DNA of 64,000 nucleotides, taken from NCBI GenBank assembly GCA_964418945.1, contig CAYQNR010000004.1:2156-66155 (forward strand), in the 5' to 3' direction. The position numbers were made by a program, and so were the translations under genes. This DNA comes from an uncultured Desulfobacteraceae bacterium (lineage in GTDB: Bacteria > Desulfobacterota > DSM-4660 > Desulfatiglandales > HGW-15). The notes beneath the pieces were generated by a model that saw nothing but the letters and a program-made list of their open reading frames with translations, was not told the origin of the DNA and did no database searches. Below, in pieces: positions 1 through 64,000 of the stretch (positions are counted from its first letter, which is position 1; every line of letters starts with the position of its first letter).

Positions 1-1
1 C

Positions 2-265
2 GAAGCCACGATTGCCGTCACCGACCTAGGCGAACGTGAACGGGCAATGGTTGGTGAAGACAAGATTGTCCTTACCCTTCCTGCGAAGACATGGCAATTA
101 GGCAAAGGCAACTCCAGAAACCTGTTCAAAGACCTGATGGAAGGAATCGATCACTTCAAAGATTCCTTGCCTTATAAGAGTGCCTTTCCCCCTACCATGA
201 TGCCTGATTTCCGTCAGCCTGATTTCTATGTGGATTACTTCAAAGAGTGGGGATTGTGGCCCTAA
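2..265 (+). CDS. DUF169 family protein, C-terminal fragment (5' end outside window)
   Basis: The frame is open from the window edge. The last ~85 aa align with the C-terminus of the full DUF169-like ORF at 28064-28984 (...DFxQPxFYxxYFxxWGL). Confidence 0.7.
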   Translation, partial: EATIAVTDLGERERAMVGEDKIVLTLPAKTWQLGKGNSRNLFKDLMEGIDHFKDSLPYKSAFPPTMMPDFRQPDFYVDYFKEWGLWP

Positions 266-375
266 TGCTCGTCCTCATTTGTAGCTTGAACAGAGGTTTG
301 TAAAGTATTCAACTTGAAATAATCGAGCATCGAATGGAGGGTCAGGATCTGTGCCCTAAGCGGGTGAATCAGGTC

Positions 376-432
376 TTGACATACAAGGCGAAAGTGAATA
401 TACTTCGATCGCAAATATCGAGTTCCTATCAA
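376..432 (+). promoter_or_regulatory. Sigma70-type promoter plus conserved leader box (copy P0), upstream of the MFS gene
   Basis: TTGACA (376-381), 17-nt spacer, TATACT (399-404), 8 nt, then AAATATCGAGTTCCTATCAA (413-432). The layout matches the other copies. Confidence 0.65.
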
Positions 433-774
433 CTTCTGGTAAAAAGAGCAACTCTTGCTTGTGTGGAATCCAACTGAGATGCGTACTATCGTTAACATCT
501 ATTTTTTGCTACGCAGTCACTTACAGTCCTCGGAGAAATCCGTTAACACAAAGAATGGGGTTTTCCGGATAATGCAACACCAGGCCAAATTATGGAAATA
601 TTGAAATTGCCGAAACAGATACATGTCACGGTCTTGTTAATAACAACAGTGTCGATCGTAAAGCAGGTTTGAGAGGGAGACATTATCCACATGCCATACA
701 TAGGTGGAGGCTAAACCAATTCGCGATTGAAGCGCCTTAAGAGGCCCGGAAATCGATTGATGAAGGAGGATCTT

Positions 775-2052
775 ATGGACGAGCAAGCCACAAACATTCC
801 GAATGCCATACCAAGAACACCTGGATATGCATGGGTAATTTTATTCGCTATTTACATGGCCACTCTGGCGTTGACACTGAATTTATTCAAAGTGCCGCCT
901 GTGATGTCTACTTTAATAAAAGAATTCAATTTGAATTACGCCCAAGCAGGGCTGATAATGTCCAGCTTTTCGATAATGGGCATCCTTCTTGCCATACCGG
1001 CAGGATATATTCTGAAGGGTTTCGGCATCAAAAAGACAGGTCTATTTTCAGTGGGCGCTGTTACGATCGGCTCGGTTTTGGGCGCGGTTGCGTCAACAAC
1101 CACATTGCTTTTCATCGGACGTTTTATCGAAGGCGTGGGAATGGGCCTGATTATGGTGGCGGCGCCGTTTACGATCAGTTTGTGGTTCCCGGCGCAAAAG
1201 CGAGCCTTGGCGACGGGATTATGGGCGAGTTGCGTGGGAATCGGAAACATCGTCACCCTTTTTTTCGCCCCGAAGATCACGGTGGCCTATGGATGGCAGG
1301 CTGTGTGGTGGGCAGCCACCGCTTTTTCGGCATTGGCTTTTATTCTATTTGCCATTCTGTTTCGAATGCCCAGAGAAGATGAAATGTATGAAGCTCCTCC
1401 AGCACCAAGCCCCGCAACACAAGAAGAAACAGCACCCAGTCTGGCAAAGGGTATGGCCAATAAGGACCTCTGGATGATAAGCATTTCGTTCGGAATTTAT
1501 AACCTGGTTGTCATGGCAATATTATCTATTCTTCCGACATTCTTGGAAACCCAACGTGGTTTTTTACTGACATTCGAAAAAGGCTTTCTCCTGAACGCTT
1601 CTTTCATTACCGCCTTCATAATGTTAGCTTCTGTCTTTACCGCACCTCTCGGCGGCTATATATCTGATCGTTTGGGCAAACGCAAGATCATGATTCTTAT
1701 TCCATACATCCTGATGACGGTAATGTTTCTTTTCATCTTTAAGGTGACAGGATTGATGATCCCGTTATATTTGTTTGTTTTCGGCATTGTCGGCGGCCCT
1801 CTGGCTACTGTTCTTCTCGCGTCTGTTCCGGAGGTGGCGAGAAAACCTCAATTCATCGGAATCGGCATGGCTGTAGCAGCTTTAGGCCAGAATATCGGGA
1901 TGTATATAGGCCCCTCGCTATTCGGCAAGATTTTGGACCAACTTGCTACTCCCACCGGTGTCGATATAGCGGCATATGTAACCGGAGGGTATTGGATGAT
2001 TCCTATATGCTTAATTGGCATTATTGCAACCTTCTTTATCAAGGTACGATAA
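775..2052 (+). CDS. MFS transporter
   Basis: Multi-TM hydrophobic profile typical of MFS. The ORF opens at TTG 727, but AAGGAGGA (763-770) precedes ATG 775, so the start is uncertain (727/760/775). Confidence 0.85.
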   Translation: MDEQATNIPNAIPRTPGYAWVILFAIYMATLALTLNLFKVPPVMSTLIKEFNLNYAQAGLIMSSFSIMGILLAIPAGYILKGFGIKKTGLFSVGAVTIGSVLGAVASTTTLLFIGRFIEGVGMGLIMVAAPFTISLWFPAQKRALATGLWASCVGIGNIVTLFFAPKITVAYGWQAVWWAATAFSALAFILFAILFRMPREDEMYEAPPAPSPATQEETAPSLAKGMANKDLWMISISFGIYNLVVMAILSILPTFLETQRGFLLTFEKGFLLNASFITAFIMLASVFTAPLGGYISDRLGKRKIMILIPYILMTVMFLFIFKVTGLMIPLYLFVFGIVGGPLATVLLASVPEVARKPQFIGIGMAVAALGQNIGMYIGPSLFGKILDQLATPTGVDIAAYVTGGYWMIPICLIGIIATFFIKVR

Positions 2053-2161
2053 TAAACCGCGATGAACGGAGCCATTTATTATAGTTTCAACCAGATTACG
2101 GGCAGGCCATAGGCAGCGTTCTTGGCCCAGGAAAATTGTATACATAATATAAGGAGGATTT

Positions 2162-3025
2162 ATGATTCGGATAATCGCTATGTTTGTGCTGCTCTTCAGT
2201 GTCTCGTCGGTTCATGCAGAAACTGTTCTGTCGACTCCTGAAGCAACAGGATGCACCCGGAAAAGCCTTCAGGAAACCGTCGATAAATATCTGGATGCCC
2301 TGGAGAAAGGCAATCCATCCCTGATGCCTCTTGCCACCGATGCGAAGTATATTGAAAACAGGAAGGAGATTGCGTTTGAAGAAGGCATATGGCAGGCGCC
2401 CTTGATCGTTGATTTCCAACGCAGCCTCTTCGACGTGGACACTTGCGAGACTTTTTCAGAAATTATCCACACAAGCAGCAGCCACCCCTATGTCATAGGG
2501 ACCCGTTTAAAGGTTGTAAACGGCAAAATCGCGGAGGTTGAGAGCCTGGTCACCGATGAGGATGACTGGCTTTTTGACGCCACAAACTATCTGAAATATT
2601 CGTCGACGGAAAAATGGGACATCATTCCTCCCGATAAGCGCACCGACCGTCAGACTTTGATCCAAGTCGCCAGCGACTACTTCGACATATTTGAGGATTA
2701 CTCCGCCTTCTCCAAGGTGCCCTGGGGTATCCCCTGTGTCCGCATTGAGGGCGGCGCGTATACCAATCCCCAAAATGACCCTAACCCTTCCTGTACTGTC
2801 GGGGTCCCAAAGGGAGGAGGCGTCCCCATGACAAACCGGCACTATATTGTCGATGTCGATATGGGGGCGGTTGTAGGCGTGTTGGACTTTGGCGGAGCCG
2901 ATGGTTTGCCCGACGCCCACACCTTTCGGCTGGAAAACGGAAAGCTTCGTTATGTTCACACCATAACCGTGTGTCCTAACGGCTGCCCGAAAATCCCTTT
3001 GCCAAAAGACATGCCCAAACAGTAA
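2162..3025 (+). CDS. Exported protein of unknown function (signal peptide)
   Basis: N-terminal MIRIIAMFVLLFSVSSVHA-ETV signal. AGGAGG lies upstream of the ATG. No family recognised. Confidence 0.7.
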   Translation: MIRIIAMFVLLFSVSSVHAETVLSTPEATGCTRKSLQETVDKYLDALEKGNPSLMPLATDAKYIENRKEIAFEEGIWQAPLIVDFQRSLFDVDTCETFSEIIHTSSSHPYVIGTRLKVVNGKIAEVESLVTDEDDWLFDATNYLKYSSTEKWDIIPPDKRTDRQTLIQVASDYFDIFEDYSAFSKVPWGIPCVRIEGGAYTNPQNDPNPSCTVGVPKGGGVPMTNRHYIVDVDMGAVVGVLDFGGADGLPDAHTFRLENGKLRYVHTITVCPNGCPKIPLPKDMPKQ

Positions 3026-3095
3026 CTCTTCAAACGGCAAAGGGAATATTTAAAACTGTGTCCGATACCGGATACAATCCAAAAGGAGGTTTACC

Positions 3096-3668
3096 ATGAT
3101 ACGCACTTTACTATCCATTTGTCTCATTTCAGCCCTGTCGTTGCTCATGGCCTGTAACACAGAACCCACGGCGACAGTTGAAGATACCGCGGCGACAATT
3201 GAAGACACGGCGCCGACAATCCAGGGGGTTTGGACGATCGAAGAAATGGAGGTCGGCATCGGTGAGAATAAAAGAACCACCGTGCCCCAGGCGTTTATGC
3301 TTTTTGTAATGGAGAAGCACTACAGCGCAATCCGCGATTTTTCTCAGGAACCGCGCCCGGGCTGGGGAGCCGGGTCTCCGGAAGGAGAATCTGCCCCTTC
3401 CGTCGCCGGTTTCATGGCTGATGCTGGAACCTATGAATATGACGGATCCACATTTGTGGTCCATCATCAAGTTGCCATGATTCCAAACATGATGCAGGGA
3501 GGATCATCAATGACCTTCGGGTGTCAAATGGAAGGGAACGACACTCTTATACTGGCCCCGCAATACGACAAAATGGTCATACCGGGAATGGAGATGGCGC
3601 CTTCACCAGAGGGGAAGATGTCCTATGGAGACATGGCGGTTCGCTACAAATTCATGCGCTTGGAGTAG
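3096..3668 (+). CDS. Lipoprotein of unknown function
   Basis: Lipobox LLMAC near the N-terminus. AAGGAGG lies upstream of the start. Confidence 0.7.
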   Translation: MIRTLLSICLISALSLLMACNTEPTATVEDTAATIEDTAPTIQGVWTIEEMEVGIGENKRTTVPQAFMLFVMEKHYSAIRDFSQEPRPGWGAGSPEGESAPSVAGFMADAGTYEYDGSTFVVHHQVAMIPNMMQGGSSMTFGCQMEGNDTLILAPQYDKMVIPGMEMAPSPEGKMSYGDMAVRYKFMRLE

Positions 3669-3745
3669 CGGGGACAAGGAAGATCTCCAGTGGACATTTC
3701 TCAGAAGTATTTAGGGCATCCGTAAGATGAGTCGCGGCTACCGGT

Positions 3746-5392
3746 TCACTCTCTCGGAACAACAGGAGCCCATTCCACTTTCGCGGCACCGAGGAGTGTT
3801 CCGGTTGCATATGCCAGGTCTATAAGTGCTATCTGATACTCCGCAAGGGCCAGGATTTCCAGTCTCTGTGCGTCTGCAAAGTCTGTCTGAGCATTCAGGA
3901 CATCCGTGGATGTAACAAGGCCCAGTTCAAACTGTCTTTTTTCCGCCCTATACTGCTCGTGCTTAAGGATGGTTGTCTGCCTGCTGGCCAGAACACGCTG
4001 CCAGTTTGCCTCGAGTTTGTCAATCTGGTTTAGCACTTCATACTTTATTTCAGACTTTTTACTCTCCCTGCTGGCAAGTCTCTGGGCACGTTCATACACT
4101 GCCTTTCGAAGCCTGCTTTTTGCCTCCCTGTTGCCAATGGGTATGGATACCTGAAGACCGAACCGGTGATCATTAAAATCATTATCGGACAGGAGGTCAT
4201 ATGAGTCGGTTCTTTCCGGACCCAGACCATTTATATTATATCTGTACTCCAGTGTTACCAGGGGAAGAGTCTGGTTCTTAAGGAAGTCAATGTTACTGCT
4301 GTCCTGGGCTATCTGCAGTTCCAGCTCCAGCATCTCCATCCGGTTTTCAAGGGCCTTTTCCACCATCCTGTTCCTGTTAATTTCATATCTGACAGGGTCC
4401 GGCGGAGATGACGCGATTAAGACCGTTTTTGTTTCCATGCCCAGCCCTTTCTTGTTGAGCATGCGTTTCAAGTCCCTTTCAGTGTCCCGAACATCGTTTT
4501 CAGCCTTTATAATTGCTTCAAGCTTGTCTGCTACACTCGCCTCTGTCCGGATCATCTCAATTTTGGGTTTCTCTCCCACCTCTACAAAACGTGAAGTCTC
4601 CTCATATAAGGCCTTTGAAAGGTCATACTGTTTCCTGCGGACCTCCAGAAGTTTTCGCGTACCGTAAAGCCTCCAGTAGGCACGGTCCACATTGGCGATT
4701 ATGCGGATTGCCTCAAGCTTGGTCCTGGCATCTGTTATACTGCTGTTGTATTGTGCCACCCGAATGCTGTGAGTATTCACCCGATTGCCGCTGTTGCGAA
4801 GCAGGGGCTGACTTATGGACGCAGAAAAGTCTGATTCATAGGAAGGATTAAATACTGAAAAAAGAGAATCCGTTTTCATCCGCCGGTCTGCAATGTCAAA
4901 GGAGAGTGTTCCCCCTGTTCTGAGTGGAATGCTTACACCTAAGTCAACGGAAGTGCTGTCCACGCTGGATCCCGCTATATCGAGCGTTGAAGCGGTGGGT
5001 GTGTCAGTCTTTGCATAGTTCACATTACCCGTAAAGGTAGCATCAAACTTTGCCTCCTCCTGACTGATCCCCTCCTTGGCAATGGAGGGATTGATAAGCT
5101 GCACCCGAAGATCCAGATTGTTTTCAAGGGCAAGTGCACGGCATTCTTCAAGGGAAAGCTCGATCTGGGATGCTTCCGGTTCAATCACATCCACTGTATA
5201 CGGTTTATCCTCTGCTGCTTCTTCTAAGTCAATGACATCAATCTGTCTTACCTCTTCCTGAGGAACAAAGAATTCCGGAGAAGGTTCATACCAATCTTTC
5301 ACGTGTGAACATCCCCCCATAAAACATAATCCATATATCATTGAAATTAGAAACGGTGAAACAAGCTTTTTAAATGAAAACCCTTTTTCCAT
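3746..5392 (-). CDS. TolC/OprM-family outer-membrane efflux lipoprotein
   Basis: Two-repeat OEP-type sequence. It is the last gene of the efflux operon. The start is moved to ATG 5392 (GAGGAGG 8 nt upstream; lipobox FMGGC). Confidence 0.85.
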   Translation of the reverse strand: MEKGFSFKKLVSPFLISMIYGLCFMGGCSHVKDWYEPSPEFFVPQEEVRQIDVIDLEEAAEDKPYTVDVIEPEASQIELSLEECRALALENNLDLRVQLINPSIAKEGISQEEAKFDATFTGNVNYAKTDTPTASTLDIAGSSVDSTSVDLGVSIPLRTGGTLSFDIADRRMKTDSLFSVFNPSYESDFSASISQPLLRNSGNRVNTHSIRVAQYNSSITDARTKLEAIRIIANVDRAYWRLYGTRKLLEVRRKQYDLSKALYEETSRFVEVGEKPKIEMIRTEASVADKLEAIIKAENDVRDTERDLKRMLNKKGLGMETKTVLIASSPPDPVRYEINRNRMVEKALENRMEMLELELQIAQDSSNIDFLKNQTLPLVTLEYRYNINGLGPERTDSYDLLSDNDFNDHRFGLQVSIPIGNREAKSRLRKAVYERAQRLASRESKKSEIKYEVLNQIDKLEANWQRVLASRQTTILKHEQYRAEKRQFELGLVTSTDVLNAQTDFADAQRLEILALAEYQIALIDLAYATGTLLGAAKVEWAPVVPRE

Positions 5393-5405
5393 TTGAAATG
5401 CCTCC

Positions 5406-6134
5406 TCAATCCCCAAGCATCTTCTCCCGTCTTTCCACACGGGAAAAGGTGAGAAGAGTAATTGCTGAAATAACTATAATAAACAGGATACGGTTTTGAA
5501 TCGTATAGGATGAAACGTCTGTCATATTCGAATCCATTGCCAGTGGATTAAAAAAGGGAGACAAACGCATCTTACTGCCAAAACCGATTATCATATTGAT
5601 AGTCAAAAGAAGTGCTGTTGCCATGGCACCGGATATCTCACTCCTGAAAAACGCGGCAAAGGCCATGCCAACGACCATGTAGAAGACTGCTGCCTGAAAG
5701 GCGCCGTAAAATGAAACAAATGGGAATGATGTGAACAGGATAAGAGTAACTATGGCCAGCAGCACTTCACTGAACAGCAGCAGACAAAAGCATGCGGCCA
5801 TCTTCGCAAGCCAGATCCTGTGGCTGCCACCAGGCACGGTATAGGCAACTTCCAGGGTCCTTCGATCCACCTCACTGGCTATTATCCGAATACCAAGACC
5901 AATGGCATAAATCACCAGAGGCAGTCCAATAAGCGACTGGACGTCTATTGCTTCAATTTCAGACTGCCGCCAGCCCACGAGAAGGAGAAACACTTGAAAG
6001 GCCGGCCAAAGCAGAGGGAGCAGCACTGTGATATAAAAACGGCGTCCTGCTATCAACTGGATGGACAGATGAGTAAGTCTTACATAATCCTTAATTCGTC
6101 CTCTAAGTCTGTTTTTCAATGTTTCATCACTCAC
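5406..6134 (-). CDS. ABC-2-type membrane permease
   Basis: Six-TM-like profile directly after the ATPase-containing gene. GTG 6134 overlaps the upstream stop (6127-6129). The 290-aa form from 6278 would overlap the upstream gene by ~150 nt. Confidence 0.65.
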   Translation of the reverse strand: MSDETLKNRLRGRIKDYVRLTHLSIQLIAGRRFYITVLLPLLWPAFQVFLLLVGWRQSEIEAIDVQSLIGLPLVIYAIGLGIRIIASEVDRRTLEVAYTVPGGSHRIWLAKMAACFCLLLFSEVLLAIVTLILFTSFPFVSFYGAFQAAVFYMVVGMAFAAFFRSEISGAMATALLLTINMIIGFGSKMRLSPFFNPLAMDSNMTDVSSYTIQNRILFIIVISAITLLTFSRVERREKMLGD

Positions 6135-9100
6135 TTTCCATATGACTCGGTCCTGACACCTTTCGCTCCATCCCGTATCCCACAAGCTGCAGGTATCCGT
6201 CCTGCAGGCTGGGAGAGATCCTGCGGGCGTGAGGAAAAGGGGGTTCTGAACATAGGGCCCGCGCACGATAGAAGCCATCTTCTTCGGGAATCTGGTCCAC
6301 GATCATGGCGTCTTTTCTAATGTTCTTCTCCTCTCCAGCCCGGATTCTAAACTCCCATACCATGCCTTCCGCTTCTCTGGCCAGCATGGAAGGCTTGCCG
6401 TCAAAGACCATTTTTCCTGCGGCCAGGACAATCACCCTCTCACAGGCTACGGCCACATCTTCAACAACATGAGTTGAAAACAGAACCACCCGGTTTTCAG
6501 CCAGTTTAACCAGAAGATTCCTGAATCGGATACGCTCCCTCGGATCAAGACCCACTGTGGGTTCATCCACTATTATTATGGGAGGAAGACGTAGAAGGGT
6601 CCGCGCAACTGCCACACGCTGCCTCATCCCGCCCGAATACCCCTTGATCTCCTTATCCGCCTGCTCAGACAGGCCTACCTCCTCGATAAGGGTTTCAACC
6701 CTCCCCTTTTTCACAAGGCTGTCGCCGATATCGTATAGCAGGGCATAATATTCCAGGTATTCTCTTCCTGTCAGGTTTCCTGGCAGACCGAAGTCCTGCG
6801 GCAGGTATCCAATCCACCTTGCCAGGTGTCTCCTTATCTTTTTAATGGATATGCCACCAATATCTATAGCGCCTGTTGTAGGCACCAGTATTCCCGCCAG
6901 GGTCCTGAGAAGTGTTGTTTTACCTGCTCCATTTGGACCGAGTATGCCTATCATCCCCTTCTCTGCGCGGAAATGGACATTCTTGAGTGCCTCCACCTCA
7001 TCCCTGGGAAGATCCAAACTGAACAACCTTCTGCTTACCCTTCGCCAGACAGTTTTTACTCTTTGCAAGAATCCCCTGCCCACACGTTCCGTTATTCTTC
7101 CTGCAACCAGGTCTCTGGCTGTCTTTCTCCCCCCTTGAATATATACTATTAAAGCCCCTATGAGCACCAGGGCCAGAGGTGCAAGACGAGGATTTCCCTC
7201 TGCCATTACCGGTATGAGATAATAATGAATGCCCAATAATATGAACACAACCCACGGGACCAGAAATGCCAGCAAATGTTCTATCCCACCGGGATCAGGC
7301 CTGCCGGAAGGATCACACTTGCCCCTCAATCGTCTCAATTGAATCAGGATCTGGCCGAGTATTACGGCGCCGGTAAAGGAGAACACAAGACGCCACCATG
7401 TGGTGCTTAAGGAAAAGGCGAGATATCCTGCCCCTGAAAGGAGTACTATCCTTGTAATAATCGGTTGAATAGTGTCTACGGGTAAAAATGGCTTGCCTCC
7501 CCTGGCAAGGACCCTTTCCGCGAAGTGTTCTCCTGATCGCCAGGCACGACCCACAGGCCCCGGACGACCATATATCTTATGGAGGAATTTTACCTCTATG
7601 TCCATTTCTGCTTCCGGTTCAGGGATATCCGATCTCCTGAACAGAAGTACTATCACTCCAAGAATAACAGCGGCTACAAGCAATGTCGTTATGATCTGCC
7701 ATGTCATGGAAGAAATGTGATCAAATATAATGAGGGGAGACATAACCGCGGCGGTCATTCCAAACCACAGCACTGTTATCCATGGACCAAGTCTTCCAAA
7801 CAGCCTGTCCAGGCGGTTCAGGAACACAAAACCCATAGGGACCACAAGCAGGATAAGCAGGCTTGAAGTGGCCAGACCTCCCATAACCACTACGGCAAAG
7901 GACGGCCATATTTCATTCTCCCTGCCTGTGGGAATGGCCAGAGGCCATAACCCGGCGATTGTGGTGCATGTTGTCATTAAAACCGGCCTGACCCTTTCCC
8001 TGACCGCTGCTATTGCAGCGGCTCCTGCCGACCATGAACCTGTAAGTACCCTCTGCTGCATACGGTCTACAAGGAGAATGGCCGGGTTTACAGTAAGTCC
8101 GAGAAGAACAACAGCCCCTGCCATGGCCATCATATCCGCAGGCATGCCTGTCAGTACCAGTGCCCACGCTGATCCCAGTATTGTTAGAGGGACAGCAAAC
8201 AGCACAAGCACAGGCATCGTAAGAGATTCGAATGTAACAGCCAGCACGGCAAAGAGCAGGAGCAGCATTGGTATAAAAACACGTTTGAACCAGCTTGTAG
8301 ACTCTTCCTTATCCGGCGGATCAACGATATACCCCGCAGGAAGATGAATGCTCCTTATCATTGACAGAATTTCCTCATCCAGTGCATCCCTTGCCGGTCC
8401 TGTTTTAGGCACACTCCCGCTGAACCTGTAAAATACACTTAACTCCCTCCTGCCGTTGTGATGCTGGATCATGGGGGGAGGAGGCATCTTGTATGCATCA
8501 GACACGAGCCCAAGGGGCAGGACACCTGCGGTTGTCGGCAGCTTGAGTTTTTCCATCTTATAACTTACCCGACTGGAGGCGGTTTCATAGCTTCTGACAG
8601 TAAGGGGGATTTCTCTTCCATCGTCCAGGATCATTCCGGCTCGCATCTCCGTCCCTTCCCTGCTCAGCATACTCAGCATCGGCATTATCTGATCCGAAGT
8701 AAGTCCCAGACCGGTCAATATAAAATGATCAGGAACAACCTGTATTTCATCCTGCCCCGGCTTGGCTGAAAGCCAGACACCATGTCTGCCTATCTCCGGT
8801 ATAGATTCCAGTCTTTCCTTTATGGATTCGGCAAGAGCCTTTAACTGACCTGTATCAGGCCCGGAAAGAACAATTTCAGAAGGCCCCTGGCCGAACAATT
8901 GCGCGTTACCACCACCTTCTCTTGATCCCCCCTCCTCTCCCGATGTATCCTCAGACCGGATTTCTATGCCTTTGAGGGTTTTTGCAGCCTCTCTTACCTT
9001 TGATCTTACCCGATAGGCTGTCAGGTCTTCAGGACGTTCATCCCGGTCGACAAACTTTATATTAAGTGAACTGTTGTCCTCCCGCACAATACTTTCAACA

Positions 9101-10911
9101 TATTTTACACCTTCAAGCTCAAGCGCCGCCTGTTCAAGTGCTGATATATCCCGGCCTATTGCCTCCAGGGAATCTCCGGATGGAACATCAATGGATAGTC
9201 TTATTTCATCAGCCTCACTTGCCTCTTCTGATGTTGAACTCACCAATACCCATGGAACAGCTACGATAACAGTAATTAAAACTGCACCTGTTATAACGGC
9301 AAGCCACCCGGCAGGACGACGAAGGGAAATCTTTAACAGGCCTGAAAACAGTTCCCGCCACTTGTCAGGATATACCAGTCCGGCATAAAGTTCTCTCCTC
9401 TTCCGGACTGCATCGAGTCTTGCCAGCGCAGCAGGAGCTGCAAGCTTTCTGCTTAAAAGAGGTACCATCCCGACAGCTACGAGCAGGGATGATACCAGAG
9501 GCAACAGAATAGCGGCGGCAAGTACCTTAAGAAGCCCTCTGATCATTGCGTCCTCAGTTAAAAATGCGATAGGGAGAAACACAATAGCTGTTGTCACTGT
9601 CGCGGCTATGATCGCCCTGATAGTAATCTTTACACCTTCCCCTGCTGCCGCGTCCGGTTCTACTCCCCTTTCAAGCTTGCGCTGAATCGCTTCATACACA
9701 ACTATGCTGTTATCCACCAGCATGCCGATTCCCACAGCAAGACCGATAAGGGTTACTATATTGAGGGTATAACCACCGGTGTATAACATTGCCATGGCAG
9801 CCAAAAGACTGACAGGCACAGACACTGCGACTACACTTACCGCCCTTGGTCGGCGTATGAACAGAAAAAGCACTACAAGGGCAATGATAAATCCGCTGAA
9901 AGCCAGTTTCTTGAGTCGATCAAGCTGTTCTTCCACTGCTTCAGCGCCGTCAAAGCCTATTACAAAATCAATCCCATAGGGATTAAATTCATCCCGCAAA
10001 TCATCAATTCGGGAGCGGAGATCTCTGCCCAGTTTAACAAGATTGGCCCCTTCTTCCTTGAGCACAACAAGACCCACGGAAGGCTTGCTATTTACCCGAA
10101 ACAGCATGTTTGTTCTTCCGGTTCCTCTTGACACATCCGCGACATGGCGTATCAGTACAGGCTTATCCTTGGCTACCCTTATTTCTTCCAGGGCATGGAT
10201 GCCCTTTGGACGACCATCAAGCATTATTGGTGTTCTTTTTGACTCATCTTCCAGCCCTCCCAGGAATCTGAGACGATGAACCGATCGGGTAAGTGATTCT
10301 GTTACATCCCTGGGTGAAATTCCAAGCTCGGCACATTTGTCAGGATTGATACGGACAGTAACTTCCTCTGGCGCGCCTCCCATTACAAAAACAGTACCAA
10401 CACCTGTAACAGCGGCCACCCTGGATTGTATTCTGTCCTCAACAAGGCTTCTAAGGGCATTGTCGTCTGCCCCGCCCAGCACCTGAATGACCATGACAAA
10501 ACGACTTATAATGGAAAAATCCTGCGCTTCAACACTGATTGTTGTTCCCTTTGGCTGGTTTCTTTTAAGTTCAATTGCCAGATGCTGCATTTCCAGTTGA
10601 CGGACTTTGATGTCTGTTCCCGGCTCAAAGCTGACAGTAAAAGAACCCCCGGAACCCCTGACCTCACCCCATGACTCCTTCATTCCGGGGAGTTCGGACG
10701 ACTTTGCCTCTAGAGGAATCAGAATCTCCCGTTCCACGACTTCAGGTTCGCTATTGAGCCTGTTAAAATTTACGTATAATTTGTCACCTTCCAGGTTCGG
10801 AACAAGCTCAACGGGTATTTTCTGCCACCCCACGATTCCCAGCAAAAGAATGGCGGCAAAGAGCATAGATGTGGCAACAGGACGCTGGACAGGGAGGTTG
10901 TACCACTTCAT
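6127..10911 (-). CDS. RND (AcrB-like) transporter fused to an ABC ATP-binding domain
   Basis: Residues 1 to ~1040 are AcrB/HAE-like. Two extra TM helices follow, then DIEVKFLHKIYGR (NBD strand 1), ~4 TM helices, Walker A GPNGAGKT, signature YSGGMRQR and Walker B IIIVDEPT. It is one uninterrupted ORF whose ATGA overlaps the upstream RND stop. Confidence 0.8.
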   Translation of the reverse strand: MKWYNLPVQRPVATSMLFAAILLLGIVGWQKIPVELVPNLEGDKLYVNFNRLNSEPEVVEREILIPLEAKSSELPGMKESWGEVRGSGGSFTVSFEPGTDIKVRQLEMQHLAIELKRNQPKGTTISVEAQDFSIISRFVMVIQVLGGADDNALRSLVEDRIQSRVAAVTGVGTVFVMGGAPEEVTVRINPDKCAELGISPRDVTESLTRSVHRLRFLGGLEDESKRTPIMLDGRPKGIHALEEIRVAKDKPVLIRHVADVSRGTGRTNMLFRVNSKPSVGLVVLKEEGANLVKLGRDLRSRIDDLRDEFNPYGIDFVIGFDGAEAVEEQLDRLKKLAFSGFIIALVVLFLFIRRPRAVSVVAVSVPVSLLAAMAMLYTGGYTLNIVTLIGLAVGIGMLVDNSIVVYEAIQRKLERGVEPDAAAGEGVKITIRAIIAATVTTAIVFLPIAFLTEDAMIRGLLKVLAAAILLPLVSSLLVAVGMVPLLSRKLAAPAALARLDAVRKRRELYAGLVYPDKWRELFSGLLKISLRRPAGWLAVITGAVLITVIVAVPWVLVSSTSEEASEADEIRLSIDVPSGDSLEAIGRDISALEQAALELEGVKYVESIVREDNSSLNIKFVDRDERPEDLTAYRVRSKVREAAKTLKGIEIRSEDTSGEEGGSREGGGNAQLFGQGPSEIVLSGPDTGQLKALAESIKERLESIPEIGRHGVWLSAKPGQDEIQVVPDHFILTGLGLTSDQIMPMLSMLSREGTEMRAGMILDDGREIPLTVRSYETASSRVSYKMEKLKLPTTAGVLPLGLVSDAYKMPPPPMIQHHNGRRELSVFYRFSGSVPKTGPARDALDEEILSMIRSIHLPAGYIVDPPDKEESTSWFKRVFIPMLLLLFAVLAVTFESLTMPVLVLFAVPLTILGSAWALVLTGMPADMMAMAGAVVLLGLTVNPAILLVDRMQQRVLTGSWSAGAAAIAAVRERVRPVLMTTCTTIAGLWPLAIPTGRENEIWPSFAVVVMGGLATSSLLILLVVPMGFVFLNRLDRLFGRLGPWITVLWFGMTAAVMSPLIIFDHISSMTWQIITTLLVAAVILGVIVLLFRRSDIPEPEAEMDIEVKFLHKIYGRPGPVGRAWRSGEHFAERVLARGGKPFLPVDTIQPIITRIVLLSGAGYLAFSLSTTWWRLVFSFTGAVILGQILIQLRRLRGKCDPSGRPDPGGIEHLLAFLVPWVVFILLGIHYYLIPVMAEGNPRLAPLALVLIGALIVYIQGGRKTARDLVAGRITERVGRGFLQRVKTVWRRVSRRLFSLDLPRDEVEALKNVHFRAEKGMIGILGPNGAGKTTLLRTLAGILVPTTGAIDIGGISIKKIRRHLARWIGYLPQDFGLPGNLTGREYLEYYALLYDIGDSLVKKGRVETLIEEVGLSEQADKEIKGYSGGMRQRVAVARTLLRLPPIIIVDEPTVGLDPRERIRFRNLLVKLAENRVVLFSTHVVEDVAVACERVIVLAAGKMVFDGKPSMLAREAEGMVWEFRIRAGEEKNIRKDAMIVDQIPEEDGFYRARALCSEPPFPHARRISPSLQDGYLQLVGYGMERKVSGPSHMESE

Positions 10912-13900
10912 GATTCTGCCCGATTAATACGCAAATGGTCCAAAAGGAGATACAGGCAAGGAATGACAAGAAGAGAAAACAGTGTTGATGTGATGACCCC
11001 TCCGATAATAGTCAGGGCGAGGGGAGCCCTTAACTGCGCTGCCTCACCTACGCCTATCGCGAGGGGCAGAAGGGCCAGCACTGTTGTTGCGGTAGTCATA
11101 AGGATAGGACGAAGCCTTATGGCCGCAGCCCTGGCCAGCGCTTTTTTCCGTTCCAGGCCTTGTGCCATAAGCTGACGTGCGGTCTGGACCATGAGGATGG
11201 CGTCGTTCACGGCAATACCGGACAAAACAATAAGACCCAGAAACTGCATAACTCCAATGGGACGACCGCCCGGAACAAGTACTGCTGCTACACCCACAAG
11301 GGCAAAGGGTATGGAAGCAAGGACAGTGACAGGGTGGACTAGAGACTCAAACGTGCCTGCCAGAACCATGAACACGAGGAGTATAGCTATTATACCTGCC
11401 CATTCCAGTTCACTAAAGGCCTTCTGCCGTTCCTCCTCTTCTCCGGCGAGTTTGATACTCAGCCCCGGACTCAGGTTAATATTTTTTATGACCTTTTCAG
11501 TAACTGCCCTGGCAACCGGGTACTCAACACCTGATGCAACTCTCGCGGTAATCCTGGCTACCCTTCGCTGATCCCTTCGAAATATCTCAAGCGCCCCCTC
11601 TACCGGTACAAAGTCAGCGACATCTCCCACTGTAAGTCGCTCTCCACCGGCAGTAGTAAAGGGGATGGATTTCAGGTCGGGAACATATTTTTTATCCATC
11701 AGAAGAACTACATCCCGTTCCTCATCACCGGTAGACAGTTTTGTGACAGCACGGCCATCAAGGGCAGCTTCAAGTACCCTGGCAAGACTGTCCAGATCAA
11801 TACCAAGACCGTCACAGAGTGTTCGGTTCAGGATGACATGCACTTCAGGCGCGCCACCTTCAAAGGAAGAGCGCACATTCCAGAGCTCAGGCAGTGTCCT
11901 TAATCGTTCAAGAACCTTTTCAGCGCTTTTTCTGAGGTCTATAACTGACTGCCCGGAGATCTCAACCTGGACAGGAGGGCCTGTAGTACCAATGGCCCGT
12001 GAAAGAACGGACGTGCCCAGTTCCCAGGAAACTTCAACATTCGGCAGGGAAGATACTGCTGATGAAGCGGCAGAAACCACCTGGCTCGCTGTTTTACCCT
12101 TTGCTGACAGGTTCACAAGGATTCTTGCCGTATTTTCACCTGTCCTTTCTTCACGTATAAAGTGGTCATCCTCCGGCAGCCTTCCCACCTCAGACAATAT
12201 TGTACGAAGGTCATCTCCTGCCGCTTCCCTGATTATCTCTTCAACAACGGCGGACATATTTTTCGTTGATTCAACACGCTGACCTGGCGGACCCACAATC
12301 CTGAGGGTAAACTGCCTGGGATCAGCAGGGGCAAGGAGTTCGGAGCCCAGGCCTAGCAGGCTGTTGATTGATATTGCAACCAGCAAAAGGCTTATGAATG
12401 TTACGAGAATGGGATGTTTTAACAGACTCAACACAATAGCTTCTATTCTTGCCTTTCCCGGATCAATCTCCCTGGTTTTTCGTCCGGGAAGAAACCATGC
12501 AGCGAGAGCCGGAATCAAGAAAATAGCCACCGCAAGAGAAGCGACAAGAGAGACTACTACAGTAAAGGATATGCCCGATACAAGCCTGGCTGCCAGTCCC
12601 TGAATAAAAAGAACAGGTAAAAACACAACACATGTGGTAAGTGTGCTTGCCACAATCGCCCCTGCGACCAATGCAGCACCTTTTGCAGCCCCCTCTCCCG
12701 GTGAATCGCCCTCTAACCTTCTGCGAAATATACTTTCTATTACAACAATGGCATTATCAACCAGCATCCCGGCACCAAGAGCCATTCCCCCGAGAGTCAT
12801 CAGGTTAAGGCTGTAGCCGGCAAAATGCATGGCAAACAGTGTGGCCATAAGGGATACGGGGACTGCCGAGACAACCACGATTGTTGATCCCAGAGAACGC
12901 AGGAAAAAGGTCAGTACAATGACAGCGAGAATAATACCTATAACAGCGGCGCCTTCAACATCATTAATCGCATCCTCAACCAGAGCCGCCTCATCGCTGA
13001 CTATTCTGAATTCAATATTTTTGAGATCAGTGTTCAGATTTTCAATGGATTCCCTTACGCTTCGGGAAACCTTTACAGTATTGGCTCCTGCCTCCTTATA
13101 AATGGAAAGACTGACTCCTTCCTGACCGTCTACGAGGACCAGATCACTTATCTCCTTCTCAGCGAGAACAACCCGGCCAAGGTCTCCGACCCTCACAGGA
13201 ACCTGCTTGTTTTCCGAATCCCGGTCATACTTGACCAGTACCTGCGTTATATCCTTGACATCCCTGAATCTGGATAAACCTCTTACAAGGTAAACTCTGT
13301 CTCCCTCCTCCAGGGTTCCTGCGTTAATATCCAGGTTTGATGCTTTAATGCGCTGTTCGAGCACTGCCATGGTTACGCCGTGCGCTTCCATCAAATATCT
13401 GTCCAGGAGGATCCTGACTTCCTCTTCACGACCTCCTGTAACACGTACTTCTGCCACCCCTTCAAGCTGTTCAAGGGCAGGAGCAAACTGGCGTTTTGCT
13501 ATGCGGCGCAGTTCAGTAAGGTTGGGAATTCCATCCGGGGCGACAAGTCCCAAAGAAAGGACAGGCAACTGGCGTGGGTCCTGACGCCGGACAAGAACTT
13601 CATCAACATCAGGATCTGCGGCAATGGGATTTACCGCCTTCTGTACATCCACAAGGGCAAGGTCCATATCCGAGTGCCAGTCGAATGTTACCCTGACAAT
13701 AAGGTTTCCGGATCTGGCCACCTGGTTGATTGCCCTGATTCCCCTGACTGTAAACAGGCGTTGCTCAACCTGCTCACCGTAAAGGCGTTCCATTTCAGTC
13801 GGGGGACGGTCACCGGAACGTATCGCGACCAGTACTGTAGGGCTCTGAATGTCAGGAAGGAGATCCAGGGGCAGCTCTTTCCAGGATATCCATCCAAGCA

Positions 13901-13970
13901 TTACTATCGCCGCAGCAACTACGGTTACTGCCACGGGTCGTTTTGTCGCGTAGCGTGCTAGAATATACAT
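10908..13970 (-). CDS. RND efflux transporter permease (AcrB family)
   Basis: 1020 aa with a canonical AcrB-like N-terminus and 12-TM organisation. Confidence 0.9.
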   Translation of the reverse strand: MYILARYATKRPVAVTVVAAAIVMLGWISWKELPLDLLPDIQSPTVLVAIRSGDRPPTEMERLYGEQVEQRLFTVRGIRAINQVARSGNLIVRVTFDWHSDMDLALVDVQKAVNPIAADPDVDEVLVRRQDPRQLPVLSLGLVAPDGIPNLTELRRIAKRQFAPALEQLEGVAEVRVTGGREEEVRILLDRYLMEAHGVTMAVLEQRIKASNLDINAGTLEEGDRVYLVRGLSRFRDVKDITQVLVKYDRDSENKQVPVRVGDLGRVVLAEKEISDLVLVDGQEGVSLSIYKEAGANTVKVSRSVRESIENLNTDLKNIEFRIVSDEAALVEDAINDVEGAAVIGIILAVIVLTFFLRSLGSTIVVVSAVPVSLMATLFAMHFAGYSLNLMTLGGMALGAGMLVDNAIVVIESIFRRRLEGDSPGEGAAKGAALVAGAIVASTLTTCVVFLPVLFIQGLAARLVSGISFTVVVSLVASLAVAIFLIPALAAWFLPGRKTREIDPGKARIEAIVLSLLKHPILVTFISLLLVAISINSLLGLGSELLAPADPRQFTLRIVGPPGQRVESTKNMSAVVEEIIREAAGDDLRTILSEVGRLPEDDHFIREERTGENTARILVNLSAKGKTASQVVSAASSAVSSLPNVEVSWELGTSVLSRAIGTTGPPVQVEISGQSVIDLRKSAEKVLERLRTLPELWNVRSSFEGGAPEVHVILNRTLCDGLGIDLDSLARVLEAALDGRAVTKLSTGDEERDVVLLMDKKYVPDLKSIPFTTAGGERLTVGDVADFVPVEGALEIFRRDQRRVARITARVASGVEYPVARAVTEKVIKNINLSPGLSIKLAGEEEERQKAFSELEWAGIIAILLVFMVLAGTFESLVHPVTVLASIPFALVGVAAVLVPGGRPIGVMQFLGLIVLSGIAVNDAILMVQTARQLMAQGLERKKALARAAAIRLRPILMTTATTVLALLPLAIGVGEAAQLRAPLALTIIGGVITSTLFSLLVIPCLYLLLDHLRINRAES

Positions 13971-13974
13971 GGGA

Positions 13975-15075
13975 TCAGGTAGTCCCTGTTACACGAACCC
14001 GGGTCTGGTCAGTAAGTGTTTCAAGCCCCCGGGTGACAACCCGTTCACCGACTGACAGACCTTCCCGGATTTCCACAATAGAATCATCACCAAGTCCCAG
14101 TACCACTTCTTTCATAGCAACTCTCTGGCCTTTAAGGACAAAAACCACCCACTTGCCACCCCGGTCTGTTACTGACTCCCGGGGCACATATGGGACACCT
14201 TTTCTCTGTTCCTTGATTATAATCACCTCAACAAACATCCCGGGCCTGAGTTTTTCCTGACTATTATCCACCTCTACTTCGGCCCTTAGTGCCCGGGTTA
14301 CAGGATCAATCACAGGATCAAGGCGGACTACCTTGCCCGGAAATATCTCATTTTCCCAGGCATAATGCAGAATTCTTGCCTGAAGTCCTTCCTTTACCTT
14401 TGCCACATCCTGACCCACCAGATCCACATCCGCTATAAGAACGCTGGTAGGGGCGATTCTGGCTACTTCTAAGCCGGGATTGACAAACTGACCCACAGCC
14501 AGGGGCTGGTTCTGGTTGTCCCTGTCCCTTGCCAGCCTGAGGATGACACCGTCTATGGGAGTAGCCAGCAGGTTGCGTTTTTCTGAATTCAGGCTTCGTT
14601 CATACTCCAGCCTTGCATCTTCAAGACCGGACTGCTTGGTGAGTAATTCCGATTTACTTTTAAATCCCTCTTCGTACAGTTTTTTTGCTGCTTCATATTC
14701 ATCTTTTGCTGTCAGAAATTTCTGATAATTTGCCTTTGTTCTTGCGGCCAGGCGTACATCCTCTCCCGTGATCCTGGCAATAACATCACCGGCCTTTACC
14801 CTGTCTCCTTCCTGATAGCGTCGTCCACTCTCATTTGTGAGAAATTCCAGGATACCCCCGGTCTCCACTTCAAGACGTGCCATTTTTTTTGCGCGCAGTG
14901 TTCCGGTTGCAGTAATCCTGTCCTCAACATCGGTAATTCCTACATCCGTGACAGTTACAGGGACCAGAAAATCAATTTCATCAACAGGATTTTCACCTGT
15001 ACAGCCTGAAAGGCAGACCAATACAGATGAAAGAATCAAAATAAGCAACCCGAAAAAGACATGTCTTTTATTCAT
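13975..15075 (-). CDS. Periplasmic adaptor (MFP/HlyD family) lipoprotein
   Basis: Lipobox LSGC, with barrel-sandwich, coiled-coil and beta-barrel sequence pattern. It lies directly upstream of the RND genes. Confidence 0.85.
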   Translation of the reverse strand: MNKRHVFFGLLILILSSVLVCLSGCTGENPVDEIDFLVPVTVTDVGITDVEDRITATGTLRAKKMARLEVETGGILEFLTNESGRRYQEGDRVKAGDVIARITGEDVRLAARTKANYQKFLTAKDEYEAAKKLYEEGFKSKSELLTKQSGLEDARLEYERSLNSEKRNLLATPIDGVILRLARDRDNQNQPLAVGQFVNPGLEVARIAPTSVLIADVDLVGQDVAKVKEGLQARILHYAWENEIFPGKVVRLDPVIDPVTRALRAEVEVDNSQEKLRPGMFVEVIIIKEQRKGVPYVPRESVTDRGGKWVVFVLKGQRVAMKEVVLGLGDDSIVEIREGLSVGERVVTRGLETLTDQTRVRVTGTT

Positions 15076-15089
15076 TCGCTCTCCTTCTG

Positions 15090-18000
15090 TTAATCGCCCT
15101 TTGAGGGTGTCCAGCGTATTGCATCCGCGACAACAAGCTGTCCCTTTGTTCTATCAGAAAGTTCAACAGTCACTTTCCCTTCGGGAAGGTTCAGTTTTTC
15201 TGCCAGGTTCCATCCTTGAATTCCCGCCTCTGAATCAAACTCTATTTTATGCTGATCTCCATTACTGTCACTTACTGTAATATACCATGTACCATACCGT
15301 CTATTCATAAAACCGGTTTTCACAGGCAGATGCAGTTCAAGATCCCATGCGCCATCGTTTGGCAGGGAGGTCGAAAATAAGGCCCTCTTACTGCCTTTAC
15401 CCGGTCTTATTATCGCGAAAGTATGGCGATAGGTTCCCCAGGCTGTTGTTTCTGCTATGCGAGACCATTCACCGGGAACAGGTAACGCCAAAATGTTTGA
15501 AGCTATGTAGGGCAGCCCTTGATCTGTTTCCTCATCACTGTTATTACGTGCTTTTAAGCGCAACCCCTTTTTTTCTTCCTCTTCTGTGATTTCAAAACCT
15601 TTATCCAGATCATCAACAACAATTGAATTATCAACCGGAAGAGTCCACGGGATTTCCTCAATCCCTTTTATGGGATCCTTGTTAACAATCTTATCATGAT
15701 CAAAAAAATTGACGTTTATTAGGAAAATCATCCTGTTAAGCGACAGATACGGTTCCAGAAAATAGCTGTCTGGAAGCCTGGATAGAATCGTGCCGTATTG
15801 AAGCGAGTGCTTTCCTGCAAGCCTGATGGACTCACTTGTTGCAAGTTCAAAATTATTCGATTCTCCCGGATATAGATATACAAAACGAAAAACTCCTGGT
15901 ACGGGCTCATCATTTCTTACGGTAAACAACAGCTGATACTGCGGACTTCCATTCTCATCATCAGGAATTCGATAACCTTTTGCCTCGGAAACAACAAAGC
16001 CCGGCAGTTCGGCGCTACCAATCCAGTCACCAAACAACTCGTTAAAGTCATATCCCAGATCTTTTCCGACCTTTATCATATCATCAACAGAAAAACATTG
16101 GCCTTGGTGATTATTGCGAATAATTGAAAGGAGTGTGGCTGTTTTTTCCCGGCCAAGTACATCCAGTATAGCCTGGGATATGGCATAGCCCTTTAATGTA
16201 AGGACATCCACCGTATCTGCAGGGTCCTTCCAGGGATCCATGTCTTTCAGGGAAACCTCGAGGGCCTTTTCCCATACTGCAGGTCGTGATGTCATTGCCC
16301 TGATAGTAGCATCGGAAAAAGATACACCTAAAGAGCTGGTCTGGATGTAGTTCAATAATACCGAGGTAATGATAGAACTAATTTTGCTTCCGGCTGAGTA
16401 GATATGCGCGGAAAAATAACCCTTTGTGTCCGCGATCAGAAGCCCGGAAAGTGTTTCCATTACAAAATTGAGGGCAAGGCTTTCGGGCCCCACAGCAGAG
16501 GTCTGGTACAGGAAAAAATTTCGTGGTGCCCCTGTTAAGATATTCCCCCCGGAGAAATCATTCTTAAAAAAGGTCTGAAGCCTTTCCCATTTTGCCTGGG
16601 CTATGCCTCCTTCTCTGTCCTTATACCTTTTAGGATTTCTGAAAGCCGAATCAAAACGCGCTGTTGGCAGGGATAACTCCCTCAGCAGTAATAGGCCCGG
16701 AGGAAACTGGACCGTATCAAGCCGCCATCCGCCTCCATATGCCCGTAAACAGGTCGGTACCTCTACCACTGTAAAACCGTCGTAGGGATACCCCAATCCC
16801 ATCTCCTTCGCCTCTTTTAATCTATCACCTGCCCATTCGCGTATTTTATCACCGGTCTCTGCAAGTACCTCAATGTTCTTCATATGTTTTTTAGAGATTA
16901 ACACTTCCATTAAAACATTATCCACTTCAAAGGAGCGGCTTTCAAACCGTGATGCGATCAGTGCAACCTCCGGTACCTGAGATGGAGGTGAAAAACGGAA
17001 CACATTAAATCCATTTCTTTCTTCCACCTTTTGTCGTCTGCCAGGTCCTGCAACAAGCCATGTTTCCGGAAGCTCAACCAAAAGGTCCACATTAAAAAAA
17101 TCCGTAGCCCGTTCTCGCGGGTCATTACGTCCCTTTTCAGGCCCGGACGCGGGCAGCCATCGAGCAGCAGGCATTAATGCAACAAAACCTGAATTGAAGA
17201 TAATATTTTCAGTTCCGAGCAGGGCAATATTGTTACTATTCAGAACACTCATCTCCTGAATATTCATCGCGCTCTTGAGATACGCAAAGTTTTTATCGGG
17301 CAGACCTTCAACATGCAGGAGTACAACTGTTTCTTCACCGGGGGAAAGAATTTCAGGCAGTGAGATCTCGAGCAATCCGTTATTGTGGATGAAATCTATC
17401 GGGTTACCTGTAATATCAAGGACCTTTGTTACCTTTTGGCCCGGGTTGAGGGTAAAGAGGGCCTTTTTTAACGAGTTATCTTCAGGCGCGCAGAACCTGA
17501 TATCGAGATCGAGATCCAGTTTTTCCCCGGGAATGATCTTTACTTTTCCGGAGACAGTTTTAAGATCAGGCACAGGCTCCTGGCTATATTTGCCATGTGC
17601 TTCATACCACAATTCCTGGTTTCTTATAGCTTTTACATCATTAGAATACACAAAACCTAAAAGGCCGGCTGCTATAATAACAATTGCCGTTCCCACGATA
17701 GCAAGTTTTGCGCGAGAACCGTCATCAAGCCGTGGATGAACGGCAGCGCTGACACCCAGTATACCAAGGGAGGCAATGAGTATGGCTATTCGATGCAGCA
17801 GAGCGTCAGCGTCGCTAATGAGGGGAACTAGTTCCGAGGGAAAATTCATCTGGAACATCCCGTAAATATCAAATATTTGGGCTTTATAGAAGGGGAGCTT
17901 TGATATTGCCCAGACATCAAGTCCCATAAGTATAAGAAGAATAACAGCCGAGACCAACCTGTTGCGTACAAGTAAAGTGATCATGAATACAACTGATAGC

Positions 18001-18512
18001 ACAAATGCCAGACATGGAAGGCTCATAAAAAAAACAAAGGCCAGAAGTGAGTACAGTTCAACAGGTTCACCGATCGGGGAACCTACGCCCTTAAGAAGCA
18101 GTCCTAAAAGCTCAAGGAAAACCACCAGTATCAGGATAGGCACCCAGGCAGGGATAAGGATGCCCAGGAAACGGCCTGCCACAAGCTCCAGGTTTGTATA
18201 GGGACGGGAATCAAGAACTTCCATAATCCGTTCTCTCCTGTCCCTTGCCCTGACATCAAATGCCAGGAACACCACCCCCACAGAATAGATCAGCAGGTAG
18301 TACATTCCTATAAAACTAACCAGAAACTTTGGGCAGATAAGCCCGGCGGTCGCGGAATTTGTTGAAAAGATGCCGTGAAGAATTGAGTAATATAAAAACG
18401 CAATAAGTACAATCAGGGAAGAAAAGGAAAGGAATACCCAGTAACGCACAAGGCGTCTTGTGACACGGGTTTCAGCCTGGGCAATAGACCAAACCGGTTT
18501 CATATCAAGCAT
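15090..18512 (-). CDS. ABC-2-type permease fused to a ~800-aa extracytoplasmic domain
   Basis: The N-terminal ~300 aa are multi-TM. The rest is a large soluble region ending ...LVVADAIRWTPSKGD. The start overlaps the ATPase stop. Confidence 0.75.
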   Translation of the reverse strand: MLDMKPVWSIAQAETRVTRRLVRYWVFLSFSSLIVLIAFLYYSILHGIFSTNSATAGLICPKFLVSFIGMYYLLIYSVGVVFLAFDVRARDRRERIMEVLDSRPYTNLELVAGRFLGILIPAWVPILILVVFLELLGLLLKGVGSPIGEPVELYSLLAFVFFMSLPCLAFVLSVVFMITLLVRNRLVSAVILLILMGLDVWAISKLPFYKAQIFDIYGMFQMNFPSELVPLISDADALLHRIAILIASLGILGVSAAVHPRLDDGSRAKLAIVGTAIVIIAAGLLGFVYSNDVKAIRNQELWYEAHGKYSQEPVPDLKTVSGKVKIIPGEKLDLDLDIRFCAPEDNSLKKALFTLNPGQKVTKVLDITGNPIDFIHNNGLLEISLPEILSPGEETVVLLHVEGLPDKNFAYLKSAMNIQEMSVLNSNNIALLGTENIIFNSGFVALMPAARWLPASGPEKGRNDPRERATDFFNVDLLVELPETWLVAGPGRRQKVEERNGFNVFRFSPPSQVPEVALIASRFESRSFEVDNVLMEVLISKKHMKNIEVLAETGDKIREWAGDRLKEAKEMGLGYPYDGFTVVEVPTCLRAYGGGWRLDTVQFPPGLLLLRELSLPTARFDSAFRNPKRYKDREGGIAQAKWERLQTFFKNDFSGGNILTGAPRNFFLYQTSAVGPESLALNFVMETLSGLLIADTKGYFSAHIYSAGSKISSIITSVLLNYIQTSSLGVSFSDATIRAMTSRPAVWEKALEVSLKDMDPWKDPADTVDVLTLKGYAISQAILDVLGREKTATLLSIIRNNHQGQCFSVDDMIKVGKDLGYDFNELFGDWIGSAELPGFVVSEAKGYRIPDDENGSPQYQLLFTVRNDEPVPGVFRFVYLYPGESNNFELATSESIRLAGKHSLQYGTILSRLPDSYFLEPYLSLNRMIFLINVNFFDHDKIVNKDPIKGIEEIPWTLPVDNSIVVDDLDKGFEITEEEEKKGLRLKARNNSDEETDQGLPYIASNILALPVPGEWSRIAETTAWGTYRHTFAIIRPGKGSKRALFSTSLPNDGAWDLELHLPVKTGFMNRRYGTWYITVSDSNGDQHKIEFDSEAGIQGWNLAEKLNLPEGKVTVELSDRTKGQLVVADAIRWTPSKGD

Positions 18513-19444
18513 TATGCCACCTCCTTTTCGGAAGTCTCTAAGCTCTTTCCCCGTGCTGCCATAAAGGCCAGGTATGCCTCCTCCAGGGTAGGGTTTTCCA
18601 GTAATCTTGCCCCTGGAGGAAGATTCCGGTCACTTGATACTGCCCGGATGGTAACTTCATTTTCCCTGTCCTCTCTTGATACTATTTCCAGATTAGCGGT
18701 AACCTGTGCCTCATCCTGATGGGGGATGGTTATTTCAAATACCGAACCTACGGCCCTTTTAATAAGTTCGGATGGACTGCCCCTGAATTCCACCTTTCCG
18801 TGATCGATCAAGGCCATATCAGAACATCCTGAACCCAGGTCCGCAACTATGTGGGTGGAAAGGAGGATAACCCGGTCCTGACCAAGCCTGGTCATTAACT
18901 GTCTGAAATTCAGACGCTCCTCAGGATCCAACCCAACTGTAGGTTCATCCACAACAAGGATCCTGGGTTCATGGACAAGGGCCTGTGCTACACCCATTCT
19001 TCTGACCATACCGCCTGAAAGTTTCTTGACTTTCCGGTCAGCCACATCGCTAAGGCCGACAGACTCAATGATTTCATCGACCCGCTTATGACGAAGAGAT
19101 TTTTCCTCAAGGCCGGAAAGGGCTGCAAGGGTATCCAGCACCTCTGCCACACGGTGCAGACGCCATGCGCTGAATTCCTGGGGCAGGTACCCTATCAGAC
19201 TTCGCACTTCCCTGCGATTATCCACCACATCATAACCACCCACAGAAACCTTCCCTTCTGTGGGGGGCAGCAGGGTACAGATGATACGCATAAGGGTGCT
19301 TTTACCGGCTCCATTAGGACCAAGCATCCCGAAAAACCCTGTACCTATCTTAAGGTCAATGCCATCAAGTGCGACAGTATCCTTTTTATAAATATGCCGG
19401 ACTCCTTCGATGGCGATATGCATCCCATTTTCAGCCTGTTCCAT
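18512..19444 (-). CDS. ABC transporter ATP-binding protein
   Basis: Walker A GPNGAGKST, signature LSGGMVRR, Walker B ILVVDEPT. Confidence 0.92.
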   Translation of the reverse strand: MEQAENGMHIAIEGVRHIYKKDTVALDGIDLKIGTGFFGMLGPNGAGKSTLMRIICTLLPPTEGKVSVGGYDVVDNRREVRSLIGYLPQEFSAWRLHRVAEVLDTLAALSGLEEKSLRHKRVDEIIESVGLSDVADRKVKKLSGGMVRRMGVAQALVHEPRILVVDEPTVGLDPEERLNFRQLMTRLGQDRVILLSTHIVADLGSGCSDMALIDHGKVEFRGSPSELIKRAVGSVFEITIPHQDEAQVTANLEIVSREDRENEVTIRAVSSDRNLPPGARLLENPTLEEAYLAFMAARGKSLETSEKEVA

Positions 19445-19546
19445 ATACCCTCCTGCCTTTTACTGTTAGACGTTTTAAGATCCCATTTGTTGTTACAAAT
19501 CTAAATAACCGGGCAAATTTAGCCATGCAACCGTTATGGAAATAGA

Positions 19547-20461
19547 TTAGAGTTTTCCGGGCGCAAAATCTCCGCTGCCGAAAGGCCGAACATCTGTAAG
19601 TATAAATGGTCTGTCAATCTTTGTAATGATTAGCGGACAGTGTGCAAGGCCTTTGGGTATCACCACTGCAGTCGGTTCGGTTATTACATGTCTTTCCATT
19701 TCCTTTCCTAAGTATAACTCAGCCTCTGCCCCCAGATAGCCTAGATTATTGGTATCTATCCCCATAAAAAAAAGGATCTCGGGTTTGGGATGGGTATGCG
19801 GCTTATCCGGTATAGGACCAAATCTGTACGGAGCTTTTTTTAAGCTCTCGCACATAATAAGAAATTCAAATTCATTCGGGTCTTTATTATAAATGAAGGC
19901 AAGTGAACCGCCTGAGTCGTCCCGGTTCTTAGGCCCATAAATCCAGGCACCTTTGCGAATGAACGCGGTATTCATAATGTGTTTCCTGTATTTGCCCGTC
20001 CATCCCATTATCGGCGCAGACTCAAAAACCTTCTTATCAAATGGCACAGACTTCTCTTTATATTCAGAAGCATATGATATTTCCATGTATATAAAACGGT
20101 TATCCATTCTTTGAATAGTAGCCGGGAAATGCGATAACCCTTTGGGAACCCAGACCGATGAAGAACTAGTAATCATATATCTTTCTCCTTCTTCGCCCAT
20201 ACAAAGCTCGACCTCAGCACCCAACTCTCCCATCTCATTTGTATCTACTCCCATAAAAAGCATTATCTGATTAAAGTCATGGGAGTGCGGGCCATAGGGT
20301 TCCTTCCCCATCTTACCAGCTGCAACAAAGGTTCCAAACTGAATATGAAAATCCAATCCAAAAGATTTCCCGTTTAGTTGAGTCACCTGCCTGTTGAGCC
20401 CGGATGTATCACCTTTAAATTTGAGTTTTTTTACATATCGACCGTATTTTGTTTTAGCCAT
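19547..20461 (-). CDS. Bicupin protein, uncharacterised family (paralogue 1 of 4)
   Basis: Two cupin modules: PHSHDFNQIMLFMGVD...VPKGLSHFP and PHTHPKPEILFFMGID...IPKGLAHCP. Confidence 0.75.
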   Translation of the reverse strand: MAKTKYGRYVKKLKFKGDTSGLNRQVTQLNGKSFGLDFHIQFGTFVAAGKMGKEPYGPHSHDFNQIMLFMGVDTNEMGELGAEVELCMGEEGERYMITSSSSVWVPKGLSHFPATIQRMDNRFIYMEISYASEYKEKSVPFDKKVFESAPIMGWTGKYRKHIMNTAFIRKGAWIYGPKNRDDSGGSLAFIYNKDPNEFEFLIMCESLKKAPYRFGPIPDKPHTHPKPEILFFMGIDTNNLGYLGAEAELYLGKEMERHVITEPTAVVIPKGLAHCPLIITKIDRPFILTDVRPFGSGDFAPGKL

Positions 20462-20560
20462 TTCTAATATCCTTTATAAATAAGAAGTAATATTTAAAAC
20501 CATCAGGTAAAAATATAATTAAATACATTATTCCCTGCATTATTTCAACCTCATTTTTGT

Positions 20561-20949
20561 GGGTCATCCGGTTAATGAGTACGTAAAGAAGTAAATGAGG
20601 GTCCAAGGCCCTTCAACGGTGCTCAGGGCCGTGAGCGTGTCGAACGGGTTATAGGGTTCAAGGGGTCGAGGGGGCAAGTATACTAATAAAGTCTATTAGG
20701 CTGAAGGCTGTTAGGTTTTAGCTGTTAGCTTTTACCCTAACCCTTAATCCTTAATCCCTATTTGATATTAACCAGTTGACTATTTAACGAATCGACTATT
20801 TAACCATTATGCTATGAACTATGCTTGCCCCGTTAAATGCCTTTTAATTCATATTTAACTGGGGAGCTATGAGCTGATTTCCCCCATGGCCCATATAGCA
20901 CAAAATATTTAGATATCATTAACTAGCGTACTCATTAACCGGATGAACC
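20561..20949. mobile_element. MITE-like element, copy A (inverted relative to copies B-D)
   Basis: Terminal inverted repeats GGGTCATCCGGTTAATGAGTACG ... CGTACTCATTAACCGGATGAACC. TTTTTGT flanks both sides. It carries REP-like and low-complexity cargo. Confidence 0.7.
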
Positions 20950-21042
20950 GTTTTTGTTATAGATCAGGGTGAATTATGATGTGGAATATCCTTTCGAAGA
21001 TCCTGATCTTTTGACCCACAATGTTACACGTGTCATTTTGTC

Positions 21043-21100
21043 TTGACACACCAGGGCTATCTTCCTATGCTAATTCTCTGAAAAAGCCAGTTCTTATCAA
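21043..21100 (+). promoter_or_regulatory. Promoter plus leader box (copy P1)
   Basis: TTGACA, 17-nt spacer, TATGCT, 9 nt, then AAAAAGCCAGTTCTTATCAA. Confidence 0.65.
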
Positions 21101-21125
21101 CTATCACATAATAGGAGGGACCAAA

Positions 21126-21719
21126 ATGCGAAAAGGGATGGGAACATTATTGAGTGTTATCGCAGCTTCATCAGTGATGATGATTATGTCCTGCACGCCT
21201 GCCGCCGACCCCAACGTCAGCAGTTACGCTGAAGACCGTGCCCAGATCGAAGACCTTCAGGCCCGTTATATGTTTGCCCTGGATTTCGGCGATGTTGACA
21301 CCTATCTATCGACATTCACTGAGGATGGTATCCTGGATATCGTAGGCATGAAATGGCAGGGTCACGACGAAATCCGAGAAATCATTGGAGGCATGTCTGA
21401 AAACGCTCCCGAAGGCGAAGAGGAACCTGCCGCAGAAGACGAACCTGCCGCAGAAGAGCAAGAGGAGCTGTATCCTGCTACGGGTCGCCACAACATCACC
21501 AACATAGTGCTGAAAATCGATGGAGACAGGGCAGAAGGAAGAGCCTACTGGTTCCACTATGGAAACGATAATCCCGAGCGAAGTGCACAAATCAATTCGT
21601 ACGGACACTATGAGGATGAATTGGTTAAGGTGGACGGCCAATGGCTGTTCAGCAAACGCGTCATTTACAACGAACAGGTGGCCGAATGGATCGGTCCTAC
21701 TGAAAATCCGTGCTGGTAA
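21126..21719 (+). CDS. SnoaL/NTF2-like lipoprotein with an acidic insert
   Basis: Start moved to ATG 21126 (AGGAGGG upstream; lipobox IMSC). SnoaL_4-like DRAQIEDLQARYMFALD...GRHNITNIV... pattern. Confidence 0.75.
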   Translation: MRKGMGTLLSVIAASSVMMIMSCTPAADPNVSSYAEDRAQIEDLQARYMFALDFGDVDTYLSTFTEDGILDIVGMKWQGHDEIREIIGGMSENAPEGEEEPAAEDEPAAEEQEELYPATGRHNITNIVLKIDGDRAEGRAYWFHYGNDNPERSAQINSYGHYEDELVKVDGQWLFSKRVIYNEQVAEWIGPTENPCW

Positions 21720-21768
21720 GTATCATTGATGAAGCTTTTGGACTCCAAGATTTAAAAGGCCCGACGAC

Positions 21769-21796
21769 CTGGACACCCATGAATGGGTGTCCAGGT
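21769..21796 (+). terminator. Perfect 12-bp hairpin after the SnoaL-like gene
   Basis: CCTGGACACCCA-tgaa-TGGGTGTCCAGG. The T-tract is weak. Confidence 0.45.
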
Positions 21797-21991
21797 ATTA
21801 AACACGGAAACTATCCGTTTATTTCACTCCAAGCGGGTTGTGCAATTCGGCGAGTGGCCTTGTGAAGATGCACTCAAGGAAGGCGTCTATCGGCATTTGG
21901 TCTTAAGCACAACCAAATACTGTCTCGACTAGTCATCTTCTCAATCTCCCCATATAGTTTCTTCCCACATTATCATGTGTCTATTATCACT

Positions 21992-22048
21992 TTGACACCC
22001 AAGGGTAAAACTTCTATACTCCGTTCCCAAAAAAGCGAGTTCTTATCA
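21992..22048 (+). promoter_or_regulatory. Promoter plus leader box (copy P2)
   Basis: TTGACA, 17-nt spacer, TATACT, 8 nt, then AAAAAAGCGAGTTCTTATCA. ATG 22065 follows. Confidence 0.7.
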
Positions 22049-22064
22049 CCTAAGGGAGAAATCA

Positions 22065-23996
22065 ATGAAAAGAAAATTTCCTAACCTGTTCAGTCCATTA
22101 AAAGTGGGCAATGTTACTTTAAAGAATCGTATAATATCTGCACCGATGACATTCCCCATACTGACTGCTAACAGTTGTCTGACTCCAGAAGCGAACGCAT
22201 TTTATGAGCTGCGTGCAAAGGGAGGGGCAGCGGTCGTGACAGTAAGCGAATTAATAGTTCACAGCGCAACAGGCAAGTACTATCCTGTCCAGGTTCTTAT
22301 GGATGCCCCGAATGCCAAAGACAGCCTTGCAACCGCGGCGCGCGCGGTTAAGCGTCACGGGGCCATACCCAGTATGGAACTATCTCATGGCGGGAAATAT
22401 TCCCTGACAAACGCAGAGAATCCTGTCAGTTATGGCCCCAGTGATGAGTTCTCAGACGGGATTCAGTTTGCCCGTGAAATGCCCCGAGAAATTGTAGAAC
22501 AGATCATTGAAGCCTATGGGAAAGCTGCGTTATTGTGCAAAGCGGCAGGTTTTGAAATGTTGCTTATACATGCGGGACATGGGTGGCTTCTTCAACAGTT
22601 TCTGTCTCCGGCAAGCAACAAAAGGACGGATGAATACGGCGGAAGCTTGGAGAACAGAGCCCGTCTGGCACTTGAAGTCATTGATAAAGTACGTTCTGTT
22701 GTCGGACCCGGATTTCCTCTTGAACTGAGAATGAGCGCTGAGGAGTACCTGGATGACGGCTATTCCTTTGATGAAGCAATTCAATTCGCGAAACTTGCAG
22801 AAAGCAAAATTGATCTGCTCCAGGTCTCTACAGGATCTCATGAGGGAAGCTTTGAAAAGACACATCCTTCAGCATTTATGGAACGCGGTGTAAATGTGCA
22901 TTATGCTGAAAAAATAAAAAAGAATGTTTCTATCCCAGTATCTACTATCGGCGCATTGAATGAGCCTGAAATGATGGAAGATATAATCACAACAAGCAAG
23001 GCTGATGCGGTTGTAATGGCAAGGGCACTTCTGGCAGATCCCTATCTGCCGAAAAAGGCATTCATGGGTAAAGACGAAGAGATAGTCCGCTGTTACAGAT
23101 GCTTTGTCTGCATGGGCGAACGCATGAACACAGGTTTGCGTATTTGCGCATTGAATCCGGTTATAGGCAGTGAATATGAAGCTAATTTTATTCATTCTAC
23201 AGTCAAACCAAAGAATCTTCTCATAGCGGGTGGAGGTCCCGCAGGGATGCAGGCAGCTATAACAGCCGCCGAACGCGGACACAATGTAATACTCTGTGAG
23301 AAAAGTGATGAGCTAGGAGGTGCGCTCAAAGCAGTGAAAGGAATCCCGTTTAAGAAGGATCTATTCAAATTCATTGCCACAAAAACCCTTCTAATGGAAA
23401 AAGCAGGAGTCGATGTACGATTGAATACAGAGGTTACATCTGATCTTGTAGAAAGCATTGAGCCTGATGTTCTCATTATTGCTGTCGGAGCTGAGCCGAT
23501 CATTCCATCCATGCCGGGTATTAATGGCTCTAATGTAATTATAGCTAATGATCTTCCTGATCAATATGATAAGATTGGTCATAAGGTCGTTGTGCTCGGC
23601 GGCGGACTTGTGGGATGTGAGACAGCAGTACACATGGCACAGGAAGGCAAAGACGTAACTGTCATTGAGATGCTGCACGAAGTCTGCCCAGACGCCAATC
23701 CACGTTACAGGCCTTTGCTTCTTGATCAGCTTGAAAAGCACGTTACCTGCAGGACTGACATGCGTGGCATTTGCATCACAGAAGAGGGACTTGTATGTGC
23801 TGATACAGATAGTAATGAAATTCTTTTTGATGCTGGTACGATCATTTGTGCTGTAGGGCAGAAACCGCTTCGCAGCGTTGTGGATAAACTTCGCAACTGC
23901 GCGCCTGAAGTAATTGAGATCGGCGACTGCGTAAAGCCCGGTCATGTAACCGAGGCAGTGTTCCGCGGATACTGGGCAGGGATTGATATTGAATGA
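22065..23996 (+). CDS. OYE-like FMN / Fe-S / FAD-NAD(P) oxidoreductase (2,4-dienoyl-CoA / enoate reductase family)
   Basis: N-terminal TIM-barrel OYE pattern, Cys cluster CYRCFVCMGERMNTGLRIC, and a GGGPAG dinucleotide fold. Confidence 0.88.
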   Translation: MKRKFPNLFSPLKVGNVTLKNRIISAPMTFPILTANSCLTPEANAFYELRAKGGAAVVTVSELIVHSATGKYYPVQVLMDAPNAKDSLATAARAVKRHGAIPSMELSHGGKYSLTNAENPVSYGPSDEFSDGIQFAREMPREIVEQIIEAYGKAALLCKAAGFEMLLIHAGHGWLLQQFLSPASNKRTDEYGGSLENRARLALEVIDKVRSVVGPGFPLELRMSAEEYLDDGYSFDEAIQFAKLAESKIDLLQVSTGSHEGSFEKTHPSAFMERGVNVHYAEKIKKNVSIPVSTIGALNEPEMMEDIITTSKADAVVMARALLADPYLPKKAFMGKDEEIVRCYRCFVCMGERMNTGLRICALNPVIGSEYEANFIHSTVKPKNLLIAGGGPAGMQAAITAAERGHNVILCEKSDELGGALKAVKGIPFKKDLFKFIATKTLLMEKAGVDVRLNTEVTSDLVESIEPDVLIIAVGAEPIIPSMPGINGSNVIIANDLPDQYDKIGHKVVVLGGGLVGCETAVHMAQEGKDVTVIEMLHEVCPDANPRYRPLLLDQLEKHVTCRTDMRGICITEEGLVCADTDSNEILFDAGTIICAVGQKPLRSVVDKLRNCAPEVIEIGDCVKPGHVTEAVFRGYWAGIDIE

Positions 23997-24054
23997 AGAA
24001 TAGTCAATCACAGGTCCCTTAAATCAAGAAAGAAAAATCATTCGATGCTCTGGA

Positions 24055-24400
24055 ATGGCCCTGCCAAAAAGCGACGGGATGGAGGCACTTGCCTCCATGC
24101 CTGGCGAGGCGAAGCTGTGCGAAGACTGCTGTTCTCATATTCCCAATAGGGGAAAACAGATGGTCAGCTATTATGGCTGTTATAATAATGTGAGTCGCGG
24201 AAAACGGAAAAATCAGGACCAGGACAAACTAATCCCCTCCAGCTTGGAACCGGATGAATCATTAAGAAAACCCTTAAGAACCGGTCAAGGCTGATTGAAA
24301 AGATCTAGGAAGAGTACCCGCTGACTTGCCTAAAACGTTCTTCTGCCAAATCTTCCGGTCTTGCTCATAATGCCCAGCACATTATTTTACTTTGATCTGT
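24055..24400 (+). pseudogene. IS91-family transposase C-terminal remnant
   Basis: ...HIPNRGKQMVSYYGCYNNVSRGKRK resembles the IS91 C-terminal region. Homology continues in another frame with an internal stop (RLIEKI*EEYPLTCLK). Confidence 0.5.
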
Positions 24401-24738
24401 GATGGATCCGATATCTTAATAGACCCGCCGCCGTTTGGATTTTCATGGATTTCCCCGGTGACACAAATCGTCTTACCTACATACAAATCCTCATCCAAAT
24501 CACCTTTAATCGAATCATCCACTTCTATTCCCACAGCGCTCGGCTCCATTACCGCTGCTCCCATACCAAGAATTGTCATTCCTGAATAGGGCAAAGTGTC
24601 AACGATTTTTCCGCAAACGGTTGCCTTTTCACCCATGTGGTTCGCAGCTTCATCCCAATTGTATTCTGCAGCAAATGAAACAAAGGCTGAGAAGAAAACA
24701 AAAACAAACACCAAGCCAAGACACAATACTTTTTTCAT
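24382..24738 (-). CDS. Small exported protein of unknown function
   Basis: Signal peptide MKKVLCLGLVFVFVFFSAFVSFA. AAGGAGG lies upstream of ATG 24738. Confidence 0.6.
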   Translation of the reverse strand: MKKVLCLGLVFVFVFFSAFVSFAAEYNWDEAANHMGEKATVCGKIVDTLPYSGMTILGMGAAVMEPSAVGIEVDDSIKGDLDEDLYVGKTICVTGEIHENPNGGGSIKISDPSQIKVK

Positions 24739-24890
24739 AATAACCATACCTCCTTAATTAGATTAATGGTTCATCGTGCAATCAACACACCACTGCACAT
24801 CTCTGAATACAACCCCAAACAACACCTTCTGTCCAAAACGGTGGGGATTAAGACACATTAAAGATATAAAAATCGAACTACAAACTGATC

Positions 24891-26990
24891 CTATATCTGA
24901 TTACCAATTCTCCAGCCTGCGGCGATTGCATCAGGTATTATCGCGGGATCATCGCAGTCACCGATTGCGTAGAGCTCTGGCACCTTTCCTTGAAGTTCTT
25001 CATATAAGCCGACATTTCGCGCAAATCCAATAGGTATGATATGATCTGCTGCTAATGTTTTTTCCTCACCTTCTTTAGTGATTATTTTTAATCCTTCTTT
25101 ATTGATTTCGACCAGTTTAACTCCTGCATATGTTTTAACACCCTTTTTCCTGAACCATATTAACAGACGATTTGTAAATTCGGGGATAAGCATGTCTCCA
25201 AGCTCATCACTGGGTTCAACTATGGTTACCTTTCGCCTTCTTTTAGCCATGAATTCACCTAACTCACATCCCTGAATGGCGCCACCTATTATAACAACCC
25301 TTTTCCCGATAGGCTTAAAGGGATTCCATCCAGCGGGAGTCCATATTTTAGTAAACCAATTTGCGAAACTCGGACTAAAGAATCTGAGAACAAATTTTAC
25401 TAACCTATACAGAGTAGTTGTTTTAATGACATTAGGGCTGTCAAGTCCCGGTATATCCGGATACTTTGGCACAGCTCCCAATGCAACAACCACGGCATCC
25501 GGTTTCTCTGCGAGTATTTTAGACGAATCAGGCATTTTTCTCAGATGGACCTTAACTCCAAGCTTTTTAAGCTGGGTCTTAAACCACTTTACGATTTCTG
25601 GAAGGTCTTCGAGCTCAGTACCTTTTATAGCTGCTGCACATGGTAAATTTCCACCCAGGTATGGTTCCATTTCATACAATGTCACATCATGGCCTCTGAT
25701 GGCACTGATTCTGGCTGTCTGCATCCCAGCGGGCCCGCCGCCGATCACTACTACTTTTTTCTTTTTGTCTGCTTTGTCCACTTCGTACTTATCAGTGCCG
25801 AAAGACGCATTTATACGGCATTCCCTAGGTTCATTATATATTTTGGCGCAGTTAACGCAATGGGTACACGGCACTATATCTTCAAGACGGCCTTCTCTTG
25901 CCTTGTTTGCATACTGCGGATCCGCAAACACTCGCCTGTTAAAACCGATAATGTCAGCCTGGCCTTTTTGAAGGACCATTTCCGCGGTATCAGCGGTGAA
26001 TCCGCCTGTAGTCATAATGGTTGGCTTGGTGACAGTATTTTTAATTACTGCGGAAGACGGTACGGTGATCAGATCCCCATAATTGCTAAAGTCCATCTCC
26101 TCTGGTAGATCTTCCTTGGGAATGCAAAGTTCAGGGTACCAGAGTACATTATGAAGGTAAGAACCCTGGTGATGCCCAACCAGATGATTCCTGACCTGCA
26201 AAGAATCAACACCGATTGATTCGTATATCTTCGCAATCTCAATACCTTCTTCCCAGGTTATTCCCTGATCGCCTAAACCAAATTCATAGGCGTTCATAAG
26301 TACCTGGACCGGCCAGTCTTCTCCACACCGTTTCTTGATCTCTTTTACGGTGTTAACAACGAATCTCATCCTATTTTCCCACGACTGTGGGCCGTATTCA
26401 TCATCACGCCTGTTCCAGTAACGTGAAATAAAGGTATGGAAAAGATGATCAGCACCGGCGTTTATTTCAACACCATCAAAACCGGCCTTTTGGACTCGTA
26501 CCGCACAGCTGGCGAAATGGTCGACCAACCATTCTATCTCTTCAACGCTTAATGCCCTTGGCGGCTCTTCTTCATGAACGTCATATTCCGATGTGAAATG
26601 AACAGCTGAAGAGGCAACACGATCTGCTATGAATTGATATTCCTTCCCCCACGGGCCGCGGTGATAGAATTGAACAAATGCCTTACAATCGTGTTTATGA
26701 ATAGCTGCAGTTAACTCAGAGATATTGTCTATATACATGTCATTATCAACGCGAAACCTGCGATCGCCTTCTTCGAGCAACGGCCATTCCATGGCAGGTG
26801 TTTCAACTATAATAAGACCGACACCGCCTTTAGCTACAGCTTCATAGAATGCCAAGGCGAGGCTGCCGACACGCTTCTCTCCTGATTCGAAAAAATATGT
26901 CTGTGCTGCCGTTTTAACAAACCTGTTTTTTAATTGAACCTTTCCTATATGATATGGTGAAAAAAGTTTTTCGTATTTATTCCTTGCCAC
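24891..26990 (-). CDS. OYE-like FMN / Fe-S / FAD-NAD(P) oxidoreductase, paralogue 2
   Basis: OYE N-terminal domain, CTHCVNCAKIYNEPREC cluster, and GGGPAG fold. GTG start with GGAGGA upstream. Confidence 0.88.
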   Translation of the reverse strand: MARNKYEKLFSPYHIGKVQLKNRFVKTAAQTYFFESGEKRVGSLALAFYEAVAKGGVGLIIVETPAMEWPLLEEGDRRFRVDNDMYIDNISELTAAIHKHDCKAFVQFYHRGPWGKEYQFIADRVASSAVHFTSEYDVHEEEPPRALSVEEIEWLVDHFASCAVRVQKAGFDGVEINAGADHLFHTFISRYWNRRDDEYGPQSWENRMRFVVNTVKEIKKRCGEDWPVQVLMNAYEFGLGDQGITWEEGIEIAKIYESIGVDSLQVRNHLVGHHQGSYLHNVLWYPELCIPKEDLPEEMDFSNYGDLITVPSSAVIKNTVTKPTIMTTGGFTADTAEMVLQKGQADIIGFNRRVFADPQYANKAREGRLEDIVPCTHCVNCAKIYNEPRECRINASFGTDKYEVDKADKKKKVVVIGGGPAGMQTARISAIRGHDVTLYEMEPYLGGNLPCAAAIKGTELEDLPEIVKWFKTQLKKLGVKVHLRKMPDSSKILAEKPDAVVVALGAVPKYPDIPGLDSPNVIKTTTLYRLVKFVLRFFSPSFANWFTKIWTPAGWNPFKPIGKRVVIIGGAIQGCELGEFMAKRRRKVTIVEPSDELGDMLIPEFTNRLLIWFRKKGVKTYAGVKLVEINKEGLKIITKEGEEKTLAADHIIPIGFARNVGLYEELQGKVPELYAIGDCDDPAIIPDAIAAGWRIGNQI

Positions 26991-27384
26991 TGTTATCCTC
27001 CGATATAATTTCAGTTCATTTATCTAAAAATTAGATTACTTTTAAGTACTTTTTACAATTGAATACCTGCTGACACCGTACCCGAATTGAAATGCTCTGG
27101 CACGTTGAGATATTATATAGAAATTAAGCGGTCCGTGATTATTTTACAACGCCTCGGTTTAGAAAACGCCGGTCAACTAAACTCAATGATATGCTGTATG
27201 GAAAAAACTAATATCATCCAGATTCAATATTTAGCTGTCATAAATAGGAATAACAAAGAGATAAGTCAATAGAAAATCCATGATTTTGTCCATTTTTTTG
27301 TGACATTTCATAAGCAGATACAAGATTCCCATATCCCCGCCTCTGCCCGGTACATTTAGCTGGTTTTAAAGGACTTCTTTTTGA

Positions 27385-27510
27385 GGTTAATCCGTTTAAT
27401 GAGTACGCTAGTTAATGATATCTAAGTATTTTGCCCTATATGGGCCATTAAGCTGTTCATAATAAGGTTTAATATTTTACTTCTTTACGTAGTCCTTAAC
27501 CGAATGGACC
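27385..27510. mobile_element. MITE-like element, copy B (minimal 126-bp form)
   Basis: Carries the same TIR family (GGTTAATCCGTTTAATGAGTACG ... CGTAGTCCTTAACCGAATGGACC). The internal sequence equals the ends of copy C without the nested insert. Confidence 0.7.
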
Positions 27511-27734
27511 TTTTTTATATTCATAAATGATATCCATATGAAGAAGAATTATACCTAATTTCATTCAATAAGGCGTTATAACATGTCACTACCATAAATA
27601 TTGTATAACTGATTCTATTAGATGTGGATGTATAAATAATATAAAGAAAATAGGCAAGAAAAATCAATTTTTGTCACGCAAGAATAACGGTACTGTATCA
27701 TAAGTGTTCACTAAGCACTTCCTTAAAAAACGAC

Positions 27735-27790
27735 TTTACAATTAAACATTCATTCACTATGATGTTGCCGGTTGATGCGGTCCTCATCAA
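27735..27790 (+). promoter_or_regulatory. Promoter plus diverged leader box (copy P7)
   Basis: TTTACA, 17-nt spacer, TATGAT, 8 nt, then TTGATGCGGTCCTCATCAA, which is itself an inverted repeat. Confidence 0.45.
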
Positions 27791-28063
27791 TTGGTTTATA
27801 TATCTAACATAATTAGGTTCTAAAGATGATCTGTATTGAAAGAACACTAAAATTGATGAGCTGATTGATGAGTCCTAAATTAAGACAACACAGCTAACTG
27901 ATCCTTCACAGATTACCGAACGTTGATGAAAATCCATTGTAATCAAACCGAGGATTAGCCCGCAGAGTCTAAAATATGCCTGTTCTTTGATTACGTTCGG
28001 TATAAAAGAGTTTCAGGGAGTTCAAGACGGAAAGGGAGAATAATCATCAACTCCGATGAAGTA

Positions 28064-28984
28064 ATGCAAAAGAGAATTACTCGAAGGGATTTTATTAAGA
28101 AAGCCGCTGTTGCCGGAGCCGTTGTAACAACTTCAAAGGTACTTGCGGATCCAGCCCAGACAAAAAATATACGAGGAGGTGATCAGATGGCGATTTCAAC
28201 AGCAACATTCAACAAGTATGGCACCGATCTCGAGAAAATGTTGCTATTGAGCACATACCCCATTGCGATAAAGATGCTTGAGACCGAATCCCAAATCCCC
28301 AAGGGCGCCATACGGCCCAAAAAAGACCGGGGCGAGCATTATGCCATGTGCCAGGCCTTTGCCCTTGCCCGCCGCCAGGGAATGACATTGGCCATGTTCA
28401 TCGAAGATCATTGGTGCTTTGAACCCATAATCTCCTACGGGCTTGTGGAAACGCCTCAGGATTATCTGGATGGATTCACCAATTCGTTTTTCATGGCCGA
28501 TAAAGAAGCGGCAGCGAAACATGCGCGCGGAATGACCCGCCTGCCCGTCGGGAAGTATGCCGGAATGGTTTTGGGCCCACTGAAAACGGCGAATTTTGTT
28601 CCTGACCTCACGATGATTTATTCCAATACCGCACAGCTGCGACATTTACTCCTTTCTTTGAGATACCTCAATGGGACCCAGGTGACTTCAACCATTGATC
28701 CCATAGGATCCTGTGTCCATTCGGTCGTTCCCTCACTTTTAAATGATGAATGCCACATTACGGTGCCTGATCCCGGTGATTTCGAGCGCGCCGGGGCTGG
28801 GGATGATGAAATGATTCTCACGGTTCCTACCAGAAGATTGAAGGAGCTGATGGATGGGGTATATCATTTTGACAAAGCCATGGCATTTAGAAACTTTAAC
28901 TATTCAATACAACCGGACTTCCAGCAGCCTCCGTTCTATGAGGAATATTTTAGAAGGTGGGGATTGGATGCGCCTAAGAAGTAG
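28064..28984 (+). CDS. DUF169 family protein with in-frame Tat-like N-terminal extension
   Basis: RITRRDFIKKAAVAGAVVTTSKVLA lies at the N-terminus. An alternative ATG 28187 has a strong AGGAGG 7 nt upstream. The body is homologous to the fragment at 2-265. Confidence 0.8.
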   Translation: MQKRITRRDFIKKAAVAGAVVTTSKVLADPAQTKNIRGGDQMAISTATFNKYGTDLEKMLLLSTYPIAIKMLETESQIPKGAIRPKKDRGEHYAMCQAFALARRQGMTLAMFIEDHWCFEPIISYGLVETPQDYLDGFTNSFFMADKEAAAKHARGMTRLPVGKYAGMVLGPLKTANFVPDLTMIYSNTAQLRHLLLSLRYLNGTQVTSTIDPIGSCVHSVVPSLLNDECHITVPDPGDFERAGAGDDEMILTVPTRRLKELMDGVYHFDKAMAFRNFNYSIQPDFQQPPFYEEYFRRWGLDAPKK

Positions 28985-29022
28985 GAGTTAAAGGCTTAGT
29001 AGCATGTAACGAAGTTTTGAAA

Positions 29023-30255
29023 TTAGTAACGTCCGTATTCACGGGTAAAATCTATCATCGCCTTCAGGTTTTCGGGCCTGACTTCATCTACAACCGATGC
29101 GGGTCCTACAATCAGTCCGCCGTCCTTTCCAACGACATCGATCAGCCATTTGCAGTATTTCTTTACTCCCTCCACATCGCTTGCCTGCAGCAGCGAGGAC
29201 GGTACGTTCCCGGATATGCAGACGTGTCCTCCCAGAACTTCCTTCGCTTTAACTATATCCGTGTGGTCCATGCGGGCGATCACTTTACCTTTGGGCAGTT
29301 CTCGAAGGTATTCCAGGCGTTGGGTATAGTCGCCCTCAAAAAAGATTTCAGGCGTGTACCCGGCATCCACCAGCGCGTGGACTAATTTAAGGAGGTCGGG
29401 CCAGTAGAATTTTTTAAACTGATCCAGCGACATAAAGCCGTCTGCGCCTCGATGCAGGGCCATGAAGGTGGTCGTGAAACCGTCGGGTTTCGGAGCGGCT
29501 GCGACGGCTTTGAGGGTTTGATCGGAGATTCTTTCAATCGCGGCCAGCAGTTTGTCTGGTCGTCGGTACATGTCGAGCATGGAACCCCGCATACCTCGCA
29601 ATAAGTCGGAAACCATATCAAATGGCACCGGCCCTCCGACCATGGTCATCCGACACGGGAAACCGTTTTCATTTAAAGCGTCAAACATTTCCTGGTTCTG
29701 TCGCATCCATTCCACCGCCTCATGTGAAATCGAAGATAGCGTTTTGAGCATCTCGGCAAATTCCGGCAAGGCAAAAAGATGCAAGGGAAGCATAAAATGC
29801 ATGGAATGAAGCGGGGGCAAAGCTGATAGCGGCGCCAGTAAGCCGTACATTCTCGGCAAAAGGGTCCGAATGGTGAAATCCGACTGGTCATTTATAAAAT
29901 GCTCGTATTCTTCCGCTTTCATGTACTCGCCTTCAACAAACTGGTGCGAACGGTTCTTTCCCACTCCGTGCCCGGGCCAGACGAAGAATTTTTGATCCAG
30001 TGTCTCAAGGACCCTGCCGGATTCATTGGGGAAGAATTCGCACCGGTCCGGTTGAAAATAGTGTGCCGTTTTCAGATAGGCTTCTTTCCACTTGGGGAAG
30101 TCGTAATATGCATCACTATAAGTAATACCTGTAAACCTAGCCGGTAGGTAGCTTAAATGAACCGAGGTCGGAACCCTGTCCGGTATCCTTAGTTGAACGG
30201 CATCGATATACCTTTTTTCTCTTTCGCGATACAGTTGTTCCGTAACCTTGTCCAT
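29023..30255 (-). CDS. Uroporphyrinogen-decarboxylase (URO-D) family protein (MtaA/methyltransferase-like), paralogue 1
   Basis: 410 aa, URO-D-fold-like, homologous to 45462-46805. Confidence 0.75.
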   Translation of the reverse strand: MDKVTEQLYREREKRYIDAVQLRIPDRVPTSVHLSYLPARFTGITYSDAYYDFPKWKEAYLKTAHYFQPDRCEFFPNESGRVLETLDQKFFVWPGHGVGKNRSHQFVEGEYMKAEEYEHFINDQSDFTIRTLLPRMYGLLAPLSALPPLHSMHFMLPLHLFALPEFAEMLKTLSSISHEAVEWMRQNQEMFDALNENGFPCRMTMVGGPVPFDMVSDLLRGMRGSMLDMYRRPDKLLAAIERISDQTLKAVAAAPKPDGFTTTFMALHRGADGFMSLDQFKKFYWPDLLKLVHALVDAGYTPEIFFEGDYTQRLEYLRELPKGKVIARMDHTDIVKAKEVLGGHVCISGNVPSSLLQASDVEGVKKYCKWLIDVVGKDGGLIVGPASVVDEVRPENLKAMIDFTREYGRY

Positions 30256-30285
30256 TCTTACCTCTCCAGATGTCTTTTTAAGTGG

Positions 30286-32349
30286 TCACCCAAGCCTGCC
30301 TTTATTTTGGAGTGTATCAGCCACTTTCTTCAATCCCATGGCTTCAAGTGTGCTTCTTTTCGGCCAGCCGCTATCACTGTTCCAACCTTCAAAATCATAG
30401 AATCTGGTTTTCCATTCCTCAAACCTATTCCTATCCAGGACCCTGCCTACACAAGGGCTGTAGCTCCAGGCACCGTTCTCATAGACCGGCAGGTAATAGG
30501 GCTCTTCCGTAGGAACATTGTAGACATATCCAGCCAATACTTCCATATCGCGATGTCTCCCCTGCATCACCCATATGGCCCTGTCCAGGTTCCATATCTT
30601 GCGTCCGATCTCGATCCCCTCGACAAAACTCAAATTCTTTCCGGTAACCGCATTAAAAAACCTGGATTCCCCTTCCGGTGTTGGCCCGGACTTATCAGGA
30701 CTATTGGGGGTAAAAAAACGAGGCCAGACCCAATCACAGAAGAGGATAGACTGTATCCAGAATCTGGTGTAGTGCCTATGCCAGGCTATTGTTTTAACCC
30801 TATGGTCCGAATAGATTCCTGTGGGGCCTTCACTGTAGTCGAACATAAAGGGATCGCCTGCATATGGAGCCACACCCGAAGATAATTTCTCTACTGCTTC
30901 TTCAGCAGAAAGCACAGGATCCATATCTGCGCTTTTTGTCCAAGTTGGCATATGGTGTATGGCCATATTGAAGCTGTGCTCATTAATATCTCTTTCTCCC
31001 AGGATGGAACCATAGCTCCACTCCACCTCGAGCCTTGGGTCATAATGCTCAAAATATCCCCAGTTCGGCAGGTTCAGGAGTCCGCTTTCACTATCCTCCT
31101 TATATCGTCCCCATGTGTCTGCCGCTCTGGCCACGCCTCCGCTCAGGGCATCGCCAATCCCCTCCCTGTTGGCGATTTTCTTGACAAGTGCATGAATGAA
31201 TTCAACCCTGCCGAACAACTCCATTGGCAGGTTACTTTCAATCTTCTTTCCGGGCCCCAGTATTCCCTGTTTATAGAGTGCCTGGATATATGAAAGCATC
31301 GGACGCATTTGAAAGGCATTTATGCCGTAATACTGAACCAGGTCGCAAGCAATCTCCTTATCCTTTCGAGTCCCCTGAAGAGCCATAGCCGCCCAGATGG
31401 TGTCTTCACAGCTCAACTCATTACTGACACCGCCGGCCAATCGCATGCGGCAGGCCTTAGGGCATCCGGCACAGGCCTGGGCGCGTGCCGGTTCAATTGG
31501 GAACTGCTTGTTCACGAAGTTATCGTCCCCAGGATTATCGTTGACGGGTGAAAAAACAAATACATCCGGAGGTTTCTCCATCCTGGGATTGTCAACGTCA
31601 TACTCGAATTGCCGATACCACAGTCGGGCTTCCATAAGTGCATTTGGATTGGCTATGGGTAAACTTCCAGTACCGATCACGCTTATAGCCTTAAGCTTCT
31701 TTGATCCGAAAACTGCTCCAAAACCACCCTGCCCCGCGCCATTTCCCGCATCATGAATCAAACAGGCAATCCTTACTTGATTCTCCCCCGCAGGTCCAAT
31801 GCACAGTACTGCGGGTTTCTGGGTCGTATAGTGATCCCCGATATCCAGCCATTCGCCGGACTTCGCGCCAGCTGTCACCCGCCTCCAGATTTCCTCCTGC
31901 GTCTCCATGACATCCAGACCCCACAGCGACCCGGCGGGTTCAATCTTTGCTTTATCATCAATGATATTGATCCACACAGGCTCATCGGATGCCCCTTCAA
32001 CGACAACTCCATCCCATCCGGCATATTTAAGCTGGGCTGAAAAGCGTCCTCCAAAATTGCTGCGGGTAAACCATTCCACAGGGTATCCCTGAGGCCCTAA
32101 TCCTTGCACCTCGCATCGTCCCGCAGCGGAAGGCACAATTACACCGGAAAAAGGACTTGCGATCACAGTAACGACATTTCGGGGATCAAGGGCGTCAAAG
32201 GGCAACTGATCACCGATCAGGTCCCAGAATATGGCGGAACCGATTCCGTGACCACCGCCATACTCTTCGTATTGTTCAGTCTCCAGGGTACTGATTGATT
32301 TTTTGTTTAAGTCTACCCGTAAAATCTTTCCGGTATATCCATATGCCAT
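30286..32349 (-). CDS. Aldehyde:ferredoxin oxidoreductase (AOR) family tungsto/molybdo-pterin enzyme
   Basis: Typical AOR N-terminus MAYGYTGKILRVDLNKK...GGGHGIG and C-terminus ...GWNSDSGWPKRSTLEAMGL. Confidence 0.88.
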   Translation of the reverse strand: MAYGYTGKILRVDLNKKSISTLETEQYEEYGGGHGIGSAIFWDLIGDQLPFDALDPRNVVTVIASPFSGVIVPSAAGRCEVQGLGPQGYPVEWFTRSNFGGRFSAQLKYAGWDGVVVEGASDEPVWINIIDDKAKIEPAGSLWGLDVMETQEEIWRRVTAGAKSGEWLDIGDHYTTQKPAVLCIGPAGENQVRIACLIHDAGNGAGQGGFGAVFGSKKLKAISVIGTGSLPIANPNALMEARLWYRQFEYDVDNPRMEKPPDVFVFSPVNDNPGDDNFVNKQFPIEPARAQACAGCPKACRMRLAGGVSNELSCEDTIWAAMALQGTRKDKEIACDLVQYYGINAFQMRPMLSYIQALYKQGILGPGKKIESNLPMELFGRVEFIHALVKKIANREGIGDALSGGVARAADTWGRYKEDSESGLLNLPNWGYFEHYDPRLEVEWSYGSILGERDINEHSFNMAIHHMPTWTKSADMDPVLSAEEAVEKLSSGVAPYAGDPFMFDYSEGPTGIYSDHRVKTIAWHRHYTRFWIQSILFCDWVWPRFFTPNSPDKSGPTPEGESRFFNAVTGKNLSFVEGIEIGRKIWNLDRAIWVMQGRHRDMEVLAGYVYNVPTEEPYYLPVYENGAWSYSPCVGRVLDRNRFEEWKTRFYDFEGWNSDSGWPKRSTLEAMGLKKVADTLQNKGRLG

Positions 32350-32416
32350 TGATTAATACTCTCCTTTGGGGAACGTTGGCATCTTGAATCACGGCGCAAC
32401 TCAAGCTAATGAAGCT

Positions 32417-32599
32417 CCCCGCCGCAAGCGGCGGGGTTTCAAGCGGAATTCCGCCGAAACCACCCGCCTTTCCATCCTCCATAGCCCGTCCTCCGCAGTG
32501 GCCTGCTACGGAGGATGGACAGGCTACTGCGGAGGACGGGCGCCCAGTGAGCTACGGCGCGGTTCGCTACGCCATTCATCCCTGTGGCAAGCCACAGGG
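32417..32599. repeat. REP-like array of perfect GC-rich hairpins
   Basis: CCCCGCCGC-aa-GCGGCGGGG; CCCGTCCTCCGCAG ... CTGCGGAGGACGGG; CCCTGTGGC-aa-GCCACAGGG. Confidence 0.7.
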
Positions 32600-32702
32600 T
32601 ATTCTGGCGAAGGCGAATAAACGCCTATTCTTTTACACCTTCCACTTCGGATTTCAGATCCTTGTTTTCTTGAATCAGCTTGTGGACATATTTGGGTTTT
32701 GC

Positions 32703-34217
32703 CTAGTTAAGGTTGTCCAAGGCTTGGTGGTAGACATTGGTCATAACATGCCCCCCTAAGTACAGACCTACTTCACCCACAACAGTATCCAGGGATCCGC
32801 ACTGCGCATCTCCAAGATTCCGGCTTTTCTCTCCGTATGTATCCTCGATATGCCAGGACCGGATAACCTTGCCGTCAAATTCATCCACTACAATCTTAAA
32901 AAGGCCTCTGGGTCCGTCATAAGAATTGGTTTTCGAATCAAGGGTGATGGCTTCCGCGTTTTCGATGGCCAGACCGGTCATCATATAACAAAGCGGTCAG
33001 ATATAGGCGGTCTGAAGTATGAATCTTGTATCTTCACTCCAGGGATTTCGCAATTCCATCTTTCTTACATCCTCATATATCAGCAGGTCCACTTTACCAC
33101 CGTAGAAGGAGCTGACCTCATTCATCTGCGACACCGGCACAAAATCTCCCGCTTCGTTCATAAGCTTCATGGGACCCGGTCCGAAGGGCATATCAAATTT
33201 TGTATTGATCTGTACACGTATGTTTTCGTAATCCAGAGACAGGGTCGGCCGTATGATGGTGCTATGCTCCAGGATATGCTTTTGGTTCCTGTAAATATCC
33301 AAGGTCAGAGGCCCCAATGTCTTCTCAGCAAGCACATTGCCTTTCGAATCCAGCAGATTGATCCCGACCGTTCCGAGTTCGGGATCGACCGACAAGACCT
33401 TGACTCGGTATTTACCGGCCTGTAAGGTCTGGCCGGCGGCCACATCGTTGGCAACTATCGGTTTATCATAACTGGTTTTGAACCAGATCATGTCCAGGGC
33501 TCCAGCCTCTTTGATCTTTATTCCCTGTGGAGTTACACTGTCCACAACAACAAAGAATGTTGCGGATGCGTCAAAAGGATCACCGAAGAACTGCAGAGGC
33601 GGGGGAGTGATCATTCCTTCACCCTGCAGATAGCCGTAGGCGATAGCATTTCTTGACCTGGCATATCCTGAGGGAATAACAACGGACAAATCCCATGTCC
33701 TATAACCGTTGGCAAAAACAAATTGAAAAGCGGCCGACCTTACATTCAAAAAGCCTTCCATGGAAAAAGTATTGGCAAGAGCAATCGTGCCCTCTTCACA
33801 TAAAGGTACGGGTCGCTTCCCTTGTGCTACGATAAAGTCTTTCTTAATGGCCATGGCTTCCTTCTTCCCCAGCCAAATGGCTTCCTTACCGGCGATAATA
33901 AGTGGTTCTCCGTTCAGATTAGAAAATCCCTCTCCTCCAAAGGTGAAATAGATTAAACCGCCCGGAGGAATTCTAATCTTCCCATCTTCGATGCTACTCT
34001 GACGGATCATAAATCCTTCCGTAATCCCTCTTTCAATGCCATGGCGGTTGGGCAATAACTTTGGAGCCAACAGCTCGGGCATCTCCTCCGGCGCAACGAA
34101 AGATGCATCTGGAGAAGGTAGTTTATAGTGAGCGTTTTCTTCCGCATTTCCTGGGAGCGTGAATGCCAGGAGAAAAACTACGGACAAGACAATATGCAAT
34201 AGTCCTCTCTTTTCCAT
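32703..34217 (-). CDS. Exported protein, candidate selenoprotein (in-frame TGA at 32997-32999; motif U-P-L-C)
   Basis: ORFs 32997-34253 and 32703-32984 share a frame and are separated by TGA plus 4 codons. ATG 32984 has no SD. AAGGAGG precedes ATG 34217, and a signal peptide is present. Confidence 0.55.
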
Positions 34218-34345
34218 ATCTTGCCTCCTTGTTTTGGGGGTTTGTATTGTCATAAGCGGCTTATATTCAATTCAGATCAGGAGTATTGGCATATACTCCC
34301 GGTCTGTAATATTAACGGCTACAGGCATTGCCTTTGCCGGGGGGT

Positions 34346-34642
34346 CTAAAGCTGATGGACTTTTCCTGTTTCTTTATTCTTCCAGTACCCCCTCAGCGCC
34401 AGCGGCCAGTTAAACTGGATAGCCCCGGGTACGGGGCAGTCATTGACGCAGCAACCGCCGTACCAGCATTCTTCAGGGTGCAGGATAATAGGCGGTTTGC
34501 CCTTCTGCGGATGGGGTATAAATACATCTATCTGGCATGCTTCCACGCAGACGTTGCACCCGGTACAAACATCCTCGTTGAATAATACCGGCTGGCTGGG
34601 TGTGGCAACATTGGGAATAGCGAATGTTTCTTCCTTGGACAC
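34346..34642 (-). CDS. 2x[4Fe-4S] ferredoxin-like protein (AprB-like partner)
   Basis: CTGCNVCVEAC and CWYGGCCVNDCP motifs. Start moved to GTG 34642 (TAGGAGG 6 nt upstream). ATG 34732 lies inside the upstream gene and has no SD. Confidence 0.8.
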   Translation of the reverse strand: MSKEETFAIPNVATPSQPVLFNEDVCTGCNVCVEACQIDVFIPHPQKGKPPIILHPEECWYGGCCVNDCPVPGAIQFNWPLALRGYWKNKETGKVHQL

Positions 34643-34685
34643 TTTATGCCTCCTAAAATGAAGGTTGCTTCTTTCAATCCAAAAT

Positions 34686-36632
34686 CTATTTTCTTCGGTA
34701 AACACCGGTATAGTCTTTATTGTGAGCTTCATACTGCTGTTGCATATCGCCCCAGAATGTAATAGGAAGCTCGCCGATTTTTACCTTATCGTTTTCCAGT
34801 TTGACGGTCAGGTACTTGTTCCACTCCGGCGGATCGACCGCAGGGTAATCGATCCTGTGCAGATTCAAAGGGATGCTGCTGGCCTTACGCGCCCTGGAAG
34901 CATGAATGATGATCTTCGCATAATTCAGAAGACTGATGTCCTCAAGACTGCGCATCAGCTTATGGGGATCAAGGGCATACAGGGTAGGCACGGTCTCTTC
35001 CTCAATCTTCTGCAAAGCCTCGAGCCCTATCTGGAAAAGCGATTCGGTCTTGAATTCACTGACATAATACTGCATCACCCTGGAAATACCGGCGTGCAGC
35101 TCTTTCCATTCAATACCGCTGCTACGCCTCACCGGTGCATAAACTCGCGATTTTTCAACTTCAATCTGGTCACGGGACATTTTGGATTCGCTAATTTCCT
35201 TGGCATAAGCGGCGGCTTTTCGGCCCGCGTACCGGCCGGTTGCGGCAGCATAACTATGATCCTCGGGAGAAAACATCTGGGTCCCGGCGGCGTACAGCCC
35301 GTCCAGAGATGTTTTCAGGTTCCAGTCCACCAGCAGGCCTCCGCCATAACCGGCTTCCCGCCACTGGGGCAGGCTTTGTCCTTCGATAAACTTGTAGCCC
35401 TGAAGCAGGTCGCGGCCGGGATCGAAGCCAGCCTGGTTGTAAGTGTCAATAATGACCCTGGTGGTGGATTCTTCACCAAGCATCAATCTCCAAGTGACGT
35501 TTCTCTCCACTTCCGGCATGGAAGGAAAATCGGCGTAAAAAGGCAGGGAGTATTCGCCTTTCATAATCCCTTCATGGATTTTGGCGGTTACTTCGGGAGT
35601 CGGCACCATTGCGCCGGCATCTTCCCAACCCTGTATGGGATAGGGAAGCCTCTTTCCGTTGGCGTCCACGATAGGAACATTCTCGTAGCTGGCGTCCCCG
35701 CCCCCGGTATACCACTTATGTTTCAACCCGGTGGCGATCATAATAACTCCGGTGGCTTCCATGTTGGTCAGCTCCGCTCCGGCCCTCCAGGCCATTACCG
35801 TTCCGTCGCCGGAAACCGTGCGGGGAATCATGTTGGAATATCCTCCATGCTCCATACTCATCAACCATATGGATCCGGCCCCGGCAGTGGCTAAAATGGT
35901 GGCCTTGGATCTAAAAATCATGAATTCGCCGGTACGGTTGTTCAGGCCGGTAGCCCCGATCACCCGGGCGCCCTGGATCCCGTTCTCGGTGAGCAGGCCG
36001 GTCCCCATCACCCGGTCGAAGATCTTAACCCCCAGGCGCTCGCATTCCTTTTTAAGAGCGGGTTTAAAGGTACTCCCCCAAATCCGTATCACCACATTGT
36101 TCCGTTTGTCCGGGGGATTAAAATTGGGTTCTCCCATTCTGGGATCTGGCAAATAGCTGTGAATGGTGCCGTAACGCGGGGAAATCATGAACTTGGTCTT
36201 ATCGTCTCGTTCTTCGGCACCGACGTATTCGTCGTCCGTATCCCTTATTTTGCCTCCCATCTGCTCCATCTCCAGCAAAGTGTCAAAATTCTCCCGGCAC
36301 TGGATCTGGATGCCAATACCGTTGCTATAGGGCCGGTCGGCCATATGCCGCGCCCAGTCGTCCGGAGTAACCCTGGACAGAGGATTGGCCGGAGCATCGC
36401 ACCAGTGGTCGCATCCCGGCCCACCGGCACCGCTTCTGACGGTATCGCCCTTTTCCACTAAAGCCACATTCAGCCCTTGCCTGGCCGCGCTGATCGCCGC
36501 CCAGCATCCGGCGATACCTCCTCCTATCACCAAGACATCGGTCTCGATTTCCTGTTCCTCTTCAAAACGGATAGGATAGGGCCAACTGGGAGGCCGACCT
36601 TCCTCCTTTAAGTAATCATGCCAAGTAGTCAT
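34686..36632 (-). CDS. FAD-dependent oxidoreductase, AprA / fumarate-reductase flavoprotein superfamily
   Basis: DVLVIGGGIAGCWAA dinucleotide fold and AprA/SdhA-like length and pattern. It is paired with the ferredoxin. Confidence 0.82.
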   Translation of the reverse strand: MTTWHDYLKEEGRPPSWPYPIRFEEEQEIETDVLVIGGGIAGCWAAISAARQGLNVALVEKGDTVRSGAGGPGCDHWCDAPANPLSRVTPDDWARHMADRPYSNGIGIQIQCRENFDTLLEMEQMGGKIRDTDDEYVGAEERDDKTKFMISPRYGTIHSYLPDPRMGEPNFNPPDKRNNVVIRIWGSTFKPALKKECERLGVKIFDRVMGTGLLTENGIQGARVIGATGLNNRTGEFMIFRSKATILATAGAGSIWLMSMEHGGYSNMIPRTVSGDGTVMAWRAGAELTNMEATGVIMIATGLKHKWYTGGGDASYENVPIVDANGKRLPYPIQGWEDAGAMVPTPEVTAKIHEGIMKGEYSLPFYADFPSMPEVERNVTWRLMLGEESTTRVIIDTYNQAGFDPGRDLLQGYKFIEGQSLPQWREAGYGGGLLVDWNLKTSLDGLYAAGTQMFSPEDHSYAAATGRYAGRKAAAYAKEISESKMSRDQIEVEKSRVYAPVRRSSGIEWKELHAGISRVMQYYVSEFKTESLFQIGLEALQKIEEETVPTLYALDPHKLMRSLEDISLLNYAKIIIHASRARKASSIPLNLHRIDYPAVDPPEWNKYLTVKLENDKVKIGELPITFWGDMQQQYEAHNKDYTGVYRRK

Positions 36633-36671
36633 TTTTTCGATCTCCTTAATAAAACAATAGGGATTGATTTA

Positions 36672-38375
36672 TTAACGCCAGTCATCGATCAGGACGCTTT
36701 GACGGGGCGCCATTCCTCCATAACTCCAGTAATTATTATTAGATCCTCCGGTGACCACAATGTTTATTTGCGGACGAAACCATGACGGCATCTTCGCCTG
36801 GGGAGGACCGCCTTGTCCTTCCGGGCGCGCCGCAAGGAATTTTTCAAGCTCCTCGACCGTTTCGAAGCCTTCTTCTTTCATGAAATTGGCGACCGGCGGA
36901 CTCAGCACCGCCATAGCGCCGAAAAGCATATCCTGGTCGTTGACGATCTTTTTGAGTGTCCCGGAAAAATCCATCTCTTTTTCCCAAACGCTGTATTTCG
37001 AGTTTTTCGCCGACAGGATCCCCCACCCCTCGCAGAGCGTCACAACGCTGTCAGACGGCTTGAAACCTCTCCGCACATGGAAAGGCTGCCACGGAGACTC
37101 CTCCTCGTTTTCGGCCATGATTACATTGTTCCAGTTCATGGGATTGCCGATAACACCCATATAGGTAGTCCCCACTCTGCCGCAGTTGCCGGCGTTGATA
37201 GACAGCAGGTTCCATGCCCTTCCTATGGTGGAATTGGCCTGGCTGAATGGCCCTAAGGCGCCTATGCCGTAATTGAGGCCTATTTCGTCGCGTATGGGCC
37301 CGTTAATAATCAGACCTTCGGTAAAGGAGTTGTCGGAAACCGAAATAGCCTCTTTCCCGGTCGAGGCCACCGCCAGGATTACCGGAAGGTATTCCGGTTT
37401 GGCACCGGCCATGACAGCGTTGATGGCAACCGTTCTTACCGTATAAGACCAATGTTCGAAAACTTCCACATTGTTTTCTCCCGGCATGGCTGTATGCGCC
37501 GCCATTTTCCCGACCACCTCATCAGGATGGTGACTGGTCCCTTTCAGCATCTCGGCGACCTTCTCTTCGGTCGGCAGGATGATCGGCATATAATCGGTCA
37601 TCCTCTTTTCCAGAAACATCTGCTGCAGATTCTCCGGAGTATCGGTGAAACGCTCCGGCCCTGTCTCTGGTTCTATGGTTCCGGTCATCTTTTCCTCGGC
37701 GGTCAACGGTTTGGCGAGATTCTCCACTATTTCCTGCATGATCATTTTTCCACTTATAGGACTCTCGCTCACGATATCTTTCCGGATCTGTTCTGCCTTT
37801 TTCCCCCATACCGGCGAAATGAGATAGGTAACGCGAAGGTTGGGCATTCCTTTCTGTATGGTATGGTGGGTCTTTACCTGTTCGTAAAATGCGGAGATGA
37901 TCAGGGGAACGGTGGGAACACCGAGCTTCGATTCGATATTTATGCAATGGCCAACGACCGCGGCCACACAGAGGCTTCAATGCCCCATTCCCATAATAAC
38001 CGCGTCGGCCTTTTCCTTAATTTCCGCCCATAAGGCCGGATCTTCCGCAGTGAATCCTCCGCCACTCATCCTCTTATAAATAGTGCTAACTTCAGGCATG
38101 TTTTCCTTGAACCACGCCTGCATTTCCCCGAGAAGGATATCGGTTCCCAGGTAGCCATCATTAACCAGATAGACCGTCTTGCCGTCCAAAGAATCCAGCC
38201 GGGGAGCCATCTGTTTTAGCTGGATGGCAGGCGGTTGCCCCCTTGGATTGAGCACGGTAATTTGCCGCTCGCTGGCTTGCCCTTGCGCCAGAATCGGCGT
38301 ATTAAGAACCGGATACATACAAAACAAGCTCAGAAACAACAAGGCGATTAGCGTTATCGAAATGTGCCGCCTCAT
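36672..38375 (-). CDS. Candidate selenoprotein: UGSC-like domain (H-U-S-L-C, TGA at 37977-37979) fused to a ~430-aa domain of unknown function
   Basis: ORFs 37977-38495 and 36672-37967 are in frame and separated only by TGA. AGGGAGGA precedes ATG 38375. A hairpin with a GGUC loop follows the TGA. Confidence 0.6.
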
Positions 38376-38403
38376 TTCTCTATCCTCCCTGTACTTATAG
38401 TTG

Positions 38404-38461
38404 TTGATAAAAATTCGCTTTTTAATGAACGGAGTATAGAAGATTTGCAGTTGTATGTCAA
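38404..38461 (-). promoter_or_regulatory. Promoter plus leader box (copy P3)
   Basis: Read on the minus strand: TTGACA, 17-nt spacer, TATACT, 9 nt, then AAAAAGCGAATTTTTATCAA. Confidence 0.65.
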
Positions 38462-38775
38462 ATAAACTCTGCCGCACATTTCGGCTGGAAATCACAAGCT
38501 GGATTTAAGGGCTCTAATCAGCAAGGGAACAGATTCAAATACTGTAATGTCTATGACGGCATCATCAATGATATCAAATATCTATGCATCTGTGACCCCA
38601 CCGCCAGTGTCATGGTACGAATGCTATGTTCCCTGGTCAAAGGTAAGAGTATAAACGAGGCGGAACCTCTCACCGGAAAATCTTTTTCACAGGGGATGGG
38701 AGGCGGTATTATTCTTAATTGACAAATAGATGCATAAGTGATATTTGAATAAAAATATGTATTGTTTTCTATAAT

Positions 38776-38793
38776 ACAAAGCAGTTTTATCAA
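38776..38793 (+). promoter_or_regulatory. Leader-box-like motif upstream of the Mop gene (copy P6, not position-locked)
   Basis: ACAAAGCAGTTTTATCAA lies directly after a TATAAT (38770-38775). Its spacing differs from the other copies. Confidence 0.3.
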
Positions 38794-38863
38794 TATTTTC
38801 TCTTCATTTACATTTACTTTTTCAATTTCAAATTTAGGATAAACATGAAAGGGGGCCAAGCAA

Positions 38864-41518
38864 GTGAAAACCGTAACCTTAACTGTGAATGGAGTAAAAA
38901 GGAAGGTTGATGCCAGCCCGGACCTGGTGTTGCTCGACCTGCTGCGCGAAGAACTCGACCTTACCGGGACCAAGCAGTCCTGTGACCGCAAAGGCCAGTG
39001 CGGTGCCTGTACGGTAATCGTCGATGGCAAAGCAACGCGTTCCTGTTTGAAGAAAGTAGTCGACCTGGAGGGAGCGGATGTCATCACTGTAGAGGGCCTG
39101 GGCACGCCTGATAATCCCCACCCCGTCCAGGAAGCCTTTGTCCTGACAGGCGCTATCCAGTGCGGCTACTGCACGCCGGGCATGATTATGGCCACCAAAG
39201 CCCTGCTCGATCAGAATCCCGATCCTGACACAGCTGCGATCAAGAAAGCGCTGGCACACAATCTTTGCCGCTGTACCGGCTACGTAAAAATAATCGATGC
39301 CATAAAGTTAGCCGGTAAATTCCTGCGGGGGGAGACCACACCGGCGAAGGTCCGTGCCAATATCGATAAAGATAAGATGATTGGTGAATCCCATCCCCGT
39401 CCTTCTTCCATGCTTAAAGCCTGCGGCCTGGCTAAGTTCGGCGGAGACTATAAAATGGATAACATGCTGGAAATAGCCGCGGTGCACAGCACTGAATTCC
39501 ATGCCATTATCAAGTCCATCGACACTTCTGCAGCAAAGGAGATGCCGGGTATGGTCGGCGTGATGACGGCGGAAGATATTAAGGGCACCAACCGCCTCCC
39601 CTTTATCGCCCTAGACCAGCCCGTGCTCTGTGAGGACAAGGTAAGGGCCTATGGCGACCCGCTGGCTATTGTCGCTGCGGAGACCAGGGAACAGGCACGA
39701 GCCGCTGCCGCCGCCGTAAAGGTTACTTACGAAAAACTACCGGTGATGAAAACACCGGAAGAAGCCCTGGCACCGGCCGCGGTGCAGATTCACCCCCATT
39801 CGCCCAACCTCTGTTTCCAGCAGCCCCAAATAAAGGGCGACGCTGACAAAGCGCTCAAAGACGCGCACGGGGTAATCGAAGCAGACTTTTCCACGCAAAT
39901 GAACCACCAGTCACCCCTGGAACCGGAAGCCTGCTTCTGTTATTTAGACGGTAATGAACTGGTGGTTATCGGGCGGAGCATCATGATTCACGCCCATGCC
40001 GGCATGATTCAGGGAGCCGTCGGCGCGGAAAAGGTTCGCTATATCGAGCCCTACTCCGGGGGCCAGTTCGGTATTAAAGCCAACATCTCATCGGAAGGCA
40101 TTGCCGCCGCGGCCGCCATGCATTTTAAGCGTCCCATCCGCTATATACCCAGCCTGGCGGAATCGTTCCTTATTACATCCAAACGCCATCCCTTCTCCAT
40201 GAAGACAAAACTGGCCGCTGATGCAAAAGGGAACCTTACCGCTTACTTTAATGATTTTATCATGAACAAAGGCGCCTATTTCCTGCTTGGCCCCATTATG
40301 GCGGGGCGCGCCCTGCACATGCTGAACGGAGCGTACAATATACCTAACATTTCCGCTTTAGTTAAACTGGTTTATACCAATAACGGAAGCGGCGGTGCTG
40401 CCCGGGGAGCCGGACCGCCCCAGGTCATGTTCGCACTGGAATCACTGATGGATATGATGGCGGAGAAGCTGGGCATGGACCCGCTGGAATTCCGCAAGAT
40501 GAATGCCCTCAAACCGGGTCAGACACGCTCCACGGGTGCTCCTATAGACCAGACCTCCTTCCCGGAGCTGTGCGATGATATCAGACCGCACTACGAACGC
40601 GCTAAGAAGGATGCCGCTGCCTTCAATAAAAAGGGCGGCAAGATAAAACGTGGCGTGGGTATCGCCTGCATGTCCTTCGGCATTGCCGAAGCCGGCGACC
40701 GTGCCGATAATGCCGTGGAGATAAATCCTGATGACACTGTTACCATTTATGCCGCCATCGCCGACCCCGGTGAAGGCAACGACTCTATGCTTTCGCAACT
40801 GGCAGCCCAGGTTCTCGGTCTGCCTCTGGAAAAGATAAAACTCTATACTCGCGACACGGATAAGACTGTAGCGGCGGGGCCCTCTGCCGGCAGTCGGCAG
40901 ACCTATATGGGCGGCGGGGCCCTGGTCAACGGACTTGAAAAAATGGCTAAGGCCATGGAAGAAGCCGGCTCCAAGACCTACTCCGGACTCAAGAAGGCCG
41001 GCAAACCCACCCGCTATGAGGGCACGAAGCAAATTGCGGGTAAAGACGAGTTCGATCCCAAGACCGGGCAAACCGACTCTTTTGACTCCCAGGTACACAA
41101 CATCCAAATGGCAGAGGTTGAAGTTGATACAGAGACAGGCAAGACCAAAGTTCTAAAAATGACCACTGCCGTTGACGCTGGCCCCATTATCCACCCGCAG
41201 AACCTGGAAGGTCAGTTGGAAGGCGGTATGGACCAGGGTATTGGCTATGCTTTAAGGGAAGAATTCGTTCTTGGCGAGACCAAGGACTGGATAACATTCA
41301 AATTCCCCACCATTGCAGATTCCTTCGAGGTGGAGTTCGTCAAACGTGAGACTCCCCGCATCAGAGGCACACTAGGCTCTACCGGCATCGGCGAGATGAC
41401 GATGGTTTCTACCGCGCCAGCAGTTACAAACGCTATCTATAACGCCTGCGGCGCCAGGATTCACCACCTACCCGCCACTCCGGATAAAGTAAAGGCTGCA
41501 ATAGCCGCTAAAACATAA
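38864..41518 (+). CDS. Molybdopterin aldehyde oxidoreductase, [2Fe-2S]x2 + Moco fusion (Desulfovibrio gigas Mop-type architecture)
   Basis: N-terminal CoxS-like 2Fe-2S motifs (CDRKGQCGACTV; CGYCTPG; CRCTGY) run continuously into a CoxL/XDH-like Moco domain. No FAD domain is present. GTG start. Confidence 0.9.
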   Translation: MKTVTLTVNGVKRKVDASPDLVLLDLLREELDLTGTKQSCDRKGQCGACTVIVDGKATRSCLKKVVDLEGADVITVEGLGTPDNPHPVQEAFVLTGAIQCGYCTPGMIMATKALLDQNPDPDTAAIKKALAHNLCRCTGYVKIIDAIKLAGKFLRGETTPAKVRANIDKDKMIGESHPRPSSMLKACGLAKFGGDYKMDNMLEIAAVHSTEFHAIIKSIDTSAAKEMPGMVGVMTAEDIKGTNRLPFIALDQPVLCEDKVRAYGDPLAIVAAETREQARAAAAAVKVTYEKLPVMKTPEEALAPAAVQIHPHSPNLCFQQPQIKGDADKALKDAHGVIEADFSTQMNHQSPLEPEACFCYLDGNELVVIGRSIMIHAHAGMIQGAVGAEKVRYIEPYSGGQFGIKANISSEGIAAAAAMHFKRPIRYIPSLAESFLITSKRHPFSMKTKLAADAKGNLTAYFNDFIMNKGAYFLLGPIMAGRALHMLNGAYNIPNISALVKLVYTNNGSGGAARGAGPPQVMFALESLMDMMAEKLGMDPLEFRKMNALKPGQTRSTGAPIDQTSFPELCDDIRPHYERAKKDAAAFNKKGGKIKRGVGIACMSFGIAEAGDRADNAVEINPDDTVTIYAAIADPGEGNDSMLSQLAAQVLGLPLEKIKLYTRDTDKTVAAGPSAGSRQTYMGGGALVNGLEKMAKAMEEAGSKTYSGLKKAGKPTRYEGTKQIAGKDEFDPKTGQTDSFDSQVHNIQMAEVEVDTETGKTKVLKMTTAVDAGPIIHPQNLEGQLEGGMDQGIGYALREEFVLGETKDWITFKFPTIADSFEVEFVKRETPRIRGTLGSTGIGEMTMVSTAPAVTNAIYNACGARIHHLPATPDKVKAAIAAKT

Positions 41519-41529
41519 ACAAAAACAAA

Positions 41530-41564
41530 GAATCGGCAGGCTCGGAAAAAGGGCTTGCCGATTC
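41530..41564. terminator. Hairpin between convergent genes
   Basis: GAATCGGCA ... TGCCGATTC stem between the Mop stop and the AKR stop. Confidence 0.5.
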
Positions 41565-41569
41565 AGCCT

Positions 41570-42697
41570 CTATCTTTTATTCAATATCTCCCATAATTTC
41601 TTAAGCCAGTCGAGAATAGCAATCCCCCTACCGCAGGCATTCACACAAATACCGCATTCATTGCAGTTATCAATACGGTGTTTTTCCTTATGGTAAATAG
41701 ACCGTGCTGTCTCGATGTCATCATACATAATGGCATCATTGTAGAGTTCAAAGAGGCGCGGCACATCAATGCCCTGGGGGCAGGGCATGCAGCCGTAGCA
41801 GGTGGTACAGGGGATGGGCTTCATCTTCCGGTAAGCATCCCTGACCTGGCTGATGAGCACCTCCTCTAGTATGGTGAGGCTATCTGGTCCAGCGGTATCA
41901 GCCAGGGCCATGTTTTCCACTACCTGTTCCATGGTGTTCATATTACAGACAACGGTAGCTATTTGGGGGTGACTCCAGACCCAGCGTAATCCCCACTCCG
42001 CCAGCGAACGCTTTGGGGAAGCGGTTGCCCATACCTTGGCTACTGATTCCGACGGCGCTTTGGTCAGCCTTCCTCCAAGAAGAGGCTCGGCAGCCACCAC
42101 CGCCAGCCCTTTCTCAGCAGCACGTCTGAGTCCGCTGACACCCGGCATGCGGTCTGCGTCCATATAGCTGTACTGAAACTGGCCAACGGCCCAGTTATCG
42201 TAAGAATCCAGTATCTCCCTGAGAATATGAAAGTGGTCGTGGAAGGAGAACCCCACATGGCCAATTCGCCCACTACTCACGGCTGCCTCTGCCCAGTCTA
42301 GTGCATCCAGTTCCTTTAATTTTGGCCAGGTCTCCCGGTTTAGGCCCCCAAAAAGATAAAAATCAATCGTGTCCGTCCCAAGCCATCCTAGTTGTTCGTT
42401 TAGATAACGGTCAAAGTCCCGTGAGGAATGGATAAAGAGAGACGGCAGACTGGCAGTAATTTTTATTTTCTGCCGGTAGCCGTCTTGAATTGCCCGGCTG
42501 ATTAGACGGGTCAGACGCTCATGAGGATAACCCAAGTTCAGATAATTGACACCATGGTCAATGGCAAAACGGATAATCTTGATGGATCCGGCTTCATTGA
42601 TGTCTTTCGGGTCCTCGTCGGCTAACGGCAACCGCATAACACCAAGGCCTAATACCGATACTTCCCAATCCAGCTTGCCGAACCTGCGGTATTTTAT
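41570..42697 (-). CDS. Aldo/keto reductase with C-terminal 2x[4Fe-4S]-type Cys motifs
   Basis: AKR fold plus CTTCYGCMPCP and CNECGICVNAC. The conserved N-terminus (I)KYRRFGKLDWEVSVLGLGV lies upstream of the first ATG. The frame opens at ATA 42697, directly after a stop, with GGGAGGA upstream. Confidence 0.8.
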   Translation of the reverse strand: MKYRRFGKLDWEVSVLGLGVMRLPLADEDPKDINEAGSIKIIRFAIDHGVNYLNLGYPHERLTRLISRAIQDGYRQKIKITASLPSLFIHSSRDFDRYLNEQLGWLGTDTIDFYLFGGLNRETWPKLKELDALDWAEAAVSSGRIGHVGFSFHDHFHILREILDSYDNWAVGQFQYSYMDADRMPGVSGLRRAAEKGLAVVAAEPLLGGRLTKAPSESVAKVWATASPKRSLAEWGLRWVWSHPQIATVVCNMNTMEQVVENMALADTAGPDSLTILEEVLISQVRDAYRKMKPIPCTTCYGCMPCPQGIDVPRLFELYNDAIMYDDIETARSIYHKEKHRIDNCNECGICVNACGRGIAILDWLKKLWEILNKR

Positions 42698-42735
42698 TTA
42701 TGTCCTCCCTTTAGTTACATCTTGAATCAAAGTGG

Positions 42736-43704
42736 TTATTCTTCTTCTTGCACCCAGGGAGAATCGTGCTCACCGCTGAGGCAGCAGACAATAAAGGCGT
42801 AGGGCTTATCCATCCACCTGGTGATGAGGGGGAGATGGGGAAAGCCGGAAGGGCAGACGGCGACAGTAGGCGTGTTGAAGACATGCCTTTCGTATTCCTT
42901 GCCCATAGCCAGCTCCTGCTCACACCCCAGAAAATTCAGGTCATCCGGGTCAAGGCCGAGAAAGACCAGTATTTCCTCGGAAGGATGGTAGTGGGCTTCG
43001 CCGCCGCGGTGCCATATACCTGAGCCGGTGTAAAATCCCCAGGTGAAATTGATTTCAAACCCCTCCAGGTCTTTACCGTAGAGCCAGACAAGTTGGTCAG
43101 CGTTCCCCGGCCCCAGAAGGCCCACCTGGCTCATATCCATTTCAGAATCAGGATGCTCCTTCTTGAACTCCGCCAGCAGACGCTCATCCTTGGCAATAAT
43201 TGACATCCTGACCGGTTCGAAGCCGGGACCAAGCGGTTTAACCAGGTGCCCATACTTGGAACCCGTTGTTTTAGCCTCTTCCGGGAGCGGTTCAGCCTTG
43301 TAGTCCGCGGCCAGACCGATATGGTAATGGGCAATAGGTTTATCTACTTTTCTCACCGTAACCGGGCCGTGCGGTGTCCCTTTGGGGACGATGATTACCG
43401 AAGGTACGTTAAAGATATGCTCCTCGCGTTCCTCGCCCAGTTCTACCGATATTTCGGCACCCAGATAGGTGATATCGGTGTTATCGGTGCCGGCAAAAAC
43501 CAGGCACTCGTCGTAGGGGTGAACCAGCGCCCCTTTAGCGGGGTGAAGCTTGCTGGCTTTTTTAACAAACCCGTACGAGAAATTGGCGTTGAACCCTTCC
43601 ATATCCTTGCCTTCCATCCATATCCACGGCTCGGGATATAAACCTTCCGGCGGTTTTTGGACCAGTAGAGATTTTATCAGATGGGCATACTTTTTCTCGG
43701 CCAT
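42736..43704 (-). CDS. Bicupin protein, uncharacterised family (paralogue 2)
   Basis: Carries the same signature as 19547-20461. It is a tandem duplicate of 43744-44718. Confidence 0.75.
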   Translation of the reverse strand: MAEKKYAHLIKSLLVQKPPEGLYPEPWIWMEGKDMEGFNANFSYGFVKKASKLHPAKGALVHPYDECLVFAGTDNTDITYLGAEISVELGEEREEHIFNVPSVIIVPKGTPHGPVTVRKVDKPIAHYHIGLAADYKAEPLPEEAKTTGSKYGHLVKPLGPGFEPVRMSIIAKDERLLAEFKKEHPDSEMDMSQVGLLGPGNADQLVWLYGKDLEGFEINFTWGFYTGSGIWHRGGEAHYHPSEEILVFLGLDPDDLNFLGCEQELAMGKEYERHVFNTPTVAVCPSGFPHLPLITRWMDKPYAFIVCCLSGEHDSPWVQEEE

Positions 43705-43743
43705 TTTAATAACTCCTCCTGAATAATGATTTCTCCTTGCCGT

Positions 43744-44718
43744 TTAGGCCTCTACCCAGGGCGAGGCGTGTTCGCCGCTTAGGCAGACAACGATAAAGCC
43801 ATAAGGCTTATCCACCCACCTGGTGATGAGGGGGAGGTGGGGGAAACCCTCGGGGCAGACGGCAACGGTAGGCGTATTAATGATATGTCTCTCTTGGTCC
43901 TTGCCCATACCCAGTTCTAATTCAGCCCCCAAGTAATCCATGTTATCCGGGTCAAGGCCGACATAGACCAATATTTCCGCTTCCGGGTGGTAGTGGGCTT
44001 CGCCGCCGCGGTGCCATTTGCCGCAGTGGGAGTGAAAGCCCCAGGTGAAATTGACCTCAAACCCCTCCAGGTCCTCACCAAAGAGCCAGACAGTCTGGTC
44101 TCCGTTTCCCGGACCAACTCCCCTCTCCGCCGGGTGCATTACGCCGGCACGGTCAGCAATAAAGGCATAACTAAGTGGGTCGCCGGGGGGTGGCGGGCCG
44201 GCGGACTTTCGCTCATCGAACGCCTTCCAGTCAATGTACGTAATCATTCTTTTAATCAAATGGTCGTATTTTGAACCCTTTGTTTTGGCGTTTCTAGGAA
44301 CCGGGGTTGCCTTGTAGTCAGCACCCAAGCCGATGTGGTAATGGACTATAGGTCTGTCCACCCGCCGGTAAGTAACCGGCCCGTGTGGCATCCCCTTGGG
44401 GATAAGCACTACCGATGGCTCGGTAAAGACGTGCTCTTCAGCCTCTTCGCCCAGCTCTATAGATACCTCGGCACCCAGATAGAGTATATTACTGGTATCG
44501 GTTCCCTCAAAAACCAGGCACTCATCGTAAGGGTGCACCAGTGCCCCTTCAAGGGGATGGCAAACGCCGGTATTCTTAACAAAACCAAAGGAAAAATTGG
44601 CGTTGAACCCCTCCATGTCCTTGCCTTCCATCCAGAAAAGCGGATCGGGATATAAGCCGGCGGGTCCCTTCTTGGCAATGAGCGGTTTTATCAGATGGGA
44701 ATACTCTTTCTTGACCAT
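43744..44718 (-). CDS. Bicupin protein, uncharacterised family (paralogue 3)
   Basis: EAHYHPEAEILVYVGLD...CPEGFPHLP. AAAGGAGG lies upstream of the start. Confidence 0.75.
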   Translation of the reverse strand: MVKKEYSHLIKPLIAKKGPAGLYPDPLFWMEGKDMEGFNANFSFGFVKNTGVCHPLEGALVHPYDECLVFEGTDTSNILYLGAEVSIELGEEAEEHVFTEPSVVLIPKGMPHGPVTYRRVDRPIVHYHIGLGADYKATPVPRNAKTKGSKYDHLIKRMITYIDWKAFDERKSAGPPPPGDPLSYAFIADRAGVMHPAERGVGPGNGDQTVWLFGEDLEGFEVNFTWGFHSHCGKWHRGGEAHYHPEAEILVYVGLDPDNMDYLGAELELGMGKDQERHIINTPTVAVCPEGFPHLPLITRWVDKPYGFIVVCLSGEHASPWVEA

Positions 44719-44755
44719 TTTGAATGCCTCCTTTCATAAATAGCGACGATATTAG

Positions 44756-44785
44756 ATTTTAGCCCACCTTAACACACCACGTCAA
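44756..44785 (-). promoter_or_regulatory. Sigma70-type promoter for the bicupin/AKR operon
   Basis: Read on the minus strand: TTGACG, 18-nt spacer, TAAAAT. No leader box follows. Confidence 0.45.
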
Positions 44786-44793
44786 GCCTGAAT

Positions 44794-44822
44794 TTGACAA
44801 AACACCTACAGAGTGCTACGCT
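44794..44822 (+). promoter_or_regulatory. Sigma70-type promoter for the monocupin gene
   Basis: TTGACA, 17-nt spacer, TACGCT. Confidence 0.45.
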
Positions 44823-44906
44823 CTCAGCGTCATCCACACAACAGGCATATTCACGCCTGAGAGTCTCTTTAACAGTCAGGTCTTAGCGAAAGGAGGTAAA
44901 AACCCT

Positions 44907-45356
44907 ATGTCCGAATCAAAACTAGAGAAGTATATCAGGAGAGATATGAAAGTGTCCGAAGAAATCCAGCAGCGTCATCTTGAGGTTAAAAGCCCGGTGC
45001 TGGGTCTGGTCAGTGACCAAAGCCTGGGCAGTAAGGACTTCGCCCTGAGCTGGTGGCCCATCTCTGAACCCTTTGAGATGATTTCGGAACCCCACGCCCA
45101 TGACTTTGACCAGTTCCTCATCTTCGTCGGGGGTGATATGAGGAATATGACGGACCTCGGCGGCGAGGTGGAACTGACCCTGGGCGAAAATGACAACGAG
45201 CTGGAAAAATTCGTCTTCACTACAGCCACCACAGTCTATGTCCCCGCCGGGTTGCTGCACAACCCTCTAAATTTCAAGAAAGTGAATGACCCCAATAAGC
45301 CCATCCTGTTCCAAGACTTTTTCTTTTCTCGTGAGTATAAGAGGAAGGAGAAATAG
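44907..45356 (+). CDS. Single-domain cupin, same family (paralogue 4)
   Basis: EPHAHDFDQFLIFVGGD...VPAGLLHNP. AAGGAGG lies upstream of the start. Confidence 0.75.
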   Translation: MSESKLEKYIRRDMKVSEEIQQRHLEVKSPVLGLVSDQSLGSKDFALSWWPISEPFEMISEPHAHDFDQFLIFVGGDMRNMTDLGGEVELTLGENDNELEKFVFTTATTVYVPAGLLHNPLNFKKVNDPNKPILFQDFFFSREYKRKEK

Positions 45357-45416
45357 AGACGACCGGGAAGATGTACTTCTACAGAGATACATCTTAATTC
45401 TTCTGCCTAAAAACAC

Positions 45417-45444
45417 AGCCGGAGGATGAGAGTCCCCCGGCTGG
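45417..45444 (-). terminator. Rho-independent-type terminator for the URO-D-like gene
   Basis: CAGCCGG ... CCGGCTG hairpin, followed on the minus strand by TGTGTTTTT. Confidence 0.55.
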
Positions 45445-45461
45445 ACTATCTGCTGTTTTAC

Positions 45462-46805
45462 CTATTTATAAACGCCGTATTCCTTGGCTGCTTCCATCAC
45501 CGCCCGCAGGTTATCCGCGTTCCCCTTATTCATAGCGACTCCCCCGGTTAATATATAGCCACCGCCCGGGGCGCAGACCTCGATGAGTTGACGGCAGCAT
45601 TCTTTGACTTCCTGGGGGGTGCCGGTATACAGCACTGAGGAGGGTATATTGCCCGCAATGCAGGCAGTATCACCCAGGATCTTTTTGGCTCTAGCCATAT
45701 CCGTCTGGTCAAACCACCATACCGCCGAACCGCGCGGCAGGTCTTTGATAACCTCCAGTCGCCGGTTGTACTTCCCTTCGGCAAAGGGCATGGGAACCAG
45801 GCCCTCGTTAATCATGCCCATCATCACCTCTCTAAAGGTGGGCCAGTAAAAGGTCTCGTACTGCTTGTCGGACATGAAGGTGTCGTCACCCTTATGCAAG
45901 GGCATAGGTACCACCGGGCAATTCGTTGCATTGGCCGAGGCTACGGCTTCATTAATAAGCATAGGCAACATTCGTTCCATAGCTTCAATGATCTTCTCCG
46001 GCTGGCGGTACATATCCACCATTATCCCGTGCGTCCCCCTCAAAAGATCACCTAGCATGTCAAAGGGCGCGCCGCTAAAGCCTCCCCAGATGGAGGGGAG
46101 TCCCGCCTCCAGAGACGCTCGGCTGCATTCCATAACCACCTGCATCCACTTGTTCGCTTCCGTGCCGGCATCCATAAGAACCTTAAGAGCCTTCTGAATC
46201 TCCGGCCGACCGTACTGGAGAATATAAAAAACCGGTATCGCCAGCATGGGACTTAGTTGAGGAAGAGTCCCCAGCGGCTCCAGGGCCTTCGCGACCCGGG
46301 GGAGGTAGAACCGCCACCAGAAATCGGACGGATCTGTCATGAGGGCGTCATATTCATCTGCCTTCATATATTCGCCCTCAATGAACTGATATGTTTCATT
46401 ATCATCCGGCAGGCCATGGCCTGGCCAGACCTGCAGCCTGAAATCAATGGCTTCAAGCACCTTCCCCGGCATCACGAGCTCGGGGCCAAGATACGTATCC
46501 ATCTCAAAATCATGGAGGAACTTCATATACACCCGTTTCAGCTCGTCGTAATCATACATCGCCTCTTTCAGGTTACTTCCGGCATAGAAAGGCGCGAAAA
46601 ACCCTGCCGGCATCAGGACGGGAACACGGTCAGCCTCTTCCAGGTTAATGGCTTTAATGAATCTTGTGGCTCTTAGCTTATAGGCTTCTTCGGCTTCGGG
46701 GCTGGTGAATTTAACATCAGGCGAAAGCCACCGCTTAAACCTCTCTTCCCGTCTTTCCTGCGGGGTCAACTCCGACCAGTTTTTAACCGTATCCATATCT
46801 AACAC
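45462..46805 (-). CDS. URO-D family protein (methyltransferase-like), paralogue 2
   Basis: 447 aa, homologous to 29023-30255. GGAGG lies upstream of the ATG. Confidence 0.78.
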   Translation of the reverse strand: MLDMDTVKNWSELTPQERREERFKRWLSPDVKFTSPEAEEAYKLRATRFIKAINLEEADRVPVLMPAGFFAPFYAGSNLKEAMYDYDELKRVYMKFLHDFEMDTYLGPELVMPGKVLEAIDFRLQVWPGHGLPDDNETYQFIEGEYMKADEYDALMTDPSDFWWRFYLPRVAKALEPLGTLPQLSPMLAIPVFYILQYGRPEIQKALKVLMDAGTEANKWMQVVMECSRASLEAGLPSIWGGFSGAPFDMLGDLLRGTHGIMVDMYRQPEKIIEAMERMLPMLINEAVASANATNCPVVPMPLHKGDDTFMSDKQYETFYWPTFREVMMGMINEGLVPMPFAEGKYNRRLEVIKDLPRGSAVWWFDQTDMARAKKILGDTACIAGNIPSSVLYTGTPQEVKECCRQLIEVCAPGGGYILTGGVAMNKGNADNLRAVMEAAKEYGVYK

Positions 46806-46820
46806 CTCCGCTAGTTCTGG

Positions 46821-46895
46821 TTATTTGTACACGCCGTATCCCTCGGCACCTCCTATTTCAGCTTGCAGGTTGTCCGGATTACACCTGTCAACCCT
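46821..46895 (-). pseudogene. 3'-terminal remnant of a third URO-D-like gene
   Basis: The minus-strand translation ...VDRCNPDNLQAEIGGAEGYGVYK* matches the C-termini of both URO-D paralogues (...ENLKAMIDFTREYGRY / ...DNLRAVMEAAKEYGVYK). Confidence 0.55.
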
Positions 46896-46902
46896 AGAGC
46901 CT

Positions 46903-47051
46903 TTGATAAGAACTCACCTTTTTTGGGACTGAAGTGTATCGGATTTCCCCTTGTATGTCAAACCAAATCCGGCAGCAGGGTATTATGGCGGGAAACTTGC
47001 TTGCTAGACTGGTTAATTCCGGCCAAGTGGGCGAGCACATTTTAAGCAATT
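46903..47051 (-). promoter_or_regulatory. Promoter plus leader box (copy P4) with ~90-bp conserved upstream module
   Basis: Read on the minus strand: TTGACA (46961-46956), 17-nt spacer, TACACT, 8 nt, then AAAAAAGGTGAGTTCTTATCAA. The upstream part aligns with 58097-58185. Confidence 0.7.
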
Positions 47052-47145
47052 AAATGCTCCGGCCTGCAGTTGTTTTTTCGTGTCAAAATCCACCATCAAA
47101 CGTGCAAATAATTCATACTAGCACAGGATTTTGGTATAACCCTGG

Positions 47146-47299
47146 CCACCATATAGATGTCAGATGCAAGGCGCCAAGGAGCGACGACTGAGGCGTATAT
47201 CAAATACGCCGCAAGGAGGAGCGAACGCAGGCAACACAGCCCTTCGACTTTGCTCAGGGCCATGAGCGTGCCGAATGGCAGATGACATCTAGATGGTGG
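47146..47299. repeat. 154-bp inverted-repeat-bounded element with REP-like cargo
   Basis: CCACCATATAGATGTCA ... TGACATCTAGATGGTGG. The internal CTTCGACTTTGCTCAGGGCCATGAGCGTGCCGAATGG resembles 20610-20650 in MITE copy A. Confidence 0.55.
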
Positions 47300-47366
47300 A
47301 TCAGGCTGGTGTTTATATGATTGACAAAACCCTTAATATAATCTTTCATGCTGTGTGAAGAATTTC

Positions 47367-47690
47367 GGTTCATCCGGTTAATGAGTACGGAAATCACTTT
47401 ATATAAATACTTGGTTTGGCCCATGGGGTCTCTTTGCGACAGGCGAACTTGTTTATGTGCAAGGCCCGGGCAATAAGCCGGACGAGGCGGGCGGCGAGCT
47501 ATTGGAATAGTATATCATGACCGGAAGTCCGGCTATCATCTCACAAGTTACCCGCCCGCCTGGCAGGCACCTTATGCTATTATCTTGCTTCTAACCTTTT
47601 CGCCGCTGCAAAAAGAGCCCCATGGGCCGAACATCACCAATCTTGCTATAGTTTTATCATCATCAAGCGTGCTCATTTGCCGGATGATCC
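47367..47690. mobile_element. MITE-like element, copy D (carries nested element 47425-47621)
   Basis: Left TIR GGTTCATCCGGTTAATGAGTACG and degenerate right TIR CGTGCTCATTTGCCGGATGATCC. Confidence 0.65.
47425..47621. repeat. Nested ~197-bp hairpin element, copy 1
   Basis: GGGGTCTCTTTGCGACAGGCGAA ... TTCGCCGCTGCAAAAAGAGCCCC. Inner stem GAGGCGGGCGG / CCGCCCGCCTGG. Confidence 0.6.
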
Positions 47691-47787
47691 AGAATTTAGG
47701 CCCTCTGGACCTATGGAGGGGATGCTGGATTATATGTGTAACCAGCACTGGCGGTGGTGTTGCCGAGGGATTTGAGAGGCGATCCGC

Positions 47788-48954
47788 ATGAATAGAAAGG
47801 CTTTTGCAGTCCTGGTAGCAAGCATGTTTATATCCATGCTGGGTATGGGTATTGTTACGCCGTTTCTTCCCATCTATGCCAATACCCTGGGCGCTTCCTC
47901 CATGGAAGTAGGTTTGATACAGTCAGCCTTCAGCATGACCGGTATCGGCACCCTTCTTTTTGTGGGACGGCTTTCAGATCGTTTCGGACGGAAATCGTTC
48001 CTCAGCGGCGGACTCATCATTCTTGCTATCTCATCGATTGGACTTATGTTTGCCGAAAAATCCCTTCATCTCATCCTCTGGCGCTTCGTGCAGGGACTCG
48101 GTGCCTCGGCTCATTTGCCCATCGCCCAAGCGTACCTTGGGGACATCACTCCGGAGGGCGACGAAGGAAGGTGGATGGGCTATTTCAATGCCGTTCTCTT
48201 CGCGGGTGTGGGCACCGGCCCTTTGGTTGGAGGAGTCCTTACCGATGCCTTCAATATCCGCACCACCTTTTTGGTCATGGCGGTCTTGAATGTCCTGGCT
48301 TTGATTGCCACGCTCCTCTTCCTGAAAGAGATGCCGCGCAAGACCGCTGCCCGTGAGCACGCCTCTATCCTTGCTCCATTGAAAAGCCGCATCATGCGGG
48401 GTGCCCTCAGCTATCGCTTGACGATCGGCATCGGCACCTCAACTCTTATGGCCTTCGTACCGCTTTTTGCGGACCTGAGGATTGGCATGAGTGCCAGCCT
48501 GATCGGAATCCTGTTGGCGATGCGGACGCCCGTTTCCATAGTCCAGTCTTATACCGGCCGTTTGGCGGACAGGTGGAGCCGCCGGTCCATGGTGATTTGG
48601 GGTGGCCTGGCCTCGGTCGCTGCCACAGCGCTTTTGCCTTTGACCGGGGGATTCTGGTTACTCCTCATCGTCTATATCTCTGCAACGCTGGGGCATGCCT
48701 TCGCGATGCCCGCTACCAATGCTTATATAGTGCATGAAGGACGTACCTACGGAATGGGCGCCTGCATAACGATGTTTATGCTGGCCATGCATATAGGCAA
48801 CAGTATCGGGCCGGTGGTGCTGGGAGGAGTGGCTGACTGGCTTGACCTGGAGTTCACCTTCTACGGGGCTGCTATCTCCATGGCAATAGGGGTCTGGCTA
48901 TTTGCCTGGCTGATCCGCGATCCTTCCGGCAAACCGGAGCCTATAGCAGATTAA
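47788..48954 (+). CDS. MFS transporter
   Basis: 388 aa, 12-TM-like, with the MFS loop motif GRLSDRFGRK. Confidence 0.88.
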   Translation: MNRKAFAVLVASMFISMLGMGIVTPFLPIYANTLGASSMEVGLIQSAFSMTGIGTLLFVGRLSDRFGRKSFLSGGLIILAISSIGLMFAEKSLHLILWRFVQGLGASAHLPIAQAYLGDITPEGDEGRWMGYFNAVLFAGVGTGPLVGGVLTDAFNIRTTFLVMAVLNVLALIATLLFLKEMPRKTAAREHASILAPLKSRIMRGALSYRLTIGIGTSTLMAFVPLFADLRIGMSASLIGILLAMRTPVSIVQSYTGRLADRWSRRSMVIWGGLASVAATALLPLTGGFWLLLIVYISATLGHAFAMPATNAYIVHEGRTYGMGACITMFMLAMHIGNSIGPVVLGGVADWLDLEFTFYGAAISMAIGVWLFAWLIRDPSGKPEPIAD

Positions 48955-48956
48955 CT

Positions 48957-49222
48957 AATTCCTGAATTTTGCATAAACAATCTTGAATGGTTGTTAAAAA
49001 GGTTAGTAATGAGCAACTTGCAGCTTTTTTACCATACAACTATAAAATACCATTCGGGTGATTATGAACTATAAGAAAAATATTCAAGATTGTTTACCCT
49101 TCGGGAGTGCCGATTTTACCGGATCTACTGCGTTATCAAGCGCTTGCGGTAAAGTGCTACAGCTGCGCGCTTGATGCCTTGTATCTCCGGCAAACTCGAC
49201 TCTTGCAAAATTCAGGTAATTA
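48957..49222. repeat. Nested inverted-repeat element directly after the MFS stop
   Basis: Outer arms TAATTCCTGAATTTTGCA / TTGCAAAATTCAGGTAATTA. Inner arms AAACAATCTTGAAT / ATTCAAGATTGTTT. Confidence 0.55.
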
Positions 49223-49223
49223 C

Positions 49224-49280
49224 TTGCTCGGTACGTAATTTTGGCATATACTCATTTTCAGAAAACAGGTTCCCATCATG
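49224..49280 (+). promoter_or_regulatory. Promoter plus diverged leader box (copy P8)
   Basis: TTGCTC, 17-nt spacer, TATACT, 8 nt, then GAAAACAGGTTCCCATCATG. Confidence 0.45.
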
Positions 49281-49386
49281 CATATAGAAGCAGAAGCGTA
49301 GTATGCACAAATTACCACAGTTATTGTGTTGGCATATCCTGCTCCATCATATAGCATGACAGTTATCTCCCGCTTAAAACAATTAA

Positions 49387-49717
49387 GGTTCATCCGGTTA
49401 ATGAGTACGTTAGTTAATGATATCTAAATATTTTGTGCTATATGGGCCATGGGGTTCTCTTTTAACCGGCGAACTTGTTTATGTGCACTGATCCTGCACA
49501 AAACAAGACGAGGCGGGCGAGCATCCTTTTCCAGACTTAGCCGGACCGGGGGATTTTCTATTATCTCATAAGTATTCCGCCCGCCTGGGTGGCACCTTAC
49601 GTAGTTAGCATGCTGTTAATATTTTCGCCGCTTAAAAGAGAGCCCCATGGGCCATTAAGGTACTTATAATAAGGTTTAATCTTTTACTTCTTTACGTACT
49701 CATTACCCGAATGAACC
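49387..49717. mobile_element. MITE-like element, copy C (carries nested element 49451-49646)
   Basis: TIRs GGTTCATCCGGTTAATGAGTACG ... CGTACTCATTACCCGAATGAACC. Confidence 0.7.
49451..49646. repeat. Nested 196-bp hairpin element, copy 2
   Basis: GGGGTTCTCTTTTAACCGGCGAA ... TTCGCCGCTTAAAAGAGAGCCCC. It is flanked by the 9-bp direct repeat ATGGGCCAT (49442-49450 and 49647-49655). Confidence 0.65.
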
Positions 49718-49806
49718 ATAATCAATACTGCTGTTGCATGCAGAATTCAAATTTGATTTTATGCACAAAAGCAAAAAAGAAAGAAGTACTTCAGGAGAAA
49801 TAATAT

Positions 49807-52224
49807 ATGTATGAACTAACCCCGGTTACTGATCGTGTTAAAAGAATTCGTGAAAAATATCGGTCAACCAGGCCAAAGATGTGTATAGCCCGTTATAAGA
49901 TTGTAACGGATTTTTATAAAGAAAACCCGCAATTGCAGGGGATTTTAAAAAGAGCTAAGAATTTCAAGAATCTCTGTGAAAAACTACCTGTCTTGATCAA
50001 CGATGATGAAGTGATCGTGGGCTGGCAGGCCACTTCATACAGGGCCTGCGCACTTTACCCCGAAATATCTATCGGCTGGCTTCTGGATGAACTGAGGGAA
50101 GGATCAATCCCGCACAGGGAATGCGATCCATATATAGTTGATCCTGAAGATGCTGAGTATGTTTTAAGCACCGGGGACTTCTGGTTAAAGGAGTGTCTTA
50201 GCGCAAAGGTGGATGAATATATTCCTCTGGGATATCATAAACACGTAGGAAACGGGGTTGTGACTTTTGGAATAAAGGATACCAGCCAATCTCCTGTCGG
50301 TCATTTTGTCGCTAATTTTGACAAAGCTATCAATAAAGGTTTCGGTGCGATCAGGGCGGAAGCTCAGGCGAAAATGGACGAACTGGAAGGTGTCATGTTC
50401 GGAGATAGTGCTGCCAAATATAATTTTTATCGTGCCGTTACTATTGTATGCGATGGTTTGATTGGTTTCTCAAAGAGATACGCTGAAAGATGCAAACAAT
50501 TAGCTTCAGTTGAAACCAATTCGAATCGAAAAAAAGAACTGGAAGAAATGGCGGATGTTCTTAACTGGATAATGCAGAATCCCTGTCGTAACTTTCATGA
50601 AGCAATACAGTGTATGTATATGTATCAGCTCTGCATGTGCCTTGACGGCCAACAACATGGTATCAGCTACGGCCGCGTAGACCAGTATGTTGGTCAGTTT
50701 TATAAAGCTGATATTGCCGCCGGTACTATCAGCCATGACAGGGCACAGGAACTTCTGGACTTATTCTATTTGAAAGTAGCTGAAATGAACAAAATATGGC
50801 CTTACTTTGCCACACTTTCCGGACCCGGATATACAAGCGGTCAGCTTATGACCATAGGCGGTGTAGATAAAGACGGTAATGATGCAACAAATCCTGTATC
50901 ACCTATGATGCTTCAATCTGCCGGACGTCTGGCCCTGCATGATCCGCCCCAAGCGATGCGCGTCCATAAAGGCACTCCCCCTGGACTATGGGAAGCTGCT
51001 ATTGAAACAACACAGCTTGCTGGCGGAGTTCCGACATTTGAGAATGACGATGTTATTATTCCTGCGCTTATGGAAAGAGGCCTTCCGCTGGAAAGCGCGA
51101 GGAACTACTGTCTTATAGGATGTGTCGAACCTCAGGGATGCGGAGATGAATGGGCCTCCCCGGGCGGCAATGGTACGGAATCGTTCTGGAATATGCTCAA
51201 TGCATTCCTGCTGGCAATCAATAACGGCTACAACCCGATGCCCGGCAGGGACGGCAAGCTTGGAGGCCAGGTAGGACTGCCCACAGGCTATCTTTATGAA
51301 ATGGAAACCTTTGATGAAGTACTTGAAGCAGTAAAGAAACAAATGGAATATTTCGCCAAATGGCAGGTTACCCTTGTGAATTCATGGGAATACGTTGCCT
51401 CCGAACACATGCAGCTTCCTCTCGTATCTGCAACTATCGATGGATGCATGCAGTCAGGCAAAGATGTTATGAAGGGAGGAGCTAAATACAATGCAACCGG
51501 CAACGCGGCAATTGCCATTGGCAATATTACTGACAGCCTTGCTGTGGTGAAATATATGGTATATGATAAAAAACTGGTAAGCGCGAGAGAACTTTATGAT
51601 GCGATAATAAATAACTGGGAAGGCAAAGAAGACTTGCGGCAGCAGATAATCAATGAGGCCCCTCATTACGGTAACGACAATGAGCACACAGATCAATTTG
51701 CAAAATGGGCATCAGCTATATACGCAGATATCATTAACTCATCCACCGGGCCACGCGGGAGATGGTCTGCCGGATTATTTCCGGTCACAACTCATGTTCT
51801 TTTCGGGTGGCTTACAGCTGCATCGCCTGATGGAAGGAAGGCCGGCGAGCCGCTTGCCGACGGAATTTCGCCTGTGCAGCAGATGGACAAAAACGGCCCT
51901 ACTGCTGTTGCAAAATCCGTCTCAGCTATTGATCAGAAAAAATTCTCTAACGGCACGTTGCTTAATATGAGATTCCACCCAACCGCGTTAAGAAATGAAA
52001 CAGGGAAAGAAAAGCTCAAGGCTCTGATAAAGACTTATTTCAAACTTGGCGGTATGGAAATGCAGTTTAATATTGTAAGCGCAGATACTCTCAGAAAAGC
52101 GCAGCAGGAACCGGAAGAATACAGGGATCTGGTTGTCAGGATTGCAGGTTTCAGTGCTTACTTTGTGGAAATTTACAAAGCCAGCCAGGAAGATATCATA
52201 AAACGAACCGAACTGAACCTTTAA
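49807..52224 (+). CDS. Glycyl-radical enzyme, PFL2/diol-dehydratase-type (1,2-eliminase class), substrate unknown
   Basis: C-terminal glycyl motif VRIAGFSAYFVEI. Cys loop LIGCVEPQG with the Glu two residues after Cys. Confidence 0.9.
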   Translation: MYELTPVTDRVKRIREKYRSTRPKMCIARYKIVTDFYKENPQLQGILKRAKNFKNLCEKLPVLINDDEVIVGWQATSYRACALYPEISIGWLLDELREGSIPHRECDPYIVDPEDAEYVLSTGDFWLKECLSAKVDEYIPLGYHKHVGNGVVTFGIKDTSQSPVGHFVANFDKAINKGFGAIRAEAQAKMDELEGVMFGDSAAKYNFYRAVTIVCDGLIGFSKRYAERCKQLASVETNSNRKKELEEMADVLNWIMQNPCRNFHEAIQCMYMYQLCMCLDGQQHGISYGRVDQYVGQFYKADIAAGTISHDRAQELLDLFYLKVAEMNKIWPYFATLSGPGYTSGQLMTIGGVDKDGNDATNPVSPMMLQSAGRLALHDPPQAMRVHKGTPPGLWEAAIETTQLAGGVPTFENDDVIIPALMERGLPLESARNYCLIGCVEPQGCGDEWASPGGNGTESFWNMLNAFLLAINNGYNPMPGRDGKLGGQVGLPTGYLYEMETFDEVLEAVKKQMEYFAKWQVTLVNSWEYVASEHMQLPLVSATIDGCMQSGKDVMKGGAKYNATGNAAIAIGNITDSLAVVKYMVYDKKLVSARELYDAIINNWEGKEDLRQQIINEAPHYGNDNEHTDQFAKWASAIYADIINSSTGPRGRWSAGLFPVTTHVLFGWLTAASPDGRKAGEPLADGISPVQQMDKNGPTAVAKSVSAIDQKKFSNGTLLNMRFHPTALRNETGKEKLKALIKTYFKLGGMEMQFNIVSADTLRKAQQEPEEYRDLVVRIAGFSAYFVEIYKASQEDIIKRTELNL

Positions 52225-52260
52225 ACGAAGAATCTTACCCGCCTCCGCAGTATGCTACGG

Positions 52261-52368
52261 CCTCCAAACCGTGGAGGAATGCGGGTATCCTCCAAATCCT
52301 TGGCTAAGGAAGACTGAAGCTTCGGCGGGTTACGCTGCACCAAAGGTGCCACGGGTTCCTGTCCGTGG
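52261..52368. repeat. REP-like hairpin cluster between the GRE and its activase
   Basis: CCTCCA-aaccg-TGGAGG; GCACC-aaa-GGTGC; CCACGG-gttcctgt-CCGTGG. The segment CCTCCGCAGTATGCTACGG is related to 32491-32515. Confidence 0.6.
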
Positions 52369-52422
52369 GGCTCCACTTTTGCCCGGTATCTTAACTGATG
52401 TGGAAATTTAAGATGCAGATGT

Positions 52423-52448
52423 AAGGGCGGCGTTATCGTCGCCCTTTT
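52423..52448 (+). terminator. Terminator/attenuator-like hairpin between the GRE and its activase
   Basis: AAGGGCG-(10 nt)-CGCCCTT followed by TT. The T-tract is short. Confidence 0.4.
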
Positions 52449-52468
52449 GGTAAAAGGACTATAGTAAT

Positions 52469-53422
52469 TTGGAAAGACAATTAACCGGGAAAGTCTATGA
52501 CATTCAGGGATTTTCAGTACAGGACGGGCCCGGAATCCGCACAACGGTTTTTCTAAAGGGATGTCCTCTTCGCTGCCCGTGGTGCCATAGCCCTGAATCT
52601 CAGCAATTTCACGCACAGCTCAGCTGGATGGAAATGAAATGCGTGGGAATAGACGAATGTGGAAAATGTCTGGAGGCATGCTCCAAAGGCGCGATCTCTC
52701 CCGGAAAAGTCAAAAAACATCCGGTTACACAGGAGGATATCAGACATATCCATATAGACAGAACAATCTGTGATAACTGCGGCGATTGCGCTGATGTATG
52801 CTATCACAAAGCGTTATATATTTGTGGCACGGATTACACTGTAGAAGAACTGGTAGAGCGACTGAGCAAGGACATTCCCTTTTACGAAGAATCCGGCGGC
52901 GGAGTAACAGTTTCAGGCGGTGAACCTTTATCTCAACCGGAATTTACCCTGCAGTTGTTAAAAAGTCTTAAAGAACAAGGAATCCACACTGCACTTGATA
53001 CAACCGGTCATGCTCAATATAGATTTATTGAACAGATTCTGCTGTATACGGATTTATTTCTGTACGATCTAAAACATATGGACAGTGAACAACACAAAAT
53101 AGTCGGTGTAAACAATAAGCTGATACTGGAGAATGCCCAAAAAATTGCAACAGCCGGCGGTAATATACAGATCCGTATACCCGTAATCCCGAATTTCAAC
53201 GACTCGGAAGAAAACATAAGGGAAACGGGCGAATTCTGTAAATTACTTGGCGAAGCAGTAAGTTTAGTACAACTGCTGCCATACCATAATCTTGGCGTCA
53301 TGAAATACCAGAGAATTGATGACAGCAAAAAGGTTCTGGAGGCGCCGTTACCCTCTGATAAAAAGATCCAGGCACTTAAAAGGATTCTTGAAGATATGGG
53401 ACTCCCTGTCACCGTGCACTAG
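52469..53422 (+). CDS. Glycyl-radical enzyme activating enzyme (radical SAM)
   Basis: CPLRCPWC (CxxxCxxC) plus two ferredoxin-like Cys clusters. TTG start. Confidence 0.88.
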   Translation: MERQLTGKVYDIQGFSVQDGPGIRTTVFLKGCPLRCPWCHSPESQQFHAQLSWMEMKCVGIDECGKCLEACSKGAISPGKVKKHPVTQEDIRHIHIDRTICDNCGDCADVCYHKALYICGTDYTVEELVERLSKDIPFYEESGGGVTVSGGEPLSQPEFTLQLLKSLKEQGIHTALDTTGHAQYRFIEQILLYTDLFLYDLKHMDSEQHKIVGVNNKLILENAQKIATAGGNIQIRIPVIPNFNDSEENIRETGEFCKLLGEAVSLVQLLPYHNLGVMKYQRIDDSKKVLEAPLPSDKKIQALKRILEDMGLPVTVH

Positions 53423-53484
53423 GTTTTCTCTGCATTGATATTTTTACGCCTGTTAGGTTGGATTATTTCTCGGAGGTGTTGGCC

Positions 53485-54315
53485 ATGAAAATACCGGATC
53501 TATTCAAAGTGGATAATTATGGTGTGGTAGTCACCGGAGGCGCGAGCGGGATCGGCCTGGGTTATGCAGAAGCGCTTGCTTCAAACGGGGCAAGGGTGAC
53601 TATTCTCGATATCGATGCACAACGTGTCGAAGGTGAAACGACGCGATTGCGCGGTGATGGGCTTGACATCCGGGGCAAGGTTGTAGATGTGACGGATCGT
53701 GTGGCGCTTGATGCTGCCATAGATCAAGCGGCCCATACTTACGGGCAGCTTGATGTGGTATTTGCAAATGCCGGTATCGATCCGGGCGTTGGTTTCGTCG
53801 GCAACCGGGCAGGTTCGAAAAGGCGCCGAGTTTCCGAAGGTGCGCTTGAGAATTACCCGGACGAACGCTGGAACCGGGTGATTGATACCAATCTAAACGG
53901 GATATTCGCAACAGTCAGGGCGGCCGTACGCAACATGAAGCCAAAAAGATCGGGACACATCATTGTCACGTCTTCCCTGGCCTCGACCCGTGTTGAACCT
54001 GTGATCGGAGCGGCATACATGGCTTCCAAGGCGGGTGTTTATATGTTCATGAGAACGGTTGCATTGGAAGCTGCTGCATTCAACATTACCGTCAACGCGA
54101 TCGCCCCCGGATTTATTATAACAAACATTGGTGGCGGCCACGCACACGATCCTGCGGAACAGAAGGCGGTCGCCAAGGAGATTCCAATGCACCGTGTCGG
54201 GTTCCGCAACGACCTGAAAGGGGTGGCGCTTTTTCTAGCATCTCCGGCATCGGATTATATAACAGGACAGGAAATCATCGTCGACGGCGGTTTGGGACTT
54301 GGTTTTGCTGATTAA
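53485..54315 (+). CDS. Short-chain dehydrogenase/reductase (SDR)
   Basis: TGGASGIGLG cofactor motif and YxxxK (YMASK). GGAGG lies 8 nt upstream of ATG 53485. Confidence 0.88.
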   Translation: MKIPDLFKVDNYGVVVTGGASGIGLGYAEALASNGARVTILDIDAQRVEGETTRLRGDGLDIRGKVVDVTDRVALDAAIDQAAHTYGQLDVVFANAGIDPGVGFVGNRAGSKRRRVSEGALENYPDERWNRVIDTNLNGIFATVRAAVRNMKPKRSGHIIVTSSLASTRVEPVIGAAYMASKAGVYMFMRTVALEAAAFNITVNAIAPGFIITNIGGGHAHDPAEQKAVAKEIPMHRVGFRNDLKGVALFLASPASDYITGQEIIVDGGLGLGFAD

Positions 54316-54346
54316 TGCGGTTTTCATTGTTATATATCCAGATTTC

Positions 54347-55333
54347 TTATTGATAAATCTTACTGCTGGAACCTGCAACAGCAGGGATATTGTATTCCTT
54401 TAATATTTCGGTCAGTTCAAGCAGGTTCTTCTCCCACACCACTCTTTCCGGTGGAATGAAACCTTCCATAGGATAAGGCATATTCAGAGAGAGATATTTC
54501 TCAGTACCAATCCTTCTGTAAGGCAAAAGCTGAACCTGCACAATATTATTGCTAAGCTCATCCCTGATAAATTCTCCTGTTGCCCTGATATTTTCCTCGC
54601 TGTTGTTATGATCAGGCACAACAGGTATTCTTATGACAAGCGGTTTCTTCAACTCAACTGTTCTTTTGATATTGTTGAGGATGAGTTCATTGCCGACACC
54701 GGTATATTCCTTGTGCCTTTTTGTATCCATGTGTTTAATGTCCGTTATGACAAAATCCGTATCCTTGTATACTTCCTCCATATGTTCCCGCGGGCAATGC
54801 AGTGATGTTTCAACGCAGGTATTGACTGCCTCGTCTTTGCACGCCTTAAGCAGGAGCACTGCAAATTCATATTGCAGCATAACCTCGCCGCCTGAAAGAG
54901 TTACGCCGCCGCCTGTCTCCAGGTAAAAGCTTTTGTCCTTAAGAATTACTTCCATGAGTTCCGGGACAGTCATCTTTTTACCCCAGATCATAATAGCCCC
55001 GGATGGGCATTCTTCTGCGCATATTTTGCAGTCACTGCATTCAGAGATTTCATCTAAGCGGAATAAATAATCATCCCGCGTTTTGATGGGTGTTCCGGGT
55101 CCGAGAGGGCATGATTTGATGCATAGGGAGCATTTGCTGATTCCAATGCACTTGGAAGGAAAGATGCCTATTTGCTGTTTGGGAGACAGTCCCTCAGGAT
55201 TACTGCACCAGATACATCGCAGAGGGCACCCTTTGAAAAAGACCTCTGTCCTTATACCCGGGCCGTCATGAATTGTATATTTTTGAATATTGGTGACAAT
55301 TCCGAAAGGTTTATCAGCCTGTGTCGCTTCCAT
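54347..55333 (-). CDS. Glycyl-radical enzyme activating enzyme (radical SAM), second copy
   Basis: CPLRCIWC plus auxiliary Cys clusters (CIGISKCSLCIKSCP; CSDCKICAEECP). Confidence 0.88.
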   Translation of the reverse strand: MEATQADKPFGIVTNIQKYTIHDGPGIRTEVFFKGCPLRCIWCSNPEGLSPKQQIGIFPSKCIGISKCSLCIKSCPLGPGTPIKTRDDYLFRLDEISECSDCKICAEECPSGAIMIWGKKMTVPELMEVILKDKSFYLETGGGVTLSGGEVMLQYEFAVLLLKACKDEAVNTCVETSLHCPREHMEEVYKDTDFVITDIKHMDTKRHKEYTGVGNELILNNIKRTVELKKPLVIRIPVVPDHNNSEENIRATGEFIRDELSNNIVQVQLLPYRRIGTEKYLSLNMPYPMEGFIPPERVVWEKNLLELTEILKEYNIPAVAGSSSKIYQ

Positions 55334-55354
55334 TATTTATCTAATTTATTCAGA

Positions 55355-57925
55355 TCAGTCGAAAGACAGCTCAGTTCTGTTTATAAGGTCGCTCTGAAGC
55401 TCCTCGCTGAGTTCCACAAAATACGCGCTGTAACCTGCTATACGCACAAGCAGATCTTTATACTGATCCGGTTTTTTCTGAGCGTCTATAAGGATATCTT
55501 TGCCAATAATATTAAACTGGCTCTGCATGCCTCTGTCTTTAAAATAGACATCCATAAGTGAGATAAGACTATCCCTGCCAGCTTCTCCTGATACAGCTCC
55601 AGGAGAGAATTTCCAGTTGAGAATTATTCCATTGCCAATGCGGCTGTGATCCAGCTTTGCCACTGACTTTGCTATTGCTGTTGGCCCGCTTCTGTCATGA
55701 GACCCCATCTCAGTATGCACAGGGCCTATGCAGTCGGACAGAGGCTCATACGCTTTTCTGCCATCCGGCGTGGTTGCTGTAAACAAACCAGCCATAACAT
55801 TCTGTGTAACGGAAAAAATTCCCGGCATATATTCGCCGCCATGCGGTGTGGGTCTGTGCTCAACGTGTTTGCAGTACGTATCTGTTACGAATCTCGCCAC
55901 ATCATCGGCATAATCGTCATCATTGCCGTAACAATGCATCCTGTCACTGTTTACTAACGCGTACAATGGCTCATACCCTCCCCAGTTCGCTTTTAACGCA
56001 TCGAGCATTGTTTTCCCGTCCACTTTCCTTTCGTCAAACACAAGCTGTTTTATTGCAGTGAGGCTGTCCGCTACAGTTCCTATTCCTACACCCTGCGGAC
56101 CGCTGTGATTATAAAGGGCGCCTCCTGTTGATACGTCCTTGCCCCTGCCTATACAATCTTGGATAAGAAGGGACAGATAAGGCAAGGGTTTAAGCCTCTG
56201 ATGCGCTGTATCCACCTTGTTGACCTGGGAGATCATAATATCGCACCAGTATTCCATTTGCTTGTCAAAGGATTCCATAACTTCATCAAAGGAACTAAAG
56301 GTTTCAAGACTGCCTGTATCAATTCCCAGCCTGCCTCCTATGCCTGCGCATTTTTTATGTCTGGGACAATGAGGACCGCAGTCAATACAGCGTCCGCTGT
56401 TTATGGCAAGCTGCATTACCTTTGCCATATTAAAGGAGCTGGAATCATGCCAGCCATAGGTCTTGCCAGGCACACAAGGTTCAACGCATCCTATTCCAAC
56501 ATAATTTCTTGCATCCTCAATAGGCTTATCATAGTTCTGCAGAGCTTTGATCATTTCAGTATCATTGAAGATCTTTGGCTCGCCGGTTCCGATCCTAATC
56601 ACATTAAAGGTCTTTATCTTGAATTCCCGCGGGGAGTTTTCATGAAGACGCACTCCCATCCATGGATTCGGTATCCTGGTATGCGCATGCGCGTCCAGCA
56701 CCATGTAGCTGAGATCATTCGTAGCGTCATTGCCGTCTTTGTCAACTCCGCCGACATCAAGGGCTGTTCCTCCCATGAAAGTGCCGCTTGAAAAGACTAT
56801 TGCTGTCTTATCGCGGATCTTGCAGAGTTCATGGATTTTGAGGAAGGACATCTCTATGAGTTCCTGAATAAATTCCCTGCTGAATCTGCCTTCTTCAATA
56901 TCTTTTTTATAATAAGGATAAAAGAGCTGATCGAAACGTCCATAAGTTACGGAATGACCGTTTGATTCTATAATGATCATATCAGTTGCAATTTGCCACA
57001 GCTGTATTGCTTCCCAGAAATCCCTGGCAGGGCCTTCCGCCACCTGAAAACAGTTTGCAGAAATACGGAGGAGTTCGGCTTTTCTCTTATCGCTTGTCTC
57101 TTTTTCTGCCATATCAGCAGCTAGCTGCGCATAACGCTTTATGTATGAAACAGCACCCTCCAACGAGATCAACGCAGCGTCGTAGAATTCTTTTTTAAAG
57201 ATATCTTCTGGGTCTGATGTATTCAGCTTTGCAATTTGTTCCTGTATCTGTTTTCTAATTCCGCCGAATCCGAGAGTAAACAGCCTTTCATAGTCAGCGC
57301 AGACATGTCCTACACCTGCTGAAACGAATAAATCGAAAAAATTTATGCCCTTTAGGAGATGAGAGCCTTTGAGCTCTTCTTCAGTCAATGTGCTGAGAAC
57401 ATTCTCTTCCAGAGTGTTTCCTTTCCAATATTGCCGAATCTGGAACAGCGCTTCTTTAGTCTTGTCATCAATAACATAACGGTCATTGCGGCGCTGATCA
57501 AGCGGGAAATTGACCATTTCGTCGCATAGCCAGTCAATAGCGAACTCAGGATAAACAGGCGCGCTTTTTGCCGGTGCGGCTATTTCCCCGACTATCAGTT
57601 CATCTGGCCAGATGTTTATATTCACATTCTGGAGTACATCACGGTAAGTCATTGCGCATTTAAGTATCTGAGGATATGCAGTATATTTTTTGAAGTATCC
57701 TTCTGTGTATATTACCGCCCTCTGATGGTCAGCAGTATGAGCCCTGGCCTTTAGCCATTTCAATATTTTATTTATTCTGGGAAATGGCGACGGGTTTTCT
57801 GTTACACCGGAAACGCCGATTCCCCATTCTTTATCATAGGGTTCTATCCCTAAGGGTTTTTGAACCGAGGGTTCTTGAGTAAATGAGTCAGGGGAATTTA
57901 TATTATTTTCTACTACTGTATCCAT
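55355..57925 (-). CDS. Glycyl-radical enzyme, PFL2/eliminase class, second paralogue, substrate unknown
   Basis: VRIAGYSAYFVEL glycyl motif and GIGCVEPCVPG Cys loop. Confidence 0.9.
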   Translation of the reverse strand: MDTVVENNINSPDSFTQEPSVQKPLGIEPYDKEWGIGVSGVTENPSPFPRINKILKWLKARAHTADHQRAVIYTEGYFKKYTAYPQILKCAMTYRDVLQNVNINIWPDELIVGEIAAPAKSAPVYPEFAIDWLCDEMVNFPLDQRRNDRYVIDDKTKEALFQIRQYWKGNTLEENVLSTLTEEELKGSHLLKGINFFDLFVSAGVGHVCADYERLFTLGFGGIRKQIQEQIAKLNTSDPEDIFKKEFYDAALISLEGAVSYIKRYAQLAADMAEKETSDKRKAELLRISANCFQVAEGPARDFWEAIQLWQIATDMIIIESNGHSVTYGRFDQLFYPYYKKDIEEGRFSREFIQELIEMSFLKIHELCKIRDKTAIVFSSGTFMGGTALDVGGVDKDGNDATNDLSYMVLDAHAHTRIPNPWMGVRLHENSPREFKIKTFNVIRIGTGEPKIFNDTEMIKALQNYDKPIEDARNYVGIGCVEPCVPGKTYGWHDSSSFNMAKVMQLAINSGRCIDCGPHCPRHKKCAGIGGRLGIDTGSLETFSSFDEVMESFDKQMEYWCDIMISQVNKVDTAHQRLKPLPYLSLLIQDCIGRGKDVSTGGALYNHSGPQGVGIGTVADSLTAIKQLVFDERKVDGKTMLDALKANWGGYEPLYALVNSDRMHCYGNDDDYADDVARFVTDTYCKHVEHRPTPHGGEYMPGIFSVTQNVMAGLFTATTPDGRKAYEPLSDCIGPVHTEMGSHDRSGPTAIAKSVAKLDHSRIGNGIILNWKFSPGAVSGEAGRDSLISLMDVYFKDRGMQSQFNIIGKDILIDAQKKPDQYKDLLVRIAGYSAYFVELSEELQSDLINRTELSFD

Positions 57926-58039
57926 TGTATTTTCCTCTAATAATAAACAATAGGGAATTTATTTAAAACTCAATTGAAATTTTTAAAGGAAATTCAATAA
58001 AAGCATAACAATGATATTAATAATCAAAAGGAATAATAT

Positions 58040-58185
58040 TTGATAAGAATTCGCTTTTTGCGGCTGAAGTGTATTGAATTTCCCCTTGTATGTCAAATGA
58101 ATTCAGCCGCAAAATATTGTGGCAGGAAACTGGCTTGTTATATTGTTTAATTCCAGCCAGGAGGGCGAGGAAATTTTAAGCAATT
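58040..58185 (-). promoter_or_regulatory. Promoter plus leader box (copy P5) with ~90-bp conserved upstream module
   Basis: Read on the minus strand: TTGACA (58096-58091), 17-nt spacer, TACACT, 8 nt, then AAAAAGCGAATTCTTATCAA. The upstream part aligns with 46962-47051. Confidence 0.7.
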
Positions 58186-58196
58186 TTCATGTTTTG

Positions 58197-58226
58197 TTGA
58201 CAAGAAGCATATTTCCATGCTAATAT
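58197..58226 (+). promoter_or_regulatory. Sigma70-type promoter for the binding-protein gene
   Basis: TTGACA, 18-nt spacer, TAATAT. Confidence 0.5.
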
Positions 58227-58301
58227 TTAAAATATATAATTCTCATCCTTATAACACAATTATCTATTTGATTTTACATAACAACTGTAACGGAGATCGA
58301 T

Positions 58302-59306
58302 ATGCACAAAAAAGCAAAATTCTTCATAAGCAGTTTGCTTTTAATGACGGTTGCAGTATGCATAAGTCTTAGCAATTGCTCTGAAAAAAAACAAAAAGTA
58401 TATCATGTTGGTATTTTAACAGATTATTCCCCTTTCCTGGCTATTGCTGACGGTTTTAAGTCCGGCATGGTTGAGTTGGGCTATATCGAAGGTGAAAATA
58501 TAGTGTATGATGTTCAGATAAAGGACTTTGATCCCGAGGGACAAAAAACGGCCGTCAAGCAATTTATAAAGGACAAGGTCGACCTGATTTTTACCTTCCC
58601 CACCGAAGCAAGCGTCATCGCCTATAAACTCACTCAGGGAACAGACATGACGGTAGTGTTTGCAATGTGCGGCGTAGAGGGAAATCTTCCCATTGAGAGT
58701 GTGCGGCATCCTGGCGGAAATATTACCGGCGTGCGCTTTCCCGGTCCGGATAACACAGTTAAACACCTGGAATTGATGCTTGAAATAAAACCCGAAACCA
58801 AACGAATTTGGGCCACGTATAATCCCAACTATCCCAATACGGTCGCTATACTGGAAGCATTGCGTGAAGCCGTTTCATCCTATGACGTGCAACTCCTGGA
58901 AGCTCCCAATGAAACAATCGAGGAAGTCGAGGCGGACCTGCAGAACCTGGTAGCATCCGGCAAAGTCAATGTTGATGCCATTCTACTGCTGCCGGAAGGC
59001 CTTTCCCAGTCACCGGACGTATCCAAGGCCATCATTGAATTCGCGAAAAAACACAATCTCCCTGTTGGTGGAGGGGTTCCCTTTACCCTTGATCTGGGTG
59101 CGGTATTCTCCTTTCTGCCTGACGATTCGGAAATGGGAAAGCTGGCCGCTCTCTCGGCCCACAAAATATTCAACGGCATTCCAGCCGGTACAATTCCGTT
59201 GATCACACCGGAGAACTATCTCTATCTGAATTATAAGGCCATCCAGGATCTCGGACTAACTGCAAGTGAAGGTCTATTAGGCCAGGCAAAGGAAATAATC
59301 CGATAA
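58302..59306 (+). CDS. COG2984-type ABC substrate-binding lipoprotein (orphan)
   Basis: Lipobox LSNC. Homologous to 62134-63156 and 63178-64000. Confidence 0.8.
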   Translation: MHKKAKFFISSLLLMTVAVCISLSNCSEKKQKVYHVGILTDYSPFLAIADGFKSGMVELGYIEGENIVYDVQIKDFDPEGQKTAVKQFIKDKVDLIFTFPTEASVIAYKLTQGTDMTVVFAMCGVEGNLPIESVRHPGGNITGVRFPGPDNTVKHLELMLEIKPETKRIWATYNPNYPNTVAILEALREAVSSYDVQLLEAPNETIEEVEADLQNLVASGKVNVDAILLLPEGLSQSPDVSKAIIEFAKKHNLPVGGGVPFTLDLGAVFSFLPDDSEMGKLAALSAHKIFNGIPAGTIPLITPENYLYLNYKAIQDLGLTASEGLLGQAKEIIR

Positions 59307-59375
59307 TAAATGGCGCTAAAAAAGAGTAGAATCTTAGCCTTAACTGGCGGGATTTTCAGAGTACGCTCGCAAATA

Positions 59376-62132
59376 CTACACACAATGTTGCTGTAGAACC
59401 TCTTTTAACCGGTCCACCTTAATCGGTTTTTCGAGAAAATCATTCATTCCGGCGGCAAGCGCTTGTTCCCGATCTTCCTGCATCACCGCGGCCGTGAGCG
59501 CGATAATGGGGATTTCTTTACTTATATCATTACGAATTATCTCTGTTGCTTCTATTCCATTCATCTCCGGCATCTGTATGTCCATAAAAACGACATCGTA
59601 CGAATTATTAGCCCTCAGCTTCTCAACCGCTTCCTTCCCATTTTTTGCCTTATCAACGATAAGCCCATATTTCTTAAGTAATGTCTCCATCAGTTTCATG
59701 TTTACCGGGTTGTCTTCCGCCACCAATACCTTCAGCCCCTTAAAAAAGACTTCCTCGGCCAAATGACGCGTGATAATATAGGTTTCTCCTTTACGTTTAT
59801 CACCGAATACCGTCCTGATTACATTTATCAGTTCTCTGCGAATAATGGGTTTTGGTAAATACCCATCAAACCCCTTCATCTTTGCATGCATCGATTGACC
59901 GGGAACCGCATCTGATGTAGCCGCTATGACCTTTAGATGCCTTAATCTCTCATCTTCCCGAATCTTCTCAATGAATTCATACCCATCCATTTCAGGCATC
60001 ATCGTATCACTAATGACAAGATCAGGGAGTGTTTCTTCTGATGCAAGAAACGATACAGCTTCCTGTGCTGAATGGGCGACAAATAGAACGTGCATTTTTG
60101 CAGTCATGCAGTATTCCTTAAATATTTCGCCGGCATGACGGTTATCATCAACTATAACCACCCGCTTTCCCTTCAAAGATTCGAAACTTATTGGTTCTAT
60201 TTCGGCCTCAATAATCGGTTTTGCCTGCGCAAGTTTTAGAGTGAAAATGAACTCACTTCCTTTCCCCTCTTCCGATTCTACCCAAATCTCTCCCCCCATC
60301 TTCTCAGCAAAGGCCTTTGTAATCGATAATCCCAATCCCGTACCGCCATATTTACGAGTCGTTGAAGCATCAGCCTGTGTGAATATCTCGAATATCGACT
60401 CCTTTTTATCTTCCGGGATGCCAATACCTGTATCCCGAATAGTCAGTCTGAGCGTGCGGATCAGGCCTGGCTCGCCATCTCCCTGCTTGTCACTTGGATC
60501 CAAGCCTATCGTTGTAAATATTTCTCCCTTTTCAGTGAACTTGATTGCGTTACCAATCAAATTAATCAATATCTGACGGATACGTGTCGGATCCCCCTTG
60601 AAATATCTCGGCCCCTCTTCCATACGGTAGAGTACATCAACAGAACTCCCGACCATTTTGGATCTTATCATCGATAATACACTCTCAATAAGATACATAA
60701 AATCAAAGTCAATGCACTCAAGCTCATAATCTTTCTCCTCAACTCTTGAAAAATCCAGGATATCATTAATGAGCGCAAGTAAGAGATTCCCGCTACTATG
60801 CATGGTCTTTACATAGTCGCTCTGCACTTCATCAAGGTTGGTATCCTGCAACAACCCTGTAAACCCTATAATCGCGTTCATTGGAGTTCTAATTTCATGA
60901 GACATATTGGCTAAAAACCGGCTTTTTGCTTCCGAGGCTATTTCTGCCTGCTTTTTGGCTTCTCTCAGTGCCTCCTCAGCCTTCTTGCGTTCAACCACTT
61001 CTTCAGCAAGTTCATCACGCGAAACTGTCGTCCTGTTTAAATTTTCAACCATCTTGTTGAAACTTGTGGCCAGTTCTCCTATTTCATCATGTGACGCACT
61101 CTTTATCTGGGTATCCAAATCACCTTTGCTGATTTTTCTGGTAGCATTTCTCAGATCTATGATCGGTTTTGTTATCTTTTTGGAGAGATAGATACCTAAC
61201 ATAGTGGCCGGGATAAAGCATACTAACATAAATGATATCGATCGTGTAAGCGCCTTAATTACAGGCTCGTATGCCTCCAGGGCGGGCAATTCAACTACAA
61301 CCGCCCAATCAGGACTACCAATATGCGCGTGGTTTGCTACGACTTTATTTCCTCTGATACCCTTTGATATGTCAGCGTGGTCTTCATGAGTTAATTCATG
61401 CCCTTCTACAAATCTAGCCACCTCCTGCAAGTGGTCTAATTTTTCTCTCCTTAAAACACGACTTATGTCGCCAAAGGCTATTAGATTGCCTTGTTTGTCG
61501 ACCACATAGGCCACGCCCGCTTTACCAAACTTTATGCTACCTACAAGATCCCACATGAATTTCAAGTTTACCTCGGCCGTCAGGATCCCCTTAAAAATAC
61601 CGAAGACATCTGTGATCGGAACAGCCATTATCATCAGCGGCTCGCTGGTTACTTTATCAATATATACCGGACTGACATATGTTTTTCCCTTACTCGCCTG
61701 AGAAAACAACTCACTCTCGAACTGTCCGGTTGATTGATCTAATGCCAGTCTTGATACACGCGCTGTTCTTTGTAATTCCCGATTTTGTGCGTTTAACAGG
61801 ATCAACTGACGAAAGGCGGGTTCAAGGCCCAGCAACTTATCCAGGACCAGTTTCTTCTCTTCCTGGCTTGCCATTGCCAGATTGCCAACACTGTTTGCCG
61901 TTTCCAATACTCCAAATTTCTTTTGAATGAACCCCTTGACCGAATTCGCCGCCTCCTGGGCAATTAGTTTTTGCTGAGTGACAACTAAATCTTCCTGGCT
62001 CTTGAAGTTGAAATACATGTCCAAGCCACTGACAATCAGCAGAACCACCGCGCTCAAGGCCAAAAAAGAAATAGCTAAAGTAACCGTCAAGCTCCGGAAC
62101 TTGCTTGCTTTTTTTGTTTCAGGCTTTAACAA
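59376..62132 (-). CDS. Hybrid sensor histidine kinase (periplasmic sensor, HAMP, HisKA, HATPase, two receiver domains)
   Basis: Two TM segments flank a ~270-aa sensor domain. HAMP domain, H-box SHEIRTPMN, and two REC domains (DTMMPEMDG; [10 protein letters not shown]). Confidence 0.9.
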
Positions 62133-62133
62133 T

Positions 62134-63156
62134 TTAACGAATTATCTCCTTTGCCATGCTTAACAAACCTTCACTCACGTCCAGTCCCAGTTCTTCAATC
62201 ACTCTGTAATTCAGCCGCAAATACATCGTGGGTGTGACAACCATGATCGTGCCGGCCGGGCTACCTTTGAATATTTTGTCGGCCTGGATAGCGGCAAGTA
62301 TGCCCATTTCAAAGGTGTCAGGACCATAACTAAATACAGCCCCCTGGTCCGCGGTATGGGCCACGGTACCGGCAATAGGCGCTTTATGTTCATTCGCAAA
62401 TTTGAGGATCTCCCCGAAACATTCGGAAGAGTGGGTAAGAATATCAGGCATCATCAGGATAGCATCAATGCCAATATCATCTAATGCGGCTCTCTTCTGC
62501 AGGGCAGCCTGACATTCCTCCAGATCGTTGATAGGCTCTTCCACCAGGGTTAAACCCGTGTCCCGGATTGCCGGCCGCAACTGCCCAATCGCGATGGGTG
62601 CATTGGGGTAGTTATGATCATAGATTATATAGATCCGGTTGGCCTGCGGCACCAACTCGCGCAAGATATCGAGACGCTTAACTGTCATCTCCGGGCCTGG
62701 AAAACGAACACCGGTGATATTCCCGCCTGGTTTGGATATCCTCTCCACCAGGTTATTGCCTTCTATGCCTGCCATGGCAAAAACCACCGGGATGTTTGTC
62801 CCCTGGGCGGCAGCCTTAGCCGCAAATGACGGCCCGGTTGGAAAGGCGAAAATTAAATCAACCTTATCTTCCACAAATCTCCTGGCGACTCGCTTTTCCC
62901 CTGCAGGGTCAGCGTCCAATTCATGGAGGTCATAGACGATGTTCTTGCCCTCTATGTAGCCCAACTCGGTCATTTTGGCCTTGAAGCCATCGGCCATTTC
63001 GATAAAAGACGCTAATCCGGATACAATACCCACCCGATACACCTTTTCCGTTTTCTCACCGCAACCGCTTATAAATAAACAAGCCATAATTAAAAAAGTT
63101 GCAAGAATTATTTTCCGCCTGGATTTAAGTTGTTTACTTTGATTCATTTTATGCAA
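62134..63156 (-). CDS. COG2984-type ABC substrate-binding lipoprotein
   Basis: Lipobox ISGC. Its stop lies 1 nt before the kinase start. Confidence 0.8.
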
Positions 63157-63177
63157 CCTCTTTTTCAGTAATATTAA

Positions 63178-64000
63178 TTAACGAATTATCTCCTTTGCCC
63201 TGCTTAACAAACCTTCACTCACGTTCAGTCCAAGTTCTTTAATCACTCTGTAATTGAGCCGCAAATGATTCTCAGGTGTGACAACCGGGATTGTACCGGC
63301 CGGGGTACCTTTAAATATTTTGTCGGCCAGGGTAGCGGCAAGCATGCCCGTTTCAAAAAAGTCAGGGACAAAACTGAACATGGCGCCAAGGTCCGCTGTA
63401 AAATTAGCGCCACCGCCAATAGGCACTTTGTGTTCATTCGCAAAATTGACGATCGCCGCAAAACCATCAGGTGAATGGTTAATAAAGTCAGGCATAAGCA
63501 GAATAGCATCAATGCCAATATCATCCAAGGCTGCTCTCTTCTGCAGAGAAGCCTGAAGTCCTTCCACACCGATGACATGATCTTCCACCAACGTTATGCC
63601 TAAGGACGAGGCCGCTGGGCGCAACGCCTCAATCACTCTTTGTGTGGTAGGATAATTGGGATTATAGATTATCAAAACTCGTTTGGCCTGCGGCGCCAAC
63701 TCGTGCAAGAACCCAAGACGCATGACATCGTTGTCCGGGCCGGGGAAGCGAACACCGGTTATATGCCCGCCTGGTTGGCGCACGCTCTCTACCAGATTAG
63801 TACCTTCTATGTTGGCGTTGGCAAAAACCACAGGGATGTCTGTCCCCTGGGTGGCTTCCTTAGCTGCAACGCTCGCCCCAGTGGGAAATGCAAAAATCAA
63901 GTCAACCTTGTCCTGCACGAATTTTCTTACAACCCCTCTTCTTTGTGATGGATCCATGTTCTCTATCTGGATATCGTAAGTTATGTTCTTGCCATCTGCA
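63178..64000 (-). CDS. COG2984-type substrate-binding protein, 5' end outside window
   Basis: The frame stays open to the window edge. Homology to the neighbour continues upstream of the first ATG (...GKNITYDIQIENMDPSQ...). Confidence 0.75.
   Translation of the reverse strand, partial: ADGKNITYDIQIENMDPSQRRGVVRKFVQDKVDLIFAFPTGASVAAKEATQGTDIPVVFANANIEGTNLVESVRQPGGHITGVRFPGPDNDVMRLGFLHELAPQAKRVLIIYNPNYPTTQRVIEALRPAASSLGITLVEDHVIGVEGLQASLQKRAALDDIGIDAILLMPDFINHSPDGFAAIVNFANEHKVPIGGGANFTADLGAMFSFVPDFFETGMLAATLADKIFKGTPAGTIPVVTPENHLRLNYRVIKELGLNVSEGLLSRAKEIIR

What the first reader, a model, noticed from the sequence alone, without database searches (positions are those of the whole stretch)
376..58185. 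Position-locked promoter and leader-box module upstream of at least seven transcription units: a candidate regulon signature
The same layout recurs throughout the window: TTGACA, 17-nt spacer, TA(t/c)ACT, 8-9 nt, then AAAAAGCGAGTTCTTATCAA.

Copies:
- 376-432 (+, MFS gene)
- 21043-21100 (+, SnoaL lipoprotein)
- 21992-22048 (+, OYE reductase)
- 38404-38461 (-, selenoprotein operon)
- 46903-46961 (-, URO-D paralogue 2)
- 58040-58096 (-, GRE2 and activase)
- diverged copies at 27735-27790 (+, DUF169) and 49224-49280 (+, GRE1)
- a box-only match at 38776-38793 (+, Mop)

Even the spacer is conserved (C/TACAAGGG...). The 20-nt box begins about 1-3 nt after the expected transcription start. It could therefore be a repressor operator or a shared 5'-leader element. 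The module links otherwise unrelated enzymes (GREs, OYE, selenoprotein operon, URO-D, transporters) into one putative regulon. No cognate DNA-binding regulator is encoded in the window.
Basis: seen in the sequence. Interest (0 to 1): 0.7.

Follow-up and report, generated by a model that had tools for sequence, protein, structure and literature searches.

The report
Mobile promoter: end of IS91-type transposon
The repeated "promoter plus leader box" is real, but it is the outward-facing end of a rolling-circle insertion sequence (IS91/ISCR family) scattered through sulfate-reducer-type genomes, mostly as short leftover ends that sit in front of unrelated genes and probably drive them, not the mark of a dedicated regulon.

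Summary
Six position-locked copies of TTGACA-N17-TA(t/c)ACT-N8-9-AAAAAGCGAGTTCTTATCA lie in the window, against 0 expected by chance. The three "diverged" or box-only copies are weak or unsupported.

The regulon reading does not hold. The same module occurs in more than 113 contigs, nearly all labelled Deltaproteobacteria, Thermodesulfobacteriota or member orders. It sits in front of unrelated genes (92 Pfam families in 82 loci) and once in front of a tRNA.

- Homology between copies ends within 0-3 nt of TATCA in 364 of 457 pairs. The 5' extent varies from 0 to more than 500 nt.
- Six loci carry an IS91-family Y2 transposase gene or remnant directly upstream on the same strand.
- Of four transposase homologues chosen by protein alone, three carry the module 150-390 nt after the stop codon. 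Sequence diverges right after it.
- In a complete Trichlorobacter lovleyi plasmid, six copies of a related IS all end in a diverged version of the module.

The module is therefore the oriIS-side terminus of an IS91/ISCR-like element with an outward consensus sigma-70-type promoter, as in ISCR1 POUT. The window copies are solo or 5'-truncated ends. Promoter activity is inferred from 85 of 98 downstream genes being co-oriented. It is a new member of a known kind.

The parts
368..432 (+). Module copy 1, a solo IS end. It has -35 TTGACA (376), -10 TATACT and a terminal box with 3 mismatches. An MFS-type ORF starts about 324 nt downstream.
   Evidence: (E 1.1e-6)
21017..21100 (+). Module copy 2, a solo IS end with about 25 nt of IS-derived upstream sequence. 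The -10 is TATGCT. The SnoaL_4 gene starts 25 nt after the box.
   Evidence: (E 2.3e-13)
21824..21909 (+). Remnant of the N-terminal (zinc-finger) region of an IS91-family transposase gene. It lies between the SnoaL gene and module copy 3.
   Evidence: 71% to L238 278-363; 69% to L240; read directly
21969..22049 (+). Module copy 3, the IS right end. The Oxidored_FMN/Pyr_redox (OYE-type) gene starts 15 nt after the box.
   Evidence: (E 1.6e-13)
24029..24338 (+). Remnant of the central part of an IS91-family Y2 transposase gene, immediately after the OYE gene.
   Evidence: tblastn E 7e-13; 61-63% nt to three full transposase genes
38404..38481 (-). Module copy 4, a solo IS end. The downstream ORF starts 28 nt after the box.
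   Evidence: (E 1.5e-12)
46903..47051 (-). Module copy 5 in its long form of 149 nt: the 57-nt core plus about 92 nt of shared upstream sequence. The downstream ORF (45462-46805) starts about 97 nt after the box.
   Evidence: (E 8.9e-11)
58040..58185 (-). Module copy 6 in its long form of 146 nt, paralogous to copy 5 over its whole length. The glycyl-radical enzyme gene (55355-57925) starts 114 nt after the box.
   Evidence: (E 3.5e-10)
49224..49280 (+). Possible decayed copy. It keeps -10 TATACT and about 13 of 18 box bases at the right distance but has no -35. Membership is uncertain.
   Evidence: read by eye; not significant

Best explanation
**What it is.** The module is the right-hand (oriIS-side) terminus of an IS91/ISCR-family rolling-circle insertion sequence. 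The family is widespread in contigs labelled Deltaproteobacteria or Thermodesulfobacteriota.

**The full element.** It is about 1.7-1.8 kb long. It encodes a Y2 HUH transposase of about 450 aa (Zn_Tnp_IS91 + Y2_Tnp). About 150-390 nt after the stop codon it ends in this order:
1. an imperfect palindrome (in about half of the copies);
2. a T-rich stretch;
3. TTGACAyAyAA, then 17 nt, then TATACT;
4. 8-9 C-rich nt;
5. AAAAAGCGAGTTCTTATCA, which is the very end of the element.

**What the window holds.** The six window copies, and about 95% of copies elsewhere, are solo or 5'-truncated right ends of 57 to about 180 nt with no transposase gene.

**How it works (inferred).**
- The near-invariant terminal box is the transposase recognition and cleavage region, so it stays locked to the element's end.
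- The consensus -35 and -10 just inside the end form an outward promoter like POUT of ISCR1. Transcripts would start in the A-run and carry the box as a fixed 5' leader.
- Each insertion therefore places the same strong promoter in front of whatever gene lies beyond the end.
- Copies oriented toward a gene start are the ones that persist.

**Shown versus inferred.** Shown here: identity with the IS terminus, a fixed 3' and variable 5' boundary, unrelated flanks, and orientation bias. Inferred: promoter activity, the transcription start, the role of the box in nicking, and rolling-circle mobilisation of the short forms.
For: **1. Spread and unrelated neighbours.**
- More than 113 genome contigs carry the full pattern, against about 0.2 expected (my estimate). 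Nearly all are labelled Deltaproteobacteria, Thermodesulfobacteriota or member orders.
- Downstream genes fall into 92 Pfam families in 82 loci, and upstream genes into 111 families in 87 loci.
- One copy drives a tRNA-Ser.

**2. Repeat behaviour.**
- In 457 pairs, homology ends 0-3 nt after TATCA in 364 and 4-12 nt after it in 78. The 5' start varies from 0 to more than 250 nt.
- 52 pairs are at least 80% identical even at the 22 non-consensus core positions. In 38 of them both flanks are unrelated.
- Among 36 such pairs, 26 stop within 2 nt after TATCA and 13 stop within 2 nt before TTGACA.
- Contigs break at the module, as in L041 and L094.

**3. Link to the transposase.**
- L044 and L060 have a Y2_Tnp gene directly upstream on the same strand.
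- L023, L047, L073 and L083 have truncated remnants in the same position. 11 of about 114 module loci hold fragments, against 0 in 563 kb of control loci.

**4. Independent test.** Full-length homologues were picked by protein only.
- P0014 carries a full module 164-243 nt after the stop (E 1e-12).
- P0100 carries one 383 nt after the stop.
- P0045 is an identical transposase found in several contexts. The module lies 151-232 nt after the stop, sequences diverge right after GTCTTATCAAT, and the element is 1708 bp with no inverted ends.

**5. Finished sequence of a cultured relative.** In Trichlorobacter lovleyi pIAE1, five full copies and one 462-nt 5'-truncated copy all end in TTGACG-N18-TATACA-N10-AAAAAGCAAATTCCTATT. 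The flanks then diverge.

**6. Remnants in the window.** Transposase remnants lie next to copy 3 and after the OYE gene.

**7. Promoter use.** The downstream long ORF is co-oriented in 85 of 98 cases (p = 4e-14), at a median of 100 nt.

**8. Published precedent.**
- The 232-bp oriIS region of ISCR1 lies downstream of the transposase gene, holds outward promoters and abuts variable co-oriented genes (PMC6218425).
- IS91 ends are distinct, there is no target duplication, and one-ended transposition leaves variable terIS-side ends (PMC13181058).
Against: - No transcription start, promoter activity or transposition was measured.
- The classical IS91-family target tetranucleotide (GTTC or CTTG) is not seen next to the end. 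Flanks are A/T-rich or begin with CCT or GAC.
- The subterminal palindrome is present in only about half of the copies and shows no convincing covariation.
- About 95% of copies have no transposase gene nearby. How 57-nt units arise or move is unexplained by known IS91 behaviour, where read-through lengthens rather than shortens the transferred segment.
- One homologue (P0059, L239) gave no information, because its contig ends 242 nt after the stop.
- No true empty site was found.
- All loci outside the T. lovleyi plasmid are metagenome assemblies. Chimeric joins at repeats could create some of the 'different contexts'.
Confidence: 0.8

Rival explanations
1. **Regulon signature.** The box at +1 to +20 is an operator or leader element for a dedicated regulator. 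That regulator would co-control GREs, OYE, the selenoprotein operon, URO-D paralogues and transporters.
For: - The box is position-locked just downstream of the expected start and is very strongly conserved.
- All copies face genes.
- Genes sharing one promoter would indeed be co-expressed.
Against: - Downstream genes are unrelated across genomes, and include a tRNA.
- The box is not palindromic and has no repeat structure (read directly).
- No regulator lies next to any window copy.
- The box is the terminus of an IS in five transposase lineages.
- At the orthologous GRE2 site the box has decayed while the hexamers are kept.
Confidence: 0.04
2. **BoxA-type antitermination leader.** GUUCUUAUCAA at the transcript's 5' end would be a NusB/NusE (S10) binding site, as in rRNA operons and lambda nut sites. 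It would make transcription from these promoters resistant to termination.
For: - The box matches GYTCTT of the gamma-proteobacterial BoxA consensus GYTCTTTAANA (PMC5725501). From memory, it also matches the lambda form GCUCUUA.
- In 16S-bearing contigs with a Desulfobacterales-type signature, BoxA sits directly after the rRNA promoter in similar geometry.
- The leader RNA is predicted to be unstructured.
- A tRNA is driven by one copy.
Against: - The genuine rRNA BoxA in these lineages is GYTCTTTGA(A/C)AA in 48 instances and is never the module's form. The module's form never occurs in 563 kb of rRNA loci.
- BoxA does not explain the invariant AAAAAGCGA part.
- It also does not explain why homology stops exactly at TATCA.
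- The T. lovleyi relative has TTCCTATT instead.
- The resemblance rests on 6-7 bases found after the fact.
Confidence: 0.05
3. **Host promoter class captured or targeted by the IS.** The module would be an ancient, vertically inherited strong-promoter type of these bacteria. The insertion sequences would either have picked one up or insert preferentially next to it. Similarity among copies would be kept by selection and gene conversion.
For: - Conservation is block-wise (-35 extension, -10, box), with variable bases between.
- There is a strong orientation bias toward genes.
- About 95% of copies lack a transposase.
- rRNA promoters of related bacteria also carry a conserved element right after the start.
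Against: - Transposases only 55-68% identical to each other, in different taxa, all carry the module as their last bases at a similar distance from the stop.
- Identical IS copies in different contexts diverge exactly after it.
- Truncated transposase remnants are contiguous with modules.
- Copies that share even the non-consensus bases have unrelated flanks.
- Related genomes sampled through their 16S loci have none.
Confidence: 0.08

Closest known systems
ISCR1 (IS91-like 'common region' element) with its oriIS region and POUT promoters (PMC6218425, PMC13393415)
   Same: - A Y2/HUH rolling-circle transposase gene is followed by an oriIS region of about 230 nt that marks a sharp element boundary.
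- Outward-facing promoters lie inside that region.
- Variable, mostly co-oriented genes lie beyond the boundary, 0 to more than 1000 bp away.
- A palindromic, possibly LexA-type, site overlaps the transposase promoter at the other end.
   Different: - ISCR1's outward promoters are weak matches (TAAACG-N17-TAAGAT and TTCGGA-N18-TTTATA). Here there is one near-consensus TTGACA-N17-TATACT.
- ISCR1 is tied to class 1 integrons and resistance genes in gamma-proteobacteria. Here the hosts are contigs labelled Deltaproteobacteria or Thermodesulfobacteriota, and the neighbours are catabolic, transport and other genes.
- Here most copies are very short solo ends, down to 57 nt.
IS91, IS801 and IS1294 (canonical IS91 family; PMC13181058)
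   Same: - The transposase has the same domain pair (PF14319 + PF04986).
- The two ends are different and there are no inverted repeats.
- No target duplication is seen.
- oriIS lies downstream of tnpA.
- The terIS-side boundaries vary, as in one-ended transposition. In T. lovleyi four copies carry 126 nt more on the left, and the shortest left end begins with GTTC.
   Different: - Protein identity to plasmid-borne IS91-family transposases is only about 29-32%.
- No GTTC or CTTG target is seen next to the oriIS end.
- The terminal sequence is different.
- Massive accumulation of 5'-truncated ends is not described for these elements.
Promoter-bearing miniature repeats and 'putative mobile promoters' (Correia elements; PMC3575422)
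   Same: - Short dispersed repeats carry functional-looking promoters.
- They lie upstream of non-homologous genes.
- They are shared between genomes of different orders.
   Different: - Correia elements have terminal inverted repeats and TA duplications. This unit has neither, and it derives from one end of a rolling-circle IS.
- The mobile-promoter survey did not identify a source element for most of its families.
BoxA / Nus-factor leader of rRNA operons (PMC5725501)
   Same: - A short conserved, unstructured sequence lies at the 5' end of transcripts right after a strong promoter.
- It shares the GYUCUU core.
   Different: - It is not the same sequence as the rRNA BoxA of these lineages.
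- Its conservation is explained by the IS terminus.
- Membership was tested and not met.

Membership tests
IS91 / ISCR family insertion sequence (right, oriIS-side end) | The element encodes a Y2 HUH transposase (Zn_Tnp_IS91 PF14319 + Y2_Tnp PF04986). | tested here: met
   - L044 matches Y2_Tnp at E 1e-12.
- There are 2376 homologues. Full-length ones are about 445-466 aa and carry PF14319 + PF04986.
- Plasmid relatives are annotated 'IS91 family transposase'.
IS91 / ISCR family insertion sequence (right, oriIS-side end) | The end in question lies downstream of tnpA on the same strand and forms a sharp element boundary with unrelated DNA beyond it. | tested here: met
   - the module lies 20-390 nt after the stop.
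- Identical IS copies diverge right after it.
- 364 of 457 pairs end within 0-3 nt.
IS91 / ISCR family insertion sequence (right, oriIS-side end) | The two ends are different (no terminal inverted repeats) and there is no target-site duplication. | tested here: met
   - The P0045 element starts TTGACTTCAAATCG and ends GTCTTATCAAT.
- T. lovleyi copies show no inverted ends and no direct repeats in their flanks.
IS91 / ISCR family insertion sequence (right, oriIS-side end) | A conserved target tetranucleotide (GTTC or CTTG type) abuts oriIS. | tested here: inconclusive
   - The flanks show only A at +1 (57%) and weak T at +2 and +3.
- T. lovleyi flanks start CCT (4 of 6) or GAC (2 of 6).
- The invariant terminal ATCA could itself be the target, but this cannot be separated from the element by sequence alone.
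IS91 / ISCR family insertion sequence (right, oriIS-side end) | Subterminal imperfect palindrome(s) lie in the oriIS region. | tested here: inconclusive
   - A CCACAAnATnnTGTGG-like motif lies about 12 nt upstream of the -35 in roughly half of the copies.
- Pairing is barely above shuffles: 261 paired cells against 239 +/- 12.
IS91 / ISCR family insertion sequence (right, oriIS-side end) | The boundary on the terIS side is variable (one-ended transposition). | tested here: met
   - The 5' extents vary from 0 to more than 500 nt.
- T. lovleyi copies differ by 126 nt on the left, and there is one 462-nt truncated copy.
- Most variants here are shorter than the full element, which is not the classical read-through pattern.
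IS91 / ISCR family insertion sequence (right, oriIS-side end) | The transposase nicks at the end and the element moves by rolling-circle transposition. | not testable with these tools
   The only indirect signs are 100%-identical copies in one plasmid, tandem duplicates of the terminal box and a variable number of (T)CAAT repeats at one junction.
IS-borne outward promoter (POUT type) | A complete -35 and -10 lie inside the element end and read outward, with co-oriented downstream genes. | tested here: met
   - TTGACA-N17-TATACT lies 20-57 nt from the end.
- 85 of 98 downstream long ORFs are co-oriented, p = 4e-14.
- Actual transcription was not measured.
Transcription-factor regulon (operator shared by functionally linked genes) | The site sits upstream of a coherent gene set that is conserved across genomes, with a cognate regulator. 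| tested here: not met
   - Downstream genes fall into 92 Pfam families in 82 loci, plus a tRNA.
- No regulator is adjacent.
- The box has decayed at the orthologous GRE2 site.
BoxA (NusB/NusE site) | The sequence equals the BoxA of the same lineage's rRNA leader and spacer (consensus GYTCTTTAANA type). | tested here: not met
   - The rRNA BoxA is GYTCTTTGA(A/C)AA in 48 instances.
- The module core GTTCYTATCA is absent from those 563 kb.
- The rRNA loci may come from other species than the module bearers.
Structured cis-regulatory RNA (riboswitch or leader) | A conserved secondary structure, or a match to a described RNA family. | tested here: not met
   - No Rfam match at gathering threshold or at E<=1.
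- The eight leaders share no fold, and z-scores range from -1.8 to +1.0.

The most novel reading that the evidence does not exclude
The 57-nt core (5'-TTGACA...TATCA-3') would be a discrete, minimal, non-autonomous rolling-circle unit. In effect it would be a transposable promoter cassette, mobilised in trans by the Y2 transposase.

Transfer would start at the terminal box and end prematurely at the TTGAC of the promoter's own -35. That sequence mimics the TTGAC with which the full P0045-type element begins. The -35 hexamer would then double as a termination site.

The host lineage would have come to rely on these cassettes to switch on newly acquired catabolic and transport genes. The outward promoter would also drive the transposase across the joined ends of circular intermediates.
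Probability: 0.2. Interest if true: 0.7.

Novelty: new member of a known kind. Interest (0 to 1): 0.45.

Why it matters
- **It prevents a false regulon call.** Genome scans and motif-based regulon reconstruction in these poorly cultured anaerobes would read this repeat as a global operator.
- **It points to a source of gene expression.** One IS91-like family may supply a ready-made strong promoter and a fixed 5' leader to many accessory genes in these lineages. These include glycyl-radical enzymes, flavin reductases and solute-binding proteins. In the window this is about one copy per 10 kb. That parallels how ISCR1 drives resistance genes in clinical bacteria, but here it acts on environmental catabolism.
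- **It gives practical handles.**
  - The element is a marker for recently rearranged or acquired DNA.
  - It is a frequent cause of contig breaks in metagenome assemblies.
  - It is a candidate portable promoter for genetics in these organisms.

Tried and rejected
- **Described RNA family.** No Rfam match at gathering threshold or at E<=1.
- **Conserved leader RNA structure or RBS occlusion.** Eight leaders share no fold.
- **Literature search by sequence.** Nothing relevant was found.
- **BoxA / Nus antitermination.** This was attractive at first. The rRNA BoxA of lineages sharing the Desulfobacterales-type 16S signature has a different form, and the module is absent from 563 kb of rRNA-bearing contigs.
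- **rRNA-type housekeeping promoter.** rRNA promoters do not carry the module.
- **Adjacent divergent regulators in the window.** The neighbours are an MFS transporter, an ABC substrate-binding protein, a molybdo-enzyme and proteins with no Pfam match.
- **A second upstream box copy (GCGAGTT) suggesting looping.** It occurs in only 5 of 111 loci.
- **A trans-encoded antisense RNA to the box.** 120 of 141 box matches carry the promoter at the locked distance. The rest are tandem duplicates, weaker -35 variants or chance hits in coding sequence.
- **Hairpin covariation of the upstream palindrome.** It is weak.
- **Empty-site test through GRE2 orthologues.** The 92% orthologue still has the module, and the 82-85% orthologues have different synteny. 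No clean empty site was found.
- **Chance hits in the genome scan.** Contigs labelled Paludibacteraceae, Clostridia, Pelagibacter, Ferruginibacter and Alcanivoracaceae look like A/T-rich chance matches. They lack the CACAA extension.

Full report
**1. The observation**

- The 20-nt box occurs six times in the window with up to 3 mismatches: 413-432(+), 21081-21100(+), 22030-22049(+), 38404-38423(-), 46903-46922(-) and 58040-58059(-). None is expected by chance.
- Five of the six are preceded by TTGACA-N17-TAYACT, against 0.02 expected. The sixth has TATGCT.
- An alignment shows the same layout in all six. A profile built only from foreign copies recovers exactly these six at E<=1.
  - 27735 is not supported.
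  - 49224 keeps the -10 and about 13 of 18 box bases but has no -35.
  - 38776 is a box-like string in a different geometry.

**2. It is not special to this window or to these genes**

- I scanned one genome per species with a degenerate form of the whole module. By my estimate about 0.2 chance matches are expected.
- Nearly all hits are metagenome-assembled genomes labelled Deltaproteobacteria, Thermodesulfobacteriota or member orders (Desulfobacterales, Syntrophales, Desulfatiglandales, Ca. Desulfacyla, Syntrophorhabdus).
- The window itself comes from a JGI metagenome.
- Positions I had left free are also conserved: CACAA after the -35, a T-run before the -10, and TTT before the -35.
- Conservation drops to background one base after TATCA.
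- The first gene downstream belongs to 92 different Pfam families in 82 loci. These include solute-binding proteins, dehydrogenases, thioesterases, a chloride channel, an RNase and a glycyl-radical enzyme.
- In L045 the module is followed 25 nt later by a tRNA-Ser.
- Upstream genes are just as diverse, with 111 families in 87 loci.
- No regulator lies beside the window copies. A functionally coherent regulon is thus not supported.

**3. RNA-level readings**

- No Rfam family matches. Eight leaders share no predicted structure.
- The 3' part of the box (GUUCUUAUCAA) resembles BoxA, the NusB/NusE site. The published gamma-proteobacterial consensus is GYTCTTTAANA (PMC5725501).
- To test this I fetched 120 metagenome contigs carrying a Desulfobacterales-type 16S signature.
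  - Their rRNA leaders and spacers carry GYTCTTTGAAAA and GYTCTTTGACAA, 48 instances in all. In several, BoxA follows directly after a TTGACA/TATAnT promoter.
  - The module's own form never occurs in those 563 kb, and no module is found there.
- The resemblance is limited to six or seven bases and does not explain the rest of the box. I keep it only as a low-probability side function.

**4. The module behaves as a repeat with one fixed end**

- 52 pairs of copies are at least 80% identical even at the 22 core positions that are not generally conserved. In 38 of them both flanks are unrelated, and in 10 only the upstream flank is similar.
- In pairwise BLAST, homology always stops at the 3' end of the box. 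It starts at -56, -63, -97, -121, -133, -161, -179 or about -500 to -700.
- Over all 457 informative pairs:
  - the 3' end falls 0-3 nt after TATCA in 364 pairs and 4-12 nt after it in 78;
  - the 5' start is spread over 0-3 nt (118 pairs), 4-10 (150), 11-50 (127), 51-110 (31) and more (7).
- Among the 36 most closely related pairs, 13 stop within 2 nt before TTGACA and 26 within 2 nt after TATCA. This indicates a discrete 57-nt form.
- Contigs often end at the module (L041/L094, L087, L018, L026), as expected of a multi-copy repeat.
- Of 141 box matches, 120 have the promoter at the locked distance. Most of the remainder are tandem duplicates of the terminal part or chance hits.

**5. The source element**

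- In L044 the gene directly upstream of the module, on the same strand, is a Y2_Tnp (PF04986) transposase.
- L060, from another taxon, has a 60%-identical homologue. Its reading frame runs to about 20 nt before the module.
- L023 carries the last 400 nt or so of such a gene fused to the module, at 83-87% identity to L044.
- tblastn finds fragments of this transposase in 11 of about 114 module loci. Six of them lie directly upstream and co-oriented (L044, L060, L023, L047, L073, L083). None occurs in the rRNA control set.
- The 180 nt between stop codon and module in L044 recur upstream of the module in L009.

**6. An independent test**

- I searched the protein alone. It has 2376 homologues. 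Full-length ones are about 445-466 aa with Zn_Tnp_IS91 + Y2_Tnp, many named 'transposase' from Deltaproteobacteria or Syntrophales, and most sit on short contigs.
- I fetched four homologues on longer contigs without regard to the module.
  - P0014 (L238) has a full module 164-243 nt after the stop (E 1e-12).
  - P0100 (L240) has one 383 nt after the stop.
  - P0045 is an identical protein found in several contexts (L241-L248). The module lies 151-232 nt after the stop, and the sequences diverge immediately after GTCTTATCAAT into three unrelated flanks.
  - P0059's contig ends too early to tell.
- The P0045 element is 1708 bp, running from 99 nt before the start codon to 232 nt after the stop. 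It begins TTGACTTCAAATCG, has no inverted ends and shows no flanking duplication.

**7. A finished sequence from a cultured relative**

- The best plasmid match is Trichlorobacter lovleyi IAE pIAE1, at 55% protein identity.
- It carries five identical full copies of about 1.8 kb and one 462-nt 5'-truncated copy.
- All six end in TTGACG-N18-TATACA-N10-AAAAAGCAAATTCCTATT, and their flanks differ after that point.
- The truncated copy has a tandem duplicate of the terminal ~20 nt.
- One left end begins with GTTC, and four others carry 126 nt more on the left.
- The architecture (outward promoter-like hexamers, then an A-run box as the last bases of the element) is thus conserved in a distant member of the family.

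**8. Back in the window**

- The six modules are solo or truncated ends.
- Copies 5 and 6 are long forms of 149 and 146 nt that share about 90 nt upstream of the -35.
- A remnant of the transposase zinc-finger region lies at 21824-21909, between the SnoaL gene and copy 3. A central remnant lies at 24029-24338, just after the OYE gene. The OYE gene therefore sits in a mosaic of decayed elements.
- At the orthologous GRE2 locus in another sample (92% protein identity) the module is present with the same flanks. It is 72 nt shorter at its 5' side. The box has decayed to GCAAGTTAACATCA, while TTGACA and TACACT are intact. This is one case only. It fits hexamers kept for expression and a box that mattered only for transposition.

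**9. How it most likely works**

Published work establishes the following.
- IS91-family elements have two different ends, oriIS and terIS. oriIS lies downstream of tnpA, next to the insertion target.
- They make no target duplication.
- Termination failure gives variable terIS-side ends (PMC13181058).
- ISCR1 carries outward promoters in its 232-bp oriIS region, which raise expression of the variable, co-oriented genes beyond it 13- to 15-fold (PMC6218425).

By analogy I infer the following.
- The terminal box is the transposase recognition and cleavage region.
- TTGACA-N17-TATACT is an outward promoter.
- Transcripts begin in the A-run and carry the box as their leader.

Use as a promoter is supported by orientation. 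The first long ORF downstream is co-oriented in 85 of 98 cases (p = 4e-14), at a median of 100 nt.

Not shown: transcription itself, nicking, and how the short forms arise. The outward promoter could also drive the transposase across the joined ends of a circular intermediate. That is inference only.

**10. Comparison and novelty**

- Membership in the IS91/ISCR family is met on four counts: transposase domains, position and sharpness of the end, absence of inverted repeats and duplications, and a variable opposite boundary.
- It is inconclusive for the target tetranucleotide and the subterminal palindrome. It cannot be tested here for mechanism.
- This is a new member of a known kind.
- The less ordinary aspects are the near-consensus promoter inside the end and the roughly 20:1 excess of very short solo ends placed in front of genes.
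- The finding is useful rather than surprising. It removes a tempting but false regulon and points to an IS-derived mobile promoter in these lineages.

Noticed in passing
L241:2439-2470; also L240 about 2440-2470 and L239 about 2440-2470 (just upstream of the transposase start codons): The transposase promoter reads TTGACA-AA-TAGAACGATCGTTCTA-CATTAT. A perfect 16-nt palindrome, TAGAAC-N4-GTTCTA, fills the spacer, and it is conserved in three diverged elements. From memory, it resembles GAAC-N4-GTTC LexA boxes. This would parallel the LexA control reported for ISCR1, ISCR2 and ISCR8 (PMC13393415). It could instead be the terIS palindrome.
   Followed up: partly
L241, L242, L245, L246, L248: the junction right after the IS end (e.g. 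L241:4108-4125): The same insertion site carries 0, 1, 2 or 3 extra (T)CAAT units between ...TTATCAAT and the flank GGCAGGAGCG in different samples. Across all loci, a second TATCA within 30 nt of the box is four times more frequent than in shuffles (22 against 5.2). This suggests repeated nicking or slippage at the end.
   Followed up: partly
L118-L237 (16S-bearing contigs), e.g. L139 -90, L135 -89 and L235 -92 relative to the 16S start: In these contigs, which carry a Desulfobacterales-type 16S signature, the rRNA BoxA is GYTCTTTGAAAA in the leader and GYTCTTTGACAA in the 16S-23S spacer. In several operons the leader BoxA starts only 13-20 nt after the -10 of a TTGACA/TATAnT promoter.
   Followed up: partly
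L044:171-1514(-) and L044:2918-3799(-): Here the module reads directly, 18 nt from box to start codon, into a reverse transcriptase with a group II intron maturase domain but no room for intron RNA domains upstream. An AbiJ_NTD4/DUF7014 protein lies upstream of the transposase. This looks like a defence island.
   Followed up: no
window 21720-24340: The OYE-type gene (22065-23996) is bracketed by two non-contiguous remnants of the transposase gene and is preceded by a module. A second OYE-type gene (24891-26990) lies convergent to it. The segment looks like a product of IS-mediated rearrangement or capture.
   Followed up: partly
L259 (T. lovleyi pIAE1 150001-200000), copy at 17012-17473: A 462-nt 5'-truncated IS copy has its terminal ~20 nt duplicated in tandem (GAAAAAGCAAATTCCTATTCCT twice). 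Similar tandem box duplicates occur in L023, L033 and L052. In the same record, annotated CDSs (a UvrD-like helicase and a P-type ATPase fragment) run into the IS ends.
   Followed up: partly
L061:3927-3982(-): A c-di-GMP-I riboswitch match (37.2 bits, gathering score 35) lies in a module-bearing Desulfobacteraceae contig. It is unrelated to the module.
   Followed up: no
L113:2742-3642 and 6887-7244 (minus-strand coordinates of the script): A short string recurs at exact 180-nt intervals inside a long ORF downstream of a module. This indicates a protein with 60-residue tandem repeats.
   Followed up: no
L026, L050, L063, L065, L099, L103, L109, L041: Genuine-looking modules sit on contigs binned as Firmicutes, Hydrogenedentota, Berkelbacteria, NC10, Bathyarchaeia, other archaea and Gammaproteobacteria. 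This is either mis-binning of repeat-bearing short contigs or horizontal spread.
   Followed up: no

Follow-up and report, generated by a model that had tools for sequence, protein, structure and literature searches.

How are ABC and RND transporter parts organized when one operon encodes both, together with one periplasmic adaptor and one outer-membrane channel? Such an operon lies in the window analyzed here, a stretch of 64,000 nucleotides from an uncultured Desulfobacteraceae bacterium. Tripartite efflux systems are classed by their energy source, with RND pumps and ABC exporters kept apart, and cooperation between an inner-membrane transporter and an RND pump is usually assumed to proceed via the periplasm, without physical contact. 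Here, we show using profile searches, predicted structures, and comparison of genome loci that one of the two RND permeases is covalently joined to an ABC ATPase domain within a conserved gene cassette, for which we found no description in the literature searched. We give about an even chance to the reading that this cassette encodes one composite envelope-spanning exporter, in which an ATP-driven ABC module (type V / ABC-2 class) has a physical connection to an RND pump made of two paralogues.

Pfam and NCBIfam profile searches recover all seven ORFs of the minus-strand block (19444-3746; Table 1) with the domain content that a first-pass annotation had given them, in the order ATPase1, 1140-aa permease (perm1140), MFP, RND1, 1594-aa RND::ABC fusion, perm2, and OMF. 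With revised starts the successive gene distances are −1, +14, +4, −4, −8, and +13 nt, in agreement with the earlier statement that the genes overlap or are 1–15 nt apart. Judged by sequence, junctions of −8 to +14 nt are compatible with co-translation. The start of perm2 is the GTG at 6134 (242 aa), not the ATG at 6278; this start gives an 8-nt overlap with the 3′ end of the fusion gene and is the same in gene calls on identical contigs. The ATG at 5392 is the start of the OMF (548 aa), with GAGGAGG as its ribosome-binding site; the OMF signal peptide ends in FMGGC. ATPase1 is preceded by an AGGAGG ribosome-binding site. A bicupin gene had also been placed about 100 nt upstream. Its spacing (102 nt) and internal repeat hold, as this 304-aa ORF is an internal duplication with halves that are 45% identical (E 5e-26), but its cupin identity is weak: the sole evidence is a PDB match with an E of 0.12, and there is no Pfam match even at E <= 5. 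The ORF is missing from the block in the distant genomes examined, and we reject it as a block member because it is not conserved with the block there.

Table 1. Features of the operon and of the RND::ABC fusion, with positions in the window.
Feature	Position	Strand	Description and evidence
ATPase1	18512..19444	-	soluble ABC ATPase, 310 aa, first gene of the operon; PF00005
perm1140, giant permease	15090..18512	-	1140 aa; weak ABC-2 Pfam matches, PF25275, AF2 model
MFP, periplasmic adaptor	13975..15075	-	366 aa; TIGR01730, PF16576, PF13437
RND1	10908..13970	-	full-length RND permease, 1020 aa; PF00873
RND2 part of fusion	7819..10911	-	residues 1-1031; PF00873
Extra TM hairpin TM13-TM14	7639..7845	-	fusion residues ~1023-1091; AF2, hydropathy
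First beta-strand and A-loop of fused ATPase	7543..7605	-	residues ~1103-1123, DIEVKFLHKIYGRPGPVGRAW; AF2
Membrane insertion in fused ATPase	7021..7557	-	residues ~1119-1297; AF2
Remainder of fused ATPase (NBD2)	6130..6996	-	residues ~1306-1594; PF00005, Foldseek
perm2, small ABC-2 permease	5406..6134	-	242 aa; PF12679
OMF, TolC/NodT-like	3746..5392	-	548 aa; PF02321

Is the association of ABC and RND parts a property of this genome, or does it recur? The RND::ABC fusion is present in 51 genome loci and in more than 120 full-length homologue clusters among the matches listed (53–93% identity, with several phyla in the source labels). Every full-length representative (1528–1601 aa) has the linker at approximately residues 1025–1300, with no clear case of an unfused form among them, and from these sequences the fusion appears obligatory. 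A six-gene core of ATPase1, giant permease, MFP, RND1, RND2::ABC, and perm2 is syntenic in genomes labeled Desulfobacterota, Acidobacteriota, and Gammaproteobacteria, at loci with 35–60% identity. Of the loci with sufficient flanking sequence, essentially all have a perm2 homologue 3′ of the fusion gene, and an ATPase1 homologue occupies the same position in distant loci. The OMF follows perm2 in nearly all Desulfobacterota-type loci, whereas the Acidobacteriota and Gammaproteobacteria loci all lack it, so that the block first described as having seven genes is conserved as a six-gene core with the OMF outside it. A lack of synteny in other genomes, named beforehand as refuting the proposal, is not what these loci show. 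Because the core is syntenic across these loci and the fusion is conserved full-length in more than 120 listed clusters, a functional link between the ABC and RND parts is strongly favored, and the link is probably physical. Of the original proposal, a single machine or two pumps sharing parts, this link survives, but the OMF as a constant member does not. Most members of the family come from uncultured lineages of sediment and soil labeled Desulfobacterota and Acidobacteriota; Acidobacteria bacterium Mor1 is one record without a MAG label.

The cassette could instead comprise two or three transporters that operate independently, an ABC-2 exporter alongside an RND tripartite pump, with an operon and a physiological role in common; the fusion would then be only a "Rosetta stone" of co-function, and the energy and substrate paths would not be integrated. 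Two loci (L019 and L038) indeed carry RND::ABC and perm2 alone among unrelated neighbor genes, and one giant-permease paralogue is an orphan. These cases indicate that the modules can be separated and may not in every case work as a single complex. In addition, operons that otherwise share about 90% identity can differ in the giant-permease gene, where one allele has been exchanged for another with 53% identity. However, no full-length family member lacks the fusion or its highly conserved linker, the ATPase structure is interwoven with membrane helices directly after RND TM12, and the six-gene order is kept across loci with different phylum labels, and we consider full independence quite unlikely.

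RND1 and RND2 are tandem paralogues that always co-occur in the loci examined. Both score above the gathering score of the full-length RND superfamily model (12 TM helices, two porter domains), with PF00873 scores of 692.9 bits for RND1 (approximately model positions 2–1020) and 481.8 bits for RND2 (model positions 3–1020). The AcrB/MexB/MdtB-type HAE-1 proton relay consists of an Asp-Asp pair in TM4 and a Lys in TM10 (AcrB D407/D408/K940); AcrB, like MdtB, has DD in TM4 and KN in TM10. This Asp-Asp/Lys relay is absent from both RND1 and RND2. In a residue alignment with MdtB, the best solved relative (313.8 bits), RND1 has DN in TM4 (VDNA) and ND in TM10 (VNDA), motifs that are kept in 25 and 29 of 30 loci. 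RND2 has DN in TM4 (VDNS) and, with TM10–12 aligned to solved RND chains, NP in TM10 (VNPA), leaving no charged residue at the positions of AcrB K940/N941 and just one acidic residue among the relay positions; D400, N401, N942, and P943 are invariant. Thus, non-canonical relay positions, DN/ND in RND1 and DN/NP in RND2, are conserved across loci. The MdtB and MdtC equivalog models NF007798 and NF007905 score 347.7 against a cut-off of 1584 and 366.4 against 1774 for RND1, and 203.1 and 229.1 for RND2, below the same cut-offs. Hence, the MdtBC type suggested at the outset applies to the tandem paralogues by analogy only, as neither the equivalog cut-offs nor the DD/K relay bears it out. By the same analogy, RND1 and RND2 may form a heterotrimer like MdtB2C. 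The adaptor scores 170.9 bits with TIGR01730 (RND_mfp), above the cut-off of 94.9, also matches PF16576 and PF13437, and is probably a lipoprotein, since its signal peptide ends in LSGC. The OMF matches PF02321 in three stretches (161.7 bits), has a lipoprotein-type signal, and scores below the cut-offs of TIGR01844 and TIGR01845.

The 1594-aa fusion is one continuous ORF, with the RND match at residues 5–1031 and the ABC_tran match at residues 1309–1452. RND2 is joined to the ATPase domain via a TM13–14 hairpin after RND TM12, formed by AF2 helices 4–43 and 50–72 of the modeled 1020–1594 fragment (pLDDT 85), with hydropathy peaks at 1045–1091 and a conserved FGRLGPW motif in the hairpin region. 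The first strand of the ATPase follows (strand 86–95 of the fragment), including the invariant A-loop residue Y1114. Between its first two strands, the domain is split by a membrane insertion, a feature absent from the first-pass annotation. The insertion is composed of two short helices, four transmembrane helices, and one return helix, with AF2 helices at 100–117, 125–148, 152–176, 190–217, 226–250, and 264–278 in fragment numbering (pLDDT 81–95). It is conserved in 79 sequences and, used as a query, yields matches to just 42 cluster representatives out of 1.84 billion. Together, the hairpin and the four-TM insertion give the ATPase three attachment points in the membrane. With the insertion taken out, the segment at ~1103–1123 aligns with residues 8–21 of ATPase1, the match to the GldA HMM extends to model position 1, and the fused ATPase aligns end-to-end with ATPase1 (37% identity over ~299 residues, E 5e-64); this sequence comparison makes the two ATPases paralogues. 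PF00005 scores 103.5 bits for NBD2, which includes a C-terminal domain, and 105.9 bits for ATPase1, which is DrrA/GldA-like (ABC-2 class) with TIGR01188 and TIGR03522 as best NCBIfam matches, both under their equivalog cut-offs. In both domains the Walker A, Q-loop, signature, Walker B-Glu, and H-loop are all canonical. Foldseek matches NBD2 to TM_1403, NosF, and LptB (E 1e-20 to 1e-16).

The giant permease had been described as an ABC-2 permease. Its helical N-terminal part (residues 1–307), an interfacial helix and seven long helices in the AF2 model (pLDDT 88.5, pTM 0.85), is predicted to be ABC-2-like with one additional TM helix. However, the Pfam ABC-2 models stay below threshold (PF12698 23.3 bits against a cut-off of 31.6, and a likewise weak PF12679 match), although several homologues carry PF12679/PF12698 matches, and about three quarters of the protein is a multi-domain region predicted to be periplasmic. 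For comparison, perm2 reaches 33.5–35.2 bits with PF12679 against a cut-off of 27.2, and has no significant similarity to the perm1140 TMD. Residues ~316–835 of perm1140 adopt an M1-aminopeptidase fold, with Foldseek matches to IRAP, ERAP1, and aminopeptidase N (E 1e-18 over ~640 columns); this pseudoenzyme domain was likewise missing from the initial account. Identity as an M1 metallo-aminopeptidase is rejected, because the HEXXH-(X18)-E zinc site and GxMEN are absent: HEXXH and GxMEN occur in none of 65 homologues, and perm1140 has no peptidase match in Pfam or NCBIfam. A beta-sandwich (residues ~839–980) and a CBM-like Golvesin_C domain (residues 1014–1134; PF25275, 35.1 bits; CBM6/35/36-like) follow. 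Helix counting in the predicted model would place the M1-like domain, and with it the CBM-like domain, on the periplasmic side. The ATPase domains would be cytoplasmic.

Might the ABC parts move no substrate at all? As in NosDFY, MacB, LolCDE, and FtsEX, they could transmit or gate, using ATP to drive conformational changes in the M1-like/CBM-like domain and, via the covalent link, in RND2, so that the RND/MFP/OMF conduit is loaded, gated, or assembled. The resemblance of the ATPases to the NosF and TM_1403 class of domains, the NosY-like JGI label of perm1140, its large non-catalytic periplasmic domain, the three-point tether, which suits force transmission, and the missing charged residue in RND2 TM10 all point in this direction. 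Nonetheless, two complete permease/ATPase sets seem excessive for a simple gating device, and we regard this explanation as fairly unlikely, although sequence alone does not discriminate between it and the relay from ABC to RND described below. By analogy with HpnN/MmpL-type RNDs, Lpt, Lol, and DevBCA, the cassette could also be an envelope-biogenesis machine rather than an efflux pump, delivering a lipid, lipoprotein, glycolipid, or exopolymer to the outer membrane or surface. The CBM-like C-terminal domain would fit, as would the non-canonical relay positions, the lack of a drug-resistance regulator adjoining the operon in the loci inspected, and a 6.48-Mb genome with three giant-permease paralogues, one in a full cassette and one the orphan. 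We find such a role very unlikely, as the best-scoring RND models for RND1 and RND2 are multidrug (HAE-1-like) and heavy-metal models and not HpnN or MmpL, MFP and OMF are of efflux type, and no biosynthetic genes are conserved near the operon in the loci inspected.

How could a composite exporter work? An RND1/RND2 heterotrimer would reconcile the three-fold RND pump with a two-fold ABC dimer in either of two ways. The ATPases of two RND2::ABC protomers could dimerize and cooperate with a perm2 dimer, or the ATPase of a single RND2::ABC could pair with ATPase1 over a giant-permease/perm2 pair. ATP spent by the ABC part would serve to extract the substrate from the cytoplasm or inner membrane or to flip it, or alternatively to drive the periplasmic M1-like domain mechanically. 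Substrate would then pass to the RND porter domains and finally leave through the single MFP together with an OMF whose gene lies in cis or elsewhere. Judging by the pseudo-peptidase and CBM-like domains, a peptide-like or glycoconjugate-like substrate is probable. A bolder version seems unlikely to us: RND2::ABC as the first RND transporter powered or gated by ATP hydrolysis, instead of or besides the proton-motive force. In this version, an (RND2::ABC)2-RND1 heterotrimer solves the symmetry mismatch, and its two fused, membrane-stapled ATPases dimerize under the RND TM domain with a perm2 dimer. The loss of the charged TM10 relay residue in RND2 would fit.

A conserved, obligatory RND-ABC fusion would be a natural and tractable coupled two-energy export machine, accompanied by a second ATPase of its own, two permeases, and a periplasmic domain of pseudo-peptidase type. 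With it, one could test whether an RND cycle can be driven or gated by ATP hydrolysis, how a trimeric and a dimeric motor come together in one complex, and what an ATPase domain gains from threading through the membrane. Acidobacteria bacterium Mor1, if in culture, may permit such experiments.

Finally, the cassette can be compared with known systems. Similar to MdtABC of E. coli, in which the MdtB2C 2:1 heterotrimer with divided roles provides a precedent, two tandem RND paralogues follow a single MFP gene; here, however, the relay is DN/ND and DN/NP instead of DD/K, one paralogue has six extra TM helices and an ABC ATPase, and a further ATPase and two ABC-2 permeases are encoded in the operon. 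In MacAB-TolC and DevBCA-type systems, an ATP-driven inner-membrane component likewise cooperates with an MFP and a TolC-like channel. No RND takes part there, and MacB, a type VII ABC protein, has its ATPase at the N-terminus, four TM helices, and a periplasmic domain of its own, whereas the ATPases here are DrrA/GldA/NosF-like (ABC-2 class) and one is fused to an RND C-terminus. YbhGFSR and RbbA-YhhJ-YhiI of E. coli also encode ABC-2 class ATPases, 6-TM permeases, and an MFP together, and RbbA is among the NCBIfam matches of both ATPases, but these systems have no RND, ATPase TM insertion, or M1-like periplasmic domain. NosDFY is an ABC-2 type mechanotransducer for N2O-reductase maturation, with an ABC-2 permease and a large periplasmic domain. 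Of the solved structures, NosF is one of the nearest to the fused ATPase, and the giant permease is labeled NosY-like; in contrast, the cassette has no NosD, NosL, or NosZ, its M1-fold domain is fused to the permease, and RND, MFP, and OMF are linked to it. The giant permease shares the multi-domain fold of the M1 zinc aminopeptidases, at only 11–12% identity, and unlike them its domain is tethered to a membrane permease. The closest parallel to the split ATPase is the regulatory insertion of CFTR NBD1, which likewise separates the first beta-strand of an ABC ATPase domain from the second and consists of ~30 disordered soluble residues, in contrast to the ~180 residues forming four transmembrane helices here.

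Seven consecutive ORFs lie on the minus strand of the window from 19444 to 3746 (table below), and the junctions between successive genes measure -1, +14, +4, -4, -8 and +13 nt. The starts of perm2 and of the outer-membrane factor (OMF) were corrected to the GTG and ATG codons listed, the latter with the ribosome-binding site GAGGAGG, and both match gene calls on identical metagenome contigs. The OMF signal is of the lipoprotein type, ending in FMGGC. ORFs, domain content and junctions (-8 to +14 nt) agree with the layout of seven closely spaced or overlapping genes proposed in the first-pass annotation, whose description therefore holds. Promoter-like sites in a promoter scan are at shuffle level; terminator-like sites are modestly above it, none convincing at the operon ends.

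Features of the operon and its surroundings, in window positions
Feature	Position	Strand	Length (aa)	Content
ATPase1		-	310	ABC ATPase, DrrA/GldA-like (Pfam/NCBIfam)
perm1140 (giant permease)	15090-18512	-	1140	N-terminal ABC-2 membrane matches weak; C-terminal Golvesin_C domain (Pfam/NCBIfam)
MFP		-	366	RND-type adaptor; TIGR01730, 170.9 bits (cut-off 94.9)
RND1		-	1020	RND permease; PF00873, 692.9 bits
RND2::ABC		-	1594	complete RND, residues 5-1031, 481.8 bits; ABC ATPase, 1309-1452 and beyond
perm2	start GTG 6134	-	242	ABC-2 permease (Pfam/NCBIfam)
OMF	start ATG 5392	-	548	outer-membrane factor with OEP repeats (Pfam/NCBIfam)
Upstream ORF	19547-20461	-	304	no Pfam match
SnoaL_4 protein	21021-21719
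Reductase	22065-23996	+		Oxidored_FMN + Pyr_redox_2
Reductase	24891-26990	-		Oxidored_FMN + Pyr_redox_2
DUF169	28064-28984
URO-D-like protein	29023-30255
Aldehyde:ferredoxin oxidoreductase	30286-32349
MFS transporter gene	727-2052	+
Two ORFs	2162-3025, 3096-3668	+		no Pfam match

The protein RND2::ABC, in which an RND permease (RND2) is continuous with an ABC ATPase, carries generic database labels such as 'AcrB/ABC-type multidrug transport system ATPase subunit'. Its full-length homologues fall into more than 120 clusters (53-93% identity), with source labels including Bacteroides sp. SM23_62, Thermodesulfobacteriota/Deltaproteobacteria, Acidobacteria and Thermoanaerobaculales. Conservation also covers the ~270-residue linker that joins the RND part to the ATPase core, with motifs that include FGRLGPW and YGRPGPVGR. 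As a query against 1.84 billion cluster representatives the linker matched just 42 proteins, and every full-length match (1528-1601 aa) has it at ~residues 1025-1300; no unfused ancestor or variant was clearly found in this search, the shorter matches resembling contig-end fragments. Because of the many full-length clusters and the constant position of the conserved linker, the fusion is a stable, family-defining feature. A sequencing or assembly artefact as its origin is ruled out by the independence of these clusters together with the linker.

The two RND proteins had been suggested to form a heteromeric pump of the MdtBC type. MdtB is the best solved relative of RND1, and RND2 diverges more; both fall below the MdtB/MdtC equivalog cut-offs. 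Aligned to solved RND chains, RND1 has Asp-Asn in TM4 and Asn-Asp in TM10 at the relay positions, and RND2 has Asp-Asn and Asn-Pro, whereas MdtB (aligned here), like AcrB, has Asp-Asp and Lys-Asn. These motifs are conserved across loci and invariant in a 12-sequence alignment. Since the cut-offs are failed and the relay motifs differ, the MdtBC comparison survives as an analogy of layout, not as membership. Only one acidic residue is left at the RND2 relay positions, which is compatible with altered energy coupling, without proving it. The periplasmic part of RND2 also contains a Gly/Glu-rich low-complexity stretch, SGEEGGSREGGGNAQLFGQG (window ~8870-8950, minus strand; fusion residues ~655-680), poorly conserved in the family consensus.

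How is the ATPase attached? An AF2 model of fusion residues 1020-1594 (79 sequences from the homologue search; pLDDT 85.3, pTM 0.73) shows, in order, the long helices TM13 and TM14, a 10-residue beta-strand, two short helices, four transmembrane helices, a return helix and a complete ATPase domain with a C-terminal domain. The strand set apart from the rest, DIEVKFLHKIYGRPGP, is the ATPase's first strand and A-loop. Its tyrosine, Y1114, is invariant among aligned homologues; the GldA HMM match, which otherwise starts at model position 16, reaches position 1 once the strand is spliced onto residue ~1300; and the spliced ATPase and ATPase1 can be aligned from end to end (residues 5-296, 37% identity, E 5e-64), placing MHIAIEGVRHIYKK opposite MDIEVKFLHKIYGR. 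Given this strand identity and alignment, the fused ATPase is a paralogue of ATPase1 whose first and second strands are separated by a ~180-residue, four-helix membrane insertion. Among solved structures, TM_1403, NosF and LptB come closest to the fused ATPase. In AcrB-type RNDs the C-terminus is cytoplasmic, and the even number of helices after RND TM12 (2 + 4) is consistent with a cytoplasmic position of the fused ATPase domain by analogy.

The giant permease is predicted by AF2 (pLDDT 88.5, pTM 0.85) to comprise an interfacial helix and, as far as residue 307, seven long helices, followed by a large multi-domain region. With Foldseek this region matches M1 aminopeptidases (IRAP, ERAP1, aminopeptidase N; E 1e-18, ~640 columns), alike in fold but only 11-12% identical. 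Neither HEXXH nor GxMEN occurs in any of 65 homologues, and the M1-like domain is therefore a pseudo-peptidase; an active peptidase is ruled out by the missing zinc and exopeptidase motifs. A paper on bacterial lectins (PMC9166713) places the Golvesin_C domain in a CBM6/35/36-like class. From the seven helices and a cytoplasmic N-terminus, both domains would be periplasmic. One alternative casts the ABC part as an ATP-driven mechanotransducer acting on this pseudo-peptidase domain and on RND2; we regard it as rather unlikely.

In two operons with an overall identity to the window of about 90% elsewhere (L001, 3-2732; L002, 3-2729) the giant permease is just 53% identical to the window copy, uniformly over the whole gene, and the adjoining genes are 73-96% identical (87-96% leaving out the L002 OMF). 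The pattern points to allelic replacement of the entire gene or to diversification of the giant permease, whose gene is unusually exchangeable.

A synteny scan with linker-specific patterns, taking one genome per species, yielded 51 loci, labelled among others Desulfatiglandales/Desulfobacterales, Acidobacteriota/Thermoanaerobaculia/Holophagae, Gammaproteobacteria MAGs, a Cryosericum MAG and Acidobacteria bacterium Mor1 (a record without MAG label). By tblastn with the window proteins, the order giant permease-MFP-RND1-RND::ABC-perm2 occurs in essentially every locus whose flanks are long enough, at identities falling to 35-60%. ATPase1 precedes the giant permease in two distant longer contexts, a 257-kb contig (56% identity) and a 6.48-Mb Desulfatiglandales contig. 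Nearly all Desulfobacterota-type loci have the OMF after perm2 (in L017 at a distance of ~7 kb); no Acidobacteriota or Gammaproteobacteria locus does, and on the 257-kb contig the genes after perm2 are unrelated. The conserved core consists of six genes, ATPase1 through perm2, and the recurrence of its order in distant loci speaks against the possibility, raised in the first-pass annotation, that the block has no synteny elsewhere. Two loci with N runs and partial matches only were left out as evidence: L011 (Fidelibacterota), matching only fusion residues 913-1363, and L039 (Moorena bouillonii), in which RND1 and the fusion protein are each matched in part. The Moorena matches start directly after an N run and could be mis-scaffolded foreign DNA instead of a cyanobacterial copy.

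The 304-aa ORF upstream had been annotated as a bicupin: its internal duplication is clear (halves 45% identical over 82 aa, E 5e-26), but the cupin signal is weak (PDB match, E 0.12). It accompanies the operon in close relatives only; in distant loci its place is taken by oppositely oriented LytB or SurA genes, and without synteny there the gene is ruled out as a member of the system. Gene calls on identical contigs include a 37-aa ORF that overlaps the start of the 304-aa ORF from its upstream side. None of the genes at 21021-32349 is conserved beside the operon in distant genomes. The two reductases among them are paralogues on opposite strands, and the genes at 727-3668 lie past the OMF gene, on the opposite strand.

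RND::ABC and perm2 form a stand-alone two-gene unit in L019 (6917-12423) and L038 (6824-12480), with unrelated flanks (upstream, on the opposite strand, for example a patatin-POTRA-Omp85 gene; a VapB gene). The 6.48-Mb contig encodes three giant-permease paralogues (P0147, P0227, P0232), of which P0232 (L058, 10001-13402; 46% identity) is an orphan, its neighbourhood lacking any ABC ATPase, MFP or RND. Because of these stand-alone units and this orphan, the cassette looks like three modules: ATPase1 with the giant permease, MFP with RND1, and RND2::ABC with perm2.

Do these modules work together? A complex is favoured by the covalent link, by the stapling of the ATPase to the membrane and by synteny across phyla. 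We judge a single, physically coupled exporter the likeliest reading, at about an even chance, as against independent pumps merely sharing an operon, which we consider improbable; that the system serves envelope biogenesis seems more doubtful still. In a coupled exporter, an RND1/RND2 heterotrimer could reconcile three-fold with two-fold symmetry. In one arrangement two fused ATPases would form a dimer over two copies of perm2; in the other, ATPase1 would be the partner of the fused ATPase over a giant-permease/perm2 pair. The stand-alone units incline us toward the former. The ABC part might then relay substrate, drawn from either the cytoplasm or the inner membrane, to the RND.

In the full-text literature searched, which took in few subscription journals and neither TCDB nor InterPro, neither an RND-ABC fusion nor an ATP-coupled RND was described, nor was an ABC permease fused to an M1-like domain. 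An ATP-powered RND, a minority reading, would if true be categorically new. All components belong to known families, and the system is a variant of tripartite efflux systems.

Follow-up and report, generated by a model that had tools for sequence, protein, structure and literature searches.

An open reading frame on the minus strand of the 64,000-nucleotide stretch of DNA analyzed here (the window) is best explained as a genuine and ancient hybrid that unites an RND permease with an ABC ATPase in a single polypeptide. The gene occupies positions 6127-10911, begins with ATG, and encodes 1594 aa plus a stop. In this polypeptide, the cytoplasmic C-terminus of a complete RND subunit with 12 transmembrane (TM) helices leads, via a linker of two further TM helices, to a nucleotide-binding domain (NBD) of the ABC-2 type. 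Pfam places ACR_tran at residues 5-1031 and ABC_tran at residues 1309-1452 of the same polypeptide. A single frame of exactly this extent, with a complete AcrB-type permease at residues 1 to ~1040 and an ABC domain in one chain, had been claimed in the first-pass annotation, and it was found just so. On sequence evidence, the gene almost certainly encodes a real, conserved fusion with a functional ATPase.

Independent JGI and Logan assemblies contain the identical 1594-aa product on 22 contigs, and 291 species-representative genomes have relatives of the fusion. Of the best 80 of these genomes, 68 show an uninterrupted frame of ~1,600 aa, an intact call being one tblastn alignment across residues ~1-1580 in a single frame. 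The remaining 12 comprise 10 that end at a contig edge and two that are internally broken. Closed chromosomes and the isolate genome CP011806 are among the intact orthologues. The carriers belong to the Desulfatiglandales/Desulfobacterota, Acidobacteriota, and Gammaproteobacteria, with one Planctomycetia-labelled MAG and one Cryosericum-labelled MAG as single further cases. A long frame might also result from the loss of a stop, from a frameshift, or from chimeric joining, and some database relatives are indeed pieces of 500-900 aa. However, these are either cluster representatives taken from short contigs or products of frameshifted long-read or low-coverage contigs, and the pieces of the frameshifted contigs sum to ~1,600 aa. 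Read-through, moreover, would not yield conserved and topologically sensible linker helices. No genuine two-gene orthologue was found either; the split cases are frameshifted low-coverage or long-read contigs. The 22 identical contigs, the 68 intact orthologues, and the conserved linker helices refute a sequencing, assembly, or gene-calling artefact, as the first reading of the sequence had argued, and the probability left to it is vanishingly small.

The RND half (positions 7819-10899, minus strand) matches ACR_tran (PF00873) from end to end, over profile positions 3-1020 of 1021, at 481.8 bits against a gathering cut-off of 28. A phmmer search with this half matched structures of AdeB, AcrB, MexB, and MdtB at E-values of 5e-62 and weaker. 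The NCBIfam RND cut-offs were not reached by the fusion (410 bits vs 1250, and 229 vs 1774 for MdtC). In AcrB-like (HAE-1) pumps, the proton relay consists of D407 and D408 in TM4, K940 in TM10, R971 in TM11, and T978. This relay is incomplete in the fusion. The TM4 pair equivalent to D407-D408 is D400-N401 (positions 9709-9714, minus strand), within an invariant D-N-S, and the TM10 pair equivalent to K940-N941 is N942-P943 (positions 8083-8088, minus strand), an invariant N-P; N401 and N942, which stand for D408 and K940, are invariant in 69 orthologues. D400, R973, R975, and T980 are conserved, and D400 is the only invariant membrane-embedded Asp of this half. The plain RND paralog from the same operon has D-N in TM4 and Asn in TM10 too, so the pattern is largely a subfamily trait. 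The TM10 pair of the paralog is an invariant N-D, and its invariant Asp corresponds to Pro in the fusion. The proton drive in the earlier description of a "proton-motive RND" had been assumed and, with Asn at both equivalents, is putative.

Behind the RND half lie the two linker helices, TM13 and TM14 (residues about 1043-1091, positions 7639-7785, minus strand), which hydropathy places at 1045-1063 and 1073-1091. They have conserved W/T/W positions and, as had been proposed, return the chain to the cytoplasm. The next segment is MDIEVKFLHKIYGR (residues 1103-1116, positions 7564-7605, minus strand), the displaced first beta-strand and A-loop of the NBD. Between this segment and DEVEALKNVHF (residue 1304), where the first-pass annotation had noted ~180 aa with about four hydrophobic helices, there is an insertion of 187 aa (residues 1117-1303, positions 7003-7563, minus strand). 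It is composed of two short amphipathic helices, four TM helices (about 1144-1270; by hydropathy 1151-1169, 1172-1192, 1210-1228, and 1243-1261), and a basic juxtamembrane helix. AlphaFold2 gives the same two plus four helices, with the linker at 14-33 and 40-62 of the model. Since the number of helices is even and the cytoplasmic loops are positively charged, the NBD is kept cytoplasmic, and the topology is consistent, as originally suggested. The linker/insertion module was found in only 39 clusters among 1.84 billion (1.84e9) representatives, in all 39 at a constant position, about 1035-1300 of ~1,600-aa proteins; the extra helices have no detectable homologue beyond the fusion family in this set. 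A relation between the insertion and the ABC-2 permease was looked for, and none was seen. The insertion is a family-specific four-helix membrane anchor that splits the NBD between the first strand/A-loop and the second strand.

The remaining part of the ABC ATPase (residues 1304-1594, positions 6130-7002, minus strand), with a C-terminal regulatory-type domain, matches ABC_tran (PF00005) at 103.5 bits against a cut-off of 25. The motif set is complete from Walker A to the H-loop, catalytic Glu included: Walker A (1325-1333), Q-loop (Q1372), signature (1426-1432), Walker B/D-loop (1445-1456), and H1481. Every motif is invariant in the 69 orthologues (Walker A K1331, Q1372, S1426-G-G, D1449-E1450, the D-loop, and H1481), as expected from the claim that the rest of the NBD follows with all its motifs, and on these residues the fused NBD can be regarded as catalytically intact. 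What is absent is the contiguous beta1/A-loop-beta2 hairpin. Residues 1103-1116 and beta2 (1306 onward) are 187 residues apart, with four TM helices between them; the free ABC ATPase of the operon, protein B, has contiguous beta1-beta2. The assignment of the displaced strand, first placed near nt 7605, is supported by the K, Y, and G of the beta1/A-loop motif, which are invariant in 62 sequences, and by the AlphaFold2 model (pLDDT 86.9, pTM 0.75), with a 10-residue strand at 1105-1114 and all other multi-residue strands in the NBD. The DSSP assignment of this monomer model suggests that beta1 pairs with beta2. It is also supported by an in silico splice. With the insertion removed, the GldA profile matched from its position 1 at 190.7 bits, as compared with 180.9 bits from position 16 for the native sequence and 181.1 bits from position 15 for the shuffled control. 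The splice thus gained about 10 bits over both controls and regained a full-length ABC profile match, and the PQQ-ABC and NodI profiles behaved in the same way. The nearest profiles to the fused NBD are GldA and DrrA (NCBIfam), and the nearest structures are TM_1403, NosF, ABCA4/7, and LptB (Foldseek). It is 38% identical to B, C-terminal domain included.

The fusion could also be merely genetic, with an RND protein and a membrane-anchored ABC ATPase made as two separate products by proteolysis or by an internal start. An in-frame ATG at nt 7605, preceded by GGAAG, is the first codon of MDIEVKFLHKIYGR in the window, and the other genes of the operon are so tightly coupled that co-expression would be kept either way. 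This start codon, to which the first-pass annotation had drawn attention, is not a feature of the family. Met is found only in the sequence of the window and is replaced by Val or "GPP.." in 61 of 61 aligned relatives, Val in the closest ones and "GPP.." in most others. A product starting at this ATG would, in addition, be devoid of both linker helices, which have conserved residues and are found in the fusion context alone. No stop codon separates the two parts in any orthologue, frameshifted low-quality contigs aside. Two separate products are therefore very unlikely.

The genes around the fusion, all on the minus strand, form an operon in which its start overlaps the stop of the preceding RND gene (ATGA) and its stop falls within an 8-nt overlap with the GTG-started gene of a downstream ABC-2 permease; both overlaps had been noted at first reading. 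This permease, G (positions 5406-6134, 242 aa), has six predicted TM helices and matches ABC2_membrane_2 at 33.5-35.2 bits (cut-off 27.2, Pfam). The preceding gene (positions 10908-13970) encodes the plain RND paralog, with 1020 aa and 30% identity to the RND half of the fusion. It is preceded by a periplasmic adaptor (MFP; positions 13975-15075, 366 aa; Pfam HlyD_D23/HlyD_3), which reaches 170.9 bits with TIGR01730 (RND_mfp; cut-off 94.9). Protein C (positions 15090-18512, 1140 aa) combines an ABC-2 permease with a large extracytoplasmic M1-aminopeptidase-like domain, in which zinc motifs are absent, and Golvesin_C. B (positions 18512-19444, 310 aa) is DrrA/GldA-like. The outer-membrane factor (OMF; positions 3746-5392, 548 aa) belongs to the TolC/OEP family (Pfam OEP, 161.7 bits) and is below the cut-off of TIGR01844 (107.6 vs 225.15 bits).

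The window thus co-encodes the MFP and the OMF of a tripartite RND pump, tandem RND paralogs behind an adaptor gene, and an ABC-2 exporter in which an NBD of the DrrA/GldA/NosF lineage is adjacent to a permease with six hydrophobic segments. The tandem RND arrangement is conserved, and the MdtB/MdtC equivalog cut-offs were not reached. Because all curated cut-offs were missed, the fusion and its permease are not an equivalog of any named system. Among 80 loci, virtually all that reach far enough have the ABC-2 permease directly downstream of the fusion, and the fusion with this translationally coupled permease is the invariant core. In most genomes, this core is accompanied by the MFP, the plain RND paralog, and a further ABC-2 system. 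The gene order C-MFP-RND-fusion-permease is kept across phyla, as is the tight operon of B, C, fusion, and G, and the OMF is found only in loci of the Desulfatiglandales type, the clade of the window. Six of the 80 loci (L052, L061, L067, L072, L082, and L086) have the fusion and G with no second RND, MFP, B, C, or OMF nearby. In a Pseudomonadales-type clade, fusion and permease are the sole conserved pair.

The preferred reading, only just short of probable, is a tripartite RND pump to which an ABC-2 module is tethered, so that export would have two stages and two energy sources; we infer this mechanism from the gene arrangement. The fused NBD would energize the small ABC-2 permease encoded next downstream, a pairing that is probable in view of the invariant synteny and translational coupling, and the ABC-2 module would then be held permanently against the RND membrane domain. 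In most lineages, the RND half, the second RND paralog, and one adaptor, with an outer-membrane channel where encoded, would form the tripartite pump, as the operon suggests. The ATP-driven module could bring a substrate to the periplasmic side by extracting or flipping it from the cytoplasm or the inner leaflet, and the attached RND-adaptor-channel assembly could then expel it across the outer membrane. That such a relay is the actual function is speculative and rather doubtful. Functional synergy between inner-membrane pumps, working from the cytoplasm to the periplasm, and AcrAB-TolC, working from there to the outside, is documented (PMC4235344), and RND heterotrimers such as MdtBC exist (PMC8277102). 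The three-fold symmetry of RND proteins clashes with the two-fold symmetry of ABC proteins, which speaks against a tethered module. With a mixed RND trimer of the MdtB2C kind, the RND symmetry and an ABC dimer would be compatible, but the six loci without a nearby second RND and MFP indicate that such a trimer is not universal, unless the partners are encoded elsewhere.

The RND half lacks D408, K940, and the TM10 carboxylate of the paralog, which leaves room for a mechanism in which the fused NBDs power or gate this half through the six extra helices, in the style of mechanotransmission. ATP would take over from a degenerate proton relay or add to it, with the small permease in an accessory role. 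The single invariant membrane-embedded Asp, the two Asn substitutions, and the invariant Pro at the position of the paralog's Asp fit this idea. NosF and LptB, which are among the closest structural relatives of the NBD, are parts of machines that spend ATP on periplasmic work rather than classical transport, and the Pseudomonadales-type clade has no proton-competent partner RND near the fusion. Nevertheless, the TM4 and TM10 pattern is shared with the plain paralog, D400, R973, R975, and T980 are still conserved, and single-Asp relays function in other members of the RND superfamily, e.g., SecDF. The dedicated ABC-2 permease, the usual partner of such an NBD, is also co-encoded and translationally coupled, and an ATP-driven or ATP-gated RND is unlikely. 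Alternatively, the fused NBD and B could form a heterodimeric ABC engine with C and G as the membrane pair. Each RND trimer would consist of two plain subunits and one fused one, and the latter would dock one asymmetric ABC-2 machine, whose M1-peptidase-like periplasmic domain would handle cargo. The paralogy of the two NBDs, which extends to the C-terminal domain, and the co-encoding of all four proteins agree with such an engine, and one NBD per trimer would solve the symmetry problem; MdtB2C is a 2:1 precedent for a mixed RND trimer. However, B and C are not nearby in six loci that carry the fusion and G, and the consensus sites of both NBDs are complete, whereas one degenerate site is frequent in heterodimeric ABC pairs. 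No pairwise similarity links G to the membrane part of C, and some lineages have 2-4 copies of G with one C only. A heterodimeric engine is distinctly unlikely.

Efflux and export machines of diderm bacteria are classed by their energy source, the proton gradient for RND and ATP for ABC systems. The substrates of RND pumps are taken up from the periplasm or outer leaflet. That inner-membrane pumps cooperate with RND tripartite pumps has so far been known only in the form of a loose functional network. A conserved protein that joins RND and ABC parts covalently would be evidence from nature that it pays to couple the two steps, or the two energy sources, in a direct physical way. As the fusion is real and conserved, it may represent an efflux machine with two energy sources. 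It is possible, although somewhat doubtful, that it is the first obligatorily coupled secondary-active (RND) and primary-active (ABC) machine in one polypeptide, with ATP hydrolysis by the NBD mechanically linked to the RND cycle. The RND porter could then receive its substrate directly from the cytoplasm or the inner leaflet, or ATP could drive or gate an RND subunit with a decayed proton relay. If true, this would add a fourth energizer class for tripartite envelope-spanning pumps, beside ABC, RND, and MFS. For structural biology, the fusion offers a ready-made complex for the docking of a two-fold ABC engine on a three-fold RND trimer, and a four-helix membrane insertion between beta1 and Walker A reveals an unexpected tolerance of the ABC fold. 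The carriers are environmentally abundant (Acidobacteriota, Desulfobacterota, and Gammaproteobacteria) and include one cultured isolate (Mor1), so the fusion is experimentally tractable. As claimed at first reading, it is apparently undescribed. Full-text literature searches turned up nothing relevant on an RND-ABC fusion protein, the accessible part of a comprehensive review of tripartite pumps from 2021 was likewise negative, and no NCBIfam model reaches its cut-off on the fusion. Database names are generic ("ABC-type multidrug transport system ATPase subunit", "efflux RND transporter permease subunit, partial") or missing.

Features of several known systems are combined in the fusion. It resembles HAE-1 tripartite pumps (AcrAB-TolC, AdeABC) in its full-length ACR_tran domain, the MFP of the operon, and the OMF of the window's clade, and mdtABC in its two adjacent RND paralogs behind an adaptor gene. 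Unlike HAE-1 pumps, it has about 560 extra residues, which make up six TM helices and an ABC ATPase, and its canonical relay lacks D408 and K940. The fused NBD is closest in sequence and fold to ABC-2 (type V/VI-like) systems such as DrrAB, GldAFG, NosFY(D), TM_1403, and LptB; it shares the C-terminal regulatory-type domain with NosF and TM_1403, and the adjacent 6-TM permease of the ABC2_membrane_2 family is likewise typical of ABC-2 systems. It differs from them in being covalently joined to an RND permease and in the four-helix insertion between beta1 and beta2, and from GldA in reaching only 176-191 bits against an equivalog cut-off of 402.6. The NBD1 of CFTR has a "regulatory insertion" between its first two beta-strands, which consists of about 30 disordered soluble residues. 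Both proteins tolerate a sizeable insertion at the same site of the beta1-beta2 hairpin, but that of the fusion has 187 residues and forms four TM helices. According to PMC8277102, MacAB-TolC is the sole established entry of ATP into a tripartite pump. In both MacAB-TolC and the system described here, an ATP-driven inner-membrane part whose NBD is fused to membrane helices is combined with an adaptor and a TolC-type channel. No FtsX/MacB domain was matched in the fusion with Pfam or NCBIfam, and structurally only the NBD of MacB aligns (5lj9_B). MacB itself adopts the FtsX/MacB four-helix fold, with a periplasmic domain of its own and without an RND part, whereas the periplasmic machinery of the fusion is the RND porter/docking domain.

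The gene at 6127-10911 on the minus strand is an open reading frame of 1594 codons with an ATG start. As the first-pass annotation had proposed, its product carries a complete AcrB-type RND permease and an ABC ATPase domain in the same chain: in Pfam searches, ACR_tran covers residues 5-1031 (profile positions 3-1020 of 1021; 481.8 bits) and ABC_tran covers residues 1309-1452 (103.5 bits). A hydropathy scan recovered the additional helices that had been claimed, two after the RND part (1045-1063 and 1073-1091) and four inside the nucleotide-binding domain (NBD; 1151-1169, 1172-1192, 1210-1228 and 1243-1261). The proposed displaced first NBD strand, MDIEVKFLHKIYGR, occupies residues 1103-1116 (ATG at nt 7605), and 187 residues lie between it and DEVEALKNVHF, which begins at residue 1304. 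Arg/Lys-rich loops follow the even-numbered extra helices, and the short loops within the helix pairs are not rich in these residues. Since these loop charges fit the positive-inside rule, they agree with a cytoplasmic NBD and with the consistent topology ascribed to the added helices. Both gene overlaps read from the sequence are also present: the start codon of the fusion and the stop codon of the RND gene upstream overlap as ATGA, and the 3' codons of the fusion share 8 nt with an ABC-2 permease of 242 aa that starts at a GTG and passes the Pfam ABC2_membrane_2 threshold.

An indel, a stop or a misjoin is ruled out as the origin of this gene by 22 identical contigs and 68 intact orthologues. 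The same 1594-aa product and the same neighbours are found on all 22 contigs, which come from JGI and Logan assemblies that are independent. Across 185,579 species, each represented by one genome, a scan with the aligned C-terminal module as the query found relatives in 291 genomes, and the best 80 were taken for locus analysis. In 68 of the 80 loci, one tblastn alignment in a single frame runs over residues ~1-1580 of the window protein, and the surrounding open frames have about 1,570-1,620 codons. Ten of the remaining 12 end at a contig edge, and two (L014 and L018) are internally broken. Some of the intact loci lie on closed chromosomes, and one is from an isolate genome, 'Acidobacteria bacterium Mor1' (CP011806). 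Going by record titles, the taxa comprise Desulfatiglandales, Desulfobacterales and other Desulfobacterota; Acidobacteriota (Thermoanaerobaculia including Ca. Multivorans, Vicinamibacterales, Holophagae); Gammaproteobacteria (Pseudomonadales, Azotimanducaceae); and one MAG each labelled Planctomycetia and Cryosericum. The window's closest relatives (L008, L010, L011), at ~90% identity, are two MAG entries labelled 'Bacteroides sp. SM23_62' and one entry labelled as an uncultured delta proteobacterium. The next ones (61-70% identity, one match 89%; L009, L012-L024) all carry the names Desulfatiglandales, Desulfobacterales or 'delta proteobacterium'. The label Bacteroides was probably assigned in error, and a Desulfobacterota organism is the most likely source of the window. 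Some genomes hold more than one copy of the system: L010 and L011 are both complete and both belong to the MAG 'Bacteroides sp. SM23_62', and a 6.48-Mb Desulfatiglandales contig (L022) encodes three paralogs (P0147, P0227, P0232) of the 1140-aa ABC-2 protein described below.

Several apparent variants of the architecture were rejected. The matches with both Pfam domains in the first protein search were only 400-965 aa long and raised the suspicion of half-RND fusions; these short entries each stand for a cluster, and in the window protein's own cluster the representative is a 643-aa fragment. Four cases on long contigs (L001, L002, L003 and L088) are the same ~1,600-aa gene split by frame changes in long-read or low-coverage assemblies, with pieces in different frames that sum to ~1,600 aa (770+830; 572+376+666). 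Open frames of 2000-2550 codons, which resembled RND-RND-ABC triple fusions, are due to the high GC content of those loci (70-75%), and the upstream RND lies in another frame.

The motifs of the fused ATPase are kept throughout the family. Walker A (GPNGAGKT, K1331), the Q-loop (Q1372), the signature S1426-G-G-M-R-Q-R, Walker B (D1449-E1450), the D-loop G-L-D and the H-loop (H1481) are invariant in 69 full-length orthologues. The closest curated profiles are GldA and DrrA, with no cut-off reached, and the closest solved structures are TM_1403, NosF of NosDFY, ABCA4/ABCA7, LptB and MetN. These matches place the fused NBD, together with its C-terminal regulatory-type domain, among the ABC-2-lineage ATPases. 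With the protein as encoded, alignment to GldA begins only at profile position 16, which indicates that the first strand of the domain is locally missing.

Three lines of evidence identify residues 1103-1116 as this displaced beta1, and they support the earlier claim that the NBD is split by a transmembrane insertion. The motif (I/L/V)-(E/D)-V-(R/K)-x-L-x-K-(V/I)-Y-G-x-P-G-P is kept in 62 of 62 aligned family members, with invariant K, Y (the A-loop aromatic position) and G. An AlphaFold2 model built on the family alignment (mean pLDDT 86.9, pTM 0.75) contains a ten-residue beta-strand at 1105-1114; DSSP assigns a strand only when there is a pairing partner, and the only other multi-residue strands of the model are in the NBD. 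The segment just N-terminal to beta2 is modelled as helix and coil. When the 14-mer was spliced in silico to residue 1304, the GldA profile aligned from position 1 at 190.7 bits, compared with 180.9 bits from position 16 for the 14 native upstream residues and 181.1 bits from position 15 for a shuffled 14-mer. The PQQ-ABC and NodI profiles responded like GldA. In the free ABC ATPase of the same operon (310 aa), which shares 38% identity with the fused NBD (E 5e-64), beta1 and beta2 are contiguous as is normal, and by this comparison the fused NBD looks like a paralog that gained an insertion. Taken together, the gene product is a conserved protein in which a complete RND subunit is covalently joined to an ABC-2-type ATPase that is intact, split and anchored in the membrane.

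The connecting module is specific to this family. A phmmer search with residues 1040-1300 against 1.84 billion representative proteins found it in only 39 clusters at E ≤ 0.001. Full-length members (1528-1601 aa) always carry it at ~1035-1300, and the remaining members are fragments. No naturally unfused linker/insertion/NBD module was found among the 1.84e9 representatives, and no orthologue encoded as two genuine genes was seen. The one apparent stand-alone module, P0061, follows an overlapping ACR_tran fragment on a 2x-coverage contig. The six extra helices have nothing similar in the PDB. At sequence level they do not represent a cryptic ABC-2 membrane domain (hhalign probability 1% or less against the permease alignment), and an origin by duplication of the linker pair scored only 11%. 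Internal initiation at ATG 7605 is not a trait of the family, as Met 1103 is not conserved.

The window operon is tightly packed on the minus strand, in the order 304-aa protein, free ABC ATPase, 1140-aa ABC-2 permease, membrane fusion adaptor (MFP), plain RND, fusion, small ABC-2 permease and outer-membrane factor (OMF). The 304-aa ORF just upstream of the operon (19547-20461, minus strand) is on the same strand and syntenic in 4/4 contigs listed; it matches no family in Pfam or NCBIfam, and no TM helix is predicted in it. ARAGORN found no tRNA or tmRNA genes in the 64-kb window. The order large ABC-2 protein, MFP, RND, fusion and permease is kept in Desulfobacterota, Acidobacteriota and Gammaproteobacteria, and linkage of the OMF is limited to the window's clade. 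Six loci from Pseudomonadales, Azotimanducaceae and other Gammaproteobacteria (L052, L061, L067, L072, L082, L086) have the fusion and small permease alone, with no MFP, plain RND or large ABC-2 match within ~7 kb upstream; this leaves the fusion and the small ABC-2 permease as the invariant core. In annotated L061, the small permease is the only related neighbour, next to a 2OG-Fe(II) oxygenase, an alcohol dehydrogenase, an acyltransferase and a citrate transporter. Several Thermoanaerobaculia/Ca. Multivorans loci carry two to four small-permease paralogs after one fused NBD (L045, L051, L056, L057, L062-L064, L068-L070, L075, L078, L079, L083-L085, L087; L084 is labelled Holophagales).

The 1140-aa protein (15090-18512, minus strand), publicly named 'NosY-like permease' or 'hypothetical', is encoded upstream of the fusion gene, with the MFP and plain RND genes in between. 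It combines an ABC-2 permease (~7 TM helices, residues 1-307) with a large extracytoplasmic region, and BLASTP found no similarity between it and the operon's other ABC-2 permease. In its confidently predicted fold (pLDDT 83.2, pTM 0.81), the extracytoplasmic region is an M1-aminopeptidase fold with a Golvesin_C domain, and Foldseek matches IRAP, ERAP1 and PepN (E about 3e-18, ~640 aligned columns, ~12% identity). HEXXH and GXMEN are absent in 36/36 family members, so the M1-like domain is probably a non-catalytic binding or scaffold domain. Its peptidase-like nature hints that the system may handle peptides or other polymeric or envelope-associated cargo rather than small drugs.

The RND half is complete and closest to the HAE-1 pumps AdeB, AcrB, MexB and MdtB. 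In alignment with solved pumps, D400 corresponds to AcrB D407, N401 stands in place of D408, N942-P943 stand in place of K940-N941, and R973, R975 and T980 match the TM11 Arg/Thr region; all are invariant or nearly so in 69 orthologues. The main rival to the two-stage relay set out below, and less probable than it, is that ATP directly drives or gates the RND subunit, with a reduced proton relay. The loss of D408 and K940 could be read as a fusion-specific sign of lost proton coupling; this reading is weakened by the plain RND (10908-13970, minus strand, 30% identical), in which TM4 likewise carries D-N and the K940 position is N. This marks the atypical relay as a trait of the subfamily, for which it may be an alternative proton-relay geometry. 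The one fixed difference between the paralogs is found in TM10, where the plain RND has an invariant Asp (N922-D923) and the fusion an invariant Pro (N-P). The invariant titratable residues in a hydrophobic context are D400 and E895 in the fusion and R358, D405, R462, E875, D923 and R981 in the plain RND, including three membrane Arg that the fusion is without. Such residue patterns suggest specialised RND subunits and do not prove a loss of proton coupling.

The fusion is always encoded with an ABC-2 permease, the normal kind of partner for such an NBD, and we infer that the fused NBD energises the downstream permease. The six extra helices would tether this ABC-2 module to the RND membrane domain, and in most lineages the RND half, plain paralog, MFP and OMF would form a tripartite pump. 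ABC engines require two NBDs, whereas this type of RND pump is a trimer. Two-fold and three-fold symmetry could be reconciled in a mixed RND trimer, which might contain the fusion subunit twice, or only once, with its NBD then paired to the free ABC ATPase. The stoichiometry of MdtBC is 2:1. Its heterotrimer, as described in PMC8277102, is a precedent for mixed RND trimers. The most economical function for the fusion, offered tentatively, is a two-stage relay: the ABC-2 module would bring substrate out of the cytoplasm or inner leaflet and deliver it at the periplasmic face, and its expulsion would then fall to the RND-adaptor-channel assembly. Synergy of inner-membrane pumps with AcrAB-TolC is documented (PMC4235344), and the proposed relay would be a hard-wired version of it.

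All the parts come from known families (ACR_tran, ABC_tran, ABC-2 permease, MFP, OEP), and yet the fusion does not reach the curated cut-off for any named RND or ABC family. The first-pass annotation knew of no described RND-ABC fusion; a full-text literature search likewise returned none, nor is one described in the accessible text of a comprehensive tripartite-pump review. Public databases name the fusion generically or not at all, so the architecture is deposited but uncharacterised. Whether it embodies a genuinely new energisation principle we put at somewhat short of an even chance. Compared with the AcrB family, the fusion lacks the full AcrB relay, and compared with ABC ATPases, it lacks the contiguous beta1-beta2 hairpin. 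Of the two closest known comparators, the regulatory insertion of CFTR occupies the same NBD site as the insertion described here but is short and soluble. The other, MacAB-TolC, is the known route of ATP into a tripartite pump and in this respect resembles the setting of the fusion, but it has another membrane fold and no RND part.
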